Origin: Novosphingobium sp.
Lineage (GTDB): Bacteria > Pseudomonadota > Alphaproteobacteria > Sphingomonadales > Sphingomonadaceae
Direction: 5' to 3' (one strand)
Length of the DNA stretch: 64,000 nucleotides
NCBI RefSeq assembly: GCF_016719755.1
Contig: NZ_JADJYM010000004.1
The notes beneath the pieces are model-generated. The model was given only the letters and a program-made list of their open reading frames with translations. It had not been told where the DNA came from and ran no database searches. Of the stretch, positions 1 through 64,000 are shown piece after piece. Made by a program: the position numbers and the translations under genes. Numbering within the stretch: position 1 is the stretch's first letter; each line of letters opens with the position of its first letter.

Positions 1-578
1 TCTACCAGCGCTGCAACGTGGCGGACGAGGCCGAGGTCAAGGCGCTGGTCGCCCGCGCGGTCAGCGAATATGGTCGCCTCGATTTCGCGCACAACAACGC
101 CGGGATCAACAACATGGGCGCCAACGAATACGATGACGAGGTGTGGGATCGCAGCGTGGCGATCAACCTGTCGGGCGTGATGTACTGCATGCGCGAGGAG
201 GCCGAGGTGATGCTGGCCCAGGGCAAGGGCGCAATCGTCAACACTTCCTCGATCAACGGCCTGGTCGGCAATGGCGCGCAGCCGGGCTATACCGCCACCA
301 AGCACGGGGTTATCGGCCTGACCCGCCACGGCGCGCTGCGCTGGGCGAAGGCCGGGATCCGCGTCAACGCGGTCTGCCCCGGCGTGATCGAAACCCCGAT
401 GACCGCCCCGCTCGCCTCCAACCCCGAAATGCGCAAGGTGCTGGACAGCCTGACCCCGATGGGCCGCATGGGCCAGGCTGATGAAATCGCCGCCGCCGTG
501 CTGTGGCTGTGCTCGGACCAGGCCAGCTTCGTCACCGGCCATCCGCTGGTGGTGGACGGCGGCGCCACCGCGACCTGA
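1..578 (+). CDS. SDR-family oxidoreductase, 5' end cut by the window edge
   Basis: The frame-3 ORF is open from the window start (YQRCNVADEAEV...) to TGA 576-578. It has the NNAGI motif, the catalytic YTATKHGV (YxxxK), and PGVIETPM and VVDGG tail motifs. Confidence 0.9.
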   Translation, partial: YQRCNVADEAEVKALVARAVSEYGRLDFAHNNAGINNMGANEYDDEVWDRSVAINLSGVMYCMREEAEVMLAQGKGAIVNTSSINGLVGNGAQPGYTATKHGVIGLTRHGALRWAKAGIRVNAVCPGVIETPMTAPLASNPEMRKVLDSLTPMGRMGQADEIAAAVLWLCSDQASFVTGHPLVVDGGATAT

Positions 579-598
579 GCGAAAAGCGGAATTGCGAC

Positions 599-620
599 CC
601 CTCCCCCTTGAGGGGGAGGG
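599..620. repeat. GC-rich stem-loop CCCTCCCCC-ttga-GGGGGAGGG (9-bp stem); REP-like, possible bidirectional terminator
   Basis: Read directly. It lies between convergent genes ending at 578 and 717. There is no U-tract. Confidence 0.6.
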
Positions 621-661
621 TTGGGTTGGGGGTGCGTGGGCGCTAACGGGACAAGCCCCCT

Positions 662-694
662 CCCCAGCCCCTCCCCGCAGGGGAGGGGCTGGGG
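662..694. repeat. Perfect 15-bp stem-loop CCCCAGCCCCTCCCC-gca-GGGGAGGGGCTGGGG; REP-like, possible bidirectional terminator
   Basis: Read directly. It is in the same convergent gap as 599-620 and shares the GGGGAGGGG core with hairpins at 15866 and 48046. Confidence 0.65.
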
Positions 695-716
695 CATCAG
701 GGATTCGGACTGAAAA

Positions 717-1799
717 TCAGGCCGCCGTATCCCATGGATCGGTCTTGGTGCCGCGCGTGGTGTAACGGCCGTTGACCCGCTTCTGCCAGGTTTCCGCCTT
801 GGCGCGCGGGTTGTAGAACTGGCGGTACCAGATCCGCACCTTGTCGAACGGCCCGTCGCCGCGGACCATCATCGGGTGGACGCAGGCGCGCTTGTTGGAC
901 CAGATTTCGAAGTCCTGGGCAAAAGCATCGACGCCCGCGTCCTCATAGGCCCGCGCCAGCGCGACATCGTCCGCTCCCGGCACCTCGTTCGCCACCTTGA
1001 CCAGCAAGCCGTACCACACCTTGATCACGCCATCGTCGATCGGCGTGTGAGCGATCAGCATCAGCGAAGGGTTGGCGCCGACCATCTCCGACTGGAGGAT
1101 GCCGGGGCCGGTATACCAGGTGTCGTTGGTCATCGGCTCGCCGCCATCGCTGGCCAGGGTCTTGTGCCCGGCAGACAGGATCTGGCGGCAGACGTGGTCC
1201 TCGAACGCGTTCTCGAAGCTGACCATGTCGATCGAGCCGTGAACCGGTTCGAGGTGGGCCTTATCGGCCATGTTATCGACCACTTCCTGCGGGTGGCAGG
1301 CCAGTTCGCCCAGTTCGCGCAGGTTCCAGTTGACCCAGCTTGGCGCGTCATACTGCGCGAAGGCGGGCAGGTCGTATTCCGGCTCCAGCCCTTCAGGATC
1401 GTGCCAGGTCCACAGCGCGCCCGCGCGTTCGACCAGCTTCCAGCTTTTGAGGCAGGCGGCTTTGGGCACCGGGGCGGGCGAATAGGGGATCTGGTTGCAC
1501 TTGCCGTCCGGCCCGAACCGCCAGCCGTGGTACGGGCAGCGGATATTGTCGCCCTCGACATGTTCCTTGTCCTTGACCACGTAGGAGGTGGTGTTGCGCG
1601 CCAGGTGCGTGCCCATATGGGGGCAATAGGCCTCGATCATGAAGGCCTTGCCGCTCTGCCCGCCGCGATAGATCACCATGTCCTCGCCAAAATAGCGCAC
1701 GGCCAGCGGGGTGGTGGTAACCTCTTCCGAGCGGGCGACCATGAACCAGCCGCGCGGATAGATGAATTCGCCCAGACCGTAGTCAGCACTGGTAGCCAT
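717..1799 (-). CDS. Rieske [2Fe-2S] non-heme-iron oxygenase, KshA-like (3-ketosteroid 9alpha-hydroxylase oxygenase family)
   Basis: Rieske motif CPHMGTHL...CPYHGWRF and mononuclear iron motif DNMADKAHLEPVH (D-x3-D-x2-H-x4-H). ATG 1799 is preferred over ATG 1814 because GGGAGA lies 6 nt upstream. Confidence 0.85.
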   Translation of the reverse strand: MATSADYGLGEFIYPRGWFMVARSEEVTTTPLAVRYFGEDMVIYRGGQSGKAFMIEAYCPHMGTHLARNTTSYVVKDKEHVEGDNIRCPYHGWRFGPDGKCNQIPYSPAPVPKAACLKSWKLVERAGALWTWHDPEGLEPEYDLPAFAQYDAPSWVNWNLRELGELACHPQEVVDNMADKAHLEPVHGSIDMVSFENAFEDHVCRQILSAGHKTLASDGGEPMTNDTWYTGPGILQSEMVGANPSLMLIAHTPIDDGVIKVWYGLLVKVANEVPGADDVALARAYEDAGVDAFAQDFEIWSNKRACVHPMMVRGDGPFDKVRIWYRQFYNPRAKAETWQKRVNGRYTTRGTKTDPWDTAA

Positions 1800-1814
1800 C
1801 GGAATCTCCCACAT

Positions 1815-1912
1815 GTCTTGTTGGGAGATGCTTTAGCGCAAACTGGCACCCACTCGCAACCAATTTGCACGATTGCGAAGAAAAAGAAGCCCTAGGCTAC
1901 GCAATTTGTAGA
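1815..1912 (-). promoter_or_regulatory. AT-rich promoter island A upstream of the Rieske gene, with boxes TACGCAATT (1898-1906) and TAGCGCAAA (1834-1842)
   Basis: Local drop in GC in an otherwise GC-rich window, located upstream of a gene start, with a box shared with four other islands. No TSS evidence. Confidence 0.45.
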
Positions 1913-2404
1913 TCAGTCAGCCTCATCCCCGGCCATGTCGGCCTCGGTGATCCGCACCACCCGCGCATTGTACTTCAGCGTCTTCACCGCGATCGAGGTT
2001 TCGACATGGTGGACGCCGGGCACGGCAAGGATCTGGTCCGAGGTCAGTTCCAGCAGCCCGTCGAGCGTGTTGAACAGGCAGAAGGCGAAGATGTTGAACC
2101 GCCCCATGGTGATCATCACCGCGTTGACCGTGGGCAGATCGGCGATCTGGCGGGCAATGTCGCGCACGTTCTCCACGTCGGCCTGGACGCCGATCAGCGC
2201 CAGCTTGGCCGAATTGGCAAGACCGAAGCTGGTGATCGCGGTGAACGAGATCAGCCCATCCTGCTGGAGCCGCTTGATCCGCCCGCGCACGGTGCCTTCG
2301 GTAACGCCCAGGTCCACCGCGATCTTGCGGTTGGACACGCGCGCGTCGCGGGCCAGCACCTCGATCAGTTGGCGATCGAGATCATCAAGCTGCGGCGCGC
2401 TCAT
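1913..2404 (-). CDS. Lrp/AsnC-family transcriptional regulator
   Basis: 163 aa. N-terminal HTH LDRQLIEVLARDARVSNRKIAVDLGVTEGTVRGRIKRLQQDGLI, followed by a ligand-domain-sized C-terminus. Confidence 0.9.
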   Translation of the reverse strand: MSAPQLDDLDRQLIEVLARDARVSNRKIAVDLGVTEGTVRGRIKRLQQDGLISFTAITSFGLANSAKLALIGVQADVENVRDIARQIADLPTVNAVMITMGRFNIFAFCLFNTLDGLLELTSDQILAVPGVHHVETSIAVKTLKYNARVVRITEADMAGDEAD

Positions 2405-2886
2405 GCCCCGCTCCTCGCGTCGATCGGGGCAACGTCGAACTTGTACTTGATGACGTCTACCGCAATCGCGGGAACCAGCGAGCGGATGCCCTTCACCTTG
2501 GAAAACTTGTCGAGCAGCAGCCCCGGCAGGTCGCTGAAATCGCGCAGCACCACCAGCAGGTCGATATCATAGCGCCCGGTAACAAGGTGCGCGGCGAACA
2601 CTTCCGGAAATTCGGCCAGTTCCTCGGCCACTTCGCTTGCGGGTCGACCATCCACCTCGATCGCCACTTCCATCAGCACGTTATAGCCGTGCGCGGAAAA
2701 ATCGGACACGGCGACCACGCGCAGCTTGTCTGCCTCTTCCATGCGGCGGATGCGCGCGGAAACGGTCGCGGCGGTCAGCCCCAGGGTGTTGGCGATCTGC
2801 TGGTTGGTCGCCCGGCCATTGACGCGCAACTGCTCGACAATCGCGCGGTCCATGTCGTCGATCGTGAAGTCGTCACTCATGGCCAT
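2401..2886 (-). CDS. Lrp/AsnC-family transcriptional regulator (second of an overlapping pair)
   Basis: HTH MDRAIVEQLRVNGRATNQQIANTLGLTAATVSARIRRMEEADKL. The stop overlaps the downstream regulator start as ATGA (2401-2404). Start ATG 2886 (MAMSDD) is chosen over TTG 2916, but the start is uncertain. Confidence 0.85.
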   Translation of the reverse strand: MAMSDDFTIDDMDRAIVEQLRVNGRATNQQIANTLGLTAATVSARIRRMEEADKLRVVAVSDFSAHGYNVLMEVAIEVDGRPASEVAEELAEFPEVFAAHLVTGRYDIDLLVVLRDFSDLPGLLLDKFSKVKGIRSLVPAIAVDVIKYKFDVAPIDARSGA

Positions 2887-2951
2887 CTGCAAACCCCCAA
2901 TTGCCCGGCGCGTCAACCGCCAGCGTCCGCCCGCACGCCGTAATCCACGAT

Positions 2952-3434
2952 TCAGAAGCCGCTAAGCTCGCGCCCCAGCATTGCCGGGCCGAACGGCGCG
3001 GCCTTGCGGCGTTCGACCCACACCACTTCCAGCTGGCGCTCCGCGAACTTCCAGACCCCGCATTCCAGCGCATAGCGATCGTGATAGCGCATCGCGAAGT
3101 CGAGCAGGGTCAAGTCCTGCGGGCCTTCCCCGCCAGGCAGGACGTGGCTGGCAATCCCGGTGACATGGCCCGTCACGGTCCCGTCTGCCGCCTGTTCGTA
3201 GGTCTGGTTGAAGACGTTGTGCATGGTCGCGCCGAAGCTTGCATCGACCTCGGCGATCATCCGCGCGAAGCCTTCCGCTCCTGCATAGCGCGCCTCGGCC
3301 TGTCCCTTGCCGCGCATGATGCCGTCTCGGGTGAACAGACCCGAAAGCATCACCGCATCGCGGCTGTCCACCGCCAGGGCATAGCGATGGGCAAGATCAC
3401 GCAATGGCTGCGGGGCATCGAACGGCATGACCAT
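2952..3434 (-). CDS. NTF2-like / SnoaL_4-type protein
   Basis: 160 aa. N-terminal signature LRDLAHRYALAVDSRDAVMLSGLFTRDG is typical of SnoaL-like proteins. Confidence 0.75.
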   Translation of the reverse strand: MVMPFDAPQPLRDLAHRYALAVDSRDAVMLSGLFTRDGIMRGKGQAEARYAGAEGFARMIAEVDASFGATMHNVFNQTYEQAADGTVTGHVTGIASHVLPGGEGPQDLTLLDFAMRYHDRYALECGVWKFAERQLEVVWVERRKAAPFGPAMLGRELSGF

Positions 3435-3436
3435 GG

Positions 3437-4699
3437 CTAGCCCGCCTGTTCCAGCGTCTGCCGGTCCTGTTCGACCCGGCGCGCGGCGAGGAAGGCGGCC
3501 AGCGCCGCCGCGAAGCCGACCGGGACCACCACGCTCAGCGCAAGCCGCAGCGATTGCCCGTCATCGCCCAGCGACTGGCTGATCGCGCCGGCTGCCCAGG
3601 GGCCGATGAAGTAGCCAAGCAGGGTGGTAAAGGCGATGAACAGCGCCGTGGCGCTCGCCCGGAAGCCTGGCGGAAGCAGGTATTGCAGGGTGGCGAAGAT
3701 GCCGACCGTCCAGCCTCCGCCCAGCAGGCCGCAGGGGATCGCGATCCACATCGCCGCCTCGAAACTGGGCGCCCAGACCGCCAGCATCACCATCGCCGTC
3801 GCCGCTCCGATGGCAAGCGCGGACAGCCGCACCGGCCAGGCCGGGCCGCGCCGCGCCAGCCGGTCCGACAGGGCACCGAAGCACAGCATCCCGGCAAGGC
3901 CCGCCAGTCCGAAATTGACGGCAAAGGCCGTCTTGATGGTCACCGGATCGAGGGCAAAGCTGCGCGCGAACAGTTCCGGCCCCCAATAGCCGAAGGCCAC
4001 CCCGGACAGCGCGCCCAGCCCGAACCCGATCGCCATCAGCACAAAGCTGCGGCTGCGCGCCAGCAGGCCCGCAAGCCTGGTCAGGGCAATCGGCGGCTCG
4101 GCGGCCTGCGCCGCCCCCCCTTCGCGCGGCGGTTCGCGGACCAGCAGCAGGGCCAGACCGCCCAGCGCCACGCCGGGCAGCCCGATCGCGAAAAAGGCGC
4201 TGCGCCAGCCAAGCTCGGCGGCAATCGCCGGGCCGCCCGCCTGCCCCGCGATCTGGCCGACATAGGTTGCCAGCCCCAGGATGCCGAAGGCGATGCCCCG
4301 CCGTTCGGGCCGGAAATAGTCGGCCAGCAACGAATAGGCCGGAGCCACGAAGGCCGCTTCCCCGACGCCAACCCCAACCCGCGCCAGCGCCAGCGAGACC
4401 GGCCCGGTGGCCAGCCCGGTAGCCGCCGTGGCCAGGCTCCACATCACGCAGCCTCCGGCAATGACCCGGACGCGCGACCCGCGATCGGCCAGCCGCGCGA
4501 AGGGCACGCCCATCGCGATGTACAGCACCACGAAGGCCGGCCCCATCAGCAGGCCGATCATCCCGTCGCCCAGATCGAACTCCTGCTTGATCGGGCCGAT
4601 CAGCCCGGTCAGCAGATAGCGATCCGCGAAGTTGAAGATGTAGATGACCAGGAGCGTGCCCAGCACGACCCACGGGTTCGAGCGCGCGGGTGCCGTCAT
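3437..4699 (-). CDS. MFS transporter
   Basis: 420 aa with about 12 hydrophobic segments. Contains NFADRYLL and the loop motif FARLADRGSRVRV between TM2 and TM3. Confidence 0.85.
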   Translation of the reverse strand: MTAPARSNPWVVLGTLLVIYIFNFADRYLLTGLIGPIKQEFDLGDGMIGLLMGPAFVVLYIAMGVPFARLADRGSRVRVIAGGCVMWSLATAATGLATGPVSLALARVGVGVGEAAFVAPAYSLLADYFRPERRGIAFGILGLATYVGQIAGQAGGPAIAAELGWRSAFFAIGLPGVALGGLALLLVREPPREGGAAQAAEPPIALTRLAGLLARSRSFVLMAIGFGLGALSGVAFGYWGPELFARSFALDPVTIKTAFAVNFGLAGLAGMLCFGALSDRLARRGPAWPVRLSALAIGAATAMVMLAVWAPSFEAAMWIAIPCGLLGGGWTVGIFATLQYLLPPGFRASATALFIAFTTLLGYFIGPWAAGAISQSLGDDGQSLRLALSVVVPVGFAAALAAFLAARRVEQDRQTLEQAG

Positions 4700-5457
4700 C
4701 AGTCGCGCTTGATCAGGCCGCCGTTGACGTGCCAGACCTGCCCGTTGACCCAGGCGCCATCGTCCGAGGCAAGGAAGGCTACCGCTGCGGCGATGTCTTC
4801 CGGCTGGCCCAGCCGGGTGTGCGGCACGGTCTTCAGCGTCGCCTCGACATATTCGGGGGTCAGGTGCTGGGCGACTGCTTCGGTCAGGACCACGCCGGGG
4901 CAGATGCCGTTGGAGCGGATGCCCTTCTTGCCGTACTTCGCGGCAACATGGCGGACCAGCGCGTGCAGCGCGTTCTTGGTCATCGGGTAGGCAACCTGGA
5001 AGGCGTTACCGCCGATTGCCGCGCCGGAAGAGGTGTAGATCATCGCCCCGCCGCCGCGTTCCAGCATCACCGGCAAGGCCGCCTGCGTGGCGAAGACGTG
5101 GCTCTTGCTGTTGATCGCAAAGGAACGGTCGAGCACTTCCTCGGTGCAGTGGAGCGCGTCGATGTCGCCCTCGGTCCCGCCCGCGAGGTTGGAATGATAG
5201 AAGTCGAGCCCGCCGAATTCGTCGAGCGCGGCCTGGACGATGGCCGCTTGCGATGCCGCCTTGGTTCCATCCAGATGCACGCCCACGGCGCGCCCGCCCG
5301 CTTCGCGGATCGCGGCGGCAACCTCGTTCGCCCAGGCCTCGGTAATGTCGCCGATCACCACGGCGGCGCCTTCCTCGGCCAACCGGCGCGCAGTCGCCGC
5401 GCCAATCCCGCGCCCGCCGCCCGCGACCACGCCCACCTTGCCATTCAAACCGCGCAT
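4699..5457 (-). CDS. SDR-family oxidoreductase
   Basis: Glycine-rich loop VAGGGRGIGAA and catalytic YPMTKNAL. The stop shares 1 nt with the MFS start (TGATG). Confidence 0.9.
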   Translation of the reverse strand: MRGLNGKVGVVAGGGRGIGAATARRLAEEGAAVVIGDITEAWANEVAAAIREAGGRAVGVHLDGTKAASQAAIVQAALDEFGGLDFYHSNLAGGTEGDIDALHCTEEVLDRSFAINSKSHVFATQAALPVMLERGGGAMIYTSSGAAIGGNAFQVAYPMTKNALHALVRHVAAKYGKKGIRSNGICPGVVLTEAVAQHLTPEYVEATLKTVPHTRLGQPEDIAAAVAFLASDDGAWVNGQVWHVNGGLIKRD

Positions 5458-5486
5458 CGTATCACTCCATCTGGTCGCCCGCGCGC

Positions 5487-6584
5487 TCAGCGCGCCGAGG
5501 CGGGAACTCCGTCGCCGCCCGCGTAGAAGCGGGAATAGAACTTGCGGAAATGCGGGATCGGGCCGTCACCGTCGCAAATGATCGGGTTGGGCTCGAAGCG
5601 CATCCGGTCCCACACCACCTTGTCCTGATCGAGCTGCTTGTTGACATCGCGGATGATCGCCCGCGCCACCCCGGCAGCCGGGCCTTCGGCCTGTTCGCGC
5701 GGCTGGGTGTAGCAATAGACCACCTGCAACTGATCCAGCTCGACCGGAATGATGCAGGCCACCAGCAGCGTTTCGCAGATCCCGGTAAAGCGCACCCAGG
5801 CCTGCCCCGGCCCCATCGAATTGCTGGTGATCGTGCCGTCCACCACGCCCTTGGGCGTGCCCATCCGCGCGCGGACGATCCCGCAGCGATCCCATTCGCC
5901 CCAGGAAAGCTCGGCCTCGGGCACTTCGGCGGTGCCGTGGATGTACTTGAAGTGGGCGAAGTCCACCCCGTTTTCAGCCATGTTCTGCAGGCTGCCGAAG
6001 ACCTTCCATTCAGCGAAATCGAACGGCGTCCAGGCCGGATCGCTCGTCTCGGGCAGCACGGCCACATCATAAAGCGGAGCGGCGTCCTCGGGGTGATACC
6101 AGACCCACAGCCACTGGTTCGCCTCGCGGATGTGCCAGTTGCGGGTGCACTTGCGCTTGACCTGCGGCGGCACGGCGCGGGCATAGGGGATGTCCTTCAC
6201 GGTACCCTCGTCCCCGTCATAGCGCCAGGCGTGGAACGGGCATTCCAGCAGATTGCCGGCCACCTTGCCGCCGTGGCCCATGTGCGCGCCCAGGTGCTTG
6301 CAATAGGCATCCAGCATCCGCACCTGCCCGTCCTCGCCGCGCCAGACAGCCAGATCGCGCCCGAAATAGCGCGCCGGCTTGACCTCGCCCACAGCCAGAT
6401 CGCGCCCCAGCATGAACGGATACCAGCCGAACGGAAAGCCGACGTCGAGGTTGCGCGTCTCTGGCGCGGGGCGCCCGGCGAGGTCCGCCACGCGCCATGC
6501 GGCCAATTCCTCGCGGCTCATCTTTTCCAGCACCTGCCACACCGCCACGGGAGGGGTGCGCGCGTCGTTCGCTGCCTGGGTCAT
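5487..6584 (-). CDS. Rieske [2Fe-2S] non-heme-iron oxygenase, KshA-like paralogue
   Basis: CKHLGAHM...CPFHAWRY and ENGVDFAHFKYIH. Start ATG 6584 (MTQAAN) has GGGGAGA 7 nt upstream. The track ORF extends to 6644. Confidence 0.85.
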   Translation of the reverse strand: MTQAANDARTPPVAVWQVLEKMSREELAAWRVADLAGRPAPETRNLDVGFPFGWYPFMLGRDLAVGEVKPARYFGRDLAVWRGEDGQVRMLDAYCKHLGAHMGHGGKVAGNLLECPFHAWRYDGDEGTVKDIPYARAVPPQVKRKCTRNWHIREANQWLWVWYHPEDAAPLYDVAVLPETSDPAWTPFDFAEWKVFGSLQNMAENGVDFAHFKYIHGTAEVPEAELSWGEWDRCGIVRARMGTPKGVVDGTITSNSMGPGQAWVRFTGICETLLVACIIPVELDQLQVVYCYTQPREQAEGPAAGVARAIIRDVNKQLDQDKVVWDRMRFEPNPIICDGDGPIPHFRKFYSRFYAGGDGVPASAR

Positions 6585-6618
6585 CGTTGTTTCTCCCCGG
6601 ATTATCCGGCTTTTATGG

Positions 6619-7485
6619 TTAGAGCTTGAACAGGCGCTCGGCATTGCCGCGCAGGAACTTCGGCCAGACCTCGTCCTTCAGCGGCACGTGCTCCATGTCG
6701 GCCATGATGCGTTCCAGGCTCAGCCCCATCGGGAAATAGCCCGCGTAGATCACCTTGTCGGCGCCGCGCGTGTTGGCATAATCGATGATCGCCTTGGGGT
6801 AGTGCTTGGGGGCGAAGGCGCTGGTCGAATAATAGAGGTTCGGCCACTTCAGCATCAGCTTGACCGCCAGATCCTGCCACGGCTCCGCGCCGTGGCGCAT
6901 CACGATCTTGAGATCGGGGAAAAACCAGCAGACCTCGTCAAGATGCTCGACCTTCTGGGTTTCCATCGGGATGCGCGGGCCAGGGATGCCGACGTTGAGC
7001 AGGATCGGAATGTCCAGTTCCACCGCGCAGGCATAAAGCGGGAACATGTACTTGTGGTTGATCGCCACCTGCGGCAGCGTTCCGGCCGGGAACACCGAAA
7101 TGGCGGACAGGCCGACCTCGGCATGGATGCGCTTGATCCGGCGCACTTCCTCCATCCCCTTGTTGGGATCGCAGGGCAGGTCGAAGAAGAACCGGTCGCC
7201 GTAAAGCTCCTTGGCCCGGCGCGACGTCTCGTTATCGTTCCAGCCGATCAGCGCCTTGGCGATGCCGTGCTTGTCCATCTGCTCGACCGTCCACTTGACG
7301 TAATCGTCGGCATGGCCGGTCTGCGGCACGTCCTTGAACATGTACTGCGCCGGCATCGAGAACTGCTGGAGCGTCTGGGCGTCCTTGATCAGCGGGCGGA
7401 ACGCGGTGAACCAGTCGGACCGGTCCTCCGCCTCCGGAATCCCCAGCATGCAGTCGATGATCCCGATATCCCTGGGCATGGCCAT
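6619..7485 (-). CDS. Amidohydrolase_2 (ACMSD/LigW-type TIM-barrel) family protein, non-canonical N-terminus
   Basis: Overall pattern IGIIDCMLGIP...KIVMRHGAEPW...YAGYFPMG. Start ATG 7485 has AGGAGA 8 nt upstream. The usual N-terminal H-x-H is replaced by D-C-M-L. Confidence 0.65.
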   Translation of the reverse strand: MAMPRDIGIIDCMLGIPEAEDRSDWFTAFRPLIKDAQTLQQFSMPAQYMFKDVPQTGHADDYVKWTVEQMDKHGIAKALIGWNDNETSRRAKELYGDRFFFDLPCDPNKGMEEVRRIKRIHAEVGLSAISVFPAGTLPQVAINHKYMFPLYACAVELDIPILLNVGIPGPRIPMETQKVEHLDEVCWFFPDLKIVMRHGAEPWQDLAVKLMLKWPNLYYSTSAFAPKHYPKAIIDYANTRGADKVIYAGYFPMGLSLERIMADMEHVPLKDEVWPKFLRGNAERLFKL

Positions 7486-7486
7486 G

Positions 7487-9154
7487 TCACTTGTCTCCTG
7501 AAAGGCTGGCCCAGGCGGCGCGCAGCGCTGCCTTGTTGACCTTGCCGACATCGTTGCGCGGCAGCGGCTGGTCGGTGATGGCGACGCGGCCCGGCGCCTT
7601 GTAGCGCGCCAGCCGTTCGCCCACCCAGTCCTTGACCGCCGCCTCGCTGATTCCCTCGCCCCGCACCACGGCGACCAGCAGTTCGCCCAGCCGTTCGTCC
7701 GGGATGCCGAAAGCGGCGCATTCGCCCACGCCCGGCATTTCGCCCATCACGCGCTCCACCTCGGCGCAATAGATGTTCTCGCCGCCGGAAATGACCATGT
7801 CCTTCACCCGGTCGACGATGAACACATAGCCTTCAGCATCGAGGTAGCCGACATCGCCGGTGCGCAGCCAGCCATCGGCGGTGAAGGCGGCGGCGGTTTC
7901 CTCGGGCCGGTTCCAGTAACCCTGCATCGCCATGGCGCCGCGGAACTGGATTTCGCCGCTCTTCCCCTGGGGCAACAGGGTGCCGTCCGGCGCGGCGATC
8001 CGCACCTGGGCGAGCGGCAGGACCCGGCCCGCCGCGCTGCGGTTTCGGATGAAGTCATCGCCCACGGCCTGGGCCAGCGATCCCGAAGCCTCGGTCATGC
8101 CATAGCCGGTGCCCATCACCGCCTGCGGGCAGGCACTGCGGATTTCATCCAGCAGGTTGACCGGCAGGGCCTGCCCGCCCGAGGCGATGTTGCGCAGCGA
8201 CGAAAGGTCGCCGTCGCCCAGCTTCGCGCGGTGGAGCAGGTCCCACAGCATGGTCGGCACGGCGGAGAACATCGTGATCTGCTCCGCCGCGATCAGCCGC
8301 ACCGCCTCCTGCGCGTCCCAGCGGCGCATGATCACCACTTTCGTGCCCGCCAGCAACGGCGAAAGGAACGCGGCGCCAAGGCCCGAGATGTGGAACAGCG
8401 GATAGACCAGCAGCGTGGCCTGCTGCGGCAGGTTCGCCAGGATCGTCTCTACCGGCACTCCGTGGGCACGAGCCATGTTGTGGAGCACCATCACCCCGGT
8501 CAGCTGCATCGCCATCAGCCCGGTAATCAGGCTGCGGTGGGTCAGCACCGCGCCCTTGACGCGACCGGTGGTGCCAGAGGTGAACAGGATCGCGCAGGGG
8601 TCCGCCGGATCGGCAATACCCGGATCGGTAACCGGCCCGGCCGCGCGGCGTTCCACTTCCTGCGCATCGAACGGCCGGGTCAGGTCGAGCATCCGGCCCG
8701 CAAAGCCGCCTTCGCGGATCAGCGCGGCGCGGCGGCTGTCGGCCAGGACCAGCGCAGGGGTGACATCGTCGATCATCGCCACCAGCTCGGCCGGGGAGCC
8801 CCGGCTGTTGAGCAGTGCGGCGATCCCGCCTGCCTTGATCACGGCCATGAAAGCCACGATCCATTCGGCGCGGTTGCGCATGCAGATCGCCACGCGGTCG
8901 CCCCGGCGGATGTGGAGCATGGGCACCAGCTGATCGCGCCAGGCGAAGACCTGCTCAAAAGTCAGCCGCCGTTCCGCGCCGTCGGAGGAGAAGTCGACCA
9001 GAAAGGTCCTGTCCCCGTGCCGCCGCGCGGAATCGATCATCAGCGCCAGATCGGGTGCGGCCTGCCCGAACTGCAGCAGGCCATCGCGCTCGACCAGTTC
9101 GAACGGAGTGCCGGGGGCCGTGACCGCGGCGAAAACGGGATCGACCGCGCTCAT
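7487..9154 (-). CDS. AMP-dependent acyl-CoA synthetase/ligase
   Basis: 555 aa. AMP-binding motif FTSGTTGRVKG and C-terminal GKVNK. Confidence 0.9.
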   Translation of the reverse strand: MSAVDPVFAAVTAPGTPFELVERDGLLQFGQAAPDLALMIDSARRHGDRTFLVDFSSDGAERRLTFEQVFAWRDQLVPMLHIRRGDRVAICMRNRAEWIVAFMAVIKAGGIAALLNSRGSPAELVAMIDDVTPALVLADSRRAALIREGGFAGRMLDLTRPFDAQEVERRAAGPVTDPGIADPADPCAILFTSGTTGRVKGAVLTHRSLITGLMAMQLTGVMVLHNMARAHGVPVETILANLPQQATLLVYPLFHISGLGAAFLSPLLAGTKVVIMRRWDAQEAVRLIAAEQITMFSAVPTMLWDLLHRAKLGDGDLSSLRNIASGGQALPVNLLDEIRSACPQAVMGTGYGMTEASGSLAQAVGDDFIRNRSAAGRVLPLAQVRIAAPDGTLLPQGKSGEIQFRGAMAMQGYWNRPEETAAAFTADGWLRTGDVGYLDAEGYVFIVDRVKDMVISGGENIYCAEVERVMGEMPGVGECAAFGIPDERLGELLVAVVRGEGISEAAVKDWVGERLARYKAPGRVAITDQPLPRNDVGKVNKAALRAAWASLSGDK

Positions 9155-10743
9155 TGTGCCGTGGCCGCCACGTCCTTGGCCCAGCGATAGTCCTGCTTGC
9201 CCGCAGGCGAACGCTTCACCTCGTTAACCCAGACCAGCGCCTTGGGCACCTTGTATCCGGCGAGGCGCTGCGTGAGGTAAGCCTTGATCTCCTCAAAGGC
9301 GGGCTCGGCCGCGCCTGCGCGGCGCGAGACCACGCCGATCACCCGCTCGCCCCAGCGTTCATCGCTTTGCCCGGCGACCACCGCGTCGAACACGCACGGA
9401 TGGGTGCGCAGCACCTCTTCGACTTCCTCGGGGAAGACCTTCTCCCCGCCGGTGTTGATGCAGGTGGAGCCGCGCCCGAACACGGTGATCATCCCGTCAT
9501 CGTCGAGCCGCCCGGCATCGCCCGACACCGCCCACAGCGTGCCGTCGATCGTCACGAAGGTCTCGGCGGTCTTTACCGGATCGCCGTAATAGCCGATCGG
9601 GGTGTTGCCGGTGCGGGCGATCAGGCCGGTTTCTCCAACTTGGGCCAGCCGCTTGCCATCCACCACGACCTGCTGGTTTGCGTTGGCGGGCAGGCGCATC
9701 ACGCCCTCCTCCGATTTCTCCGCCATGCCCGACATGCCGGTTTCGGATGAGCCAAGCCCGTCAGTGATGCTGGCGCTGGGCACCAGGGCCTTGAGATCGT
9801 CCTTGAGGTGCTGCGAGAATACCGCCCCGCCCGAACCCAGGTTGACCACGCGCGAGAGGTCCCAGCGCCCGGGATTGGCGCGCAGCGCATCGCGCAGCGG
9901 GGTTGCCATGGCATCGCCCACGAACTGGATCATGTTCGCGCCTTCACGCTCGGCCACATCGAAGATGTGTTCCGCATCGAAAGCGCGGCTTTCGTCGAGA
10001 ATGATCGTCACCCCGTTGAGCAGCGCGCTCCACACCGCCCACATCGCCGCCATGTGCATCAGCGGCGCAAGCGGGAACATCTTCAGCGGATAGCCATCGC
10101 GCGCGCGGCTTTCGATGTCCTGCGGCGCGGTCAGCGGCCCGTGCGGGTTGAAGTAGCCCGCCCCGCCCGCGCAGGCGAACACAAACGCCCGGTGGGGCCA
10201 CATCACACCCTTGGGCATTCCGGTGGTCCCGCCGGTGTAGCACAGCAGGTAGTCCGCTTCACTGCGCGGCCACGGCCCGCCAGGTTCATGCGCCAGCAGG
10301 TCGGCATAGGGCACCGATCCGGCGATGTCCGTGCCCGATCCGTCTTCCACCGCGACGGTCACTTTCAGCGTGGGCACTTCACCCCGCACTTCGCGCACGA
10401 TCGAGGCGAACTCAGCGCCATGAATGATCGCCTCGCTGTCGGCATTGGCGAACAGATAGCGCAGCTCGTCCGCGCGGTAGCGGTAGTTGACGTTATAGGG
10501 CACCGCGCCAAGCTTGCAGGCGGCGATGAACGCTTCGAGATAGGCCGGCCCGTTATGGAGATAGAGCCCGACCGCGCTGCCCCGACCCACGCCGTGCGCG
10601 GCAAGGCCCGCCGCCAGCCGGTCGGCACGTTCGCTGAGTTCGGCAAAGGTATGGCGCCCGCTGCTGCCGATCATGGCGATCCGGTCAGGCACGGTGCGGG
10701 CCACGGTTTCGAACAGGTCGGCAAGGTGGAACTGGCCGGCCAT
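9151..10743 (-). CDS. AMP-dependent acyl-CoA synthetase/ligase
   Basis: 530 aa with motif YTGGTTGMPKG. ATGA overlap with the downstream ligase at 9151-9154. Confidence 0.9.
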   Translation of the reverse strand: MAGQFHLADLFETVARTVPDRIAMIGSSGRHTFAELSERADRLAAGLAAHGVGRGSAVGLYLHNGPAYLEAFIAACKLGAVPYNVNYRYRADELRYLFANADSEAIIHGAEFASIVREVRGEVPTLKVTVAVEDGSGTDIAGSVPYADLLAHEPGGPWPRSEADYLLCYTGGTTGMPKGVMWPHRAFVFACAGGAGYFNPHGPLTAPQDIESRARDGYPLKMFPLAPLMHMAAMWAVWSALLNGVTIILDESRAFDAEHIFDVAEREGANMIQFVGDAMATPLRDALRANPGRWDLSRVVNLGSGGAVFSQHLKDDLKALVPSASITDGLGSSETGMSGMAEKSEEGVMRLPANANQQVVVDGKRLAQVGETGLIARTGNTPIGYYGDPVKTAETFVTIDGTLWAVSGDAGRLDDDGMITVFGRGSTCINTGGEKVFPEEVEEVLRTHPCVFDAVVAGQSDERWGERVIGVVSRRAGAAEPAFEEIKAYLTQRLAGYKVPKALVWVNEVKRSPAGKQDYRWAKDVAATAQ

Positions 10744-10744
10744 G

Positions 10745-11641
10745 TCAGTAGACCGCCGCCGGGTTCTTGGGGCGCGGGCTGCCCAGCATTTCGCGGTAGG
10801 AGGGACGTTCGCTCCCCCGGTCGGTCACGCCCAGTTCGCGCGCGATCTCCGCAGCGATCAGGGTCTGGCCGGACAGTTCGTCGCGGTTGGGCGCGGTCGA
10901 AATCGCATCGATGATGTGGGCTGTAAACTCGGGGTTTTCGGCCGTTTCGATGAAGCCCTCGTACTGCTCGGGATTGGTCTTTTGCGCGATCAGCGAACGT
11001 TCGGTGACCAGCGGTCCCATCCAGATCGACACCGCGATCACCCCGGTGCCGCGCAGATCGTGCTCCATGTCGTGAGCGAACTTGTCGATCCCGGCCTTCT
11101 GCGCGCCATAGGCCGGCCCGTGCATGTAGCACGACCCGCCGAACGACGATCCGAAGGCGATCGTGCCGCTGCCCTGGCGGACCATCATCCGCGCCGCATG
11201 CCAGCTGGCGACATAGGCCGAGCGCAAACCGACATCGAGGATCTTCACCGCGTCGAGGTCCTTCTCCCAGAAGGGCTTCTTCTCGATCAACTGGTGGTGG
11301 ATAAAGGTCGCGTTGTTGACCAGCACGTCGAGCCGGCCCTGCTCGCGCTCGATCCGCTCGAACAGCGCGGCAACCTGTGCGTCGTCGCCATGGTCGCACA
11401 TCACGGCAATGCCCTTGCCGCCCGCTGCGGTAACTTCGGCAGCGGTTTCGGCGACCGTTCCGGGCAGGACGGTCCCGTCCCAGCCCTTGGCATCGCCAGG
11501 CGCGACCGTGCGGCCGGTGACATAAACGGTATAGCCCAGTTCCCCGAAGCCGCGCGCGATTCCGCGCCCCGCGCCCCGGCTTGCCCCAGTAACCAGTGCA
11601 ACCTTTGCCGCCACCACCCGCTCTCCCTCGATTCGACGCAT
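10745..11641 (-). CDS. SDR-family oxidoreductase
   Basis: VTGASRGAGRGIA and YGAQKAGI. Start ATG 11641 (MRRIEGE) is preferred. The track ORF starts at TTG 11713 inside AT-rich non-coding-looking DNA. Confidence 0.8.
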   Translation of the reverse strand: MRRIEGERVVAAKVALVTGASRGAGRGIARGFGELGYTVYVTGRTVAPGDAKGWDGTVLPGTVAETAAEVTAAGGKGIAVMCDHGDDAQVAALFERIEREQGRLDVLVNNATFIHHQLIEKKPFWEKDLDAVKILDVGLRSAYVASWHAARMMVRQGSGTIAFGSSFGGSCYMHGPAYGAQKAGIDKFAHDMEHDLRGTGVIAVSIWMGPLVTERSLIAQKTNPEQYEGFIETAENPEFTAHIIDAISTAPNRDELSGQTLIAAEIARELGVTDRGSERPSYREMLGSPRPKNPAAVY

Positions 11642-11755
11642 TGACGCGCTCAATTTTCCAATAAACGATGATTTGCGAATTTCAAATAACATTATTCTAC
11701 GCAAATGCAGCAAGAACCCTCACGCCGCAGCCGTCACTGCGAAGCCATGATCCGG
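11642..11755 (-). promoter_or_regulatory. AT-rich promoter island B, with inverted ATTTGCG (11671-11677) / CGCAAAT (11700-11706) and exact TACGCAAAT (11698-11706)
   Basis: Read directly. It lies upstream of the first gene of an 8-gene minus-strand operon. Confidence 0.5.
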
Positions 11756-12457
11756 TCAGAACGCGTACTGCCCGGCCGGAATCACGTCGATCGTCCCGCG
11801 CTCGATGAAAGCGTCGCAGCTTTCCATCATCCGGTCGAGGTTGACCTTGAACTTCGCCGGATCGCTCGGCGCGTCGAAGAACGCCAGCGGATCGCACAGA
11901 GCGGCTTCGGGAAAGCATTCCTCCACCACGGCGGCATAGGGCGGGCAGTCCCCGGCAATCGGGCGAACGATCAGATTCTGGACATATTCGAAATTGGCCT
12001 GGGTCTCGATCGCCACCAGGGTATGCCGGTCCTGCCAGGCAGCCAGCCATGCCTGGTGAGAGAGCCTTTCGGGCCGGACCAGGAACGCCAGTTGCGCCCA
12101 GCCCGCCGTCCGCTCGCCCGGCACTGGCGGATGGGCCGTGTTGGCGATGATCGTCGATTCCGCCACCACCCAGCCGCACCAGCGCGGCCCCTGCGCGGCA
12201 AGCGCCGCGTCGACCTCGGCCCGGAACAGCGCGTTGGCACTGGGTAGCCAGAACTGGACCACCGCATCGTGCTGCACTTCCCCGCGCGACTGACGCAGGT
12301 GCGCGCCGCGCGCCGCAATCGCGTCCTCCAGATTGATCCGCAGGCCGCTTGCCCCCGCCGCCGCCAGCGCAGGCGGCAGGTTCGCCAGGAGGCGCGCATT
12401 GAACGCCGCGCGCTCCTCGGCGGGATCGCGCCAGATCAGGCAGATCAGCTTTTCCAT
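11756..12457 (-). CDS. Hypothetical protein, possible tandem EthD-like (dimeric alpha/beta-barrel) domains
   Basis: 233 aa. Two segments start like EthD proteins (KLICLIWRDPAEERAAF and AQLAFLVRPERLSHQAWLAAW). The assignment is by eye only. Confidence 0.4.
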   Translation of the reverse strand: MEKLICLIWRDPAEERAAFNARLLANLPPALAAAGASGLRINLEDAIAARGAHLRQSRGEVQHDAVVQFWLPSANALFRAEVDAALAAQGPRWCGWVVAESTIIANTAHPPVPGERTAGWAQLAFLVRPERLSHQAWLAAWQDRHTLVAIETQANFEYVQNLIVRPIAGDCPPYAAVVEECFPEAALCDPLAFFDAPSDPAKFKVNLDRMMESCDAFIERGTIDVIPAGQYAF

Positions 12458-13218
12458 CAGTCGAAATTCGCCTGCCCGCCATCAAGCGGGATCGTCGCGC
12501 CGGTGAGGTAGGCCATGTCGCTGGAGCACAGCGCCGCCACCGCGCGGCCGATGTCTTCCTCCAGCTTGCCGATCCGGCCCAGCGGGATGGTGCGGAAAAA
12601 CGCCTCGGCCTCTTCCGGGTTGTTGGCGATCCACCATTTGAGCCCCGGGCTTTCGGCGTGCGGCGCGATGGTGAGCACGCGAATGCCCTGCCGCCCCCAT
12701 TCCGCCGCCGCCGCCCGGGTCAGCACCCGGGTCGCCTGCTTGACCGCGCCGTAAGCGCCATAGCCGGTCATGTCCCAGCGGATCCCCGCCGAGGAGGCAA
12801 GGTTGACGATCACCCCGCCGCCGCGCGCCGCCATCAGCGGACGGGCGAGCTTCATCAGCCGGAAGGTGGCCAGCGGGCCGGATTCGAACCCGGCGATGAA
12901 CGCCTCGTCGCTGACATCCTCCAGCTTGCCATTGGGCACTTCCTGCGCGTTGTTGACCAGAATATCGAGCCCGCCGAAGTGTTCCACCGTGGCGGCGACC
13001 ATCGCCGCCAGGCTTGCCGCATCCTTGACATTGCCCGCCACCGGCAGCGCCTCGCCGCCGCGCTCCGCCACCAGCGCGCTGGTCGCTTCCAGCTTGACCA
13101 GGGTGCGCCCGGTCACCGCGACTTTCGCCCCGGCAGCCGCCAGGGCCAGGGCAATGCCCTGCCCCACCCCTTGCCCTGCGCCGGTCACCAGTGCCACCTT
13201 GCCGGAAAGATCGGTCAT
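12457..13218 (-). CDS. SDR-family oxidoreductase
   Basis: VTGAGQGVGQGIA and YGAVKQAT. Start ATG 13218 (MTDLSG) has GAGGA 6 nt upstream. There is a 1-nt stop/start overlap with the downstream gene. Confidence 0.9.
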   Translation of the reverse strand: MTDLSGKVALVTGAGQGVGQGIALALAAAGAKVAVTGRTLVKLEATSALVAERGGEALPVAGNVKDAASLAAMVAATVEHFGGLDILVNNAQEVPNGKLEDVSDEAFIAGFESGPLATFRLMKLARPLMAARGGGVIVNLASSAGIRWDMTGYGAYGAVKQATRVLTRAAAAEWGRQGIRVLTIAPHAESPGLKWWIANNPEEAEAFFRTIPLGRIGKLEEDIGRAVAALCSSDMAYLTGATIPLDGGQANFD

Positions 13219-13361
13219 ATCGCGTCCTCTACCCACTGGATTCGTAATTTGATCGTTATTGAATTACGCATTAGGTTGACATAGGCGCCATTACAACGTC
13301 AATTGCGTTTCGATTCCGGCTTCACAATTGCCGGACCATATCGAGGGAATCGGGAGCGGGC
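13219..13361. promoter_or_regulatory. AT-rich divergent promoter island C, with TTCGTAA (13241)...ATCGTT (13252)...TACGCATTA (13265-13273) and AATTGCGTT (13301-13309)
   Basis: Read directly, between divergent SDR genes. The ordered sub-motifs are shared with island E. Confidence 0.5.
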
Positions 13362-14135
13362 ATGAGCCAGGATCTGAGCGGCAGGGTAGCCATTGTCACC
13401 GGCGGAAGCGACGGCATCGGCCTCGCCACGGCGGCACTTTTGGCGCGGCGCGGCGCGCGGGTGGTAATCTGCGGCCGGCGGCAGGAACTGCTGGACAGCG
13501 CGAAGGCGCAGATCGAGGCCGAGGGCGGCCAGATCGAGGCGGTGCAGCTTGACGTTACCGACTTTCCCGCGTTCGAGGCGCTGATCGAGGATGTCGCCGC
13601 GCGCCATGGCCGGCTCGACATGCTGGTCAACAATGCCATGTCGACCCATTACGCCCCGATCAGCCGGCTGAAGCTGGACCACTGGCGCAAGGACTTTGCG
13701 GTCAATGCCGATGCCGTGTTCGTCGGCACCAAGGCGGCGATGAAGGTGATGGCGGCGCAGGGCAAGGGCTCGATCGTCAACATTTCCTCCACCACCGCGA
13801 TCCGCGCGATGGCCAACTATTCCAGCTATTCCGCCTCCAAGGCGGCGCTGATCCAGTTCACTGCCGTCGCGGCGATGGAAGGCGCGCGCCAGGGCGTGCG
13901 GGTCAACGCGATCGTGCCCGGGCAGGTCAACACCGCCGCCACGCTAGACTTCGCCACCAAGGCACCGGAACTCGCCGCCAAGACCGCCGAGGCAATCCCG
14001 ATGGGGCGCGGCGGACGGCCTGAGGAACTGGCCGAGGCGATCGTCTTCATGCTGTCGGATGCGGCCAGCTATATCACCGGGGTGGCACTGCCGGTCGATG
14101 GCGGCAAGTCGGTCCAGCTCTACATTCCGTCCTAA
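13362..14135 (+). CDS. SDR-family oxidoreductase
   Basis: VTGGSDGIGLAT and YSASKAAL. Confidence 0.9.
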   Translation: MSQDLSGRVAIVTGGSDGIGLATAALLARRGARVVICGRRQELLDSAKAQIEAEGGQIEAVQLDVTDFPAFEALIEDVAARHGRLDMLVNNAMSTHYAPISRLKLDHWRKDFAVNADAVFVGTKAAMKVMAAQGKGSIVNISSTTAIRAMANYSSYSASKAALIQFTAVAAMEGARQGVRVNAIVPGQVNTAATLDFATKAPELAAKTAEAIPMGRGGRPEELAEAIVFMLSDAASYITGVALPVDGGKSVQLYIPS

Positions 14136-14149
14136 GGGGATAAGTGGCG

Positions 14150-15844
14150 ATGAGCGGGAACTGGGACAAGGAAGTCGACGTCCTCGTCGTCGGTTCGGGC
14201 GCGGGCGGCATGCTGTCGGCGCTGGTCGCGGCGAAGAACCATGCCGACGTGCTGATCGTCGAAAAGGAAGCGCTATGGGGCGGCACCTCCGCCACTTCGG
14301 GCGCGGGCATCTGGATTCCGGCAAGCGACCAGGCCGCCGAAGCGGGCTTTCACGACAAGGTGGAGGACGCTTTCACCTATGTCCGCGCGCTGTCGGCGGA
14401 CAACGTGCCGGACGCAAACATCCGCGCCTATGTCGAGAACGCGGCCAGGATGCTGCGCTGGATGGGCGCCAATACTCCGCTGGAATACCACGCCTTTCCC
14501 TATCCCGATTACCACGCAGAGAATCCGGGCGGATCACCGACCGGCTATCGCACCCATATGCCGCTACCGCTGGACGGGCGCGCGCTGGGCGATGACGTGC
14601 GCACGCTGCGCTTCGCTTCGCCCGCCGCCTCGCTGTTCGGCTATCTCAACTGGCATTTCGACGAGACCTACATCCTGTTGTTTCGCGCCAAGGGCTGGTG
14701 GCTGCACCTGGCGAAAAGCCTGCTGCGCTATTGGCTGGACTGGCCGTTCCGCTTCACCTCGCGCAAGGACCGGCGGCTGACCCTGGGCAATGCCCTGGCG
14801 GGCGGCCTCAGGCTGGCGCTCAAGGAGGCGGGCGTGCCGCTGTGGCTGAAAAGCCCGCTCGAAGGGCTGGTCGAGGAAGAGGGCAAGGTCACCGGCGCGC
14901 TGGTCCGCCATCAGGGCAAGTTGCTGCGGATCGGCGCGCGCAAGGGCGTGGTGCTGGCCGCCGGCGGGTTCGACAAGAACCAGGCAATGCGCGACGAGCA
15001 CGCCCCGCTGTACCCCAAGGCGCTCTATTCCGGCGGCACCGGCGGCAACACCGGCGATGCGATCCGCGCGGGTCAGGAACTGGGCGCGGGCACGATGAAC
15101 ATGCAGTCGGCCTGGGCCGCGCCGGTGTTCTACGTGCCGGGCGAGGACCGGGGCCGCCTGTGCACCATCGAGCGCGCCCTGCCGGGCTGCATGATGGTCA
15201 GCCAGTCGGGCATGCGCTATCTCAACGAGGCCGCGTCCTATCACATCGTCGGCCAGCAGATGGCACGGCGCGAGCGCGAGCAGGGCGATGCCAGCCCCAG
15301 CTGGTTCGTGTTCGACCATACCTATCGCCACAGCTACCCGGTCGGCCCGGTCTATCCGCTGGTGCCCGACTGGGCCCAGAACGGGATGGTCAAGACAATC
15401 CTGAAGAAGGGCCGCACGATCGCCGAACTGGCCAGGGCAATGGGCGTCGACGCGGTCACGCTGGAAGCCACCGTCAGCCGCTTCAACCAGCACGCCGCCA
15501 AGGGCGAGGATCCCGATTTCCACCGCGGCGATGCGGCCTATGACAGGATGTATGGCGATCCGCGCGTCAGCCCCAATCCCTGCCTGCGCCCGCTGGACAA
15601 GGGACCGTTCTATGCCATGCCGATCTACCCCGGCGACATCGGCACCAACGGCGGCCTGACCACCGACGCAAGGGCGCGGGTGCTGGGCGCGGACGGCAAG
15701 CCGATCCCCGGGCTCTACGCCATCGGCAACAGCGCGGCATCAGCCATGGGCGAAAGCTATCCGGGCGCCGGGGTCACCATAGGGCCCGCGCTGACTTTCG
15801 GCTACATCGCCGCGCAGGACATGACCGGCAGCAACGCGGAGTAG
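14150..15844 (+). CDS. FAD-dependent dehydrogenase, KstD-like (3-oxosteroid 1-dehydrogenase family)
   Basis: FAD fold VDVLVVGSGAGGMLSALVAA...EKEALWGGTSATSGAGIWIP, about 564 aa. ATG 14150 is preferred (GGGGA 9 nt upstream). The track start GTG 14144 is also possible. Confidence 0.8.
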   Translation: MSGNWDKEVDVLVVGSGAGGMLSALVAAKNHADVLIVEKEALWGGTSATSGAGIWIPASDQAAEAGFHDKVEDAFTYVRALSADNVPDANIRAYVENAARMLRWMGANTPLEYHAFPYPDYHAENPGGSPTGYRTHMPLPLDGRALGDDVRTLRFASPAASLFGYLNWHFDETYILLFRAKGWWLHLAKSLLRYWLDWPFRFTSRKDRRLTLGNALAGGLRLALKEAGVPLWLKSPLEGLVEEEGKVTGALVRHQGKLLRIGARKGVVLAAGGFDKNQAMRDEHAPLYPKALYSGGTGGNTGDAIRAGQELGAGTMNMQSAWAAPVFYVPGEDRGRLCTIERALPGCMMVSQSGMRYLNEAASYHIVGQQMARREREQGDASPSWFVFDHTYRHSYPVGPVYPLVPDWAQNGMVKTILKKGRTIAELARAMGVDAVTLEATVSRFNQHAAKGEDPDFHRGDAAYDRMYGDPRVSPNPCLRPLDKGPFYAMPIYPGDIGTNGGLTTDARARVLGADGKPIPGLYAIGNSAASAMGESYPGAGVTIGPALTFGYIAAQDMTGSNAE

Positions 15845-15865
15845 GCCCGCCGCCTTCCCCCCAAA

Positions 15866-15886
15866 CCCCTCCCCGCCGGGGAGGGG
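15866..15886. repeat. Stem-loop CCCCTCCCC-gcc-GGGGAGGGG (9-bp stem); REP-like, possible bidirectional terminator
   Basis: Read directly, between convergent genes ending at 15844 and 15897. Confidence 0.6.
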
Positions 15887-15896
15887 CCATGCTTTC

Positions 15897-16520
15897 CTAG
15901 TCCGCCCGTACTTTCACCTTGGGCGCCGCCGCCCCGCGCCGCATCGTTTCCAGGAACTTTTCCAGCGGCGCAGGCTCCGCCACCGGGCCGCCGTGGTCGC
16001 CCGTCCGCGCCCAGAACTCGGCAAAGCTGGGGAACAGCTTGTGGAAGTTGCCCTCGCTCCATTCGGTGCCCGGCCAGCGCATCTTGGCATCACCGATCGG
16101 CGGCTTGTTGAGGTCGGTCGCGTACCAGTAGAGCGGCAGGCGCCGCGCAAAATACCAGCGCCCGTCCACCCGCACATAGTCGTCCGAATACATCATCTGC
16201 ATGATGACCCATTCGTCGCCGGTTTCGTGCTCGTTCTTGGAATAGACGATCCCGTGGGCATGGTCGGGATCGTCGAATTCGATCACGTGCCCGCCGATGT
16301 GGTGCGATGTGCCGGTGAAGGGGGAACGCAGCGTGCGGTCCATGTAGGCCCGCAGCGCCTGCCGACCCGAGGCATCCTTGCCGACGCGAACATCGGCGGG
16401 AAACAAGCTGACCATCGCGTCCATGTCGCGCATGTCGAGCGCGAGGGCGTATTTAGCGGGGAGCTGGCGGATCGCGTCGAGCGATTCCAGGCGGTCGATG
16501 CGGGCTTCAAGAGTGGTCAT
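15897..16520 (-). CDS. NTF2-like / SnoaL_4-type protein with C-terminal extension
   Basis: 207 aa. Signature RIDRLESLDAIRQLPAKYALALDMRDMDAMVSLF. The start overlaps the upstream stop as ATGA (16517-16520). Confidence 0.75.
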   Translation of the reverse strand: MTTLEARIDRLESLDAIRQLPAKYALALDMRDMDAMVSLFPADVRVGKDASGRQALRAYMDRTLRSPFTGTSHHIGGHVIEFDDPDHAHGIVYSKNEHETGDEWVIMQMMYSDDYVRVDGRWYFARRLPLYWYATDLNKPPIGDAKMRWPGTEWSEGNFHKLFPSFAEFWARTGDHGGPVAEPAPLEKFLETMRRGAAAPKVKVRAD

Positions 16521-18409
16521 GTTGTCGGCTCGTACCAGATGGGAGAGGTATAGGCGCGCTCCTGCGCGACCAGTGGAACTTCGCGCGGCAGCTTCAGGCC
16601 GTATCGCACCGCGTCATAGGCGACCCAGCGCGGGGTCGGAATCTCGATCACGCGCACGTAATAGAACGCGCGGGCACCCGGATCGAAGGCGGGATCGCGC
16701 CACACCGTCGTCAGTGCGGGCGCGCCGATGGTGTTGGCGTAGGACGGTTTCGACAGGTCGACGGTGTTGCCCACCGCCGGAACCTTGCCGCCGGAAACCT
16801 TGCGTGTTTCGGGCGAACTCCAGGTGACGTCGAACACCTGTTCGTGGCTGACGCCGCCCCGGTCGACCCAGCCCTTGACCACCTGCACCCGGTCGAGATT
16901 GGCGCCGATCGGATCCTTGAGCGCCGAGATCAGGAAAGCGGGCGCCCCGCCCTTGCGCGCGCCCAGCACGCCGCCCATCGGCACGCCGCGCGCGTAACCG
17001 GCCTTGACCCAGTCGCCGGACAGGTCGCTGCCCGAGAAGTCCCAGCCGCCGAAGACCCGCACGGTCATGCGCGGGCCGGTGGTGGCGTAGACCTCGCGCC
17101 GCGTCATCGCGTCGAACAGCGCCTCGCGCGTGTTGCCCCGCGCCCAGACCGCGGCATAGCCGCCCGCAAGGTATTGCCAGTTGTAGCGGCCCAGGTCCGA
17201 ACCCATGTCCATCGCCGGGGTGACGCGGTCCTTGCCCTGCGGCGTCGGTTCGTTGCCGGTGTGCTTGCCGAAGAAATTGTCCTCGTCCGCCGTGGCGAGG
17301 CCAGTGTGGCTGTCGGTCGATCCGATCAGGCCGAAGCGATAGGGGTTCACCCCGGTGCGGCTTTCGATCAGCAGCCCGCGCTTCAGCGCCTCGCGCACAT
17401 AGTTGCCGCCGTACATGTCGGGCGTAGTCGCCTGCCTGGCGTTGAGGTTGGCCTTGTCCCAGCCCTCCACGCCGAAGCCCGCAAACTCGTCGGTGGGGGA
17501 CAGGAACGGGTGCGCTTCGCTGTCGCCCTTGATCTGGGTGATCTCGACCAGCGGTTCGCGCGCGGCGCGGCGCCGGGCCTGGGCTGCGCTCATCGGCCCG
17601 CCGCCGGGGCCGGTAAGCTCGAACATCAGGCCATTGGAAACATTGCTGTTGTGGGGGATTGCCAGCACCCGGCCCTGCGTGCTGCGCTCGTAGCCTTCCA
17701 TGTAGGACCACAGGTCCTCAGGCTTCTCGCTGTACTGCGAAAGGTAAGGCATGACCTTGCCGGCCTTGTCCGCCCCGTCGCGGAACAACACGACACGGTG
17801 CAGGTTGTTGCCGCCGGGCATCGAGGTGTATTCGAACCCGATGAAGGCGGTGAACCGGCCCGGATCGTTGTAATCCTCAACCGTGCGCAGGTGCTGCTGC
17901 CAGATGTCGCGGCTGTCCTCGGCCAGCTTCTTCGGGTCGGCAAGGCCCTTGGCCTTCGGACTGCCGGCAAAGTCGATCATCTCGCCCATCGCCTTGGCGG
18001 ACTGCTCCGGCCCGGCGTTGAACATGTCGTGCCAGCGCTTCATCGTATCGTTGGGCAGCAGGAAGCGCGGGGCGTCGGCCAGTTGCTTGACGAAGCCCAG
18101 ACCGTCGGAATGATCCGCGATCACCAGGAAATCGAGCGGCCGGGCAAGCCGGGCCTTGACCCCCATGGTCGAGGTCACCTCCTCGCCCCGGGCAAAACGC
18201 AGCGCGTCGGCGGGCATCAGCCGGTTGCCGAACCCGAAGGCATCGGGCGAATTGGCCGAGTGGAGGTGGGTATCGCCCCAGTAGACCCGCTCCGGATAGG
18301 CGCTGAGCGTGACCTGCGAGGAGTCCTTAGGCATCGGCGGTCCGCGCAAGGCATCGCAGCCCGCCAGCGCGGCAAGCGTCAGCGCGAGTGCTGCCCGGGC
18401 GCCCCTCAT
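16517..18409 (-). CDS. DUF3604-like protein, predicted lipoprotein
   Basis: YWGDTHLHSANSPDAFGFG is the DUF3604/PHP-like signature as I recall it. The N-terminus MRGARAALALTLAALAGC carries the lipobox L-A-G-C. Start ATG 18409 overlaps the P450 stop as ATGA. Confidence 0.7.
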   Translation of the reverse strand: MRGARAALALTLAALAGCDALRGPPMPKDSSQVTLSAYPERVYWGDTHLHSANSPDAFGFGNRLMPADALRFARGEEVTSTMGVKARLARPLDFLVIADHSDGLGFVKQLADAPRFLLPNDTMKRWHDMFNAGPEQSAKAMGEMIDFAGSPKAKGLADPKKLAEDSRDIWQQHLRTVEDYNDPGRFTAFIGFEYTSMPGGNNLHRVVLFRDGADKAGKVMPYLSQYSEKPEDLWSYMEGYERSTQGRVLAIPHNSNVSNGLMFELTGPGGGPMSAAQARRRAAREPLVEITQIKGDSEAHPFLSPTDEFAGFGVEGWDKANLNARQATTPDMYGGNYVREALKRGLLIESRTGVNPYRFGLIGSTDSHTGLATADEDNFFGKHTGNEPTPQGKDRVTPAMDMGSDLGRYNWQYLAGGYAAVWARGNTREALFDAMTRREVYATTGPRMTVRVFGGWDFSGSDLSGDWVKAGYARGVPMGGVLGARKGGAPAFLISALKDPIGANLDRVQVVKGWVDRGGVSHEQVFDVTWSSPETRKVSGGKVPAVGNTVDLSKPSYANTIGAPALTTVWRDPAFDPGARAFYYVRVIEIPTPRWVAYDAVRYGLKLPREVPLVAQERAYTSPIWYEPTT

Positions 18410-19650
18410 CGCATCGTCACCCGCAGCGGCAGGTGCTTGAGCCCGCCGGTGTGGTTGGTCTTGACCCATTCCGGTTCCCCGGTCAGCTCGATGCTCTCGA
18501 CCCGCAGCGCGATTTCGCGGAACAGCGCCTCGACTTCCATTTCGGCAAGGATCCGCCCCAGGCAGTGATGCGCGCCATAGCCGAAGCCGAGGTGGCGGTT
18601 GGGATTGCGGTCGATCCGGAACTCGTCCGGCGCATCGAAGGCGCGCTCGTCGCGATTGGCCGACAGGTAAAGGATCGCGACCTGCTCACCCTTGGCGATC
18701 TTCTGACCGGCGACTTCCGTATCTTCAGCCGCGGTGCGCATGAAGTGGCGCACGGGGGTGGCCCAGCGGAACATTTCCTGCGCGGCGCTCTCGATCAGGC
18801 CTGGATCGGCCTTGAGCTTGGCAAACTCCCCCGGATTGCGCGCCAACTGCATCATGCCCACGCCCACGGTGGAACTGGTGGTATCGTGCCCGGCGGCGGC
18901 GAGCAGCATGCCGTAGGACAGCGTTTCCATGTCCGAAAGCGGTTGGCCATGGATCGTGGCGGTGGCAACGACCGACATCAGATCGTCCTTGGGATCGGCG
19001 CGGCGCTGCGCCACCACTCCGCCGAGGTAGCCGAAGAACTCCATTGCGGTCGCCAGGCCGAAGTCCCCGTTGGCGTTGCGTTCGGGATCGCTCGCGCCGA
19101 ACAGTTCCTGCGTCAGGCGCAGCACCAGCGGCGCGTCGCTGTCGGGTAGGCCAAGGATCGAGGTGATCATGATCAGCGGATAGGGGACCGCGATCTCCTC
19201 GACGAAATCGAACTCGCCCCCGGGTGCCAGGCTTTCCAGCTTGTCGACATATTCGCTGGCCAGCAGCTTCATCCGCTCGCGCAGAGTATTGAGAAACTTC
19301 GAGTTGAACCACGACTGGGTCAGCTTGCGGTGATCGCGGTGATCGCTGCCGTCCATGTCGAGCAGGGTCCGCACCGGCCCGGTGCGGGTGCCAAACTGGG
19401 CGATGGTGCGGTCCTCGAACCAGGCGGGCAGCAGGGTGAGGCGCGGGGCATTGAGCCAGAGCTTGCCGTTGCGCTCGATGTCCATGATGTCCTTGTGGCG
19501 CAGCACGGCCCAGAACGGACGGTAGGGTTCCTGCTCGACCCACAGCACATCACCTTGCGCGCGCATTTCCTTGAACTTGGCCGCGATCGCCGCCTCGTCG
19601 GCATAGGCGGCGGCGGAGAAGGCGTCGATGCTGGTGACGGGCCTGATCAT
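18406..19650 (-). CDS. Cytochrome P450 monooxygenase
   Basis: 414 aa. I-helix AAAGHDTTSS, ExxR (EMFRW) and heme loop FGYGAHHCLGRILA. No signal peptide. Confidence 0.93.
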   Translation of the reverse strand: MIRPVTSIDAFSAAAYADEAAIAAKFKEMRAQGDVLWVEQEPYRPFWAVLRHKDIMDIERNGKLWLNAPRLTLLPAWFEDRTIAQFGTRTGPVRTLLDMDGSDHRDHRKLTQSWFNSKFLNTLRERMKLLASEYVDKLESLAPGGEFDFVEEIAVPYPLIMITSILGLPDSDAPLVLRLTQELFGASDPERNANGDFGLATAMEFFGYLGGVVAQRRADPKDDLMSVVATATIHGQPLSDMETLSYGMLLAAAGHDTTSSTVGVGMMQLARNPGEFAKLKADPGLIESAAQEMFRWATPVRHFMRTAAEDTEVAGQKIAKGEQVAILYLSANRDERAFDAPDEFRIDRNPNRHLGFGYGAHHCLGRILAEMEVEALFREIALRVESIELTGEPEWVKTNHTGGLKHLPLRVTMR

Positions 19651-20990
19651 GGGCCGATCCTTTCGATGGCGGGCAAACGGTAACGTCCTTCGAGCGCTTC
19701 GGCGCGCGGCAGGTAGAGCCGCATCACAGCGTGGAACGCGCCCGGCGGCACCGGCAGCCAGTTCGACGCGCCTTCGCGCGGGCGGATGTTCGAGAGAACG
19801 AGGGTGAGCGATCCATCCTTGCCGTATTTCAGGCCCCCGGTCCGGTCGCCGATCGCATAGCGGCGGATCGGGTTGGCGATCAGCTGCGAGGTGGCGCGGT
19901 CATAGGCTGTCAGCGACCAGAAGGCGTCGACCGGCGGCAGCGCGCCCCTGGCGAAACGGAGGCGGTAGCTGCGCTTCCCGTCCAGCGGCTCGCCCCGATC
20001 GTCCGTGATCGCGGCGGGATAGATCGATTCCTCGGGCGCATTGACATAGCCGCCGCGCGCGACTTCGGCGCGCAGCAGGAAATCGTCGCCCGGATCGGCC
20101 ATGGCGCCCGACCACATCCAGCCGTTGTCCACTCGCCGCGGCCGGAAGCCGCGCTTGCCAAGGACCTGTGGCCCGACCTTCAGCGCGCAGCCCAGCCCCA
20201 GTTTCTGCGCATCGGACAGCTTGCCCGCGTCGAACTGTGCGCCGGGGCCAAAGCCCGCGACATCGAACTGGGCCATCAGCGCGGTTTCGCCCGGCTTGGC
20301 GGGAACCGAGCGCAGCGCCCGGTTGAGCAGATCGAAGTAGGCGAGGCTGTCGAACGGCTGAAGCGGGGCGGCTTCGCTGACCGGTTCGCCTGCGGCGCCG
20401 TTCATCCGGATCGCCTGGGCAAGCCGCCGGGCCTCGGCTAGGTCAGTCTCTCCTGTAACCAGCACGCGGCCGAGCATCCAGGCCGTGTCGGTCGGCAGGC
20501 GGAACGCGGTGTAGCCTTCCGGCACCGCCCCGCCGGTTGGCCCGACCAGCGCATAACGCGCCGCCTTGCCGCCATTGGTCCGCGTGCCCAGATGCCATGG
20601 CCTGGCATAGAGGTCCATGAAGGCCAGCGTGTAATAGCGCCTGCCCATGTCCGGCACGTCGAGCAGCACCGGCCCTTTCGACAGGTCGATCCAGGCGTTG
20701 AGGTACAGCGTGTCGGAATTGGCCGCGCGCAGCTGGCCCTGTGTCTCAGGGGTCAGCAGATGCGGATAGACCGCGATCGTGTTGACCGGCGCCACCACCG
20801 GCTGGTCCGCGCTGACCCGGTGCGTTTCATTGAAGCGCTGCTTCAGCAGATCGACCAGTGGGTAGCCATAGATGTAGCCCTGCAAGCCAATCGACTGCGC
20901 CAGCGCGGCCTCAGGCTCCAACGCCGCGGCCTGGCACTGCGATGCCTCGGGAAGGGCGGAGGCCGCCACGGCAAGCGCAAGTCCGAACAC
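19647..20990 (-). CDS. DUF1254/DUF1214-like two-domain protein with hydrophobic signal-like N-terminus
   Basis: GYIYGYPLV (DUF1254-like) and DAFWSLTAYD (DUF1214-like). GTG start at 20990 with GGAGGGG immediately upstream. N-terminus VFGLALAVAASALPEA. Confidence 0.7.
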   Translation of the reverse strand: MFGLALAVAASALPEASQCQAAALEPEAALAQSIGLQGYIYGYPLVDLLKQRFNETHRVSADQPVVAPVNTIAVYPHLLTPETQGQLRAANSDTLYLNAWIDLSKGPVLLDVPDMGRRYYTLAFMDLYARPWHLGTRTNGGKAARYALVGPTGGAVPEGYTAFRLPTDTAWMLGRVLVTGETDLAEARRLAQAIRMNGAAGEPVSEAAPLQPFDSLAYFDLLNRALRSVPAKPGETALMAQFDVAGFGPGAQFDAGKLSDAQKLGLGCALKVGPQVLGKRGFRPRRVDNGWMWSGAMADPGDDFLLRAEVARGGYVNAPEESIYPAAITDDRGEPLDGKRSYRLRFARGALPPVDAFWSLTAYDRATSQLIANPIRRYAIGDRTGGLKYGKDGSLTLVLSNIRPREGASNWLPVPPGAFHAVMRLYLPRAEALEGRYRLPAIERIGP

Positions 20991-21142
20991 ATCCCCTCCA
21001 TTTGCGTAGTGTTATTTTCTCCTTGCTACGCTATCGTATTTCTAATTGCGTTACAATTGCTATTCGCGTATTTATGGAAATCAGTTTCTACGCATAATGA
21101 CCCGGCCCTCAGAGCCGGGCCGTGCGCATGAGGGAGGGAATC
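20991..21142. promoter_or_regulatory. AT-rich divergent promoter island D with five TACGC-type boxes
   Basis: ATTTGCGTAG 21000-21009, CTACGCTAT 21026-21034, AATTGCGTT 21044-21052, ATTCGCGTA 21062-21070, TACGCATAA 21089-21097. It lies between the DUF1254 operon and the TonB receptor. Confidence 0.55.
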
Positions 21143-23461
21143 ATGAACCACAAGCTCGCTACCGTTTCTCTGGCCGCGATGGCCGCCTGGGCCGCCAGTC
21201 CGGCCCTCGCGCAGGACACCGCGCAGGACAGCGACGATGGCCTCGGCGCGATTGTCGTCACCGCCCAGAAGCGTTCGGAAAACATCCAGGACGTGCCGAT
21301 CGCGATTTCGGCGGTGGGCAGCGAATACCTTCAAAGCCGGGGCATCGATTCGATCGACAAGCTGGGCACGATTGCCCCCAACGTGAAGATCGAACGCGCG
21401 CCCGCCTCCAAGACCATCTCGCAGGTCTCGATCCGCGGCTCGGTTACGATCAACCCGGCGATCACCTGGGAACCGGCGGTCGGCCTCTATCTCGACGGCG
21501 TCTACATCGCCAAGGCGCAGGGCTCGATCTTCGACGTCGCCGACCTCGAACGGGTCGAACTGCTGCGCGGACCGCAGGGCACGCTCTATGGCCGCAACGC
21601 GCTGGCGGGCGCGGTCAACCTCGTCACCCGCAAGCCCTCGGGCGAACTGGGCGGATCGTTTGACGCGACCTATGGCAGCTTCAACGACGTGCGCCTGCGC
21701 GGCGTGCTCGACCTGCCGCGCATGGGCATCTTCTCGGCCAAGGTGTCGGGCCAGTATCGCCGCCGCGACGGGCTGATCAAGCTCTCGCCCAAGTCGCCTT
21801 CAGGGGCGGAGCGCACCGATTCGATCAATTCGGGCAGCTTCATGGTCCAGCTGCGAGCCGAACTGTCGGACGCGATCACCGCCGACTATACCTATGACTA
21901 CACCAGGTCGGACCAGGACCCGCCGTTTTCGCAGCTGCTGCGGGTCAACCGCAATGGCGAATTCCGCGACATCTTCGATCCGAAATCGCCGGGCTATGCC
22001 TATGGCGGCGCCTATTTCCCGCTGGACAAGTACACCAGCGCCAGCCGCGTCAGCACCGCCGCGATCGACGCGCCGGCCTATGAGAAGTCGCGCAGCTATG
22101 GCCACGCGCTGACGATCACCGCTGACCTGGGCCTGGCGACTCTGAAGTCGATCACCGCCTACCGCGATCTCGCCTGGGCGGACGGGCTCGACCTCGATGG
22201 CTCGCCGCTGCCGGTAGCCTTCACCCAGCGCATCACCGACTACAACGCCTGGAGCCAGGAACTGCAACTGACCGGCGCGAGCGCCAATGACCGCCTGAGC
22301 TATGTCGCGGGCGCGTTCTATTTCAGCGAGAAGGCCGAGACGCTCAACCCGCAGACCTATTTCGGCGGCGGCACCGATCTGCAATCGAACTATGGCTCGA
22401 ACACCAAGGCCTTCGCGCTCTACGCCCAGCTGGATTACAAGCTGACCGAGGCCTTCAAGGTCAGCCTGGGCGGGCGCTACACGCACGAGGCGAAGGACAT
22501 CAGCCGCTATTTCCGGGTCAACTATGACGCCGCAAACGGGATCACGACGCCGCTGGTGGTTGCCAACCTGCCCTATGGCGCGGTGCCGGACGCGAAGTAC
22601 AACAACTTCTCGCCCGCGCTGACCCTTGCCTATGAAGTGTCGGAACAGGTCAACGTCTATGCCCGCTTCGCGCGCGGCTTCAAGTCGGGCGGGTTCAATG
22701 GCGAGACCAACGTGTTCGTCGCCCCCACCACCGCCTGCCCCAGCGGCGCGCCGGAACTGTGCAATCCCTACCGTCCGGAAAAGGTCGACAGCTACGAGCT
22801 GGGCCTCAAGACCCGCCTGCTCGACAACCGCCTGGTGTTCAACGTCGCCGCCTTCCGCGACGAGCACAAGGACATGCAGCTGTCGGTCTTCACCGCCACC
22901 ACCGGGGCGGCCTCGATCATCACCAATGCCGGTGCAGCGCGCATCCAGGGGCTGGAATTCGAAGCCGTGCTGCGCCCGGTCGACGGGGTGACGCTCAACG
23001 GCTCGCTGGCGATCCTCGATTCGAAATACAAGCGCTTCATCGATGGCGGGGTGAACGTGGCCGGCAACCGTGCCTTCCCGCACGCGCCCAAGACCACGGC
23101 ATCGGCCGGGTTCGACTGGGAAGTGGTCAAGGGCGACTGGGGCAGGCTCAACCTCTATGGCGATCTCAGCTATGTCTCGCGCTACTATACCTTCCCCTAT
23201 GCGCTGACCGGCACTTCGCCGTCCGACCAGCTGGCCGGATCGAGCGAATCGAAGGGCCGCACGATCGTCAACCTGCGCGCCAGCCTTGCCGACATTCCGC
23301 TGGGCGGAGCCCGGGCCGAGCTTTCGGTCTTCGTGCGCAATCTTACCAAGGAAGCCGATCCGTCGAACTTCATCGACTTCGGCCCGGGCTTTGGCGGGAT
23401 CCTGCTGGGCTACTTCCCCGAACCGCGCACCTTCGGGGTGACGGCGGGGATCCGGTTCTGA
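21143..23461 (+). CDS. TonB-dependent outer-membrane receptor
   Basis: Signal peptide MNHKLATVSLAAMAAWAASPALAQ, plug motif IVVTAQKRSENIQDVPIAISAV, about 770 aa of beta-barrel-type sequence ending in a terminal F (GIRF). ATG 21143 has GGAGG 5 nt upstream. Confidence 0.93.
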   Translation: MNHKLATVSLAAMAAWAASPALAQDTAQDSDDGLGAIVVTAQKRSENIQDVPIAISAVGSEYLQSRGIDSIDKLGTIAPNVKIERAPASKTISQVSIRGSVTINPAITWEPAVGLYLDGVYIAKAQGSIFDVADLERVELLRGPQGTLYGRNALAGAVNLVTRKPSGELGGSFDATYGSFNDVRLRGVLDLPRMGIFSAKVSGQYRRRDGLIKLSPKSPSGAERTDSINSGSFMVQLRAELSDAITADYTYDYTRSDQDPPFSQLLRVNRNGEFRDIFDPKSPGYAYGGAYFPLDKYTSASRVSTAAIDAPAYEKSRSYGHALTITADLGLATLKSITAYRDLAWADGLDLDGSPLPVAFTQRITDYNAWSQELQLTGASANDRLSYVAGAFYFSEKAETLNPQTYFGGGTDLQSNYGSNTKAFALYAQLDYKLTEAFKVSLGGRYTHEAKDISRYFRVNYDAANGITTPLVVANLPYGAVPDAKYNNFSPALTLAYEVSEQVNVYARFARGFKSGGFNGETNVFVAPTTACPSGAPELCNPYRPEKVDSYELGLKTRLLDNRLVFNVAAFRDEHKDMQLSVFTATTGAASIITNAGAARIQGLEFEAVLRPVDGVTLNGSLAILDSKYKRFIDGGVNVAGNRAFPHAPKTTASAGFDWEVVKGDWGRLNLYGDLSYVSRYYTFPYALTGTSPSDQLAGSSESKGRTIVNLRASLADIPLGGARAELSVFVRNLTKEADPSNFIDFGPGFGGILLGYFPEPRTFGVTAGIRF

Positions 23462-23466
23462 CCGCG

Positions 23467-23961
23467 ATGACGCTGGAACAGCGGCTCCAGCGGCTGGAGG
23501 ACGACCGCGCGATCCGCGACCTCAAGGCCCGCTACCTGCGCGCCTGCGACGGCAAGGACCCGGAAATGGTCCGCGACTGCCTGCTGCCCGAAGGGGCGGT
23601 GATTGCCTATGACGGCTTTCCCGCCTTCGCCGGCCGCGACGGCTTCGTCGCGGTCTATGCGGAAATGGGCTGCGTCCCAGGCGTGTTCGACATCCACCAC
23701 GGCGCCAACGGGGTGATCGGCTTCGACGGGCCGGACCGCGCCCGGGGGCAATGGTCGCTGCTGTTCCACACCATCAACCTCGTCTCGCGCACGCTGACGC
23801 AGATGGGGGTCGAGTACGAGGACGTCTATGTCCGGCAGGACGGTCGCTGGTGGATCGCCGAGACGCGCTCGCGCCGCCAGTCCTGCCTGATCCACGCGGT
23901 CGATGCCGATGGTCGGCCCACGGTGACAGTCATGGGCGAGCCACCCGCAACATTCGGATAG
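23467..23961 (+). CDS. NTF2-like / SnoaL_4-type protein
   Basis: 164 aa. Signature RLQRLEDDRAIRDLKARYLRACDGKDPEMV. ATG lies 5 nt after the receptor stop. It is the 3' part of the track ORF 22759-23961. Confidence 0.75.
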   Translation: MTLEQRLQRLEDDRAIRDLKARYLRACDGKDPEMVRDCLLPEGAVIAYDGFPAFAGRDGFVAVYAEMGCVPGVFDIHHGANGVIGFDGPDRARGQWSLLFHTINLVSRTLTQMGVEYEDVYVRQDGRWWIAETRSRRQSCLIHAVDADGRPTVTVMGEPPATFG

Positions 23962-23973
23962 GGAGGAAAGGCC

Positions 23974-24714
23974 ATGCGCTTTGCAGGCAAGAAGGTGCTG
24001 GTAACGGGCGCGGCCTCGGGGATCGGGCGGGCCACCGCCTTGCTCTTCGCGCGCGAGGGGGCCATGCTGACCATCGGCGACATCAACGAGGCGGGCCTGG
24101 CTGAAACCGCCGCAATGATTGGCGGCACCGTAAGGGCTGTTCCCTATGATGCGGAAGACCATGCCTCGTGCCGCGCGCTGGTCGAGGCGGCGAGCGCAAA
24201 TGGCCTCGACGTGCTGTGCAATGTCGCGGGAATGCTCAAGTGGGGGCCAACCGCCACCTATGCGGTGGAAGATTTTGAGCGGCTGCTGCGGATCAACACG
24301 ACCAGCGTCTTCGTGCTGTGCCAGGCGGCGCTGCCGCACCTGCTGGCAACGAAGGGCAACATCGTCTGCGTGGCCTCGACCGCCGGGCTTTCCGGCATTC
24401 CCTATTCGGTTGCCTATTCCGCCTCGAAGCACGCGGTGGTCGGCATGATCAAGTCGATGGCGCTGGAATATGCCGCTGCGGGCGTGCGGATCAACGGGGT
24501 CTGCCCGGGCCAGGTCGCCACCCCGATGACCAGGGCTGCACCGCCGCAGGGCGAGATCGACTGGCCGCTGGTGATGCGCAACGTGCCCAAGCTGGCCGAT
24601 GGCATCTGCGATCCGGAAGACATCGCCGAAGCGCTGGCCTTCCTCGCCTCAGACGCTTCGCGCAAGACCACCGGCGCGCTGCTGGCGGTGGATGGCGGAC
24701 AACTGGCGGGCTGA
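23974..24714 (+). CDS. SDR-family oxidoreductase
   Basis: VTGAASGIGRAT and YSASKHAV. GGGAGGAAAGG lies upstream of the ATG. Confidence 0.9.
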   Translation: MRFAGKKVLVTGAASGIGRATALLFAREGAMLTIGDINEAGLAETAAMIGGTVRAVPYDAEDHASCRALVEAASANGLDVLCNVAGMLKWGPTATYAVEDFERLLRINTTSVFVLCQAALPHLLATKGNIVCVASTAGLSGIPYSVAYSASKHAVVGMIKSMALEYAAAGVRINGVCPGQVATPMTRAAPPQGEIDWPLVMRNVPKLADGICDPEDIAEALAFLASDASRKTTGALLAVDGGQLAG

Positions 24715-24759
24715 ACGCGGCCCCGCACACCCCTCTCCGTTCCTTCCGGGCGTAGGGGG

Positions 24760-25224
24760 TTAAGGGTTGCGCGAATCCAGCAATGCCTGCGCCGCCTCGC
24801 TGCCATCGAGCAGCCGGTTGTCGCGCCGCGTGACCCACCAGCCCTGCGCGCTGCGCGCCAGTTCCCAAAGGTTGGCGGAAACGCGCACGGCCCGCCAACC
24901 CTCTCCCTCCCGGGCGAACACCACGCTGTGGCAGCGCGCCTTGGCAAGGTCGCCGTGAAGGTCGATGGCGGGGGATGTGAGAACATGGGCGCAGCCCTGT
25001 GCCATCAGCGCGCGGTGGACCGGGCCATCGATCAGCGCGGCGATGGCTGCGCGCCCTTTTGCCTCGCCCATGCCGCCCACGGCATAGACCGCATCTGGCG
25101 CAAACAGCGCCGCCACTCCCGCCGCATCACCGCTGTCGGCCAGCGGACCATAGCGGGCGATCAGGTCGCGGATCGCCTCACGGTCTTCCAGGGCGCGCAG
25201 GCGCTCGGCAATCCGTTCAGCCAC
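24760..25224 (-). CDS. NTF2-like / SnoaL_4-type protein
   Basis: 154 aa. Signature RLRALEDREAIRDLIARYGPLADSGDAAGVAALF. 8-nt overlap with the upstream flavoprotein gene. Confidence 0.75.
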   Translation of the reverse strand: MAERIAERLRALEDREAIRDLIARYGPLADSGDAAGVAALFAPDAVYAVGGMGEAKGRAAIAALIDGPVHRALMAQGCAHVLTSPAIDLHGDLAKARCHSVVFAREGEGWRAVRVSANLWELARSAQGWWVTRRDNRLLDGSEAAQALLDSRNP

Positions 25225-26677
25225 GCGCGGCCTTGCGCCCGGCCTGCCGCCCGAAGAAGGTGCAATCGGCCAGGCTCAGGCCGGAGGAATAGCCATGCCC
25301 CCAGGCCGGCAGGCCGGACGTGCAGCGCCCCGCCGCGAACAGCCCCGGAATCGCCGCGCCATCCCGCCCCAGCACTTCGCCATCGGTGCTGGTGCGCAGC
25401 CCGCCCAGCGTGAAAAAGCTGAAATAGCTCGACTGGAAATTGAGTTCGAGCGCGACGAACGGCCCCTGATCGAGCGGGGTCAGGATCGGTGCCCGCTTGC
25501 CGAACAGCGGATCGCGCCCTTCACGCGCGTGCTCGTTATAGACCGCCATGGTCGCGCTGAGCGTGCCCTTCGGCATTTCCAGCTCGGCCTCGACCTCTTC
25601 CCAGCTGTCACCCGTGCCGGCGATGGAAATCCGCGCGAAGTCCATCGGCTGGACGAAATGGGCCATGTCGAGCAGCAGGTAGACCTTGCCCCCCGGCTGA
25701 TCCACTGCGCAGCGGCTGACCCGGCCATGATAGCAGTCCTCGTTGATGAAGCGCTGGCCCTGAACGTTGACGAACACGCCGTAAGCGTGGCTTTCCGGCA
25801 TGGTCCAGGGGCAGGTGGTGAAGAACTGGTCCATGTGGATCGCATCGCCGCCCGCACCCAGGCCCAGTTCGATGCCGCCGCCGTCGTCCTTGTCGCCGAT
25901 CGGATCGTTGAGCTTGAAGGTGTCGGGGCAATGCTTGCGGCGCATCGCCTCGTTGAACACGAAGCCCCCCGTGGCCAGCACCACGCCCTTTTCCGCCTTT
26001 ACGAAGCGCGGCTGGTTGTCGATCCGCACCACCACGCCGACGATCCGCCCGCCGTCCTGCACCAGCGCCAGCGCACGGGCATCGACCACCACCTCGACAC
26101 CTTCGGAGAGCGCCGAAGCCTCCAGAATATCGACCAGCGGACGCCCCCCGCCCCAGCCCATATGCTGGATCACATGGCCGCGCGGCGCCGGTTTCGCCAG
26201 GTCGCAGAACGGGGCCGCAGCCTCGCTCCCCGACCAGATCAGGGTTGAATCGTCGGTCGGCTCGATGTGTTTGCCGGGCAGGTAATTGCCGCGATAGGGC
26301 ACCCCTTGCGCTTTCAGCCAGGCGAAGTGGTTCAAGGCCTCGCGCCCGTAGATCTCGCACTTGGCCTCGTCGGCGCAGGGACCTCCAGCCAGCTTGAGGT
26401 ATCGCGTAAAGTCTTCGGTCGTGTCCTCGAACCCGGCGGCGCGCTGGGCATCGCTCCCGCCGCCCCCGCCGATGTAGATTTCCCCGCCCGACAGGCCCGA
26501 GGCTCCGCCGCTGCCCGAATTGCGCTCGAACAGCATAACCCGCGCACCTGCATCGGCGGCTTCGATCGCCGCGCAGGCCCCCGCCGCGCCAAAGCCGATC
26601 ACGGCGACATCGGTTTCGTAATCCCAGTGCGCTACCTCGGCAGCGGGATAGGGACGGTGCAGCGAGATTTCAGGCAT
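25217..26677 (-). CDS. FAD-dependent dehydrogenase (KstD / 3-ketosteroid Delta4-dehydrogenase / fumarate-reductase flavoprotein-like)
   Basis: TDVAVIGFGAAGACAAIEAADAGARVMLFERNSGSGGASGLSGG. Start ATG 26677 (MPEISL). The track ORF runs upstream into the neighbouring gene. Confidence 0.8.
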   Translation of the reverse strand: MPEISLHRPYPAAEVAHWDYETDVAVIGFGAAGACAAIEAADAGARVMLFERNSGSGGASGLSGGEIYIGGGGGSDAQRAAGFEDTTEDFTRYLKLAGGPCADEAKCEIYGREALNHFAWLKAQGVPYRGNYLPGKHIEPTDDSTLIWSGSEAAAPFCDLAKPAPRGHVIQHMGWGGGRPLVDILEASALSEGVEVVVDARALALVQDGGRIVGVVVRIDNQPRFVKAEKGVVLATGGFVFNEAMRRKHCPDTFKLNDPIGDKDDGGGIELGLGAGGDAIHMDQFFTTCPWTMPESHAYGVFVNVQGQRFINEDCYHGRVSRCAVDQPGGKVYLLLDMAHFVQPMDFARISIAGTGDSWEEVEAELEMPKGTLSATMAVYNEHAREGRDPLFGKRAPILTPLDQGPFVALELNFQSSYFSFFTLGGLRTSTDGEVLGRDGAAIPGLFAAGRCTSGLPAWGHGYSSGLSLADCTFFGRQAGRKAARG

Positions 26678-26685
26678 CGTCTGGC

Positions 26686-27180
26686 TCACAGGTAGGCACC
26701 GTCCTGGTAGATCAGCGGGGCAACATCCTCGCTCACTTCGGCGCTGAGGACACGGGCGATGACGATGGAATGGGTGCCATAGGCCAGCATGGCATCGATC
26801 ACGCAAGACAGATTGGCCTGCGCGCCCGCCAGCATCGGCACACCATTCGCACCGTCGTGCCAGTCCCCGATCCGGAAGCGCTCCTCCTGCGCGATGCCCC
26901 CGCCGAAGGCTGCGGAAACATCCTGCTGGCTCCGCGAAAGCAGGTTCACCGAAAGCGGCGCGGTCGGCACCAGCAGTCCGTGCAGCGCGGTCGCGCGGTT
27001 GACGCAGATCAGCACCGCCGGAGGGTCGGCGGTCAGCGAGGTAACCGATGTCGCCGCCATGCCGACCGGGCCGGATTCTCCCCGCGCGGCAACGATCGCC
27101 ACTGCCGAGGCGAGCCGCCGCATCGCGGCGCGAAACCGCGCGGGCAGTTCCTCGGCCACCAGAGGATAGCCGTCAGCCAC
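26686..27180 (-). CDS. Flavin reductase domain protein (HsaB/TesA2-like reductase component)
   Basis: 164 aa. FRAAMRRLASAVAIVAA...GMAATSVTSLTADPPAVLICVN. GTG start overlaps the hsaD-like stop by 8 nt. Confidence 0.8.
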   Translation of the reverse strand: MADGYPLVAEELPARFRAAMRRLASAVAIVAARGESGPVGMAATSVTSLTADPPAVLICVNRATALHGLLVPTAPLSVNLLSRSQQDVSAAFGGGIAQEERFRIGDWHDGANGVPMLAGAQANLSCVIDAMLAYGTHSIVIARVLSAEVSEDVAPLIYQDGAYL

Positions 27181-27991
27181 GCAGGAATTCCAGGCAGTGG
27201 CGGTTGAACTCCTCGGCGCGCTCGACCTGCACCCAGTGACCGGTGCGGGTGAAGGTCATGCAGCGGGCATCCTGGCACAGGTCCAGGAAATGGCGTGCGC
27301 CGCTTTCCGGGCAGAACTCGTCATTGAGCCCCCACAGCACGAAGACCGGCACTTTCAGCTCGCCCAGACGCGGGCCAAGGTTTGGGGTGCGCATCCGCAT
27401 CAACACGTCCTTGGGCTGGGTGCGGGCAACCGCAAAGCGTTCCTCAACCAAGGCCTCGGGGATATTCGGCGCGAAATCGGGATGGACGAGATTGCCGATC
27501 AGGCGGCGCTGCTCGTCCAGGTTGAAGTCCGGCCCGCCGAAGTTGGACACCATCCTGGTGATCCCCGGCATCTTGAAGTAGTCGGCCTGCTCCTCGACGC
27601 AGCCCGGCGCCATCAGCACCAGCCGCTCGGCAAACTCCGGGTGGTCGAGCGTCAGCTGGATCGCCACACCGCCGCCCAGCGAGTTGCCGACCAGCGTCGC
27701 CCGTTCGATCCCGTGGGCACGGAGCGCCTGGTAGAGCGTGTCGGTGAACAGCTGCAGGGTATAGTCGATACCCTCCGGCTTGGACGAAGCGCCATAGCCG
27801 ATCAGGTCCGGCAGGATCACCCGATAACCGGCCGCCACGAATTCCGGCCAGTTCTGGCGGAAGTTCGACGCGCCGGACGCGCCGGGTCCGCTGCCGTGGA
27901 CGAAGACCACCACCGGTCCTTCGCCCGCTTCCTTGAGGTGGATCGAATGGCCGCCCTCGACCGCATAGGTCGCTTCGCGAAGCTGGGTCAT
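27173..27991 (-). CDS. hsaD: Alpha/beta-hydrolase, meta-cleavage product hydrolase (HsaD/TesD-like)
   Basis: HGSGPGASG oxyanion region and GNSLGGG nucleophile elbow, 272 aa. Flanked by hsaA-like and flavin reductase genes. Confidence 0.75.
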   Translation of the reverse strand: MTQLREATYAVEGGHSIHLKEAGEGPVVVFVHGSGPGASGASNFRQNWPEFVAAGYRVILPDLIGYGASSKPEGIDYTLQLFTDTLYQALRAHGIERATLVGNSLGGGVAIQLTLDHPEFAERLVLMAPGCVEEQADYFKMPGITRMVSNFGGPDFNLDEQRRLIGNLVHPDFAPNIPEALVEERFAVARTQPKDVLMRMRTPNLGPRLGELKVPVFVLWGLNDEFCPESGARHFLDLCQDARCMTFTRTGHWVQVERAEEFNRHCLEFLRG

Positions 27992-27999
27992 GGCGCGCC

Positions 28000-29214
28000 T
28001 CAGAGAAAGGGGTTGAGCGGATCGGCACCCAGCATGGTGCCGATCGCATCGCCGGTGCGGTTGTTGGGATCGTTGGCCACGTGGGCGCGGCCCGCGTGGA
28101 GATCGAGCCAGGGCTGGATGATCTCGCTACTGGTGTAGATCGCCCGCCCGCCCAGCAGCTGCACCACATCGTCGATCAGCCCGGCGAGGCGCCGCACCAC
28201 CGTGGCCGACTGGTAGGTATAGAACGCGCGCTTCTCCATCGGGATGGCCTCGCCGCGCTCCGCATAGCCCATCAGGTCCTCGAAGGTCAGGCGCAGGGTG
28301 GTCTCCATCTCGCCCTTCTCCGCGATCGCCCGGGCCAGCGCGGCGTGGAGGATCGGGTCGGCCTTCGATGCCTTGCCGGTGTTGGTCGAAACGCGGTCCT
28401 GCATGATCGCGAGGCCCGCATTGATCGCCGCCTGCGCGCCGCCAAAGGCCGCGGTGGAGACCGAACGGGTGAAGACCTGCGCCCAGGGCAGGCGATAGAG
28501 CGGACCGGTGTTCACTTCCTGCCCGGGGTTCTGGCAGAGGAACCCGTCGATCGAGCGGTGAGTACGGTAATCGGGCACAAACACGTCATCGACGATGATG
28601 TCATGGCTGCCGGTGCCCTGCAGGCCGAATACGTGCCACGCGTCCTCATCAATCGCGTAGTCGCTGCGCGGCAGCAGGAAAGTGCGCATTTCCGCCGGGG
28701 TACCATCGTCCTTCGGCGGGCAGAACGCACCGAGCAGCACCCAGCCGCAATGGGTCGATCCGGTCGAGAAGCCCCAGCGCCCCGACAGGCGGAATCCGCC
28801 CTCGACATGGGTAACCTTGCCGACCGGCTGATAGGTGGAAGAAACCAGCATCGCGGGATCGGCGCCCCACACCTCTTCCTGCGCCTGGTCATGGAACAGC
28901 GCCATCTCGTAAGGGTGGCAACCGACCACGCCGTACATCCAGCCGGTCGACATGCAGCCTTCGGCCAGCGCCTTCTGCACATCGAAGAACACGTTGGGGT
29001 GCATCTCGTAGCCGCCCCAGCGACGCGGCTGGAGGATGCGGAAAAAGCCCGCTTCCTGCATCTCGGCAATCGTTTCGGCAGGCACGTTGCGTTCGCGGGT
29101 GCATTGTTTTGCACGGGATTTCAACACCGGGATCATCGCGCGGGCACGGGCAACGAGTTCCCCGGCGGTGGGCGCGGTGGCCATGCTGTCGATCTGCTGC
29201 GCGGCGGTAGCCAT
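28000..29214 (-). CDS. hsaA: Two-component flavin-dependent monooxygenase, oxygenase subunit with acyl-CoA dehydrogenase fold (HsaA/TesA1-like)
   Basis: 404 aa. FFRILQPRRWGGYEMHP...GSHDIIVDDVFVP. Context: reductase and hydrolase in the same operon, extradiol dioxygenase in the divergent operon. Confidence 0.7.
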   Translation of the reverse strand: MATAAQQIDSMATAPTAGELVARARAMIPVLKSRAKQCTRERNVPAETIAEMQEAGFFRILQPRRWGGYEMHPNVFFDVQKALAEGCMSTGWMYGVVGCHPYEMALFHDQAQEEVWGADPAMLVSSTYQPVGKVTHVEGGFRLSGRWGFSTGSTHCGWVLLGAFCPPKDDGTPAEMRTFLLPRSDYAIDEDAWHVFGLQGTGSHDIIVDDVFVPDYRTHRSIDGFLCQNPGQEVNTGPLYRLPWAQVFTRSVSTAAFGGAQAAINAGLAIMQDRVSTNTGKASKADPILHAALARAIAEKGEMETTLRLTFEDLMGYAERGEAIPMEKRAFYTYQSATVVRRLAGLIDDVVQLLGGRAIYTSSEIIQPWLDLHAGRAHVANDPNNRTGDAIGTMLGADPLNPFL

Positions 29215-29394
29215 TTCTCCCGACTCCTTTGTCTCGACTCATGCCGCTCAATTCGACGGCTTCGTAAAATTTTTTATCGTTTGATACGCAAATCGTCAAT
29301 TGAAAACCCGTTTCGCTTCCGATAATGCGCATTTCATACAGGATTGAAACCGCGATTCCGCGAAGGACGCATTTTGGAAGGGGGAACAGCCGGC
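29215..29394. promoter_or_regulatory. AT-rich divergent promoter island E, with TTCGTAA (29261)...ATCGTT (29276)...TACGCAAAT (29285-29293) and ATGCGCAT (29325-29332)
   Basis: Read directly, between the hsaA-like operon and the 19-gene plus-strand operon. Confidence 0.5.
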
Positions 29395-30168
29395 TTGGCA
29401 CAGGCGCTATCCATCGACCTGTCGGGACAGGTGGCGATCGTCACCGGCGGCACGCGCGGGCTGGGGCGGGACATCGCCGCAGCGCTGGCGCAGGCTGGCG
29501 CCCGGGTCGTGGCCTTCGCGCGCAACGCGCCGGAAGCCCCCATCGACGGCGTCAGCTTCCTTCCGGGCGACATCCGCGATGCCGAAGTGGCGAAGGCGTT
29601 GGTGGATCAGGTCGCCGCCCGGCACGGGCGGCTCGACATTCTGGTCAACAATGCCGGCGGTTCGCCCGCCGTGGCCGCCGAAGCGGCAAGCCCGCGTTTT
29701 GTCGAGGCGATCCTCAAGCTCAATCTCGTCGCCCCGCTGCATCTGGCGCAGGCGGCTTATCCCCACATGGCCAAGCTCGGCGGCGGCGCGATCGTCAACA
29801 TCGCCAGCGTCTCCGGCATCCGTCCCTCCCCCGGCACCGCCGTCTACGGCGCGGCCAAGGCGGGGCTGCTGAACCTGACGCAAAGCCTTGCGCAGGAGTG
29901 GGGACCGACCGGGATCCGCGTCAACGCGATCATCGCCGGGCTGATGCAGACCGAAACCGCCGAAGCGACCTATGGCGATGCCGAGGCGCAGGCGGCGGTT
30001 GGCCGGTCGATGCCGCTGCAACGCATGGGCACCGGCGCGGACCTGGCAGGCGCGGTGCTGTGGCTGTGCTCGCCCATGGCGGCCTGGGTCAGCGGCGCGC
30101 GCATCAATGTCGATGGCGGGGGCGAGCGCCCGTATTTTCTGGATCTGGTGAAAGGGGCCGAGGCCTGA
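29395..30168 (+). CDS. SDR-family oxidoreductase
   Basis: VTGGTRGLGRDI and YGAAKAGL. The start is uncertain: in-frame TTG 29395 with GGAAGGGGGAA upstream is preferred, and the track start is TTG 29344. Confidence 0.8.
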   Translation: MAQALSIDLSGQVAIVTGGTRGLGRDIAAALAQAGARVVAFARNAPEAPIDGVSFLPGDIRDAEVAKALVDQVAARHGRLDILVNNAGGSPAVAAEAASPRFVEAILKLNLVAPLHLAQAAYPHMAKLGGGAIVNIASVSGIRPSPGTAVYGAAKAGLLNLTQSLAQEWGPTGIRVNAIIAGLMQTETAEATYGDAEAQAAVGRSMPLQRMGTGADLAGAVLWLCSPMAAWVSGARINVDGGGERPYFLDLVKGAEA

Positions 30169-31088
30169 TGAGTGTGAAGTCGCTGGGCTATGTCGTGATC
30201 GAAGCGACCCGGCCGGCCGAATGGGACCGGTTCCTGACCCGCGTCGCGGGCGCCATGCGCGCGCCCGACGCGGCGGACGGCGCGGCGCTTTACCGTGTGG
30301 ACGAACGCTCGTTCCGCTTCCGGATCGAAGGCGGCGCGGCCGACCGGCTGGTTGCGCCGGGCTATGAAGTGGAAAGCGCGGCCGCTTATGAAGCGCTTGC
30401 CGCGAAGATCGCCGCCGCCGGGCGCGAGGTGCTTCGCGCCTCTGCCGGGGAGGCAGCAGCGCGCGGGGTCTCCGCGTTCTTCCGCACAAGCGATCCAGCG
30501 GGCAACGGCCTGGAATTCTATCATGGCGACAGCCGCAGCGACGCACCGTTTGTCTCGCCCGCGGGCGTATCCCGCTTCGTCACTGGCGACCTGGGCATGG
30601 GCCACGCGGTGCTGTGCGCCCCGAACTTTGCCGAAACGGTGGCCTTCTACTGCGATGTCGTAGGCTTTGGGCAGACCGACATGCCGCGCTTCTATTTCAA
30701 TGGCGGCCCGCCGGAAGATCCCGGCATGGGATTTGCCTTTCTCCACGCCAGCAACGGGCGCCACCACAGCCTGGCGCTGGGCGAAGGACCGGTGCCGCCT
30801 TCGGGCTGCGTTCACCTGATGCTCGAAATGCCGGACCTGATCGAAGTAGGCAAGGCGCACGACCGGATGCGCGCCGAGGGCTTCCCCGAGAGCGCGACGC
30901 TGGGCCGCCACGTCAACGACGAGATGACCAGCTTCTATGTCCAGACCCCGGCCGGGTTCGACCTTGAGATCGGCTGCGACGGGCTGGTGATCGATCCGGC
31001 CAGTTGGGAGACCACCCGGCACGAGGCAATCAGCGTGTGGGGCCATGTCTGGGCCTGGCAGGAAGCAATGAAAAAGGCGGCTCAGTGA
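30168..31088 (+). CDS. hsaC: Type I extradiol (vicinal oxygen chelate) dioxygenase, HsaC/TesB-like
   Basis: 306 aa, two-domain. Spacing of GHAVL...HHSLAL...FYVQTPAGFDLEIG is consistent with a His/His/Glu iron triad. ATG overlaps the upstream TGA (TGATG). Confidence 0.75.
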   Translation: MSVKSLGYVVIEATRPAEWDRFLTRVAGAMRAPDAADGAALYRVDERSFRFRIEGGAADRLVAPGYEVESAAAYEALAAKIAAAGREVLRASAGEAAARGVSAFFRTSDPAGNGLEFYHGDSRSDAPFVSPAGVSRFVTGDLGMGHAVLCAPNFAETVAFYCDVVGFGQTDMPRFYFNGGPPEDPGMGFAFLHASNGRHHSLALGEGPVPPSGCVHLMLEMPDLIEVGKAHDRMRAEGFPESATLGRHVNDEMTSFYVQTPAGFDLEIGCDGLVIDPASWETTRHEAISVWGHVWAWQEAMKKAAQ

Positions 31089-31966
31089 TGCTCGACAAGC
31101 GGATGACCCCGGCGGAGATCGTCGGCCAGTTGCAGGACGGAATGACGCTGGGGATCGGCGGCTGGGGGCCACGGCGCAAGCCGATGGCTCTGGTGCGCGA
31201 GATCCTGCGCTCGGACCTCAAGGACCTGACCGTGGTCGCCTATGGCGGCGCGGACGTGGGGATGCTCTGCGCGGCGGGCAAGGTGAAGAAACTGGTCTTC
31301 GCCTTCGTCAGCCTCGACGCGATCCCGCTTGAGCCATGGTTCCGCAAGGCCCGCGAAGCCGGACAGATCGAGGTGCTGGAACTGGATGAGGGCATGTTCC
31401 AGTGGGGGCTGAAAGCCGCCGCATTCGGCCTGCCCTTCCTGCCCACCCGCGTCGGGCTGGGCACCGATCTTGCCGAACTGGGCGGGCTGAAAACCGTGCA
31501 GTCGCCTTATCCCGATGGCGAAGTGCTGATCGCCATGCCCGCGCTGAAGCTTGATGCCGCGCTGCTCCACGTCAACCGCAGCGACTGGCGCGGCAACGTC
31601 CACCTGTTCGGCCCGGACGTCTATTACGACGAATGGTTCGCCCGCGCGGCGGCAAAAACCTATGTTTCGTGCGAGGAACTGGTCGACCGGATGGAAGACC
31701 ATTACCCGCAGGACGCACAAGCCAACATCGTAGAACGCGCGTTCATTTCGGGCGTTACTGAACTGCCTGGCGGCGCGCATCCTTCCTCGATGCCGCCGGC
31801 CTATGGCTGGGACATGAAAGCCTTCAAGGCCTATGCCGACGCGGCAAAGGATCCGGGTGACTGGGCAGCGGTCAGGGACCGCTTTGTCGGCGCATCCGAG
31901 GCCGAATATCTTGCAACCTTTGGCGGAAAGGAGGCGGTAGCGGCTCTCCCGCTGCCGATTTTCTGA
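31088..31966 (+). CDS. ipdA: CoA-transferase subunit A (IpdA-like)
   Basis: 292 aa. MTLGIGGWGPRRKPMALVREIL...GLPFLPTRVGLGTDL. Adjacent to subunit B, with TGATG junctions on both sides. Confidence 0.7.
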   Translation: MLDKRMTPAEIVGQLQDGMTLGIGGWGPRRKPMALVREILRSDLKDLTVVAYGGADVGMLCAAGKVKKLVFAFVSLDAIPLEPWFRKAREAGQIEVLELDEGMFQWGLKAAAFGLPFLPTRVGLGTDLAELGGLKTVQSPYPDGEVLIAMPALKLDAALLHVNRSDWRGNVHLFGPDVYYDEWFARAAAKTYVSCEELVDRMEDHYPQDAQANIVERAFISGVTELPGGAHPSSMPPAYGWDMKAFKAYADAAKDPGDWAAVRDRFVGASEAEYLATFGGKEAVAALPLPIF

Positions 31967-32757
31967 TGGGCGACGTAACTCTCGCAGAACTCTGCATCTT
32001 TGCCTGCTCCGAAGCGTTTCGCAGCAATGGCGAGATCGTCGCGACCGGGGTCGGTCCGGTGCCGCGCATCGCCGCTGGCCTGGCCAAGCTGACCCACACG
32101 CCGGAACTGATGATGACCGATGGCGAGGCCTATCTGGTCGAGCAGCCGGTACCGCTGGGGCCGCGCGGTTATGATGATCGCAAGGCGGCGGGTTATCTGC
32201 CGTTCTCGCGCTTCTTCGATGCGGCGGTGTGGAGCGGGCGACGCCATGCGATGGTGACCCCCACCCAGATCGATCGCTTTGGCCAGATCAACCTGTCGCA
32301 GCTGGGCGGCACGCACAAGCAGCCCAAGACCCAGATGCTGGGCGTGCGCGGCTTCCCCGGCAACACAATCTACCATCCCAACAGCTTCTTCTTCCCCGGC
32401 CACACGGCGCGCGTGTTCGTTGGCGGCGAGGTCGATATGGTTTCGGGCGTGGGCTACAACCCGGCAAAGCGGGTGGCGGGCGGCAACTATTCCGCCGTCG
32501 ACCTGCGGCGCATTGTCACCAATCTGTGCGTGATGGACTTCGGCGGGCCGGATCACGCGATCCGCGTCGTCTCGCTCCATCCCGGCGTGAGCTTTGCTGA
32601 AGTGCAGGAGGCGACCGGGTTCGAGCTGATTGACGCGGTCGCGGGGGAAACCCCGCTGCCCGATGCCGAAGCGCTCGACATCATCGCCCGGCTCGACCCG
32701 CACGGCGTCCGCGCCAGTGTCATAAAGGACAATCCCCCAGCTCGGAGGACCGCATGA
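31966..32757 (+). CDS. ipdB: CoA-transferase subunit B (IpdB-like)
   Basis: 263 aa. EIVATGVGPVPRIAAGLAKLTHTPELMMTDGEAY. Confidence 0.7.
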   Translation: MGDVTLAELCIFACSEAFRSNGEIVATGVGPVPRIAAGLAKLTHTPELMMTDGEAYLVEQPVPLGPRGYDDRKAAGYLPFSRFFDAAVWSGRRHAMVTPTQIDRFGQINLSQLGGTHKQPKTQMLGVRGFPGNTIYHPNSFFFPGHTARVFVGGEVDMVSGVGYNPAKRVAGGNYSAVDLRRIVTNLCVMDFGGPDHAIRVVSLHPGVSFAEVQEATGFELIDAVAGETPLPDAEALDIIARLDPHGVRASVIKDNPPARRTA

Positions 32758-33653
32758 CCGACCTTGTCCAGCCCAAGAACGTCGAAATAACCTACGAAAC
32801 CGGCGAACCCGTCCGCTACGAAGTCGAAGGCGGCGTCGCCTGGATCACGATGAACCGTCCGGGCTTCAACAATGCCCAGAACGGACAGATGACCTATGCG
32901 CTGGACGATGCATTCCAGCGCGCGGTGAAGGACGATGCGGTCCGCGCCATCGTGCTGGCGGGCGAAGGCAAGCACTTCTCCGCCGGGCACGACATCGGCA
33001 CTCCGGGACGCGATCTCCACAAGGAGTTCGACAACCGCCTGATGGTGCCGCCGCACACCAACAAGCCCGCAGCCGAACTGCTCTACACCCGCGAGCAGGA
33101 ACAGTATCTGGGGATGTGCCGCCGCTGGCGCGACATTCCCAAGCCGACCATTGCCATGGTGCAGGGCGCCTGCATCGCGGGCGGGCTGATGCTGGCCTGG
33201 GTCTGCGACCTGATCGTGGCGAGCGAGGACGCCTTCTTCCAGGACCCGGTCAACCCGCTGATGGGGATTCCGGGGGTGGAATACTTCGCCCACGCCTATG
33301 AACTGCCGCCGCGCGTCGCCAAGGAATTCCTGCTGCTGGGCGAACGGATGCCAGCTGCCCGCGCCTATGACTTCGGCATGGTCAACAAGGTGGTCCCGCG
33401 CGACCAATTGCGCGAGGCGACTGCTGCCTGGGCCAACAAGCTGGCCGGCCAGAACCGGCTGGGCAACTGGCTGAGCAAGCAGGCGATCAACCACGTCGAG
33501 GAACTGCGCGGCAAGCGCGCGGCGATGGACGCGGTGTTCCATATGCACCACTTCGCCCACGCCCAGAACGACCTGGTGACCGGGGATTCGATCGGCGGGG
33601 TCAGCGGCAAGTCGGCGGCCAGCGCCAACAAGTCGGAAGCCGGAAGGGCCTGA
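32754..33653 (+). CDS. Enoyl-CoA hydratase/isomerase (crotonase) family, EchA20-like by context
   Basis: 299 aa crotonase-type sequence VAWITMNRPGFNNAQN...AMVQGACIAGGLMLAWVCD. ATGA overlap with ipdB. Confidence 0.8.
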   Translation: MTDLVQPKNVEITYETGEPVRYEVEGGVAWITMNRPGFNNAQNGQMTYALDDAFQRAVKDDAVRAIVLAGEGKHFSAGHDIGTPGRDLHKEFDNRLMVPPHTNKPAAELLYTREQEQYLGMCRRWRDIPKPTIAMVQGACIAGGLMLAWVCDLIVASEDAFFQDPVNPLMGIPGVEYFAHAYELPPRVAKEFLLLGERMPAARAYDFGMVNKVVPRDQLREATAAWANKLAGQNRLGNWLSKQAINHVEELRGKRAAMDAVFHMHHFAHAQNDLVTGDSIGGVSGKSAASANKSEAGRA

Positions 33654-34786
33654 TGACCGATCCCCTCGCCACGGCTCTGACCGCCCGGCTTGGCTGCCGC
33701 CTGCCAGTGATCCAGACCGCGATGGGCTGGATCGCCACGCCGCAGCTGGTCGCCGCCAGCAGCAACGCGGGCGCCTTCGGGTTCCTGGCGGGCGCGGTGA
33801 TGAAGCCGGCGGAACTGGGCGAGGCGATCGCGCGGCTGAAGGACATGACGCCGCATGGCTTCGGGGTGAACTTCCATTCGTTCCAGCCGGGCGCCGCAGA
33901 GATTGTCGAGATCATCCTTGCCAATGCCGACCGCGTCCGCGCGGTCAGCTTCGGACGCGGGCCGGACGCGAAGATGATCGGCCGGTTCCGCGATGCGGGG
34001 ATCCTGTGCATCCCCACCGTCGGCGCGGTGAAGCACGCCGAGAAGATGGTCCAGCTGGGGTGTGAGATGATCACGGTCCAGGGCGGTGAAGGTGGCGGGC
34101 ACACCGGGTCGGTGCCCACCACCGTCCTGCTGCCGCAGGTGCTGGATGCGGTGGACGTGCCGGTGGTTGCCGCTGGCGGCTTTGGCGACGGACGCGGCCT
34201 TGCCGCCGCGCTCGCCTGGGGCGCAGCCGGCATCGCCATGGGCACGCGCTTCCTGATGACAGTGGAAAGCCCTGTGCCGGACGCACCCAAGGCGGCCTAT
34301 GTCAAGGCGGGGACCGGCGACATCGCCGTTTCCACCAAGGTCGACGGCATCCCACAGCGGATGATCCTCAACCCGCTGCTGCGGCGGATCGAAGGTTCGG
34401 GCAAGCTTGCCATGTGGGTGCGCGCCATGGAGGCGGGCCTCGAAATGAAGCGCCAGACCGGGATGGGCTGGGGCGAAGTGCTGGGCGCGGCGCGCGGCAT
34501 GACCAGCCACGGCGAAATGCCGCTCAGCGCCGCGATGATGGCCGCTGCCGCGCCGATGATGATCCAGCGCGCGGTCGTATCGGGCGATGCCGAACACGGC
34601 CTGATGGCAACCGGCTTGGTCGCCGGGCGGCTGAACGACCTGCCGACCTGCGACGACCTTCTGCACCAGATCGAAGCGCAGGCGCGCAGGCGCATTGCGA
34701 GCCTTACCCAACAGCCGTTCGTGTCGAGCGAAGTCGAGACACCTGCGCACGGCATCTCGACTTCGCTCGATGCGAACGGAGGTTAG
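33653..34786 (+). CDS. Nitronate monooxygenase-type FMN oxidoreductase (IpdC-like by context); last ~24 codons encoded by a palindromic repeat
   Basis: VIQTAMGWIATPQLVAASSNAGAFGFLAG and ITVQGGEGGGHTG. The C-terminal PFVSSEVETPAHGISTSLDANGG is the translation of the hairpin at 34715-34779. Confidence 0.8.
   Translation: MTDPLATALTARLGCRLPVIQTAMGWIATPQLVAASSNAGAFGFLAGAVMKPAELGEAIARLKDMTPHGFGVNFHSFQPGAAEIVEIILANADRVRAVSFGRGPDAKMIGRFRDAGILCIPTVGAVKHAEKMVQLGCEMITVQGGEGGGHTGSVPTTVLLPQVLDAVDVPVVAAGGFGDGRGLAAALAWGAAGIAMGTRFLMTVESPVPDAPKAAYVKAGTGDIAVSTKVDGIPQRMILNPLLRRIEGSGKLAMWVRAMEAGLEMKRQTGMGWGEVLGAARGMTSHGEMPLSAAMMAAAAPMMIQRAVVSGDAEHGLMATGLVAGRLNDLPTCDDLLHQIEAQARRRIASLTQQPFVSSEVETPAHGISTSLDANGG
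34715..34779. repeat. REP-like palindromic element: 25-nt arms (23/25 complementary) around a 15-nt loop
   Basis: Left arm CCGTTCGTGTCGAGCGAAGTCGAGA (34715-34739) and right arm TCTCGACTTCGCTCGATGCGAACGG (34755-34779). The 3' end touches the GGAGG Shine-Dalgarno of the next gene. Confidence 0.85.
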
Positions 34787-34790
34787 TTTC

Positions 34791-35546
34791 ATGGGAATTT
34801 CCACGACCATCAATGATCGGGTTGCCGAGATCGTCTTCGACGTTCCCCCGGTCAACGCCTTCGACAGCGAAACCTGGATGGCGCTGCCCGCGATCATCAC
34901 CGCCGCTGCCAGCAACCCTGAAGTCAACTGCGTGCTGATCCGCGCGGCGGAGGACGCGCGGGGCTTTTGCGGCGGGGTCGACATCAAGGAAATGCAGGCC
35001 CACCCCGAACGGATCACCGTGCTCAACCGGGGCAATTACCTGACCTTCAAGGCGATCCGCGATGCGGAAGTGCCAGTGGTATCGGCGGTCCACAAGTTCG
35101 TGATCGGCGGCGGCATCGGCATCTGCGGCGCCAGCGACACGATCATCGCGGCGGACGACGCGTTCTTCTCGCTCCCCGAGGTTGACCGGGGCGCGATGGG
35201 CGGGGCCAGCCACCTGTCGCGGATGCTGCCGCTGCACAAGGTCCGCGCCGCCTTCTTCACCGGCGGCAACATCCCGGCTGAGGAAGCCTATCGCCTCGGC
35301 GCGGTCGAGAAGGTCGTGCCGCGCGCGGCGCTGGTGGACGAGGCGCGCGCCTTTTGCGCCGTGATCGCCTCCAAGAGCCGCAAGGCGCTGGTGATCGCCA
35401 AGGAGGCACTCAACGGCCTTGAGCCGCGCGACGTCGATCGCGGCTACCGCTGGGAACAGGGCTTCACGCTCGAAATGTACATGCACGAGGACAGCCAGAA
35501 GAGCCGCGACGCCTTCGTCGAGACGGGCAAGGCCGCGAAGTTCTGA
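34791..35546 (+). CDS. Enoyl-CoA hydratase/isomerase family protein
   Basis: 251 aa. VAEIVFDVPPVNAF...VSAVHKFVIGGGIGICGASD. GGAGG lies 8 nt upstream of the ATG. Confidence 0.85.
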   Translation: MGISTTINDRVAEIVFDVPPVNAFDSETWMALPAIITAAASNPEVNCVLIRAAEDARGFCGGVDIKEMQAHPERITVLNRGNYLTFKAIRDAEVPVVSAVHKFVIGGGIGICGASDTIIAADDAFFSLPEVDRGAMGGASHLSRMLPLHKVRAAFFTGGNIPAEEAYRLGAVEKVVPRAALVDEARAFCAVIASKSRKALVIAKEALNGLEPRDVDRGYRWEQGFTLEMYMHEDSQKSRDAFVETGKAAKF

Positions 35547-36709
35547 TGGACCTGAACTATACCCCCCAGCAGCAGGCGTTCCGCGCCGAAGTGCGCGCGT
35601 GGATGAAAGCCCACGTGCCGAAGGAGCCGCTCGTCACGCTGGAATGCCGCGAAGGCTATGACCAGCACGTAGCATGGGAACGGACGCTCGCCAGCGGCAA
35701 CTGGGGCATGGTGACCTGGCCGGAGGAATTCGGCGGGCGCGGGCTGGACCTGATCCAGTGGCTGATCTTCGAGGAAGAATACTTCCGCGCGGGCGGCCCC
35801 AACCGGGCCAACCAGAACGGCATCTTCCTGCTCGGCCCGACCATCATGGAATTCGGCACACCGGAACAGAAGGCCCGCTTCCTGCCCCCCATGGCGCGCG
35901 GCGAAGTGATCTGGGCGCAGGCCTGGTCCGAACCGGGCGCGGGCAGCGACATGGCCGCGATCCAGTCGAAGGCGGTGCGCGACGGCGATCACTATGTCAT
36001 CACCGGGCAGAAGACCTGGTCCAGCCGCGCGGCCTTTGCCGACTGGGGCTTTGGCATCTTCCGCACCGATCCCGAAAGCAAACGCCACAAGGGCCTGACC
36101 TTCATTCTGTTTGATCTCAACAGCCCCGGCATCACCCGCCGCCCGATCCGCCAGCTGCACGGCGACACCGGCTTTGCCGAATTGTTCTTCGATGAAGTGC
36201 GGGTTCCGGTGGAGAACTGCCTGGCGGGCGAAGGCCAGGGCTGGAACGTCGCCATGGCCACCGCCGGGTTCGAACGCGGACTGATGCTGCGCTCCCCGGG
36301 CCGCTTCCAGGCAACGGCGAAGCGGCTGGTGGAACTGTACAAGGCCAATGCCGCCCATGCCTCCCCCGCCGCACGCGAAGCGGTGGTCCAGGCGTGGGGC
36401 TCCGCGCAGGCCTATGCCTACAACACCTACGCGGTTGCGGCGAAGATCATGGCGGGCGGCAGGATCGGCGCCGAGGCCAGCCTCAACAAGATCTTCTGGT
36501 CGGAACTTGACCGCGCGATGCACCGCACCGCAGTGCAACTGCTTGGCGCGGCGGCGGAGCTGAAGCGCTTTGCCGACGGCTCGGTCAACCAGTGGCTCGA
36601 AGGCTACATCTTCTCGCTGTCGGGTCCGATCTACGCCGGATCGAACGAAGTCCAGCGCAACATCACCGCCGAGCGGCTGCTTGGCCTTCCGCGCGTGGGA
36701 GCGGGCTGA
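35546..36709 (+). CDS. Acyl-CoA dehydrogenase (large member of an adjacent pair)
   Basis: 387 aa with C-terminal YAGSNEVQRNITAERLLGLP. TGATG junctions on both sides. Confidence 0.9.
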   Translation: MDLNYTPQQQAFRAEVRAWMKAHVPKEPLVTLECREGYDQHVAWERTLASGNWGMVTWPEEFGGRGLDLIQWLIFEEEYFRAGGPNRANQNGIFLLGPTIMEFGTPEQKARFLPPMARGEVIWAQAWSEPGAGSDMAAIQSKAVRDGDHYVITGQKTWSSRAAFADWGFGIFRTDPESKRHKGLTFILFDLNSPGITRRPIRQLHGDTGFAELFFDEVRVPVENCLAGEGQGWNVAMATAGFERGLMLRSPGRFQATAKRLVELYKANAAHASPAAREAVVQAWGSAQAYAYNTYAVAAKIMAGGRIGAEASLNKIFWSELDRAMHRTAVQLLGAAAELKRFADGSVNQWLEGYIFSLSGPIYAGSNEVQRNITAERLLGLPRVGAG

Positions 36710-37638
36710 TGGACTTCCGTTTTTCCGATGACCAGCTGACCCTGGCCGAGAGCGTGCGCGATTACTTGGCCGGAACCCACGGCCCGGAAGTGCTGCGCCG
36801 CCTCGATGCAGAAGGCAACCGCGATCCGGCGATCTGGCAGGGACTGGCCGACATGGGCCTGACCGGCCTGCTCGTGCCCGAGGCGCAGGGCGGGCTGGGC
36901 ATGGGGCTGGTTGAAGCCGCCCTCATCGCCGCCGAATGCGGCCGCGCCTGCCTCGCCGAACCGCTGGTCGACAGCGCATTCGTCGGTGTGCCGTGGCTGG
37001 TGGCGCGGGGCCAGACCGATGGGCTGGATGAGGTCGTCGCGGGCACGCGGCGGATCGCGGTGCCGCACCCGATCAATCCGTGGCTGGCCGACAGCGAAGG
37101 CGCGGCCCTGACCAGCGTCGATCCGCTGCGCAACCTTGCCGTGGCCGAGGCTACCGAAGCGGACGATCTCCTCCTCAACGTCGGCGCGCTGATGAGCGCG
37201 GCGCAGCTGGTCGGTCTTTCCGACGCCATGCTGAGCCAGGCGGTCGAATACGCCAAGGTCCGCACCCAGTTCGGTCAGCCGGTCGGCGCCTTCCAGGGGC
37301 TCAAGCACCAGCTCGCCTCGTGCTCGGTCGCCATCGAGTTCGCCAAGCCGGTGGTCTGGCGCGCGGCGCAGGCACTTCAGGATGGGCTGCCCAGCGCCCC
37401 CGTCCATGTCAGCCACGCCAAGCTCGCCGCCAGCGATGCCGCCATGCTGACCGCCGAGACCGCGATCCAGGTCCACGGGGCGATGGGCTATACCTACGAG
37501 GTCGACTTGCACTTCTGGATGAAGCGCAGCTGGGCGCTGTGCGGCGCCTGGGGGGACCGCGCCTTTCATTACCACCGGGTCGAGGAGGCGCTGCTCGGCG
37601 GTGCCCAGCCAATCGGCCCCGAACATACCTTCGCTTAA
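36709..37638 (+). CDS. Acyl-CoA dehydrogenase family protein (short member of the pair)
   Basis: 309 aa. YAKVRTQFGQPVGAFQGLKH and IQVHGAMGYT. Confidence 0.85.
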   Translation: MDFRFSDDQLTLAESVRDYLAGTHGPEVLRRLDAEGNRDPAIWQGLADMGLTGLLVPEAQGGLGMGLVEAALIAAECGRACLAEPLVDSAFVGVPWLVARGQTDGLDEVVAGTRRIAVPHPINPWLADSEGAALTSVDPLRNLAVAEATEADDLLLNVGALMSAAQLVGLSDAMLSQAVEYAKVRTQFGQPVGAFQGLKHQLASCSVAIEFAKPVVWRAAQALQDGLPSAPVHVSHAKLAASDAAMLTAETAIQVHGAMGYTYEVDLHFWMKRSWALCGAWGDRAFHYHRVEEALLGGAQPIGPEHTFA

Positions 37639-37647
37639 GGAACCATC

Positions 37648-38799
37648 ATGGCTGAAGCCTATATCATCGACGCTGTCCGCACCCCGATCGGGCGCAAGAA
37701 GGGCAGCCTTGCCGCCGTTCACCCGGCCGATCTTGGCGCGCACCCGATCAAGGCGCTGATCGAACGGACCGGGATCGACGCCAATCTGGTCGACGATGTC
37801 GTCTGGGGCTGCTGCGACACCATCGGTCCGCAGGCGGGCGACATCGGCCGCACGGTCTGGCTGGTCGCGGGCCTGCCCCAGCACGTTCCCGGCACCACGA
37901 TCGACCGCCAGTGCGGATCGAGCCAGCAGGCGCTCCATTTCGCGGCGCAGGGCGTGATGAGCGGGACGCAGGATCTGGTGGTCGCGGGCGGCAGCCAGGC
38001 GATGAACGCCATCCCGATTTCCGCCGCAATGCTGGCGGCAGAGCCCTATGGCTTTTCCAACCCGTTCAACACTTCGCCCGGCTGGGTCGCGCGATATGGC
38101 GACGGGATCCTCAACCAGATCAATTCGGCGGAGATGATCGCCGCCAAGTGGGGCCTGACCCGCGCCGAGATGGAAGCCTTTGCGGTAGCCTCGCATCAGC
38201 GCGCGCAGGCGGCGGCGGACAACGGCTGGTTCGCGAATGAAATCGCGCCGATGGCCGAACTCACCGCCGATGAAACGATCCGTCCGACGACCTCGCCTGA
38301 AGGTCTGGCGGGTCTGCGCACCGTGCAGGAAGGCGGCATCATCACCGCTGGAATCTCCAGCCAGAACTGCGATGGCGCCGCCGCGATGCTGGTCGCCAGC
38401 GAGCGCGCGGTGAAAGAGCATGGCCTGAAGCCCCGCGCCCGCATCCACCACATCTCCGTTCGTGCCGACGATCCGGTATGGATGCTGACCGCACCGATCC
38501 CGGCCACCGAACACGCGCTGAAGAAGGCCGGCATGAGCGTGGCCGACATCGACCTGTTCGAATGCAACGAGGCCTTCGCCTCCGTGCCGATGGCCTGGAT
38601 GAAGCAGCTCGGCATCCCGCACGACAAGGTCAACATTCACGGCGGCGCGATTGCGCTGGGCCACCCGCTGGGCGCCACCGGCGCGCGACTGATGACCACC
38701 ATGCTGAACGCGCTGGAACGCACCGGCGGCCGCTATGGCCTGCAAACCATGTGCGAAGGCGGCGGCCAGGCCAATGTCACCATCATCGAACGACTCTAG
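37648..38799 (+). CDS. Thiolase (acetyl-CoA C-acyltransferase)
   Basis: IDRQCGSSQQ active-site Cys, NIHGGAIALGHPLGATG, and CEGGGQANV. Confidence 0.9.
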   Translation: MAEAYIIDAVRTPIGRKKGSLAAVHPADLGAHPIKALIERTGIDANLVDDVVWGCCDTIGPQAGDIGRTVWLVAGLPQHVPGTTIDRQCGSSQQALHFAAQGVMSGTQDLVVAGGSQAMNAIPISAAMLAAEPYGFSNPFNTSPGWVARYGDGILNQINSAEMIAAKWGLTRAEMEAFAVASHQRAQAAADNGWFANEIAPMAELTADETIRPTTSPEGLAGLRTVQEGGIITAGISSQNCDGAAAMLVASERAVKEHGLKPRARIHHISVRADDPVWMLTAPIPATEHALKKAGMSVADIDLFECNEAFASVPMAWMKQLGIPHDKVNIHGGAIALGHPLGATGARLMTTMLNALERTGGRYGLQTMCEGGGQANVTIIERL

Positions 38800-38815
38800 G
38801 TATCGAGAGGCTGTA

Positions 38816-39721
38816 ATGGGTATCTGCGAAGGACGCACCGTCATCATCACCGGCGCCGCGCGCGGGCTGGGGCGCGCCTATGCGCTGGCCTTCGGCGCCG
38901 AGGGCGCGAACGTGGTGGTCAACGACATCGGCACCTCGCTCCACGGCGAGGGGCGCGATACCAGCGCCGCCGACGCGGTGGTGGCGGAAATCGTCGCCGC
39001 CGGCGGCAAGGCTGTCGCCAATTACGAGGACATCACCGACTGGGACGCCGCCAAGCGGATCGTCGATGCGGCGGTTTCCGCGTTCGGCGACTTGCACGTG
39101 GTGGTCAACAACGCCGGGATCGTGCGCGACCGGATGTTCGTTTCCGCCACGCTGGAGGAATGGGACGCGACCATGCACGTCCACCTGCGCGGGCACTTCT
39201 GCCTGTCGCGCCACGCGGTCGATTACTGGCGCGCAAAGCAGAAGGCCGGGACCAATCCCGACGCGCGGATCATCAACACCTCCAGCGGCGCAGGCCTGCA
39301 GGGCTCGATTGCCCAGGCGGCCTATTCGACCGCCAAGGGCGGGATTGCCTCGCTTACCCTGGTCCAGGCGGCGGAACTGGGGCGTTATGGCATCACCGCC
39401 AATGCGCTGGCCCCATCGGCCCGCACCCGGATGACCGAGCAGGCCTTTGCCGACAAGATGGCGACCGAGGGCGAGGCCTTCGACGTGATGGACCCGGCGA
39501 ACATCGCCCCCACGGTCGTGTGGCTGGGTTCGGCTGAAAGCGCGGAGGTGACCGGCTGCGTCTTCGAACTCGAAGGCGGCAAGATCATGCTTGAGGACGG
39601 CTGGCGCGAAGGCCCGCTGGTCGACAAGGGCGCGAAGTGGGAACCCGCCGAAGTCGGCGGGGCGGTTGAACAGCTGCTGGCGGCCCGCGTCGCCCCGCGC
39701 AAGGTCTGGGGGACGGCGTAA
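38816..39721 (+). CDS. SDR-family oxidoreductase (Hsd4A / hydroxyacyl-CoA dehydrogenase-like)
   Basis: ITGAARGLGRAY and YSTAKGGI, 301 aa. Confidence 0.85.
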   Translation: MGICEGRTVIITGAARGLGRAYALAFGAEGANVVVNDIGTSLHGEGRDTSAADAVVAEIVAAGGKAVANYEDITDWDAAKRIVDAAVSAFGDLHVVVNNAGIVRDRMFVSATLEEWDATMHVHLRGHFCLSRHAVDYWRAKQKAGTNPDARIINTSSGAGLQGSIAQAAYSTAKGGIASLTLVQAAELGRYGITANALAPSARTRMTEQAFADKMATEGEAFDVMDPANIAPTVVWLGSAESAEVTGCVFELEGGKIMLEDGWREGPLVDKGAKWEPAEVGGAVEQLLAARVAPRKVWGTA

Positions 39722-40779
39722 TGCATTTCGTCTTCACTGAAGAACAGGCGATGATCGGCGAGACCGCGCGCGCCCTCTTTGCCGAAAACGCCACCAGCCA
39801 GCGCACCCGCGCGGCCATGGCGGCGGACGGGATCGACGCCGCGCTGTGGATCGCCTTCTGCCAGGAGCTGGGTCTGTCGGGCATCGGCATTCCTGAAGCC
39901 GCAGGCGGCGCCGGGCTGGGCATGGTCGAGCTGGCGATCATCGCCGAGGCGGCTGGCGCGCAGGTTGCGGCCCTGCCGATGCTGGGTTCGCTGGCGCTGT
40001 CTGCCCAGGCGATTGCCGCTGGCGGCAGCGCGGAGCAGCAGGCGGCGCACCTGCCCGCCCTGCTTTCGGGCGAGACCATCGCGGCCTATGTCCATGACGC
40101 GGGCCTGACTGCCGAGGGCGACACACTGACCGGCGAGGCGGGCTTCGTCGCGCATGGTGCTTCGGCGCAGCTGTTCGTCGTCACCAGCAACACCGGCGCG
40201 TGGCTCGTCCCCGCCGATGCGCCGGGCGTTACCGTCACCGCGCTGACCACGATGGACCAGACCCGTCCCTATGCCCGCGTCTCGATCGCGGGCGCAGCTG
40301 GCAAGCCGCTGGCCGATGCCGCAGCCGCCATTGCCGCCGCGCACCGCGCCGGCTTTGTGACGGTCGCCGCCGAAGCGCTGGGCGGAGCGCAGGCGTGCCT
40401 CGACCGCACGGTTGCTTACGCCAGGGAACGCGTCCAGTTCGGCCGCGCGATCGGCTCGTTCCAGGCCTACAAGCACCGCCTTGCCGACATGATGATCGAG
40501 ATCGAGCAGGCGCGCTCCGCCGTCTACTGGGCGGCCTGCGCGGCGGACGAAGGTTCGGATGAGGCGGCGCTTGCCGTCCATGCCGCCAAGAGCTTTGCCG
40601 CCGATACTTTCTTCATGTGCGCGGGGAACATGATCCAGCTGCACGGCGGGATCGGCTTCACCTGGGAGCATGACGCGCACCTCTACTTCAAGCGCGCCCG
40701 CGCGATCCAGTCGATGCTGGGCGATGGCAACTGGCACCGCGAGCAGGTCGCCACCATGATCCTGGGAGAAGCGGCATGA
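39721..40779 (+). CDS. Acyl-CoA dehydrogenase family protein (short member of the second pair)
   Basis: 352 aa. YARERVQFGRAIGSFQAYKH and IQLHGGIGFTWEH. Confidence 0.85.
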   Translation: MHFVFTEEQAMIGETARALFAENATSQRTRAAMAADGIDAALWIAFCQELGLSGIGIPEAAGGAGLGMVELAIIAEAAGAQVAALPMLGSLALSAQAIAAGGSAEQQAAHLPALLSGETIAAYVHDAGLTAEGDTLTGEAGFVAHGASAQLFVVTSNTGAWLVPADAPGVTVTALTTMDQTRPYARVSIAGAAGKPLADAAAAIAAAHRAGFVTVAAEALGGAQACLDRTVAYARERVQFGRAIGSFQAYKHRLADMMIEIEQARSAVYWAACAADEGSDEAALAVHAAKSFAADTFFMCAGNMIQLHGGIGFTWEHDAHLYFKRARAIQSMLGDGNWHREQVATMILGEAA

Positions 40780-41954
40780 AGCTGGGTTTTTCGCCGGAGG
40801 AAGAGCTCTTCCGCAAGGAATGCGCCGACTGGCTTAACGCCGAGATGGCGGGCGAGTTCCGCGACATCAGGGGCATCACCAAGCTGACTGCCAGTCCCGA
40901 GCGCCGCAAGGAATGGGAACAGCGGCTGGGCGAGGCCCGCTGGGGCTGCATCGGCTGGCCGGAAAGCTGGGGCGGACGCAACGCGACCCTCGCCCAGCAG
41001 GTGATCTTTGCCGAGGAATATGCCCGAGCGGGTGTTCCGGGGCGCGTCAACCACATCGGCATCGAGTTGGCCGGGCCGACGATCCTGGCTTTCGGGACCG
41101 AAGAGCAGAAGCAGCGCTTCCTGCCCGATATCGCGGCGGGCAAGACAATCTTCTGCCAGGGTTTTTCCGAACCCGGCGCGGGATCGGACCTTGCCTCGGT
41201 TCGCACCAAGGGCCGCCTTGAAGGCGGCGAATGGGTCGTCAACGGTCAGAAGATCTGGACCAGCCTGGCGCACATCTCCGACTGGATCTTCGTCGTCACC
41301 CGCACCGAAGAAGGCACCAAGGGGCCCAAGGGCCTGACCTTCCTGATGATGCCGATCGACCAGCCGGGGATCGAGATCCGGGGCATCACCCAGATCAACG
41401 GCGACGCCGAGTTCAACGAGACCTTCTTCACCGACGCGCGCTGCGCCGCCGACAGCATGATCGGCGCGGTGGGCGAGGGCTGGAAGATCGCAATGGGCCT
41501 GCTGGCCTTCGAACGCGGTGTTTCCACGCTGGGCCAGCAGATGGGCTTCCGCAACGAACTGGACGAGATCATTGCGGCGGCCAGGGCCAACGGCGCGGCG
41601 CAGGACCCGCTTATCCGCCAGCGCATCGCCCGGGCCGAAATCGGCCTGCGCCTGATGCGCTATGGCGCGCTGCGGATGCTGTCGAACACCGACCATTCGA
41701 AGATCGACGGCGCGGCGCTGACCTACAAGATCCAGTGGGCGACCTGGCGCCGGAGCCTGGGCGAACTGGCGATGGACGTGCTGGGGCAAGCCGGGGAAGT
41801 CACCGACGGCAGTACCTATGAGTGGGGCACCCTGCCCAATCTGTTCCTCTATTCGCGCGCCGATACGATCTATGGCGGCACCAACCAGATCCAGCGCAAC
41901 CTGATCGCCGAACGCGGCCTTGGCATGCCGCGCGAACCCCGGGGAGATATCTGA
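40776..41954 (+). CDS. Acyl-CoA dehydrogenase (large member of the second pair)
   Basis: 392 aa. GFSEPGAGSDLAS and YGGTNQIQRNLIAERGLGMP. ATGA overlap with the upstream gene. Confidence 0.9.
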   Translation: MKLGFSPEEELFRKECADWLNAEMAGEFRDIRGITKLTASPERRKEWEQRLGEARWGCIGWPESWGGRNATLAQQVIFAEEYARAGVPGRVNHIGIELAGPTILAFGTEEQKQRFLPDIAAGKTIFCQGFSEPGAGSDLASVRTKGRLEGGEWVVNGQKIWTSLAHISDWIFVVTRTEEGTKGPKGLTFLMMPIDQPGIEIRGITQINGDAEFNETFFTDARCAADSMIGAVGEGWKIAMGLLAFERGVSTLGQQMGFRNELDEIIAAARANGAAQDPLIRQRIARAEIGLRLMRYGALRMLSNTDHSKIDGAALTYKIQWATWRRSLGELAMDVLGQAGEVTDGSTYEWGTLPNLFLYSRADTIYGGTNQIQRNLIAERGLGMPREPRGDI

Positions 41955-42739
41955 TGGCCGCACCAATCCCGCCCTATCCGCAGGGCCGGAGCCTGCTCGC
42001 CGGCAAGACCGTGGTCGTCACCGCTGCGGCGGGCACCGGAATCGGCTTTGCCGCCGCCAAGCGCGCGGCGGAAGAGGGCGCAACCGTCCTCATCAGCGAC
42101 TTCCACGAACGGCGGCTGGGCGAAGCCGCTGACCGGATCGCGGCCGAAGTCGGCTGCGCCCGGCCTGCCACCGTGGTCTGCGATGTCACCAGTCAGGACC
42201 AGGTCGACGCGCTCCACGCCGCTGCCCTCGCCCAGCTCGGCCATGTCGACGTGCTGATCAACAACGCGGGGCTCGGCGGTGAGGTCGACGTGGTCGACAT
42301 GACCGACGACCAGTGGTTCCGCGTCCTCGACGTCACGCTCAATTCCGTGTTCCGGATGAGCCGCGCCTTCCTGCCCGCGATGTATGCGCGGCAGACCGGG
42401 GTGATCGTCAATAACGCCTCGGTGCTGGGCTGGCGGGCGCAGAAGGGTCAGGCCCATTATGCCGCAGCCAAGGCCGGGGTCATGGCCTTCACCCGCTGCG
42501 CGGCGGTCGAGGCGGCGGAGCACAACGTGCGGATCAACGCGGTCGCGCCCTCGATCGCGATGCACGCCTTCCTCGCCAAGGTGACGAGCGACGAACTGCT
42601 GGCCGAGCTTTCCGCCAAGGAAGCCTTCGGGCGTCCGGCGGAGGTCTGGGAAGTGGCCAACGTCATGCTGTTCCTGGCCAGCGACCTGTCTTCCTACATG
42701 ACCGGCGAAGTGCTGTCGGTCTCCAGCCAGAGGGCCTGA
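41954..42739 (+). CDS. SDR-family oxidoreductase
   Basis: VTAAAGTGIGFAAA and YAAAKAGV. ATG overlaps the upstream TGA. Confidence 0.85.
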   Translation: MAAPIPPYPQGRSLLAGKTVVVTAAAGTGIGFAAAKRAAEEGATVLISDFHERRLGEAADRIAAEVGCARPATVVCDVTSQDQVDALHAAALAQLGHVDVLINNAGLGGEVDVVDMTDDQWFRVLDVTLNSVFRMSRAFLPAMYARQTGVIVNNASVLGWRAQKGQAHYAAAKAGVMAFTRCAAVEAAEHNVRINAVAPSIAMHAFLAKVTSDELLAELSAKEAFGRPAEVWEVANVMLFLASDLSSYMTGEVLSVSSQRA

Positions 42740-42741
42740 GC

Positions 42742-43203
42742 ATGGCGAAAGTCTATCAAAGCCCCCGCGACCTGATCGGACAGGAAGGCGCTCAGCTGGG
42801 CGCGACCGACTGGCTGCTGATCGACCAGACCCGCGTCAACGGCTTTGCCGAGGTGACCGGCGACCACCAGTGGATCCATGTCGATGTCGAGCGCGCCAGG
42901 CAAGGCCCGTTCGGCGGCACCATTGCCCACGGCTACCTGACGATGAGCCTGGTCAACCTGTTCCTGCCCGATCTGATCGAGGTGCGCGGATTCTCCCACG
43001 CGGTGAACGTCGGCACTGACCGGCTGCGCTTCCTTAGCCCCGTCAGGGTCGGCAGCCGCATTCGCGGCAGCGGCGAGATCGTCTCGGTCGAGGAAATCAA
43101 GGGCGCGATCCAGGCGGTCGTGCGCGTCACCGTGGAGATCGAAGGCGGCGACAAGCCGGCCTGCGTGGTCGACACGATCAGCCGCTATTTCCCGGAAGCA
43201 TAG
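42742..43203 (+). CDS. MaoC-like (R)-specific enoyl-CoA hydratase, hot-dog fold
   Basis: 153 aa. FAEVTGDHQWIHVDVERA...GGTIAHGYLT. Confidence 0.85.
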   Translation: MAKVYQSPRDLIGQEGAQLGATDWLLIDQTRVNGFAEVTGDHQWIHVDVERARQGPFGGTIAHGYLTMSLVNLFLPDLIEVRGFSHAVNVGTDRLRFLSPVRVGSRIRGSGEIVSVEEIKGAIQAVVRVTVEIEGGDKPACVVDTISRYFPEA

Positions 43204-43205
43204 CC

Positions 43206-43577
43206 ATGCCCACGCCCGAGCAGATGGAAGCCGCTGTCCACGCCTATGTCGAAGCCTTTGCCAAGGGCGATCCCGAACTCGCCGTGGCGATCTTCGCCGA
43301 CAACGCGAGCGTGGAGGACCCGATCGGCAGCCCGCCTCACCTGGGGGGGGAGGCGATCCGCGCCTTCTACGCCGCCTCGATGGCGACCGGCGCGACGCTC
43401 CACCTGTCAGGCCCGGTACGCGTTGCCGCAGCCCATGCCGCTTTCGCCATGCAGGTGCGCCTGCACTGGGACGGCAAGGACATGGCCATCGACGTGATCG
43501 ACACCTTTGCCTTCGACGATGAGGGCAAGGTCACCGAGATGAAGGCCTATTTCGGCCCCGGCAACATGCATGGCTGA
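43206..43577 (+). CDS. ksi: 3-oxo-Delta5-steroid isomerase (ketosteroid isomerase)
   Basis: 123 aa. By my recollection it aligns along its length with Comamonas testosteroni KSI (FADNASVEDPIGS versus FADDATVEDPVGS). Tyr14, Asp38, Tyr55 and Asp99 fall at the same numbering. Confidence 0.8.
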   Translation: MPTPEQMEAAVHAYVEAFAKGDPELAVAIFADNASVEDPIGSPPHLGGEAIRAFYAASMATGATLHLSGPVRVAAAHAAFAMQVRLHWDGKDMAIDVIDTFAFDDEGKVTEMKAYFGPGNMHG

Positions 43578-45102
43578 GCCTCTGCCCCTGACCATTCCCC
43601 ACGCCGCAGAAGCCGCTGCGCGGCGCTGGGGCGATACCGTCGCACTGATCGAAGGCGAGGAAACCCGTACTTTCGCGCAGTTGTGGGATGAATGCCGCGC
43701 CGCCGCCTCGGCCCTGCTGGAACGCGGGGTAACCAGCGGAGATCGCGTGGCGATCTGGGCGCCCAACAGCCGCGAATGGGTGGTGGCCGCGCTTGCCGCG
43801 CAGCTGTGCGGGGCGGCGATCGTCCCGCTCAACACCCGGCTGAAAGGACGCGAGGCGGGGGATATCCTGCGCCGAACCCATGCGCGGATGCTGTTCACGG
43901 TCACGGACTTCCTCGGCATCGACTACCGCGCGCTGCTGGCAGGCGAAGACCTCCCGGACCTCGCCGAGACGGTGCTGCTGGATGGGGACTTCGCCAGCTT
44001 CACCGCCAGCGGCAAAGGCGCGGCCGATCCCCGGATCGACATGAGCCTCGCCGCGGTTACCCCCGATCACGTCTCCGACATCATGTTCACCAGCGGCACC
44101 ACCGGCGTGCCCAAGGGTGTGCTGATGACCCACGGACGGATCGTGCCCCAGGTCGGCGTGTGGATTGGCAACACCGGCCTGAAGGCAGGCGAGCGCTACC
44201 TGATCGCCAACCCGTTCTTCCATTCGTTCGGCATGAAGGTTGGCTGGGTCGCCTGCCTGATCGCGGGCGCGGTGATGGTGCCGATGCCGCAGTTCGACGT
44301 GGCTGAGGCCGCGCGGCTGATCGAGCGCGAGCGGATCGCTTTCCTGCCCGGCCCGCCCACCATCTTCCAGATGCTGCTGGCCGAGAAGGAACGCAGCTCC
44401 TTCGACACCTCATCGCTGCGCGGCGGCACGACCGGCGCGGCGACAGTGCCGCCGGTGCTGATCGAGCGCATCCGCGGCGAACTGGGCATGGCGGATATCA
44501 TCACCGCCTATGGCATGACCGAATGCGTCAACATCACTTCGTGCCGCCCCGGCGATCCGGTCGAACTGATTGCCAACACCTGCGGCGCGGCGATTCCGGG
44601 CAACGAGGTGATCATTGCCGATGATCTGGGCCGCGAACTGCCGCGCGGCGAAACCGGCGAGATCCTGGTGCGCGGCATCGGGGTGATGCAGGGCTATCTC
44701 GACGATCCGGAGGCAACCGCCGAGGCGATCGATGGCGAGGGCTGGCTCCACACCGGCGATGTCGGGACGATGGACGCGTCAGGCTATGTCCGGATCACCG
44801 ACCGCAAGAAGGACATGTTCATTTCCGGCGGCTTCAACGTCTATCCCGCGGAGGTCGAAAAGCTGCTCGCCACCCATCCCGCCATAGGCATGGTCGCGGT
44901 GCTGGGCGTGCCCGACGAACGCATGGGCGAAGTCGGCAAGGCCTTCATCGTGCTGCGACCCGGTGCGTCGCTCGATGCAGCGGAACTGATCGCGTGGGCG
45001 CGGGAGAACATGGCCAATTACAAGGTTCCGCGCCACGTCGCCTTCCTCGACGATCTGCCCCGCAACGCGGCGGGCAAGGTCGCCAAGCTGGAACTGCGCT
45101 GA
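43570..45102 (+). CDS. AMP-dependent acyl-CoA synthetase (FadD3-like by context)
   Basis: 510 aa with motif FTSGTTGVPKG. The start overlaps the ksi stop by 8 nt. Confidence 0.88.
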   Translation: MAEPLPLTIPHAAEAAARRWGDTVALIEGEETRTFAQLWDECRAAASALLERGVTSGDRVAIWAPNSREWVVAALAAQLCGAAIVPLNTRLKGREAGDILRRTHARMLFTVTDFLGIDYRALLAGEDLPDLAETVLLDGDFASFTASGKGAADPRIDMSLAAVTPDHVSDIMFTSGTTGVPKGVLMTHGRIVPQVGVWIGNTGLKAGERYLIANPFFHSFGMKVGWVACLIAGAVMVPMPQFDVAEAARLIERERIAFLPGPPTIFQMLLAEKERSSFDTSSLRGGTTGAATVPPVLIERIRGELGMADIITAYGMTECVNITSCRPGDPVELIANTCGAAIPGNEVIIADDLGRELPRGETGEILVRGIGVMQGYLDDPEATAEAIDGEGWLHTGDVGTMDASGYVRITDRKKDMFISGGFNVYPAEVEKLLATHPAIGMVAVLGVPDERMGEVGKAFIVLRPGASLDAAELIAWARENMANYKVPRHVAFLDDLPRNAAGKVAKLELR

Positions 45103-45176
45103 ACGGCGGCGCTTGACATGGGCCGCGCGATGACGAGAGCAATCCCCTGAGCACCGCGCAGAGGAGAAAGCGCCTC

Positions 45177-46705
<1,529 letters not shown>

Positions 46706-46706
<1 letters not shown>

Positions 46707-48037
46707 TGCTGCCCGGCACACTGGATCAGGTGCCAACCCCGCCGCGCGGAGCCTGGTACACGCACCTTTACGTGCAGGTGCTCGCCGCGATTGTCGCGGG
46801 CGTGGCGCTGGGCCATTTCGCGCCAGCGACAGGGGAGGCGCTGAAGCCGCTGGGCGATGCCTTCATCAAGTTGGTCAAGATGGTGATCGCGCCGGTGATC
46901 TTCCTGACCATCGTCACCGGCATCGCGGGGCTGCGCGATCTGGCCTCGGTCGGACGGATCGCGGGCAAGGCTTTTGCCTATTTCCTGTTCTTCTCCACCC
47001 TCGCCCTCGTGGTCGGGCTGGTGGTGGCGAACACGGTGCGGCCCGGCGCGGGGCTGAATATCGATCCCGCCAGCCTCGATCCGGGCAAGGTCGCCGACTA
47101 TGCCGACAAGGCGCACGAAAGCACGATCACCGGCTTCCTGACCGGGATCATCCCCGACACGTTCCCTTCCGCCCTCACCGATGGAAACGTCCTCCAGGTG
47201 CTGTTCGTCTCGATCCTGTTCGGGATAGCGCTGGCGCTGGTCGGGCAGCGCGGGGAGAAGGTTTTCGCGCTGTTTGAAGACCTGTCGATGGTGATGTTCA
47301 AGGTTGTGGCGATCGTGATGAAGGCGGCGCCCGTCGGCGCCTTCGGGGCGATGGCCTTCACCATCGGCAAGTACGGGCTGGCCAGCCTGTCGAGCCTCGC
47401 CCAGCTGGTCGCGACCTTCTACATCACCTCGCTGCTGTTCGTGCTGGTGGTGCTGGGGCTGATGGCCAGAATCGCGGGCTTTTCGATCCTGCGCCTGATC
47501 GCCTACCTGAAGGCCGAGCTGCTGCTGGTGCTGGGCACTTCCTCCTCCGAAAGCGCGCTGCCCGCGCTGATCGAGAAGCTGGAACGCGCGGGCTGCCCCA
47601 AGACGGTGGTCGGGCTGGTCGTGCCGACCGGCTATTCCTTCAACCTCGATGGCACCAACATCTACATGACGCTGGCCGCGCTGTTCATCGCCCAGGCCTG
47701 CAACGTGGAGCTTTCGCTGGGCGAGCAGCTTGCCCTGCTCGGCGTGGCGATGCTTTCGTCCAAGGGCGCGGCGGGGGTGACGGGCGCGGGGTTCATCACC
47801 CTTGCGGCCACGCTGTCGATCGTGCCCAGCGTACCGGTGGCCGGCATGGCGCTGATCCTTGGGGTCGACCGCTTCATGTCCGAATGCCGCAGCCTGACCA
47901 ACTTCATCGGCAATGCCGTGGCGGCGGTGGTCGTTTCATGGTGGGAAGGCCGGCTCGACCGTGAGCAGTTCGAGGCCGCGCTGGCAGGCAAATTGCCGCC
48001 CGTCACCGAATTGCCCGTGGGCGAGGTCGAGGCCTGA
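46706..48037 (+). CDS. dctA: C4-dicarboxylate transporter (sodium/proton:dicarboxylate symporter family)
   Basis: 443 aa. [55 protein letters not shown] closely parallels the E. coli DctA N-terminus as I recall it. ATG overlaps the ligase TGA (TGATG). Confidence 0.85.
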
Positions 48038-48045
48038 ACCCCAAT

Positions 48046-48067
48046 CCCTCCCCCACCGGGGGGAGGG
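48046..48067. repeat. Stem-loop CCCTCCCCC-accg-GGGGGAGGG (9-bp stem); REP-like, possible bidirectional terminator
   Basis: Read directly, between convergent dctA (ends 48037) and trxB (ends 48079). Confidence 0.6.
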
Positions 48068-48078
48068 GCTAGGGATGC

Positions 48079-49224
<1,146 letters not shown>

Positions 49225-49231
49225 TCAGGGC

Positions 49232-49501
49232 ATGAACATCATCATCCTTCTCGTCGTCGGCGGCATCCTTGGCTGGCTGGCCAGCATCGTCATGCGCACT
49301 GACGGACAGCAGGGCGTGTTGCTCAACGTGGTGGTGGGGATCGTCGGCGCGGTGCTTGCCGGGTTCGTCATCACCCCGCTGATCGGCGGCGTTCCGATTA
49401 CCCAGGGTGGATTAGACGTCCGCTCGCTGATCGCTTCTTTCCTTGGCGCGGTGCTGCTGCTGGGGATCGTCAACCTGGTTCGGCGGGGCTCGGTGCGCTG
49501 A
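49232..49501 (+). CDS. GlsB/YeaQ/YmgE-family small stress membrane protein
   Basis: 89 aa, three hydrophobic segments. MNIIILLVVGGILGWLASIVMRTDGQQG. AGGAG lies 9 nt upstream. Confidence 0.8.
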   Translation: MNIIILLVVGGILGWLASIVMRTDGQQGVLLNVVVGIVGAVLAGFVITPLIGGVPITQGGLDVRSLIASFLGAVLLLGIVNLVRRGSVR

Positions 49502-50651
49502 CCATCGGGGGAGGCGCTTGCGGCTGGTCTCCCGCCGCTGCGCTCGCCCGTTCGTCGTCGCCCGCGAACAGGTCCTCGCCGAACAGGAAGCCGATCACGT
49601 TGGGACTGCCCATGTGTTCGAACAGGGCAAGCAGGATGATCAGCAGCGGGATCGAAAGGATCGCCCCCAGCGCGCCCCACACCCAGCTGAAAAAGCTGAA
49701 CGCCACCAGGATCGCCACCGGATTGACCGTGAAACGCCGCCCCAGCAGCGCAGGCGTCACGATGTTTGCCTCGATCGCGTGGAGGCCCAGGTAAAGCAGG
49801 GCCGGGAGCAGGCCGATCAGCACCGAATCCGCCGTACCCAGACCCACCGCGCCCAGCAGACCGCCAGTGATCAGCGGGCCGAAATAGGGCAGGAAATTGA
49901 GCAGGGCGGCAATCCCGCCCCACATCACCGGAGATTCGAAACCATAGGCCCAGGCCCCCAGCCCGACTATCACGCCGACCCCGATGTTGATCAGCGTGAC
50001 GGTCAGCAGATAGGCGCCAACCCGCTGCTGGACATCGCGCAGCGCCCGCGCGACGCGCAGCGAGGCGTCGAGGTCGCTGCGGTCGAGCAACAGGCGGCGG
50101 CGCAGGCGGACGCGCGATTCAATCATGAAATAGGCCATCAGCAGGGTCAGGATCGCCTCGAACAGCAGCGTCGGCGTGGCATAGGCGGCCTGTTCCAGCA
50201 CCGATGGCGCAGCGACCACCACCTGCTGGACATGGCGCGCACCGGTCAGGCGGCTGATCTGGTCGCCCAGCCGGGTGATCATCCGCACGTCGCCGCGCCA
50301 CTGTTCGATGTGCCCCGCGATCACCTGCAGCGTCTTGGGCAGACTGGCAAGCAGGTCCGCCGCCGGCTGGACGATCAGCGACACGCCCAGCACCAGCGCG
50401 GCAATGAACACCACCAGCGCCAGCGCGGCGCTCAGCGAATTGGGAATCCCCAGCCGCCCGAAGGCATCGGCCAGCGGTGAAAGCGCGACCGTGATGACGA
50501 TCGCGGTGACGATCGGCAGAAAGAACGCCTTGCCCGCCGTCAGCGCAAAGGGCAGCGCCAGCAGCAGCAGCGCCGCCGCGACCAGCAGCAAGGCGGCCTG
50601 GATGCGCGATTGCTTGGCTGCTTCGGATGGATGCGCGTCGGGCCTGGTCAT
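49470..50651 (-). CDS. AI-2E family transporter (PerM/YhhT-like permease)
   Basis: 393 aa, multiple TM segments and a Pro/Ala-rich C-terminal tail. The 3' end overlaps the convergent gene by 32 nt. Confidence 0.75.
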   Translation of the reverse strand: MTRPDAHPSEAAKQSRIQAALLLVAAALLLLALPFALTAGKAFFLPIVTAIVITVALSPLADAFGRLGIPNSLSAALALVVFIAALVLGVSLIVQPAADLLASLPKTLQVIAGHIEQWRGDVRMITRLGDQISRLTGARHVQQVVVAAPSVLEQAAYATPTLLFEAILTLLMAYFMIESRVRLRRRLLLDRSDLDASLRVARALRDVQQRVGAYLLTVTLINIGVGVIVGLGAWAYGFESPVMWGGIAALLNFLPYFGPLITGGLLGAVGLGTADSVLIGLLPALLYLGLHAIEANIVTPALLGRRFTVNPVAILVAFSFFSWVWGALGAILSIPLLIILLALFEHMGSPNVIGFLFGEDLFAGDDERASAAAGDQPQAPPPMVSAPSPAEPG

Positions 50652-50691
50652 GGTCGGCGGTTGCCCTGTTGCGATTGAGGTGGGACCAGTC

Positions 50692-51312
50692 CTAGCCTGC
50701 CCCGGCTACTTTGGCGAGATCGGCCATGATCCGGCCGGCCGGATCGCCGGTTTGCCGATCGCTTTCCGATGCATCGGACCTCAGGTCCTCACCGCTTTCG
50801 GTCATCTGCACCAGCGCGGCGCGGCCCCGCGCGACGCGGCTCTTGATCGTGCCAACCGCACAGCCGGTGATCGCGGCGGCTTCCTCGTAACTGAAGCCCC
50901 CGGCACCCACCAACAGCACCGCCTCGCGCCGCTCGGGCGGCAGCTTCAGCAGGGCGCGGTGCAGGTCGGCCAGGTGGATCGGTGCCTCCTGCCCCGGGTT
51001 GCCCGCGGTGATCCGCTCGGCTGCGGCCTCGTCATAGTCACCGCGAAAGCGGTTGCGGCGCACTTCGGTGAGGAACACGTTGCGCAGGATCACGAATGTC
51101 CAGGCCTTCATGCTGGTATCCGGGCGGAACCGCGCGCGCGCATTCCACGCCCGCACCATGGTTTCCTGCACCAGGTCGTCAGCAAAGTCCGCCCGCCCGC
51201 ACAGGCCCCGCGCAAAGGCGCGCAGGTGCGGAATTACGGCGACCAGATCGCGCTTGAAACGATCGGGCGCGGCGCGCTCTCCGGCAGCGCCCTGCCCCTG
51301 CCCGTCAGTCAT
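50692..51312 (-). CDS. ecfG: ECF sigma factor, EcfG-type
   Basis: Region 2 DLVQETMVRAW and region 4 FSYEEAAAITGCAVGTIKSRVARGR. The start ATG 51312 overlaps the nepR stop by 8 nt. Confidence 0.85.
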   Translation of the reverse strand: MTDGQGQGAAGERAAPDRFKRDLVAVIPHLRAFARGLCGRADFADDLVQETMVRAWNARARFRPDTSMKAWTFVILRNVFLTEVRRNRFRGDYDEAAAERITAGNPGQEAPIHLADLHRALLKLPPERREAVLLVGAGGFSYEEAAAITGCAVGTIKSRVARGRAALVQMTESGEDLRSDASESDRQTGDPAGRIMADLAKVAGAG

Positions 51313-51532
51313 GCCGGGCCTGGTCCAGTTGCCGAAGCAACTGGTTGAAACTGTCGGGCAGCGGTTCGCGCACCACCGCATCGTACAACTGTCGCAGGCC
51401 CTGTAACCAGCCCTTTCCCGCCTGTTCGGCGCAGTGCGGGCAGTTCCGGTCGCCGCATCCGTTGCAGGTCTCGTGCCCCACGTGCGTCTCCATTACGGGC
51501 GGGTCAAAGCCTCCCGCATCCGTTCCCGCCAT
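51305..51532 (-). CDS. nepR: NepR anti-sigma factor
   Basis: C-terminal LRQLYDAVVREPLPDSFNQLLRQLD matches the NepR signature. The start is ambiguous (GTG 51556, ATG 51532, ATG 51493), and every option lies upstream of the Cys cluster CNGCGDRNCPHC. Confidence 0.75.
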   Translation of the reverse strand: MAGTDAGGFDPPVMETHVGHETCNGCGDRNCPHCAEQAGKGWLQGLRQLYDAVVREPLPDSFNQLLRQLDQARHD

Positions 51533-51583
51533 CAAGGTTGCTTCCCCGTCAATCACCGGCTTGCCCTGCTTTCATTGAGGGCT

Positions 51584-51608
51584 AACGTGCAAGGCACCGT
51601 CCGGTTCC
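51584..51608 (-). promoter_or_regulatory. EcfG-type promoter GGAAC-N16-CGTT driving nepR-ecfG
   Basis: On the minus strand: GGAAC (51608-51604), a 16-nt spacer, then CGTT (51587-51584). It lies upstream of all candidate nepR starts. Confidence 0.75.
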
Positions 51609-51632
51609 CGGCCCTGCGGATTTCAGGAGCCG

Positions 51633-51657
51633 GGAACGGAATCGCGGCACAGGCATT
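51633..51657 (+). promoter_or_regulatory. Possible EcfG-type promoter GGAAC-N16-CATT facing the histidine kinase
   Basis: GGAAC 51633-51637 and CATT 51654-51657 (one mismatch in the -10). It lies only about 10 nt from ATG 51668, so the leader would be very short. Confidence 0.35.
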
Positions 51658-51667
51658 GGAGCAAGCG

Positions 51668-53341
51668 ATGGAAAGCCGCGTCCGCCGCCGCGTGAAGCGC
51701 GAAGCCTGGTTCCACCGTTATCCACGCGGCCTGCCGGTGGCGCTGTTCGTGCTGATGGCGCTGCTGACAATGGCGACCGTCGGGATGCTGGAACGCACTG
51801 ACCGCGATCAGCGCGCGCTGATGCTGGAACGCAACGCGACCGAGGTAGCCTTTGCCCTGCGCCAGCGCGAGGCGGAACATCTGGCTTTCCTGCACGCCGC
51901 CGCAGCGTTGTTCGCGCGCCAGCGGGCGGTCGATGCGGCGATGGTCGAGGCGTTTCACCGCGACCTGGGCGACAATCTGGCCCGGCGCGGCGCGATGGGG
52001 CTTGGCTGGGCGGAAGTGGTCCCGGCCAGCCAGCGGACCGAGGTTCAGGAGCGGCAACGCGCGCGCGGCGATCCGGCCTTCCGGATCTGGCCCGCAGCGG
52101 AACCGGCAAGCGCCATGGCTGTGCCGATCCTCTACCTGTTCCCCCGCAGCGAGCCGAACCTGCGCGCAATCGGCTATGACCTCAACTCCGAACCCTTGCG
52201 CCGCGAGGCAATGGACCGCGCGGCCCGGCTGCGGCGGCCCGTGGCGACGGGTCTGGTCCAGCTGGTCCAGGATGGCGGAGGCAATCCCCGGCCGGGCTTC
52301 CTGATCTTCATGCCAGTGTTCGACGATGGCACCGGCGCGCTGCGCGGCTATGTCTACAGCCCGTTCCGCGCAGACGAATTCCTGGCTTCGGCCAACCGCC
52401 TCCACGTCTCGCGGCGGATCGGCACGGCACTTTACGACGGCGATCAGCAGGAGCGCGCGCATCTGCTGGCAGAAGTCCCTCTGGATGAACCAGCCGGCGC
52501 CACGCTGACCAGACGGATCACGGTGGGCGAGAGGCGCTGGACCCTTGTGGTAAGCGAGCCGCAACAAGCGGCATTGTCTGCCCTGTCACGTGTCACCCTG
52601 CTGTCCGGCCTGCTGATGGCCGGGCTGATGCTGGTCATCGCCCAGCTCGTCACTCGCCGCGCGGCGGAGGATCACCAGATCCTCGAATGGGAAACCCGGC
52701 AATCGGAAATCCGTAACACCCTGACCCGCGAGCTTAACCACCGGGTCAAGAACACCCTGGCCAACGTGCTGTCGATCATCGCCCTCACCCGCCGCCGCGC
52801 CGACAGTCTCGACGGGTTTGCCGACAGCCTTACCGGGCGCATCCGCGCGCTATCCGCCACGCACGATCTGCTGACCCGCTCCGAATGGGGACCGGTCCCG
52901 ATCCGCGCGGTAATCGAGGCCGAGCTTTCGCCCTACCTGGCGATGGACGGCGGGAACCTGACGATTGCCGGACCTCCCGTCGATCTTGCCCCCGGAGAGG
53001 CGCTCTCGCTGGGGCTGGCGCTGCACGAACTGGCCACCAATGCCGCCAAATACGGCAGTCTCAGCGTGCCGGCCGGCAAGGTTGCGATCCACTGGCGGCT
53101 GACCGGACCGGACGCGGTGGAACTGGACTGGCGCGAAAGCGGCGGCCCGCCCGTGACCGTGCCGGACAAGCGCGGGTTCGGCCGCGAACTGATCGAACGG
53201 GTCGTGGCGCACGAACTGAGGCAGCCGGTCGAGCTGCACTTTGATCCGGGCGGCGTGCAGTGCCGCCTGCGCGTACCGATGCGTCCGCAGGCCAGCTTCA
53301 CCCTGCGCCGCGGCGGCGAGGAGCCACCCGCGTCAGTCTAG
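51668..53341 (+). CDS. CHASE-domain sensor histidine kinase of the HWE/HisKA_2 type (PhyK/Pak-like)
   Basis: TM - about 250-aa periplasmic CHASE-like region (AIGYDLNSEPLRREAMDRAA...GFLIFMPVF) - TM - H-box ELNHRVKNTLANVLSI - N-box ELATNAAKYG - GFGRELIER. Confidence 0.8.
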   Translation: MESRVRRRVKREAWFHRYPRGLPVALFVLMALLTMATVGMLERTDRDQRALMLERNATEVAFALRQREAEHLAFLHAAAALFARQRAVDAAMVEAFHRDLGDNLARRGAMGLGWAEVVPASQRTEVQERQRARGDPAFRIWPAAEPASAMAVPILYLFPRSEPNLRAIGYDLNSEPLRREAMDRAARLRRPVATGLVQLVQDGGGNPRPGFLIFMPVFDDGTGALRGYVYSPFRADEFLASANRLHVSRRIGTALYDGDQQERAHLLAEVPLDEPAGATLTRRITVGERRWTLVVSEPQQAALSALSRVTLLSGLLMAGLMLVIAQLVTRRAAEDHQILEWETRQSEIRNTLTRELNHRVKNTLANVLSIIALTRRRADSLDGFADSLTGRIRALSATHDLLTRSEWGPVPIRAVIEAELSPYLAMDGGNLTIAGPPVDLAPGEALSLGLALHELATNAAKYGSLSVPAGKVAIHWRLTGPDAVELDWRESGGPPVTVPDKRGFGRELIERVVAHELRQPVELHFDPGGVQCRLRVPMRPQASFTLRRGGEEPPASV

Positions 53342-54124
53342 CGGGCGGCTCGATCCGAAGAACAGCGCCTGGCCGATCGCGGCCCGCACGGTCGCCTCGT
53401 GGAACGGCTTGGTGACAAGATAGGTCGGCTCGGGCCGGTCGCCGGTCAGCAGCTTTTCCGGGTAGGCGGTAATGAAGATCACCGGCACGTCGCCGAATTT
53501 CAGGATGTCTTCCACCGCATCGATCCCTGAGCTGCCGTCGGCCAGCCGGATGTCGGCCAGCACCAGTCCGGGCCGCTCCGATTCGAACACCTCGCGCGCG
53601 CGGGAGCGGGTCGCGGCGCTGCCCGCCACCGCGTGGCCCATGTCGGTGACGATGTCTTCCAGTTGGAGCGAAATCAGCGGTTCATCCTCGATGATCAGGA
53701 CCCGGGTTGCGGTCCCGCGCTGGATTTCGGCGACTGCCGCGGCAACGAGCGCACGGATTTCGTCCGCGCTGCGCCCCAGCACTCGCCCGGCATCGGCGGG
53801 GGACAAGTCTTCCAGCGTGGTCAGCAGCAGCGCCTGGCGGCTTTCCGGGCTCATCCGGGCGAGATGCGCCTGCGCGGCGCGTTCGTGCAGCCCGGCGGGG
53901 GCACCGGCCGTCACCTGAAGCTTGGCATTACTGCAGATGCGCGTGAACACCGCGTAGAGCGGAATCCTTCCCTGAGCCGCTTCCTCCAGCACGGCGCGGT
54001 CGGCCAGAGCCGCTTCCAGCGTGGCGCGGACACAGGCATCGCCGGCCTGCTGCGATCCGGTCAGGGCGCGGGCATAGCGGCGCAAGTAAGGCAGTTGGCT
54101 GGCGAGTTGCTGGGCAAGCGACAT
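53333..54124 (-). CDS. phyR: PhyR anti-anti-sigma response regulator (sigma-like N-domain plus receiver)
   Basis: 263 aa. LPYLRRYARALTGSQQAGDACV sigma-like domain, then receiver VLIIEDEPLISL...LVLADIRLADGSSG...KPF. Start ATG 54124; the track ORF extends further upstream. Confidence 0.85.
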   Translation of the reverse strand: MSLAQQLASQLPYLRRYARALTGSQQAGDACVRATLEAALADRAVLEEAAQGRIPLYAVFTRICSNAKLQVTAGAPAGLHERAAQAHLARMSPESRQALLLTTLEDLSPADAGRVLGRSADEIRALVAAAVAEIQRGTATRVLIIEDEPLISLQLEDIVTDMGHAVAGSAATRSRAREVFESERPGLVLADIRLADGSSGIDAVEDILKFGDVPVIFITAYPEKLLTGDRPEPTYLVTKPFHEATVRAAIGQALFFGSSRPLD

Positions 54125-54459
54125 GATCGAAGGACTCCTCGGACAGAGAAGGCGGCGGCCGGTCTGGCTCGCTGCCGGGCGCAATCCGGCCTGCGGACAG
54201 GGCGGCAGTCTTGCCGTTCGGGTCCGCCAGGGCAACCGGGTGCTGCGCAGGCTGCCGCAATACCGGGGCAGGCGGCCCGAAATTTCTTCGCGGCAGCCGG
54301 GAACCGCTGCCTACGGCGGCGGTTATACGCCATGTCACCCAGCCGGGAACTTAAAACTGCCCCCCGAGCATCCCGGCGGGTGGCATCTTCGAATGCCCGG
54401 CAGGCTGCTATTCCGCTGGTCCGGGCAGGACGGAAACCGGGCGCGGCGGGATTTTCCGG

Positions 54460-55170
54460 TCAGGTGCCCGAGCTTGGCCCGGCACCACGGATTATGCCCT
54501 GCAGCCAGTCAGCCAGCGCCGCGCGGCTGCGCGGTCCATCTTCCAATTGTGGCATATGCCCGCAGCCTTCCAGCCTGACCAGCCGCGCCTGCGGCAGCGC
54601 GGCGGCAAGCTCTTCCGAAGCGGCGGGTGCGATCACCGCGTCGGCATCGCCGGTGATGACGAGCACGGGGCAAGTGACCGCGCCGATCCGCCCGGCAAAG
54701 ACCGGACGGGTCGCGGCGGCGTGCTGTTCGCGGGCAAAGCGCTCCGCTCCCCCGGCAAGCATCATCGCTTCCACCTGTCGCAGGCAGGCCGCGCGATTGG
54801 CGGGAGCCAGCGCGGCGCGGGCAAGGCGGGCAACGACACCGGCGAAATCGGTGCGCGCGGCCGCCACCAGCGCGGCGCGGCCCGCGCGCGATGCCTCCGT
54901 CTCGGCGCGGGCGGAGGTTGATATCAGCACCAGCCCGGCGATCCGGTCCGGCCGGGCAAGCGCGGCCGCCTGCGCGACATAACCGCCCAGCGAATGGCCC
55001 AGCAGCACGAAGCGATCCGGCGCGCGTTCCAGCAACGAGGCCGCCATGGCATTGATGCTTTCGCCCCGGTTGGCCGCGACCGTGACGGCAAGCCCAAGGG
55101 GAGCCAGCGCCTCGCGCCAGCTCTCCTCGTCCTCAAGGATGCCGGGGACGACGACCAGCGCAAGGGTCAT
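54460..55170 (-). CDS. Alpha/beta-fold hydrolase
   Basis: 236 aa with nucleophile elbow GHSLGG. It starts 12 nt after the FadB-like stop. Confidence 0.8.
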   Translation of the reverse strand: MTLALVVVPGILEDEESWREALAPLGLAVTVAANRGESINAMAASLLERAPDRFVLLGHSLGGYVAQAAALARPDRIAGLVLISTSARAETEASRAGRAALVAAARTDFAGVVARLARAALAPANRAACLRQVEAMMLAGGAERFAREQHAAATRPVFAGRIGAVTCPVLVITGDADAVIAPAASEELAAALPQARLVRLEGCGHMPQLEDGPRSRAALADWLQGIIRGAGPSSGT

Positions 55171-55182
55171 CGCCTGGGCGCC

Positions 55183-57231
55183 TCAGCCGCGCGTGAAACT
55201 GCCGCCGGACGCGGCCTTTTCGGCCAGCAGTTTCGCCGGTTCGATCCCCATCGCCTTCAGCCCCTCGACCACCTTGGGCAGGCCCACGGTATCGGCCCAG
55301 AACATCGGCCCGCCGGTGTAGACGGGCCAGTTGTAACCCAGGATGCAGGCCACATCGATGTCGCTGGCGCGGATCGCGACGCCTTCTTCCAGCACCTTCG
55401 CGCCTTCGTTGACCACCGGGTAGAGCAGCCGGGCGACAATCGCTTCCGCCGACTGCGAACCCTTGCTGGCCACGCCCTTGTAGGCGGCGAAATCGGCTAT
55501 TACCTGCGCGGCAACCGGGCTGGGGCTGGCCTTGCGCTGCTCGTCATAGTCATAAAAGCCGCCGCCCGACTTCTGGCCAAGCCGGCCCAGCTTGACGAGG
55601 TCGCTTTGCAGCGTCCGCTCGTTCGAGCCGCGCCCGATCACGTCAAGGCCGACCAGATCGCCCATCGCGAACGGCCCCATGGCGAAACCATAGCCATAGA
55701 TCGCCGCGTCGATATCCTGCGGAGTCGGGCCTTCCAGCACCAGTTCCATCGCCTGGCGGCTGCGCGGGCTCATCACCCGGTTGGCGATGAAACCGGGGCC
55801 GACGCGGCTGACGACCGGCACCTTGGCGATGGTTCTGGCGACCTTCAGCGCCGTGGCCAGGACCGCGTTCGAGGTCTTCGCGCCGCGCACGATTTCCAGC
55901 AGACGCATCACGTTGGCGGGCGAGAAGAAGTGCAGACCCACCACGCTTTCGGGGCGCGCGGTGGCGCTGGCAATCTCGTCGAGATCGAGGAACGAAGTGT
56001 TCGAGGCAAGAATCGCGCCGGGCCTGGCAATGGCGTCCAGCTTGCCGAAAACTTCCTTCTTGATCCCCATGTCCTCATAGACAGCCTCGATGATGAGGTC
56101 GGCCTGACCCAGTGACTCCATTTCCAGAGAGGGAGTGAGCAGCGCCATGCGCTGCTCGACCTGCTGGGCGGTCATCCGGCCCTTGGCGGCGGAGTTCTCG
56201 TAATTTTTGCGGATCACTCCCACGCCCCGGTCAAGCGCCGCCTGGCTCATCTCGACCAGCGTCACCGGAATCCCGGCGTTGAGGAAGTTCATGGTGATGC
56301 CGCCGCCCATCGTGCCCGCGCCGATCACGCCGACCGCCTTTACGGGCAGGGTTTCGGTGTCCTTCGGCAGGTCCGGCACCTTCGCCCCTTCGCGCTCGGC
56401 GAAGAAGTAATAGCGCTGCGCGGCACTTTCGGTGCTTTCCATCAGTTCCATGAACAGTTCGCGCTCGCGCACCATGCCTGCGTCGAAATCCAGCTCAGCC
56501 GCAGCCTCGATCGCCTTGACGATGTTGTAGGGCGCCTTGAAACCGCGCCACTGGCGGGCATTCTTCTTGAGGTATTCGGAGTAGATCTCGGTCTTGCCGC
56601 GATAGGGTTCGACCTTGTCCTGGCGGTCGCGCACGCGCAGCAGCGGCCGACCCTCGGCGATCAGCCGCGCGGCGAAGGCGATGGCATCCTCACGCAGCCG
56701 ACCTTCTTCCGCCAGCGCGTCGATCATGCCCAGTTCCAGCGCCTTGGGGGCAGGAACCGGCGCTCCCCCCGTAATCAAGTCAAGCGCGGCCGGGATGCCG
56801 ACGATGCGCGGCAGGCGCTGAGTGCCGCCCGCGCCCGGAAGCAGGCCAAGGTTGACTTCCGGCAGACCGACCTTGGCCGAAGGCACCGCGATCCGGTAAT
56901 GGCAGGTCAGCGCGAATTCATAGCCGCCGCCCAGCGCCGTGCCGTGGATCGCCGCGACCACTGGCTTGGTGCCGCCTTCGATCAGGTCGAACACTTCGCC
57001 CAGGTTCGGACCGCCGACGTTCTTGCCCAGTTCCGAAATGTCCGCTCCGGCAATGAAGGTGCGGCCCGCGCAGATCAGGACGATCGCCTTGACCGCATCG
57101 TCCGCCGCGAACTGGCGAAAACCTTCGTCCAGCGCCATCCGGGTGTGGATGCTCAGCGCGTTGACCGGCGGGTAGTCGATGGTGAGGACGCCGATGCCGT
57201 CGATGACTTCGGTGGTTCCGACCTTGCTCAT
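55183..57231 (-). CDS. Fused enoyl-CoA hydratase / 3-hydroxyacyl-CoA dehydrogenase (FadB/FadJ-like)
   Basis: N-terminal crotonase ([12 protein letters not shown]...FIAGADI) followed by the NAD Rossmann motif [13 protein letters not shown]. Start ATG 57231 (MSKVGT). Confidence 0.88.
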
Positions 57232-57262
57232 GGCTGGTATTCCTTCGCGTTCAATGCGCCGT

Positions 57263-58522
57263 TCAGGCGGCGATGCGTTCAATGATAATCGCGGGGGCCA
57301 TGCCGCCAAAGGCGCACATGGTGATGAGGGCGTAACGACCGCCGGAACGCTCCAGTTCATCCAGTGCCATGCCGATCAGGATCGAACCGGTGGCGCCGAT
57401 CGGGTGCCCCAGCGCGATCGCGCCGCCGTTGATGTTGACCTTGGCCCGGTCGATCCCGAGGTCGCGGATCGCCTTTTCGGTGACCACCGCGAAGGCCTCG
57501 TTGATTTCCCAGACGTCGATGTCGGCGACGGTCAGGCCGGCGCGCTCCAGCGCCTTCTTCGCCGCCGGAACCGGGGCGTTCAAAATCAGCGTCGGGCAAT
57601 CGCCCGCATTGACCGAGGTGACGATCCGCGCGCGCGGCTTCCAGCCATTGGCCTTCAGCCCCGCCTCCGAGGCGAGCAGCAGCGCGGCAGAGCCATCGAC
57701 CACGCCCGAGGAGGTGCCGACATGGTGGGTCGGCTCCCACTTGAGGTCCGGGTACTTGCGCTCGATCATCCCGCGCATAGTGGTGCCGTCAGGCGCAGCG
57801 GCGACCTGTTCCATCGCGACAAAGGCGGGCTTGAGTGCCGCCAGCGTCTCGGCGGTAGTTTCCGGGCGCGGATACTCGTCATGGTCCAGCGCCAGGCTGC
57901 CGTCGCGGTTGTGGACCGGGATGAGGCTCTTGGCGAAGCGGCCCTCGTCCATGGCCATCTTCGCCTTGCGCTGGCTGTCGACACCCAGCGCCTCAAGGTC
58001 GGCGCGGCTGATGCCTTCCATCGCGGCGATGGCATCGGCGGCGACACCGACGGCGGAGATCGGATGGTCCTCGTAGAATTCGAAGTTCCCGCGCGCCCGG
58101 CCCAGCTTGCCAAGTTCGGTCTGGCTTTCCAGCGCATCCAGTTCGGAGTGATAACTCATCATCTCCGTCCCGCCGGCGATGACCACGTCCTCGAACCCGG
58201 CCATGATCTGGCCCGCGCCGAAGCCGACGCTGGAAATCCCGCCGCCACAGAAGCGGTCAAGCGTGACGCCGCTGGCGGCATTGTCATAACCCGCCCACAG
58301 CGCGGAAAGACGGCCGATGTCACCGCCCTGCTTGCCGCGCTGCTGGCTGCACGACCAGACGATGTCGTCCACCTTCGCGGTGTCGATCGCGTTGCGGTCA
58401 CGCAGGGCGCGCAGCACCGTGGCGCCCAGATCGTGCGGGTGGAGGTGGGCAAGCGAACCCTTGCCCTGCTTGCCGATCCCGCGCGGGGTGCGGACAGCAT
58501 CGACGATATAGGCTTCGGCCAT
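57263..58522 (-). CDS. Thiolase (acetyl-CoA C-acyltransferase), FadA5-like by context
   Basis: LDRFCGGGISS, NINGGAIALGHPIGATG, and MCAFGGMAPA. Confidence 0.88.
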   Translation of the reverse strand: MAEAYIVDAVRTPRGIGKQGKGSLAHLHPHDLGATVLRALRDRNAIDTAKVDDIVWSCSQQRGKQGGDIGRLSALWAGYDNAASGVTLDRFCGGGISSVGFGAGQIMAGFEDVVIAGGTEMMSYHSELDALESQTELGKLGRARGNFEFYEDHPISAVGVAADAIAAMEGISRADLEALGVDSQRKAKMAMDEGRFAKSLIPVHNRDGSLALDHDEYPRPETTAETLAALKPAFVAMEQVAAAPDGTTMRGMIERKYPDLKWEPTHHVGTSSGVVDGSAALLLASEAGLKANGWKPRARIVTSVNAGDCPTLILNAPVPAAKKALERAGLTVADIDVWEINEAFAVVTEKAIRDLGIDRAKVNINGGAIALGHPIGATGSILIGMALDELERSGGRYALITMCAFGGMAPAIIIERIAA

Positions 58523-58539
58523 GGGAATTTCCTTTCAGT

Positions 58540-59322
58540 TCAGCGCGGTGCCATGCGGATCGCGCCATCGAGGCGGATCGACTGGGCGTTGAAATACGAA
58601 TTGCGGACCAGTTCCATTACCAGGCTGGCAAACTCCTCGGGCCGGCCCATCCGCTTGGGGAAGGGCACCGAGGCGTTGAGCCCGTCGAGCACCTTCTGCG
58701 AATTGCGGGCCAGCAGCGGGGTGTTGAAGATTCCCGGCTGGATCGCGTTGACCCGAATGCCCAGGTCCATCAGGTCGCGGGCCATGGGCAGGACCATACC
58801 GCTGACCCCGGCCTTCAGCGAGCCATAGGCAACCTGCCCGACCTGCGCGTCCTGCGCGGCGGCGGACGAGGTGAGGACGATGGTGCCGCGCTCGCCATCT
58901 TCCAGCGGCTCGGCCCCGGCCATGCCCAGCGCGGAAAGCGAGGCAACACGGTAGGTCGAAACCAGGATGCCCTGCGCGGCGAAGGCATAGTCCTCGGTCG
59001 AGAATCGGGTGAGTTCGCCCGTCTCGCGGTTGCGGCCCACGGTCTTGCCCTTGCGGTTGGCCATCGCGCAGTGGACCAGCACCCGCTCCTGCCCGTGGGC
59101 GGCGCGTGCCCGCGCGAACCCGGCGATCACCGAATCCTCGTCCATGATGTCGACCTTGCAGAACAGGCCGCCGATGGCCCTGGCCACTTCCTCGCCCTGT
59201 TCCTCGTTGAGGTCGAAAACGGCGACCTTCACGCCTGCCGCAGCGAGCGCCTCGGCGCTGGCCCGGCCCAGGCCCGAGGCGCCGCCAGTGACGACTGCGG
59301 CAGTGGTCGAATCGATCTTCAT
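58540..59322 (-). CDS. SDR-family 3-hydroxyacyl-CoA dehydrogenase-like protein
   Basis: VTGGASGLGRAS and YGSLKAGV. Confidence 0.85.
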   Translation of the reverse strand: MKIDSTTAAVVTGGASGLGRASAEALAAAGVKVAVFDLNEEQGEEVARAIGGLFCKVDIMDEDSVIAGFARARAAHGQERVLVHCAMANRKGKTVGRNRETGELTRFSTEDYAFAAQGILVSTYRVASLSALGMAGAEPLEDGERGTIVLTSSAAAQDAQVGQVAYGSLKAGVSGMVLPMARDLMDLGIRVNAIQPGIFNTPLLARNSQKVLDGLNASVPFPKRMGRPEEFASLVMELVRNSYFNAQSIRLDGAIRMAPR

Positions 59323-59337
59323 GGAGCTAGGTTCCTG

Positions 59338-60318
59338 TCAGGCGATCAGGCCGGCGAGGCGGCCCTTGATGATGGCTTCGGCGTCGGTAACGATGCGGTT
59401 GATCAGCACCTCGCAGGTCGGGATGTCGTGGATCAGGCCCTGGATCATGCCCGCCCAGAAGATGCCCTTGGACAGGTCGCCGGTTTCCAGCATCTCGCGC
59501 CCCGCCGCGCCCGCGACCAGGTCCTTGACGTCATCGAAAGTCGCGCCGGGCTGGGCGAGACGGCGGGCGACTTCTTCCGACACCGCGCTGCGGCCGACGC
59601 GGGCGGTGTTCTTGAGGCTGCGGAAGATCAGCACCGAGCCGCGCTCGTCGTTGTCGATGTAGGCCTGCTTGACGTTGTCGTGGATCGGCGCCTCGACCGT
59701 CGCACAGAACCGGGTGCCCATGTTGATGCCTTCCGCACCCAGCGCGAGCGCGGCGGCAAGCCCGCGCCCGTCACCGAACCCGCCAGAGGCGAGCAGCGGG
59801 ATCTTCACCTTGTCGGCGGCGGCGGGAATCAGGATCAGGCCCGGGATGTCGTCCTCGCCCGGATGGCCAGCGCATTCGAACCCGTCGATCGAGATAATGT
59901 CGCAGCCCGCCTTTTCGGCCGAAACCGCGTGGCGCACGGCGGTGCACTTGTGCAGGATGGTGATGCCGTGGGGCTTAAGCATTTCCCAGATCTCGCGCAC
60001 CGCAGGCGTACCCGCCGTTTCCACCGCCTTGACTCCGGAATCGATGATCGCCTGGGCATAGGCCTTGTAATCGGGGGCGTTGATCGTCGGGAACACGGTC
60101 ATGTTCACGCCGAACGGCTTGTCGGTCATCGAGCGGCAACGCTCGATCTCGGCACGAAGCGCGTCGGGGGTCGGCTGGGTCAGCGCGGTAAGGATGCCAA
60201 GCCCGCCCGCGTTCGATACCGCGCTGGCGAGGTCCGCCGTGCCCACGCCCTGCATGCCGCCCTGGACGATAGGGTGCGCGATGCCAAGCATTTCGGTGAT
60301 CCGGGTCTTGAAAGCCAT
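59338..60318 (-). CDS. Nitronate monooxygenase-type FMN oxidoreductase (second copy)
   Basis: IVQGGMQGVGTADLASAVSNAGGLGIL and IDGFECAGHPG. ATG 60318 has GGAGGA 5 nt upstream. Confidence 0.85.
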   Translation of the reverse strand: MAFKTRITEMLGIAHPIVQGGMQGVGTADLASAVSNAGGLGILTALTQPTPDALRAEIERCRSMTDKPFGVNMTVFPTINAPDYKAYAQAIIDSGVKAVETAGTPAVREIWEMLKPHGITILHKCTAVRHAVSAEKAGCDIISIDGFECAGHPGEDDIPGLILIPAAADKVKIPLLASGGFGDGRGLAAALALGAEGINMGTRFCATVEAPIHDNVKQAYIDNDERGSVLIFRSLKNTARVGRSAVSEEVARRLAQPGATFDDVKDLVAGAAGREMLETGDLSKGIFWAGMIQGLIHDIPTCEVLINRIVTDAEAIIKGRLAGLIA

Positions 60319-60404
60319 GGTTTCCTCCTCTCGCCCCGGCATCGCCGCAGGCATATACGAACGGGGATTGACTACCCGTCCGCCTGATCCCAAAAGACAG
60401 CTTG

Positions 60405-60416
60405 AGTTATATAACT
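60405..60416. promoter_or_regulatory. Perfect 12-bp palindrome AGTTATATAACT in the AT-rich region upstream of the NMO-SDR-thiolase-FadB operon
   Basis: Read directly, about 87 nt upstream of ATG 60318. Confidence 0.4.
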
Positions 60417-60427
60417 AGGTAATACAG

Positions 60428-60452
60428 ATCAAGCCTCGATTAAGCGCTTGAT
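60428..60452. promoter_or_regulatory. Inverted repeat ATCAAGC-N11-GCTTGAT with embedded direct GATTAA repeats
   Basis: ATCAAGC 60428-60434, GCTTGAT 60446-60452, GATTAA at 60438 and 60450. Confidence 0.35.
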
Positions 60453-60533
60453 TAAACGGCTGCCCGCTCCGGGGCAAGCCATGGGAGCGGCAGGGTGCGA
60501 TTGACCGCGCGAAAGGCTGGCAGAAAACTGCGC

Positions 60534-62147
60534 TCAGGGCAGCGCCAGGCGCCCGCTCGCCCCCAGTTCCCGGCGCAATTCGGCCTTCTGGATCTTGCCG
60601 CTGGGGGTGCGCGGGAACTCCTCGACCACGATCAGCAGTTCGGGCGTCTTCTGCCGCGCAACACCGATGCGGCGGAAGGCCTCGTCGATGTCCGCGACCG
60701 TCACCTGCGCGCCTTCGGCCAGGGTGACGACAGCGCAGATCCGTTCGCCGAGTCGCGCATCGGGCGCACCGATCGCGGCGGCCTCGCGCACGCCGGGCAC
60801 CTGCAGCAGCAGTTCCTCCACCTCGCGCGAGGAAATGTTCTCGCCGCCACGGATGATGATGTCCTTCTTGCGGTCAGTGATCGCCAGATAGCCTTCCGGG
60901 TCGAGTCGGCCGATGTCGCCGGTGAGGAACCAGCCACCCGGCAGGAAGCTGGCCGCGTTGAGTTCCGGGTCGGTATAGCCCAGGAACCGCTCCGCACCGC
61001 GCACCGCGACTTCGCCCTCCGTGCCGACCGGCAGGTCCTCACCGCCATCGCCCACGATCCGCACCTCGACCCCGGGATTGGGGCGGCCATCGGTGCCCAG
61101 CCGCTTGTCGAGCGGATCGGCGGGAACGCACTGGGTGGCGGTCGGCAATTCGGTCGAACCATAACAGCGGCAACAGCGAATTCCCGCCGCCTCGCAGGCC
61201 GCGACCAGCGCGGGCGGAACGGTGGTGGCGCCGATCAGGAACTGCTCGAAGCTGCCGAGGTCGTACCCGCCCTTCTCCGCGGCCTCCATCAGGCCGGAAA
61301 GGTGGAACGGTGTGCCCGACATCTGGGCGACCTTGAAGCGATCGACCAGCCGCGCGGCCAGTGCCGCGTCCCAGGATTCCAGCAGGATCGTGGGGCGCCC
61401 CAGCAGCGCATGGCCGAGCACGCCCAGCGTCCCCGCGATATGGCCCGAGGGCCAGGGCGACAGCACCCAGTCATCGGGCTTGCGGCCCAGCCCCTGCGCC
61501 TTGAGTTCGGCGAGCAGACTGCGCGAGGAGTGGCGCACGCCCTTCGGCGCGGCAGTGGTGCCCGAGGTGTAGAGCAGCACGGCCAGCCCATCGGGATCGT
61601 GAACGATTTCAGGCAGATCGCCATCCGGCAGGTTGTCGAGCGCCAGCATCCCGTCGGAAGCCTCCGCACCCATCACAATGCGATGCGCCAGCGCGGGCAG
61701 GTCCGGCAGGCGGGCCAGCCGATCAAGGTAGTCGATATTGCGCCAGCGGCGCGGCACGATCAGCGCCTTGGCCCCGCTGTCGGCCAGGATATGGGCCAGT
61801 TCGTGGGGACCATAGATGTGGACGATCTGAAGCAGGGTGCAGCCCAGCGCGGCGGCGGCCTGGGTCAGGATCGCGTTCTCGATGCCCGCGGGCACCTGCA
61901 TCGCCAGCACCTCGCCCGGTCGCAGTCCCAGCGCGTGGAGCCGTCCGGCCAGCTTCAGCCCCTCGGCATGAAGTTCGCCCAGGGTGATGACCCGCTCGCC
62001 CTCCGCGCCGTGGAACCGCAGCTGCGCATGGGGCCGTTCGCGCGCCGCGCGGGCCATGGCCTGGCCCAGCGATTCGTCCGCCCACAAGCCTGCGCTGCGC
62101 CAGCCCGTCTGAAGCTGCTCCGGCATCACACTTTCATTTCCAGCCAT
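60534..62147 (-). CDS. AMP-dependent acyl-CoA synthetase/ligase
   Basis: Motif YTSGTTAAPKG. Start ATG 62147 has GAGGA 7 nt upstream. The track start is GTG 62177. Confidence 0.88.
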   Translation of the reverse strand: MAGNESVMPEQLQTGWRSAGLWADESLGQAMARAARERPHAQLRFHGAEGERVITLGELHAEGLKLAGRLHALGLRPGEVLAMQVPAGIENAILTQAAAALGCTLLQIVHIYGPHELAHILADSGAKALIVPRRWRNIDYLDRLARLPDLPALAHRIVMGAEASDGMLALDNLPDGDLPEIVHDPDGLAVLLYTSGTTAAPKGVRHSSRSLLAELKAQGLGRKPDDWVLSPWPSGHIAGTLGVLGHALLGRPTILLESWDAALAARLVDRFKVAQMSGTPFHLSGLMEAAEKGGYDLGSFEQFLIGATTVPPALVAACEAAGIRCCRCYGSTELPTATQCVPADPLDKRLGTDGRPNPGVEVRIVGDGGEDLPVGTEGEVAVRGAERFLGYTDPELNAASFLPGGWFLTGDIGRLDPEGYLAITDRKKDIIIRGGENISSREVEELLLQVPGVREAAAIGAPDARLGERICAVVTLAEGAQVTVADIDEAFRRIGVARQKTPELLIVVEEFPRTPSGKIQKAELRRELGASGRLALP

Positions 62148-62227
62148 TCCCGTATCCTCGCACACGCTCACGTGCACGAGGGTGCGGCCCTCCCCGCCGC
62201 TTCGTCAATCCCGGAGACCTGATCGCG

Positions 62228-63379
62228 ATGGACATCCAGTTTTCAACAGAGGAGCAGCGCTTCCGCGAGGAATGCCGCGACTGGCTTCACGCCAATGTTC
62301 CCGCCGACAAGCGCCCGATGGACGCCGCCGACGCGATCGGGTTCGACAAGGCCTGGCAGCGCCGCCTGTTCGATGCCGGCTGGGCCGGGATCAACTGGCC
62401 CAGCCAGTACGGCGGGCGCGGACTGTCGATCGTCCAGCAAGTAATCTGGCTGGAGGAATACGCGCGGGCCCACGCGCCGTGGATCGGCGCCAACTTCGTC
62501 GGCGTGAACCACGGCGGGCCGACCCTGATCATCAACGCCAGCGAGGCGCAGAAGGAATACCACCTGCCCCGCATCCTCAAGGGCGAGGCGATCTGGTGCC
62601 AGGGCTTTTCCGAACCCGGTGCGGGATCGGACCTAGCGGGCATCAAGACGCGTGGCCGGGTGGAAGGCAACGAACTGGTCATCAACGGATCGAAGATCTG
62701 GACCAGCTTTGCCCACGTTGCCGACTGGCAGGAGCTGGTCCTGCGCACCGAAGAGGGATCGCAGCGCCATCGGGGCCTGTCGTGGGTGATCTGCGACATG
62801 CACGCCCCCGGCATCGAGATCCGCCCGATCCGCAAGATTTCCGGCCAGATCGAATTCGCCCAGGTGTTCTATGACGATGTGCGCATTCCGCTGGAAAACG
62901 TCGTCGGCGGGCTGGGCAACGGCTGGAAAGTCGCGATGTCGACGCTCAGCTTCGAGCGCGGCACCGGCTTCATTGCCGATCAGGTCAAGCAGAGCCAGGA
63001 GATCGAGGAACTGATCGACCGCGCCCGCGCAACGGGAGCGATCAATGACGACCGGATCGCGGAAGCGCTGATGCAGATGCGGGCAGAGGTCGCGGCGCTC
63101 AGGGCCATGACCTATCGCAACATTTCCGAAGTGGTGCGCAATGGCCAGCCCGGGCCGGAAGCCTCGGTCATCCGCCTTTTCACCGCCGAACTTGGCCAGC
63201 GGCTTGACCGGATGGGCCTGCTCCTGGCCGGGGATGACATCCTCGATTTCCGCTATGGCGATGACAACCACATCGCCGACTACCTGCGCGGATTTGCCGG
63301 AACCATCGCCGGCGGATCGAGCCAGATCCAGCGCGACATAATTGCCGAGCGCGTGCTCGGCCTGCCCAAGTCGAGGTAA
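62228..63379 (+). CDS. Acyl-CoA dehydrogenase (large member of the third pair)
   Basis: 383 aa. GFSEPGAGSDLAG and GGSSQIQRDIIAERVLGLP. Confidence 0.9.
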   Translation: MDIQFSTEEQRFREECRDWLHANVPADKRPMDAADAIGFDKAWQRRLFDAGWAGINWPSQYGGRGLSIVQQVIWLEEYARAHAPWIGANFVGVNHGGPTLIINASEAQKEYHLPRILKGEAIWCQGFSEPGAGSDLAGIKTRGRVEGNELVINGSKIWTSFAHVADWQELVLRTEEGSQRHRGLSWVICDMHAPGIEIRPIRKISGQIEFAQVFYDDVRIPLENVVGGLGNGWKVAMSTLSFERGTGFIADQVKQSQEIEELIDRARATGAINDDRIAEALMQMRAEVAALRAMTYRNISEVVRNGQPGPEASVIRLFTAELGQRLDRMGLLLAGDDILDFRYGDDNHIADYLRGFAGTIAGGSSQIQRDIIAERVLGLPKSR

Positions 63380-63384
63380 GCCCC

Positions 63385-64000
63385 ATGGACCTGACCCCCA
63401 ATTCCGAGCAGGAAGCCCTGCTTTCCGCCACTGCCGACTGGTGCCACGACAATATGCCGCTGGAACAGGCGCGCAGCCGCCATCCGGCGCTGTGGAACCA
63501 GCTGGCCGACATGGGCTGGCTGGGCATGACCGCGCCCGGCATGGACCTGGACCATGCGACCGAAGCGCTGGTCTTTGCCGAACTGGGCCGCCACCTCGCC
63601 CCCGTCGGCATGATCTCAAGCGCGGTTGCCGCGCGCTGGTCCGGCCATCAGGGCAAGACCGCGCTGGCCCTGCTCGACCGCGACCTGACCGGCGGACTGC
63701 TGCGGGTCTACGATGCCCCCGGGGCCACCCATGCGCTGGGGCTGGTGGGCGGCCTCGCCGCGCTGACCGCGCTGCCCTCGGACCTTGGCGGAGAACCCGG
63801 GCTCGACCTGTCCGCACCGCTGGCTCACATCGATCCCGCCCCGCCGTTCACCGCGCTGGGCGATCCGCGCGCGGCGCTGCACCTGCAATTGCTGAGCGCC
63901 GCCTTCGCCACCGGCGTTGCCGACGCGGCGCGCGACATGGCGGCCGAGTATGCCAAGATACGCGAACAGTTCGAACGGCCGATCGGCTGGTTCCAGGCGC
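63385..64000 (+). CDS. Acyl-CoA dehydrogenase family protein, 3' end cut by the window edge
   Basis: Not in the ORF track because no stop falls in the window. I translated it from ATG 63385 (MDLTPNSEQEALL...YAKIREQFERPIGWFQA). GAGG lies 9 nt upstream. The frame is open to position 64000. Confidence 0.8.
   Translation, partial: MDLTPNSEQEALLSATADWCHDNMPLEQARSRHPALWNQLADMGWLGMTAPGMDLDHATEALVFAELGRHLAPVGMISSAVAARWSGHQGKTALALLDRDLTGGLLRVYDAPGATHALGLVGGLAALTALPSDLGGEPGLDLSAPLAHIDPAPPFTALGDPRAALHLQLLSAAFATGVADAARDMAAEYAKIREQFERPIGWFQA

Follow-up and report, generated by a model that had tools for sequence, protein, structure and literature searches.

A 36-bp inverted repeat with a fixed 18-nt spacer is a predicted operator of steroid/bile-acid operons in Novosphingobium and related sphingomonads

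The TACGCAAAT-type boxes in the catabolic cluster of this Novosphingobium sp. are the two arms of a 36-bp inverted repeat, TTGCGTA-N18-TACGCAA (consensus: wwTTGCGTA-N18-TACGCAAww). This dyad is real and specific, its 18-nt spacer is strict (19 nt is rare), and it is conserved at orthologous promoters of many species. It is most likely the binding site, as predicted from sequence, of a regulator of the steroid/bile-acid pathway, and it is quite probable that the boxes are half-sites of an operator for a dedicated oligomeric factor that would co-regulate the steroid/bile-acid operons. No published description of the motif was found in the literature. An earlier note on this DNA had listed boxes recurring in five AT-rich islands (A to E), and all of its coordinates and strings are correct; the unit that it named was a 9-mer, however, and the pairing of boxes across a fixed 18-nt spacer was missed.

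Six copies of the dyad are present in the window (the whole 64-kb stretch analysed), each with an AT-rich spacer of 18 nt whose sequence is unconserved. Island D carries two copies, offset by 62 bp, and each of the other four islands carries one. Dyad A (1871-1906; GATTGCGAA-N18-TACGCAATT; 21.6 bits) lies 7 nt past the stop codon of the regulator gene Lrp1 and upstream of KshA. Dyad B (11671-11706; ATTTGCGAA-N18-TACGCAAAT; 24.0 bits) is upstream of a minus-strand SDR/ligase/KshA-like/MFS/Lrp operon, and dyad C (13238-13273; GGATTCGTA-N18-TACGCATTA; 19.0 bits) separates the divergent SDR3 (minus strand, start 13219) and SDR4/KstD1 (plus strand, start 13362). Dyad D1 (21000-21035; ATTTGCGTA-N18-TACGCTATC; 22.2 bits) abuts the GGAGG ribosome-binding site of a DUF1254/1214 gene (GTG start at 20990); dyad D2 (21062-21097; ATTCGCGTA-N18-TACGCATAA; 24.4 bits) starts 62 bp past D1 and ends 45 nt before the ATG (21143) of a TonB-dependent receptor gene. 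Dyad E (29258-29293; GGCTTCGTA-N18-TACGCAAAT; 18.5 bits) lies between a divergent HsaA-like gene (minus strand, start 29214) and plus-strand SDR6/HsaC/IpdAB with the genes that follow. With a scoring matrix trained on other genomes only, the six dyads range from 18.5 to 24.4 bits, and no other site in the window exceeds 7.4 bits.

A search of the window for TGCGTA-N18-TACGCA with up to two mismatches returns six matches, each with one mismatch and all within the islands, versus 1.22 expected; none of 100 shuffles reaches six. The 9-mer TACGCAAAT occurs three times versus a computed expectation of 0.17 (again reached by 0/100 shuffles). Counting both strands, the 64 kb contains the hexamer TACGCA/TGCGTA seven times, with six of these inside the five islands; dinucleotide-shuffled islands contain 0.30 on average and never more than 4. 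The islands are true dips in GC content (0.50-0.56 versus approximately 0.67) and all five are located at operon starts in a Pfam gene map, as had been claimed.

The dyad is kept at the orthologous promoters of most of approximately 60 related sphingomonad loci, where spacers, flanks and nearby intergenic DNA have diverged. In 1.42 Mb of sequence, 160 matches have an 18-nt spacer and 16 a 19-nt spacer, with 0-6 matches at each of the other spacings (10 to 27); in a smaller survey of 1.04 Mb, 97/143 matches are at N18. In footprints of islands A-D, the arms are conserved and the spacers and flanks have diverged (21 sequences for island B; 35 for island C, in which the arms are invariant and the spacer variable). 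The footprint of island E is uninformative because its one ortholog is near-identical; dyad E is kept in the related locus L057, and on the 487-kb plasmid pNL2 of Novosphingobium aromaticivorans at 388210 and 326471. Double dyads have the 62-bp offset in 16/17 cases, and the gene-distal arm of D1 reads gATA(G/T)CGTA in orthologs, giving a -10-like TAnCGT. The dyad is restricted to steroid-type gene regions: pNL2 carries 18 dyads, all intergenic and all within 221-388 kb, and the remaining 320 kb of this plasmid contains none.

A further alternative is that the boxes recur simply because promoters are AT-rich, or because promoter DNA was recently duplicated. Every copy does lie in an AT-rich island, but the observed dyad scores are reached by 0/2000 dinucleotide shuffles in any island (shuffles matched to the AT-rich composition of the islands), the spacers of the six copies are mutually unrelated, and the arms are kept across species in which the spacers have diverged completely. 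We assign this alternative practically no probability: it is refuted by the island shuffles, the 1.42-Mb spacing tally and the distribution of dyads on pNL2. The earlier proposal of a common operator for the KshA, ligase/Rieske, SDR/KstD, P450/TonB and Hsa/Ipd operons is thus supported, having withstood both comparison with composition-matched DNA and phylogenetic footprinting, the computational tests by which the earlier note said that it could fail.

Some of the variants previously listed as copies of the box are arms of the six dyads; several others belong to promoters or match by chance. TAGCGCAAA at 1834 lacks a partner arm and is unconserved. The ATCGTT strings that islands C and E share are not in register, and most island C orthologs do not conserve them (for island E, the comparison is with one near-identical ortholog only). 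Orthologs of AATTGCGTT at 21044 keep only GCAAT, which forms part of an ATTGC-N3-GCAAT palindrome; the corresponding block in the window, ATTGCGTTACAAT (21045-21057, between D1 and D2), probably represents two back-to-back TTGCnn -35 boxes of divergent promoters. The second AATTGCGTT, at 13301, is less clear-cut. It overlaps a putative -10/start region of SDR/KstD but could be a third arm: the conserved block that contains it, CGTCAATTGCGTT (13297-13309, plus strand), may belong to the SDR4 promoter as its -10/start region, or it may be such an extra arm in everted orientation, which would begin 36 bp past the right arm of dyad C. The putative -35 element of the SDR4/KstD1 promoter, read from the sequence, is TTGACA (13276-13281, plus strand), which begins 2 nt past dyad C, is followed 17 nt on by TCAATT (13299-13304), and is kept as GTTGACA in all orthologs. 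In the island B footprint, a -35-like TTTGAAA lies within the spacer and a -10-like TATAAG approximately 5-6 nt past the proximal arm. Conservation is also strong in a 5'UTR block, AATGCGTCGAATC (11630-11642, minus strand), just before the ribosome-binding site that serves the leading gene of operon B.

It is very unlikely that the arms themselves are the -35 and -10 elements of an alternative (e.g. ECF) sigma factor rather than an operator. TTGCGT and TTGCGA resemble a -35 box, CGTA-type -10 elements are known in ECF promoters, and a strict scan for consensus sigma-70 promoters called none in any island, leaving even TTGACA at 13276-13281 uncalled. However, the element is two-fold symmetric with equally conserved arms, whereas promoters are asymmetric; single copies serve the unidirectional contexts A and B; transcription would start on or past the ribosome-binding site at D1 and C; and no conserved sequence precedes either arm at a distance of 16-18 nt. 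The window has a single sigma gene, which is part of an EcfG/PhyR general-stress locus; promoters of that type carry a different known motif.

Formation of a hairpin by the nucleic acid (a 5'UTR stem, attenuator, processing site or REP-like element) appears extremely improbable, even with arms that are complementary over up to 9 nt and several copies in probable 5'UTRs beside ribosome-binding sites. At arm core positions 4, 5, 8 and 9, only 1/160 deviations is compensated in the partner arm, which argues against a hairpin: arms are conserved toward a single consensus and not toward pairing, and the island B mismatch TGCGTA/TCCGCA is retained in approximately ten species. Furthermore, the same motif serves both strands, and dyad C is upstream of the -35 element of one of its two target operons. 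Our main reading is of the dyad as an operator that a protein factor would most likely recognize on double-stranded DNA.

With several dyads directly adjoining ribosome-binding sites or overlapping putative -35/-10 elements, the dyad looks like a repressor operator, and its binding factor would act mainly as a repressor. D1 touches a ribosome-binding site and C is approximately 10 nt from one, the proximal arm of dyad B sits between the -35-like and -10-like elements, and several dyads are placed between putative -35/-10 elements and the ribosome-binding site. A pathway metabolite might relieve this repression. Dyads A and C (the latter with respect to the plus-strand operon) are upstream of a putative -35, which would be compatible with activation as well.

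The best candidate for the dyad-binding regulator is a pair of Lrp/AsnC proteins encoded at 1913-2916. Lrp1 (1913-2404, minus strand) is a full-length Lrp/AsnC protein with HTH and RAM domains according to Pfam and PDB relatives, and Lrp2 (2401-2916, minus strand) is a second such regulator with 29% identity to Lrp1; neither reaches any NCBIfam equivalog cut-off. The Lrp2 stop and Lrp1 start overlap by 4 nt, suggesting translational coupling and a heteromer. The same order and overlap are found in L062-L064, L068 and L079 (the overlap is 1 nt on pNL2 and in Novosphingobium sp. ES2-1; L066 is unannotated), and an equivalent of dyad A directly follows Lrp1 in L062-L066, L068 and L079. Lrp2-Lrp1-KshA with a dyad just past Lrp1 is kept in Novosphingobium, Sphingomonas lacunae and Altererythrobacter; N. 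aromaticivorans and Sphingobium retain the pair and the downstream dyad with a different gene next. Lrp1 orthologs are 77-99% identical in many sphingomonads. Novosphingobium, Sphingomonas and Altererythrobacter all have the same recognition helix, TEGTVRGRIKRL, which has one N-cap substitution (GVT to GVN) in Sphingobium, where shifted arms, TkCGGA-N18-TCCGmA, accompany substitutions opening both recognition helices. On pNL2, all four Lrp pairs fall in the same 167-kb segment as all 18 dyads (permutation p = 0.003 for proximity, a link confounded by the placement of both in the steroid-gene region), and the divergent promoter of one of these pairs itself contains a dyad. The pair is the sole regulator conserved across these clusters and the sole regulator gene in the window's cluster; the earlier suggestion that the Lrp/AsnC proteins be tested on these sites is reasonable, as no other regulator is conserved with the motif. 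For Sphingobium sp. Chol11, tandem Lrp/AsnC genes are mentioned in the literature without characterisation (PMC12882949).

A canonical Lrp/AsnC site is a palindrome of 13-15 bp (abcde-W3-edcba) that binds one dimer, and Lrp octamers have a described pitch of approximately 30 bp. The dyad shares with Lrp/AsnC systems an AT-rich spacer, regulator genes embedded in the regulated cluster, and double copies in fixed phase (arm starts at 0, 27, 62 and 89; average step approximately 30 bp), a geometry that would suit DNA wrapped on an Lrp-type octamer with heterodimers alternating in orientation. It differs in that its half-site centres are 24 bp apart, a misfit for a single Lrp dimer, each arm is asymmetric, and the regulator would be a two-gene heteromer. 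A genuine operator bound by another regulator encoded elsewhere, such as a PaaX-like dimer with widely separated DNA-binding domains or a LysR, IclR, LuxR or TetR protein of the steroid region, is a possibility that we consider real but rather unlikely. The 6-N18-6 architecture, atypical for Lrp/AsnC, resembles the long-spacer operator of PaaX (PMC9493321), the phenylacetyl-CoA-responsive repressor of E. coli and Pseudomonas, whose site, TGATTC-N27-GAATCA, likewise has two 6-bp inverted half-sites, a long unconserved spacer and overlap with catabolic promoters (PMC9493321). PaaX differs from the proposed system in half-site sequence, spacer length (27 versus 18 nt) and pathway. In addition, the pNL2 steroid segment encodes LysR, TetR and LuxR-like regulators, L062-L064 have no dyad directly upstream of the Lrp pair, and plasmid p1 of ES2-1 carries a near-identical pair outside a steroid context, where the 20 kb to each side contain no dyad. 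Aside from this ES2-1 pair, the Lrp pair is always within or beside a dyad-controlled operon. No other regulator is common to the window, L062-L064, pNL2, KACC 22771 and Sphingobium clusters, and Pfam finds no PaaX-like, GntR, TetR, LysR or IclR gene among the window ORFs scanned.

KstR and KstR2, TetR-family repressors of actinobacterial cholesterol catabolism, resemble the proposed system in that a single palindromic operator type, repeated across the intergenic regions of steroid operons, marks a pathway-wide regulon. Repression in the actinobacterial regulon is relieved by a pathway intermediate or CoA thioester (PMC8399759). Their operators are short contiguous palindromes (TnnAACnnGTTnnA for KstR and AnCAAGnnCTTGnT for KstR2), and the mismatch to both that the earlier note reported was borne out: the KstR pattern has one chance-level match in a coding region of the window, KstR2 has none, and neither occurs in the islands. 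In Proteobacteria, regulation of bile-acid degradation is described as largely unknown and KstR homologs as missing from the degraders (PMC8399759); TesR, TeiR and HsdR regulate steroid degradation in Comamonas testosteroni (PMC8399759). These are LuxR, kinase-linked and LysR types, with no such gene in the window's cluster. We know of no motif shared between the dyad and these three systems.

Our interpretation therefore refines the earlier one to a 36-bp dyad, with some boxes excluded and the regulon extended leftward in relatives. The regulon proposed here would comprise KshA; the ligases, KshA-like, MFS and Lrp genes; SDR/KstD; the TonB receptor; DUF1254, P450 and DUF3604; HsaADB/KstD; and HsaC/IpdAB/HIP beta-oxidation. 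As the factor, we propose a heteromer of Lrp1 and Lrp2, the translationally coupled Lrp/AsnC proteins; because a dyad-controlled operon carries both genes at its distal end, this heteromer would be autoregulated. Related genomes carry further dyads to the left of the position that matches the left edge of the window, and the regulon in these genomes would reach past that edge.

Re-checking of the window sequence confirmed every string and coordinate listed in the earlier note, and TACGCAAAT does recur well beyond expectation (three copies observed versus 0.17 expected). The five AT-rich islands containing these boxes (A, 1815-1912; B, 11642-11755; C, 13219-13361; D, 20991-21142; and E, 29215-29394) are true GC dips (0.50–0.56 versus approximately 0.67) at the operon boundaries of a steroid/bile-acid catabolic cluster. 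The TACGCA/TGCGTA hexamer is present in seven copies on both strands of the window, six of which lie within the islands, and alignment with upstream sequence places a TGCGTA-like partner hexamer exactly 18 nt from each TACGCA in every case. The motif unit is therefore a 36-bp dyad, wwTTGCGTA-N18-TACGCAAww, found in island A at 1871-1906, in B at 11671-11706, in C at 13238-13273, in D as two copies (D1 at 21000-21035 and D2 at 21062-21097) and in E at 29258-29293. When the window was searched for TGCGTA-N18-TACGCA with up to two mismatches, exactly these six dyads were recovered, each with one mismatch (1.22 expected; none of 100 shuffles reached six). The six spacers are AT-rich and mutually unrelated in sequence.

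A scoring matrix trained solely on sites from other genomes, with a neutral background, ranks the same six dyads at the top of the window (18.5–24.4 bits), with the seventh-best site at 7.4 bits. None of 2000 dinucleotide-preserving shuffles per island attains the observed matrix score, and the core hexamer, observed six times in the islands, has a shuffle mean of 0.30.

According to the Pfam map, the cluster encodes KshA, two Lrp/AsnC proteins, an MFS transporter, SDRs, a KshA-like Rieske protein, CoA ligases, KstD, DUF3604, P450 and DUF1254/1214 proteins, a TonB-dependent receptor, HsaA/B/C/D, IpdAB and HIP beta-oxidation proteins. What looks like a gap between the genes for the TonB receptor and SDR5 is occupied by a SnoaL/NTF2-like ORF (23466-23961), so the three are probably co-transcribed as an operon in the window; several other genomes have a separate dyad for SDR5. 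The HsaB-like and KstD2 genes adjoin in the window (26686-26806) but are separated by approximately 2.7 kb of extra sequence in most related loci (L002-L015 and others); either the window has undergone a deletion here or the other genomes have acquired an insertion. The 48–54 kb region carries an EcfG/PhyR general-stress locus unrelated to the steroid genes, comprising an EcfG-like sigma factor (50692-51381, minus strand), a CHASE/HWE histidine kinase (51434-53341, plus strand) and a PhyR-type anti-anti-sigma response regulator (53333-54235, minus strand); no dyad is present in this locus (50692-54235).

A genome-collection scan anchored on the DUF1254/1214 protein identified 61 sphingomonad loci from isolates and MAGs (59–90% protein identity), most of which are syntenic with the window. 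When arm pairs were searched at spacers of 0 to 40 nt in 1.04 Mb of these related loci, 97 of the 143 matches had a spacer of 18; a core-only search gave 140 matches at N18 versus 3–32 at other spacers. Across all 1.42 Mb, matches of at least 15 bits numbered 160 at N18, 16 at N19 and 0–6 at other spacers between 10 and 27. The matches in related loci fall at orthologs of islands B, C, D and E, and further dyads are found past the position of the window's left edge, at the promoters of SDR|OYE, KshA-like|BaiCD-like, TonB receptor and SDR1 genes. In a non-redundant logo of 76 sites, the arms alone are high in information, while the spacer is AT-rich and not conserved in sequence. Of 17 pairs of neighbouring dyads, 16 are spaced by 62 bp. 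The common promoter motif proposed in the earlier note thus stands, because shuffles of both islands and window rule out composition as its cause and the motif is kept, with its spacing, at orthologous promoters where the flanking intergenic DNA diverges.

One variant departs from the inverted arrangement: in L065, a locus from Novosphingobium aromaticivorans plasmid pNL2, a direct repeat (TACGCA-N18-TACGCA, approximately 24683-24712; approximately 231.7 kb of the pNL2 record) is followed by TTGACA. The 18-nt spacing is kept, with the left arm in the opposite orientation. The arm core TnCGnA is itself quasi-palindromic, so arm orientation is set only by positions 2 and 5.

The whole of pNL2 (487,268 bp, assembled from 11 stretches) contains 18 N18 dyads, 15 of which score at least 15 bits, versus 0–2 at other spacers. 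Every one of them is intergenic and falls within 221–388 kb, the segment that also contains all four Lrp/AsnC pairs of the plasmid. The remaining 320 kb has no dyad, despite many SDR, TonB-receptor, NTF2 and dioxygenase genes; it carries TetR, LysR, MarR and LuxR regulators. Proximity between dyads and Lrp pairs is significant by permutation (p = 0.003), a value confounded by the clustering of steroid genes. One of the pairs has a dyad in its own divergent promoter. At the promoter of another, two everted arms start 35 bp from each other, as do the inner arms of D1 and D2.

Alignment of orthologous islands shows how the dyads are placed relative to putative promoters. Strict scanning of the five islands for sigma-70 promoters and for terminators gave no match in any of them, so promoter positions are read here from conserved -35-like and -10-like alignment blocks. 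In island B (21 sequences), both arms are conserved and the upstream DNA is unalignable; TTTGAAA (-35-like) lies at the spacer end and TATAAG (-10-like) approximately 5–6 nt past the proximal arm. Directly upstream of the ribosome-binding site (RBS) of operon B's first gene, AATGCGTCGAATC (11630-11642, minus strand) is near-invariant in approximately 20 species, exceeds the surrounding 5'UTR in conservation and contains a TGCGTC half-site-like core. Island C (35 sequences) has invariant arms and a free spacer: GTTGACA begins 2 nt after one arm and is followed 17 nt on by CGTCAATTGCGTT, which the earlier note had listed as a box at 13301, and the other arm is approximately 10 nt from the SDR3 RBS. 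An ATCGTT string said to be common to the C and E spacers proved to be out of register, and most island C orthologs do not keep it.

In island D (approximately 20 sequences), D1 and D2 are both conserved, as is an ATTGC-N3-GCAAT element in between, which on the alignment probably represents two back-to-back TTGCnn -35 boxes. The string AATTGCGTT at 21044, previously counted as a third TACGCA-type box, falls inside this element and is rejected as a box because orthologs keep GCAAT alone. The gene-distal arm of D1 contains a conserved gATA(G/T)CGTA, a -10-like TAnCGT 17 nt after TTGCnn, and its other arm adjoins a GGAG RBS. Between D2 and the RBS, in the probable 5'UTR of the TonB-dependent receptor gene, lies a GC-rich hairpin (CCCGGC-cctcaga-GCCGGG, 21101-21119); orthologs appear to have a stem of other sequence at this position. 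Islands A and E, compared in a few orthologs, show conservation as well, and the single ortholog of E is too similar overall to serve as a footprint. Within island A, CTGGCAC-N5-TCGCA (1843-1858) resembles a sigma-54 -24/-12 element with spacing one base off. It reads into the Lrp1 3' end, the island A alignment shows no conservation of it, and the resemblance is probably due to chance.

The dyad is enriched at promoters beyond composition and conserved at orthologous promoters with divergent flanks, as an operator would be; the best-supported reading of these sequence comparisons is that it is the operator of a predicted oligomeric DNA-binding regulator. An RNA or DNA hairpin would also be an inverted repeat, but deviations at core positions are compensated in the partner arm in only 1 of 160 cases and mismatched arm pairs such as TGCGTA/TCCGCA persist across species; pairing is not maintained, which argues against such a structure. 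A sigma-factor promoter, with the arms as -35 and -10 elements, is argued against by the two-fold symmetry of the logo and by the occurrence of single copies in unidirectional contexts, and there are no sigma-70 consensus matches. The statement that the motif resembles neither actinobacterial steroid operator was borne out: the KstR pattern (TnnAACnnGTTnnA) has one match, in a coding region (38056, chance level), the KstR2 pattern (AnCAAGnnCTTGnT) has none, and neither operator is found in promoter regions of the window. No TetR domain, as in the KstR/KstR2 systems, was detected among the 60 window ORFs scanned by Pfam.

The cluster in the window contains no regulator genes other than two full-length members of the Lrp/AsnC family, Lrp1 (1913..2404, minus strand) and Lrp2 (2401..2916, minus strand), which share 29% identity and overlap by 4 nt. 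Neither product reaches the cut-off of an NCBIfam equivalog, and PDB sequence searches with both returned generic Lrp/AsnC relatives only. Lrp1 orthologs with 77–99% identity are present in many sphingomonads, and homologs with 61–73% identity were found on megaplasmids and chromids in a plasmid collection. The order Lrp2-Lrp1-KshA is kept in three contexts (an APW14-like contig, Sphingomonas lacunae and Altererythrobacter sp. H2), with a dyad directly after Lrp1 in all three; in Novosphingobium sp. KACC 22771, the same three genes are accompanied by eight dyads within 20 kb on either side. In two Sphingobium strains, dyads at the same positions have shifted arms (TkCGGA-N18-TCCGmA), and both recognition helices carry substitutions at their starts. 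The homologous cluster of Caenibius tardaugens has a TetR gene instead. In the window and in the related loci L062, L065, L068 and L079, the pair comes last in a dyad-controlled operon, which is consistent with autoregulation; no dyad was found directly upstream of the pair in L062-L064.

For an Lrp/AsnC-type site, a cognate gene would be expected within or next to the regulated genes, and the pair is so placed. The exception is plasmid p1 of Novosphingobium sp. ES2-1 (L067, 183765-224247), where a near-identical pair has genes for RND efflux and other non-steroid functions as neighbours and the 20 kb to each side contain no dyad; p1 has further Lrp-like places. If the operator is real, we consider the chances evenly balanced that the Lrp pair is the regulator that binds it.

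The dyad does not fit a typical site of this family. Canonical Lrp/AsnC sites are 13–15-bp palindromes, with 5-bp arms and a short AT-rich centre, that bind one dimer; arrays of sites phased at approximately 30 bp would be compatible with wrapping on an octamer. By contrast, the arms of the dyad are 18 nt apart and each 9-mer arm is not itself palindromic; the sole 5-3-5 palindrome is the element between D1 and D2, better explained as the two putative -35 boxes. The main rival to Lrp binding is an unlinked regulator whose DNA-binding domains lie far apart; the PaaX operator (TGATTC-N27-GAATCA) provides a precedent (PMC9493321). However, both the half-sites and the spacer of PaaX sites (TGATTC-N26-28-GAATCA) differ from those of the dyad, making the likeness architectural only, and neither a PaaX-like nor a GntR gene was detected by Pfam in the window ORFs scanned.

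Lrp binding could be accommodated if neighbouring heterodimers, in alternating orientation on an Lrp-type oligomer, each made one sequence-specific contact, although this is speculative. Such an arrangement, at approximately 30 bp per dimer, would account for the arm starts of double dyads at 0, 27, 62 and 89, with steps that alternate between 27 and 35 bp and repeat every 62 bp. On pNL2 (L065, L071 and L073), there are four Lrp2-type/Lrp1-type pairs, in which two Lrp1 copies are identical (WP_011906860.1), and the arrangement of one Lrp2-type with one Lrp1-type gene recurs in at least three of the four, a pattern that suggests an obligate heteromer family. We tentatively propose, at somewhat less than an even chance, that the dyad is the operator of a heteromeric Lrp1+Lrp2 regulator, bound non-canonically by neighbouring alternating heterodimers and acting as a master switch, probably a metabolite-relieved repressor, of sphingomonad steroid/bile-acid catabolism.

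With respect to the mode of control, dyads D1, B and C (the last for SDR3), together with the SDR5 sites in other genomes, separate putative core promoter elements from the RBS. This placement favours a repressor that acts by occlusion or as a roadblock and is released by a pathway metabolite, a mode that we regard as somewhat the likelier. Dyads A and C (for the plus-strand operon) precede the putative -35, so some promoters may also be activated.

The dyad is most likely a regulon operator with an unusual long-spacer architecture. Full-text literature searches for the 9-mer returned unrelated primers and oligonucleotides only, and those for an Lrp, steroid or sphingomonad regulator motif yielded a passing mention and no description of the dyad: two contiguous Lrp/AsnC genes are noted in passing in Sphingobium sp. 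Chol11 (2026 paper, PMC12882949). In reviews, how Proteobacteria regulate the degradation of steroids and bile acids is described as largely unknown (PMC8399759). A sharply defined operator makes this question concretely testable, given its conservation in many species, the 18 intergenic pNL2 sites in a well-studied isolate and a specific candidate pair. It also delimits the regulon, aiding function assignment for DUF1254/1214, DUF3604, P450 and TonB receptor proteins, and may serve as a part for steroid-responsive biosensors or de-repressed steroid-biotransformation strains. If the heteromeric Lrp reading is true, it would give Alphaproteobacteria their first defined steroid-degradation regulon and regulator, and would add a DNA-recognition architecture new to the Lrp/AsnC family.

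What the first reader, a model, noticed from the sequence alone, without database searches (positions are those of the whole stretch)
15897..20990. DUF1254/DUF1214 - P450 - DUF3604 lipoprotein - NTF2 operon joined by three ATGA overlaps
Four minus-strand genes are joined by 4-nt ATGA stop/start overlaps at 19647-19650, 18406-18409 and 16517-16520, which implies tight stoichiometric co-expression. The first product starts with a hydrophobic signal-like segment. The third carries a lipobox (LAGC) after MRGARAALALTLAA. The P450 and the NTF2 protein have no export signal. A cytoplasmic P450 is thus embedded between two envelope-targeted proteins of unknown function. No ferredoxin or ferredoxin reductase is recognisable anywhere in the 64 kb. 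The operon is divergent from a TonB-dependent receptor and shares the box array with it. I know of no described role for DUF1254/DUF1214 or DUF3604 proteins in steroid or other hydrophobic-substrate catabolism. This is my best candidate for an undescribed envelope capture/processing module feeding a P450.
Basis: partly seen in the sequence, partly recalled or inferred. Interest (0 to 1): 0.72.

Follow-up and report, generated by a model that had tools for sequence, protein, structure and literature searches.

The report
Variable accessory operon in steroid-degradation cluster
The four overlapping genes are real, but they are the fullest version of a mix-and-match accessory operon in sphingomonad steroid-degradation clusters, in which a P450 travels with one uncharacterised protein and a lipoprotein hydrolase is an optional extra.

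Summary
Four intact minus-strand genes (DUF1254/DUF1214, CYP108-like P450, DUF3604, a 207-aa NTF2/SnoaL_4 protein) are joined by three ATGA overlaps and lie divergent from a TonB-dependent receptor. They sit in a sphingomonad steroid/bile-salt cluster with no ferredoxin or ferredoxin reductase in 64 kb.

The fixed four-part module is only partly supported. Across about 90 related loci, only the last gene (SnoaL207) is constant:
- all four genes: the window's species plus one MAG;
- DUF1254/1214-P450-SnoaL207: 14 loci;
- DUF1254/1214-DUF3604-SnoaL207: 3;
- DUF1254/1214-SnoaL207: 11;
- DUF3604-SnoaL207-DUF3604': 4;
- SnoaL207 directly beside the receptor: at least 15.

The P450 always follows DUF1254/1214 (16 of 16). 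Their trees agree, and the pair recurs in reversed order in an unrelated locus, so these two look like real partners.

DUF3604 is a conserved lipoprotein with a PHP/amidohydrolase-like His/Asp/Glu pattern. Export of DUF1254/1214 is doubtful: its hydrophobic start is only 12 residues and has no basic residue.

Best reading: an optional, co-regulated accessory cassette that widens steroid substrate range. Neither DUF family has a described role in steroid catabolism in the searchable literature. Interest is moderate.

The parts
19647..20990 (-). DUF1254+DUF1214 protein, 447 aa. First gene of the operon and the co-inherited partner of the P450. Whether it is exported is unresolved.
   Evidence: Pfam domains. 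Structure model pLDDT 91; it matches only uncharacterised structures 3u07, 2p3y/3vb9 and 6ans. N-terminus analysed. Cys19 is invariant and Cys268 nearly so.
18406..19650 (-). Cytochrome P450, 414 aa, CYP108-like. Cytoplasmic, with no linked ferredoxin or reductase.
   Evidence: Pfam. Best solved relatives are P450terp (1cpt, 8.5e-88) and CYP108D1 (3tkt). Identity to CYP108A1 is 39.8%. FGYGAHHCLG and AAGHDTTS motifs read from the translation.
16517..18409 (-). DUF3604 lipoprotein, 630 aa. Putative periplasmic PHP/amidohydrolase-like metal-dependent hydrolase. An optional member of the cassette.
   Evidence: Pfam 794 bits. Lipobox conserved. Invariant H48xH50, D99-H100, E193, H204, H253 and D366xH368. 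Model pLDDT 80.5 with weak Foldseek matches to PHP domains 7ug9 and 3e0f. The paralogue is linked to Rotamase_2 and HupE/UreJ.
15897..16520 (-). SnoaL207: NTF2/SnoaL_4 protein, 207 aa. The only constant gene of the cassette. Probably a steroid dehydratase of the BaiE / scytalone-dehydratase type, with a C-terminal extension of about 70 aa.
   Evidence: Pfam. Solved-structure matches 3ef8 (1.5e-7), BaiE 4l8p (3e-4) and LinA, with Tyr/Asp/His aligned to BaiE. Present in every related locus at 71-95% identity.
20991..21121 (.). Shared divergent control region. It carries four conserved boxes: TGCGTAG 21094-21088, TACGCGAA 21070-21063, ATAGCGTAG 21034-21026 and CTACGCA 21009-21003 (read on the minus strand). 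These form two inverted repeats with spacers of 16-17 nt. The Shine-Dalgarno GGAGGGG lies at 20999-20993.
   Evidence: The alignment of 15 loci shows the boxes in all cassette types A-E.
21122..23461 (+). Divergent TonB-dependent receptor. It is followed by a BaiE/Hsh2-like SnoaL_4 gene (23464-23961) and an SDR (23974-24714).
   Evidence: Plug plus TonB_dep_Rec_b-barrel domains. BaiE match 2.7e-10 for the 165-aa protein. SDR.
15866..15886 (-). G+C-rich hairpin (11-bp stem) just after the SnoaL207 stop codon, between the convergent genes. A possible terminator.
   Evidence: -22 kcal/mol, but z-score -0.4 against shuffles and only UUUG after the stem. The scan did not call it.

Best explanation
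This is a genuine, translationally coupled four-gene operon in the steroid (bile-salt-type) catabolic island of a Novosphingobium-like sphingomonad. It is transcribed divergently from a TonB-dependent receptor operon and shares conserved operator-like boxes with it. It is the fullest form of a variable accessory cassette, not a fixed machine.

Shown:
- The last gene, a 207-aa NTF2-fold protein of the BaiE / scytalone-dehydratase type, is the constant core.
- A co-inherited pair (DUF1254/1214 plus a CYP108-like P450) and a DUF3604 lipoprotein are optional add-ons.
- These add-ons have been gained or lost repeatedly among close relatives, each time leaving tight or overlapping junctions.

Inferred working:
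1. The receptor brings a subset of steroid substrates into the periplasm.
2. DUF3604, anchored to a membrane by its lipid tail, acts there as a metal-dependent hydrolase on a substituent of the steroid.
3. After transfer to the cytoplasm, the P450 hydroxylates the steroid using ferredoxin and reductase encoded elsewhere, as reported for EdcA in N. tardaugens. DUF1254/1214 assists this step, for example by binding or handing over the substrate.
4. The NTF2 protein then carries out a dehydration or isomerisation.

The optional genes widen the substrate range. They do not form an obligatory complex.
For: Operon anatomy and domains.

Steroid context:
- two KshA-like Rieske oxygenases, HsaA-like oxygenase, flavin reductase and HsaD-like hydrolase genes;
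- KstD-like flavoproteins (NF009478, 515 bits);
- many SDR, SnoaL_4, acyl-CoA dehydrogenase, thiolase and CoA-ligase genes;
- an MFS transporter.
The content resembles Chol11 cluster 2 (bioRxiv 10.1101/2021.05.19.444901).

Cassette survey. Loci with the whole cassette:
- A, all four genes: 2;
- B, without DUF3604: 14;
- C, without P450: 3;
- D, DUF1254/1214-SnoaL207: 11;
- F, DUF3604-SnoaL207-DUF3604': 4;
- SnoaL207 directly beside the receptor: at least 15.
Type B loci L088-L092 are as close to the window (89-95% amino-acid identity across the shared genes DUF1254/1214, P450, SnoaL207 and TBDR) as the type A locus L006.

P450-DUF1254/1214 link: 16 of 16 cassettes with a P450 have DUF1254/1214 upstream. 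The NJ trees are congruent. The pair occurs in reversed order in a non-steroid context in L178.

The operator boxes are conserved in all cassette types.

DUF3604: conserved lipobox; invariant His/Asp/Glu pattern; weak PHP fold matches; its paralogue is followed by a periplasmic PPIase-like gene (52 of 76 loci) and a HupE/UreJ metal permease gene (50 of 76).

Precedents: EdcA, a P450 without linked Fd/FdR, and EdcT, a receptor used for steroid uptake (PMC7793797).
Against: - No substrate is known for any of the four proteins.
- The hydrolase assignment for DUF3604 rests on a residue pattern and Foldseek matches with E about 0.02. No sequence or profile match to any solved PHP protein was found.
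- The compartment of DUF1254/1214 is unresolved. If it is periplasmic, a direct role with a cytoplasmic P450 is hard to picture.
- DUF3604 and SnoaL207 keep an ATGA overlap in all 9 loci where they are adjacent. This hints at a tighter link than 'optional add-on', even though the two products are predicted to be in different compartments.
- The NJ trees cannot tell whether the four-gene form is ancestral (followed by differential loss) or derived.
- The survey was seeded on close relatives. It may miss other architectures.
Confidence: 0.6

Rival explanations
1. The four products form one obligatory envelope capture-and-processing module: two exported proteins take the steroid from the TonB receptor and feed the cytoplasmic P450, and the overlaps enforce fixed stoichiometry.
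For: Three ATGA overlaps. Divergent receptor with shared boxes. DUF3604 is a true lipoprotein. The arrangement is stable in the window's species across 22 contigs from different samples and in L006.
Against: The four-gene set is found only in that species and one MAG. 14 of the 16 complete P450-bearing cassettes lack DUF3604, 3 cassettes have DUF3604 without the P450, 11 have neither, and at least 15 have only the NTF2 gene. Export of DUF1254/1214 is doubtful. Overlaps of this kind are common in the window.
Confidence: 0.1
2. The functional unit is a two-protein cytoplasmic system. In this subfamily DUF1254/1214 has lost its signal peptide and works directly with the CYP108-like P450, as a substrate-binding, product-processing or otherwise essential accessory protein. 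DUF3604 is an unrelated passenger in the same regulon.
For: 16 of 16 co-occurrence. Congruent trees. Order-independent adjacency in a non-steroid locus, L178. The N-terminus is about 18 residues shorter than in homologues with canonical signal peptides and has no basic residue. The model is confident from about residue 11, and Leu13, Pro14 and Cys19 are invariant. No Fd/FdR is nearby in any locus examined.
Against: DUF1254/1214 occurs without a P450 in 14 of 30 cassettes. P450 orthologues at 72-73% identity occur without it in Chakrabartia. The wider family is secreted. A small-x-small motif before Leu13-Pro14 could still be a very short cleavable signal. No cofactor motif suggests a redox role.
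Confidence: 0.3
3. DUF3604 is not catabolic. Like its widespread paralogue, it serves envelope maintenance. In some lineages it was recruited into the steroid regulon to protect the envelope against detergent-like bile salts.
For: The paralogue at 60-65% identity is present in many sphingomonads, outside steroid clusters. It is linked to a periplasmic PPIase-like gene and a HupE/UreJ permease gene. DUF3604 is dispensable in most cassettes.
Against: The steroid-cluster copy forms its own orthologue group (67-93% identity) and always overlaps SnoaL207 by ATGA. In Parasphingorhabdus it comes with a second, divergent copy and a GMC oxidoreductase, inside a cluster of steroid-type enzymes.
Confidence: 0.15
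4. The cassette acts on a non-steroid hydrophobic substrate, such as a terpenoid (as for P450terp), and merely sits inside the steroid island.
For: The closest solved relatives are CYP108A1 (alpha-terpineol) and CYP108D1. L178 carries the P450-DUF1254/1214 pair outside any steroid cluster.
Against: In about 30 loci the cassette occupies the same slot between the receptor/BaiE-like/SDR operon and the KstD-like/SDR genes, under the same conserved boxes. Steroid C26-monooxygenases of the CYP125, CYP124 and CYP142 type are the next-best solved relatives.
Confidence: 0.1

Closest known systems
edc estrogen cluster of Novosphingobium (Caenibius) tardaugens: P450 EdcA and TonB-dependent receptor EdcT (PMC7793797)
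   Same: A sphingomonad steroid cluster organised as divergent operons. A cytoplasmic P450 acts on a steroid with no ferredoxin or reductase in the cluster. A TonB-dependent receptor is implicated in steroid uptake.
   Different: edcA is followed by hydratase, lipid-transfer and enoyl-CoA hydratase genes, not by DUF1254/1214, DUF3604 or an NTF2 gene. No IOR (EdcC-type) or extradiol dioxygenase was found beside the P450 here. Sequence identity to EdcA was not tested.
P450terp (CYP108A1) and CYP108D1
   Same: The best solved relatives (8.5e-88 and 1.8e-85). Class I soluble P450 with the usual Cys-ligand loop, I-helix acid-alcohol pair and ExxR motif.
   Different: Identity is 39.8% over 397 aligned positions, right at the family threshold. 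The terp operon encodes its own terpredoxin and reductase (from memory). None is found here.
Bile-salt degradation clusters of Sphingobium sp. Chol11 and relatives (cluster 2, nov2c218-232; Hsh2, Hsh3)
   Same: Same type of island: MFS transporter, KshA-like Rieske oxygenase, amidohydrolase, two CoA ligases, a TonB-dependent receptor, NTF2-type (Hsh2/BaiE-like) and EthD-type (Hsh3-like) proteins. Verified bile-salt degraders S. herbicidovorans MH and N. aromaticivorans carry homologous flanking genes.
   Different: The papers that could be read mention no DUF1254/1214, no DUF3604 and no P450 in these clusters. MH carries only the SnoaL207 orthologue (71% identity).
BaiE / Hsh2 7-alpha-hydroxysteroid dehydratases and scytalone-dehydratase-like NTF2 proteins
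   Same: SnoaL_4 fold. Tyr, Asp and His align with BaiE.
   Different: The match to BaiE is weak (3e-4). The neighbouring 165-aa SnoaL_4 protein is the better Hsh2/BaiE candidate (2.7e-10). SnoaL207 has an extra C-terminal region of about 70 aa.
PHP-domain metal-dependent phosphoesterases (for example RNase AM 7ug9, BAD_1165 3e0f)
   Same: DUF3604 shows the ordered invariant pattern HxH ... DH ... E ... H ... H ... DxH. PHP domains are the only enzyme fold recovered by Foldseek.
   Different: There is no detectable sequence or profile similarity. DUF3604 is much larger (630 aa), with long insertions and a C-terminal beta-sandwich. It is a lipoprotein.

Membership tests
Cytochrome P450 (bacterial class I, CYP108-like) | Pfam p450 match above the gathering score | tested here: met
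   91 bits against a cut-off of 22.8. 360 solved P450s match at E<=1e-20.
Cytochrome P450 (bacterial class I, CYP108-like) | Heme-thiolate loop FxxGxxxCxG, I-helix acid-alcohol pair and ExxR motif | tested here: met
   FGYGAHHCLG, AAGHDTTS and EMFRW read directly in the translation and aligned to P450terp.
Cytochrome P450 (bacterial class I, CYP108-like) | At least 40% identity to a CYP108 member (nomenclature rule, from memory) | tested here: inconclusive
   39.8% over 397 aligned positions to CYP108A1.
Cytochrome P450 (bacterial class I, CYP108-like) | Linked ferredoxin and ferredoxin reductase genes, as in the terp and cam operons | tested here: not met
   No Fe-S ferredoxin motif in a coding frame and no tblastn match. 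The only Pyr_redox_2 protein is TrxB. None is present in L085, L086 or L178 either.
DUF1254/DUF1214 family | Both Pfam domains in N-to-C order, and the fold of VPA0106/VPA0735 | tested here: met
   122.6 bits each. 3u07 at 1.1e-24 by sequence. Foldseek 1.4e-30, TM 0.68-0.75.
DUF1254/DUF1214 family | Canonical N-terminal signal peptide, as in distant homologues | tested here: inconclusive
   S. meliloti, R. litoralis and B. tropicus homologues have signal peptides of 24-27 aa with basic n-regions. This subfamily has Met plus 12 hydrophobic residues and no Lys or Arg, and the model is confident from about residue 11.
DUF3604 family | Full-length Pfam DUF3604 match | tested here: met
   793.7 bits, profile positions 3-591 of 591.
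Bacterial lipoprotein | Basic n-region, hydrophobic core and lipobox [LVI][ASTVI][GAS]C near residue 20, conserved in relatives | tested here: met
   MRGARAALALTLAALAGC in the window. LAGC, LSAC, VAGC, LAAC, AAGC, LSSC or LLGC in 12 of the 13 relatives whose N-terminus could be read; the remaining one has an uncleaved anchor instead. Acylation itself cannot be tested here.
PHP / amidohydrolase-superfamily metal-dependent hydrolase (for DUF3604) | Ordered metal-ligand motifs (HxH, H, E, H, H, DxH) on a barrel fold | tested here: inconclusive
   Invariant H48, H50, D99, H100, E193, H204, H253, D366 and H368 in 45 sequences. Foldseek to PHP domains gives only E about 0.02. No sequence or profile hit.
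BaiE/Hsh2-type NTF2 steroid dehydratase (for SnoaL207) | SnoaL_4/NTF2 fold with the catalytic Tyr-Asp-His of BaiE (residue roles from memory of Bhowmik et al. 2016) | tested here: inconclusive
   SnoaL_4 77.7 bits. Tyr24, Asp29 and His73/74 align with BaiE, but the whole match is only 3e-4. Activity was not tested.
SusC/SusD-like receptor-lipoprotein uptake pair | The lipoprotein gene is constantly adjacent to the TonB-dependent receptor gene | tested here: not met
   DUF3604 is not adjacent to the receptor. It is absent from most loci that keep the receptor.
   Two of about 35 complete multi-gene cassettes carry all four, besides same-species contigs.
   Only overlaps, a single upstream control region and a possible hairpin after the last gene can be shown.

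The most novel reading that the evidence does not exclude
DUF1254/DUF1214 proteins of this subfamily are dedicated, co-evolving partners of a CYP108-like P450. That would be a previously unrecognised class of P450 accessory protein, acting in substrate capture or hand-over or in another essential role. DUF3604 would be a periplasmic metallohydrolase lipoprotein that pre-processes conjugated steroids after TonB-dependent uptake. Together they would give first functions to two large 'unknown' families and fill gaps in sphingomonad steroid uptake and early transformation.
Probability: 0.25. Interest if true: 0.75.

Novelty: new variant of a known kind. Interest (0 to 1): 0.5.

Why it matters
How sphingomonads take up bile salts and other steroids, and how they remove the side chain, is still open. 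The published work on Chol11 and N. tardaugens says so explicitly.

This locus places two large uncharacterised families, DUF1254/DUF1214 and DUF3604, inside the steroid regulon next to a TonB-dependent receptor. It shows which of them behave as partners (P450 with DUF1254/1214) and which are optional.

Natural variants with every combination of the genes exist. They amount to a ready-made comparative experiment: strains of types A to E can be compared on panels of steroids to assign substrates.

If the P450-DUF1254/1214 partnership is real, it would also matter for P450 biocatalysis. Missing accessory proteins are a common reason why such enzymes fail when expressed in other hosts.

Tried and rejected
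- Near-identical annotated record: none in the plasmid collection. Only partial 75-79% DNA matches to sphingomonad megaplasmids. The PP1Y record has no annotation.
- DUF3604 against solved structures by sequence and by profile: nothing. Pfam at E<=5 gave no PHP or amidohydrolase hit. NCBIfam has no model for DUF3604 or DUF1254/1214.
- Foldseek for DUF1254/1214 returned only structural-genomics proteins of unknown function and weak bicupin-like matches. No functional lead.
- General association of DUF3604 with DUF1254/1214 or P450 outside the steroid slot: rejected. Only 3 and 2 of 76 paralogue loci have such a gene within 10 kb.
- P450 and DUF1254/1214 homologues on plasmids are all below 47% and 40% identity and not adjacent in the rows inspected.
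- EdcA-type context: rejected, because the neighbours differ.
- Ferredoxin reductase candidate at 48079-49209: rejected, it is TrxB.
- Consensus promoter and terminator scan: uninformative. The hairpin after the operon is not better than shuffles.
- Supplementary tables of the Chol11 proteome paper are not held.
- A 'sulfate ester' theme was noted but judged anecdotal. It rests on arylsulfatases around a Roseobacter DUF1254 gene, an alkylsulfatase near a DUF3604 paralogue, and Sulfotransfer_3 genes beside two cassettes.

Full report
**1. Observation**

The four minus-strand ORFs exist as described:
- 19647-20990: 447 aa, GTG start preceded by GGAGGGG;
- 18406-19650: 414 aa;
- 16517-18409: 630 aa from the ATG at 18409;
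- 15897-16520: 207 aa.

The sequence shows ATGA stop/start overlaps at 19650-19647, 18409-18406 and 16520-16517.

Pfam confirms every domain call: DUF1254 (1.6e-35) plus DUF1214 (1.4e-35), p450 (9.5e-26), DUF3604 (1.3e-238, full profile) and SnoaL_4 (1e-21). All four are intact.

The divergent gene at 21122-23461 is a TonB-dependent receptor with Plug and barrel domains.

NTGA overlaps are frequent in this G+C-rich window, at about 8 of 47 same-strand neighbour pairs. Three in a row marks a tight operon rather than something unusual in itself.

**2. Context**

The window is a sphingomonad steroid-degradation island. It encodes:
- two KshA-like Rieske oxygenases, an MFS transporter, an amidohydrolase, CoA ligases and several SDRs;
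- an EthD protein, further SDR and SnoaL_4 proteins, a second KstD-family flavoprotein, and HsaA-like, flavin reductase and HsaD-like proteins;
- beta-oxidation-type genes.

The flavoprotein at 14144-15844 scores 515 bits against the 3-ketosteroid-delta-1-dehydrogenase model.

The gene content resembles 'cluster 2' of the bile-salt degrader Sphingobium sp. Chol11 (MFS, Rieske oxygenase, amidases, CoA ligase, TonB receptor Nov2c232). Its authors say that uptake and side-chain removal are unresolved.

The closest public relatives are Novosphingobium MAGs at 93-95% protein identity. The identical DUF1254/1214 protein occurs on 22 metagenomic contigs.

**3. No redox partners**

A six-frame scan for 2Fe-2S, 3Fe-4S and 4Fe-4S motifs, and tblastn with putidaredoxin-, adrenodoxin- and FdxA-like sequences, found no ferredoxin in a coding frame.

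The only Pyr_redox_2 protein (48079-49209) is thioredoxin reductase (TIGR01292, 388 bits against a cut-off of 343). It sits beside a PhyR-type stress locus outside the island.

The N. tardaugens edc cluster also lacks Fd/FdR for its P450, EdcA, and its authors tie the receptor EdcT to steroid uptake (PMC7793797).

**4. The four proteins**

*P450.* The best solved relatives are P450terp/CYP108A1 (8.5e-88) and CYP108D1 (1.8e-85). They are followed by a reconstructed CYP125 ancestor, P450tol, and steroid C26-monooxygenases. Identity to CYP108A1 is 39.8% over 397 aligned positions, at the edge of the family. The Cys-ligand loop, the I-helix acid-alcohol pair and ExxR are present. There is no signal peptide.

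*DUF3604.* The lipobox after a basic n-region is conserved, both in the steroid-cluster orthologues and in a widespread paralogue group. In the steroid group the residue after the Cys is Asp.
- No solved structure matches by sequence or profile.
- An AlphaFold model (pLDDT 80.5, pTM 0.87) gives only weak Foldseek matches. The enzyme-like ones are PHP-domain phosphoesterases (7ug9, 3e0f/3o0f; E about 0.02). The C-terminal part matches Ig-like beta-sandwiches.
- In 45 sequences the invariant residues include H48-x-H50, D99-H100, E193, H204, H253 and D366-x-H368. I read this as the ordered metal-ligand pattern of PHP/amidohydrolase-type hydrolases. That reading is an inference.
- The paralogue (60-65% identity) is followed by a Rotamase_2 gene in 52 of 76 loci and a HupE/UreJ metal-permease gene in 50 of 76. 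This fits a periplasmic metalloenzyme.

*DUF1254/1214.* The model is confident (pLDDT 91) but matches only uncharacterised structural-genomics proteins (3u07, 2p3y/3vb9, 6ans).
- The N-terminus is conserved as Met plus about 12 hydrophobic residues, then Leu-Pro, acidic residues and an invariant Cys19. It has no Lys or Arg.
- Only residues 1-10 are disordered in the model.
- Distant homologues from S. meliloti, R. litoralis and B. tropicus carry canonical signal peptides of 24-27 aa.
- Export of this subfamily is therefore unproven. It may use a minimal signal, or it may have become cytoplasmic.

[quoted passage not shown] Tyr, Asp and His align with BaiE. The 165-aa SnoaL_4 gene just after the receptor is the better BaiE/Hsh2 candidate (2.7e-10). 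Hsh2 is an NTF2-type enzyme and Hsh3 an EthD-type enzyme in Chol11 (PMC12175502).

**5. Is the linkage conserved?**

I seeded one survey on DUF3604 (80 genome loci) and one on SnoaL207 (80 metagenome loci). I added context look-ups for homologues of DUF3604, the P450 and DUF1254/1214. Genes were then mapped by tblastn.

The slot between the receptor operon and the convergent KstD-like/SDR genes always ends in SnoaL207 (71-95% identity) but is otherwise variable:

| Type | Architecture | Loci with complete cassette |
|---|---|---|
| A | DUF1254/1214-P450-DUF3604-SnoaL207 | window and L006 |
| B | DUF1254/1214-P450-SnoaL207 | 14 (11 distinct), e.g. Altererythrobacter sp. H2 |
| C | DUF1254/1214-DUF3604-SnoaL207 | 3 |
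| D | DUF1254/1214-SnoaL207 | 11 |
| F | DUF3604-SnoaL207-DUF3604' | 4 (at least three from Parasphingorhabdus), plus one locus (L135) with SnoaL207-DUF3604' only |
| E | SnoaL207 directly divergent from the receptor | at least 15, e.g. Novosphingobium sp. PP1Y |

Further points:
- S. herbicidovorans MH, a verified bile-salt degrader, also carries SnoaL207 alone, in a different neighbourhood.
- A 530-aa exported ORF with no Pfam match follows SnoaL207 in 11 loci of several types, but not in the window.
- Type B loci L088-L092 are as close to the window as the type A locus L006 (89-95% identity for shared genes). DUF3604 presence therefore varies between very close relatives.
- The other 76 DUF3604 loci belong to the paralogue group and almost never have DUF1254/1214 or a P450 nearby.

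**6. What is linked**

Every cassette with a P450 has DUF1254/1214 immediately upstream (16 of 16).
- NJ trees of the two proteins are congruent. Cassette types interleave on the DUF1254/1214 tree, which implies co-inheritance of the pair plus repeated gain or loss of the P450 and DUF3604.
- In a metagenomic contig (L178) the same two subfamilies are adjacent in reversed order (P450, then DUF1254/1214). They lie next to an IclR-type regulator and an MFS transporter, with no receptor, no SnoaL207 and no steroid genes.
- Adjacency that survives a change of gene order and context is good evidence of a functional partnership.
- It is not absolute. DUF1254/1214 occurs without a P450 in 14 of 30 cassettes, and Chakrabartia has a 72-73% identical P450 without it.

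DUF3604 and SnoaL207 keep an ATGA overlap in all nine loci where they are adjacent. I cannot explain this, given their different predicted compartments.

**7. Regulation**

The 131-bp intergenic region carries four boxes that form two inverted repeats, TGCGTAG-N17-(C)TACGCG and GCGTAG-N16-CTACGC.

They are conserved in position and sequence in 15 aligned loci of types A-E, whichever gene comes first. All cassette variants therefore appear to belong to the same regulon as the receptor.

**8. Interpretation**

The evidence favours an optional accessory cassette over a fixed four-protein machine. The mechanism I think most likely is the one set out step by step under Best explanation, where shown and inferred steps are marked.

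- Shown: anatomy, domains, lipobox conservation, cassette variability, the P450-DUF1254/1214 linkage and the shared boxes.
- Inferred: every step of the mechanism, including uptake by the receptor, periplasmic hydrolysis by DUF3604, hydroxylation by the P450 with help from DUF1254/1214, and a dehydration or isomerisation by SnoaL207.

The main rival to the DUF1254/1214 part is that this subfamily is cytoplasmic and a direct P450 partner. For DUF3604, the rival is an envelope-protective rather than catabolic role.

**9. Comparison and novelty**

Steroid islands with TonB receptors and orphan P450s are known in sphingomonads. What is new:
- two large uncharacterised families are recruited into that regulon;
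- a P450 pairs specifically with DUF1254/1214;
- the operon has a mix-and-match architecture.

Full-text searches found no functional work on DUF3604, DUF1254 or DUF1214, and none linking them to steroids.

I rate it a new variant of a known kind. Interest is moderate at 0.5. It is not low, because the natural variants make the question directly testable.

Noticed in passing
window 20991-21121: Four conserved boxes forming two inverted repeats (TGCGTAG 21094-21088 / TACGCGAA 21070-21063; ATAGCGTAG 21034-21026 / CTACGCA 21009-21003, read on the minus strand). They lie between the operon and the receptor gene and are conserved in 15 related loci whatever the cassette type. Probably the operator of an unidentified regulator.
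   Followed up: partly
window 23464-23961 and 11756-12457: The 165-aa SnoaL_4 protein after the receptor matches BaiE at 2.7e-10 and is a likely Hsh2-type 7-alpha-hydroxysteroid dehydratase. The 233-aa EthD-domain protein may be an Hsh3-type 7-beta-dehydratase, as described for Chol11. Neither was compared directly with Hsh2 or Hsh3.
   Followed up: partly
L004 9224-10813; L180 9964-11577; also L106, L121, L124, L128, L130, L133, L139, L141, L149: An ORF of 530-537 aa with a hydrophobic N-terminus and no Pfam match follows SnoaL207 in 11 loci of several cassette types. It is a further optional cassette member, absent from the window.
   Followed up: partly
L168/L169 8001-11722 and 50-52 of the 76 loci L009-L084: The widespread DUF3604 paralogue (60-65% identity) forms a conserved triad with a Rotamase_2 (PPIase-like) gene and a HupE/UreJ metal-permease gene. 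Many loci carry tandem DUF3604 copies.
   Followed up: partly
L176 (R. litoralis pRLO149_94) 1245-7314; L168 2549-4531; L003 1-600; L180 3172-4335: A loose sulfate-ester theme. A DUF1254 gene lies between two arylsulfatase genes. An alkylsulfatase lies near a DUF3604 paralogue. Sulfotransfer_3 genes, each followed by an SDR, a protein of 361-365 aa (faint DUF1214 hit in L180) and a Polyketide_cyc2 protein, lie beside two cassettes. Anecdotal.
   Followed up: no
L178 6001-8605: The P450 (74% identity) is followed by a DUF1254/1214 protein of the same subfamily, in reversed order and outside any steroid cluster, next to an IclR-type regulator and an MFS transporter.
   Followed up: yes
window 717-1814 and 5487-6644: Two KshA-like Rieske oxygenases with no KshB-type reductase anywhere in the window. 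This is a second case of oxygenases whose electron donors must be encoded elsewhere, as reported for Chol11 and N. tardaugens.
   Followed up: no
window 48079-54235: Thioredoxin reductase, an AI-2E-family transporter and an ECF sigma / HWE kinase / PhyR-type general stress response locus interrupt the run of steroid and beta-oxidation genes; beta-oxidation-type genes resume downstream (about 55-64 kb).
   Followed up: no
window 15866-15886: An 11-bp G+C-rich hairpin (-22 kcal/mol) lies between the convergent SnoaL207 and KstD-like genes. It is followed only by UUUG and is no better than shuffled sequence.
   Followed up: yes
L003 12549-14642; L007, L008, L140, L135: In the Parasphingorhabdus-type loci (L003, L007, L008; also L140 and L135, metagenome contigs of unnamed origin), SnoaL207 is followed by a second, divergent DUF3604 copy (about 30% identity, 697 aa). 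In L003, L007, L008 and L140 a GMC oxidoreductase is also nearby.
   Followed up: partly
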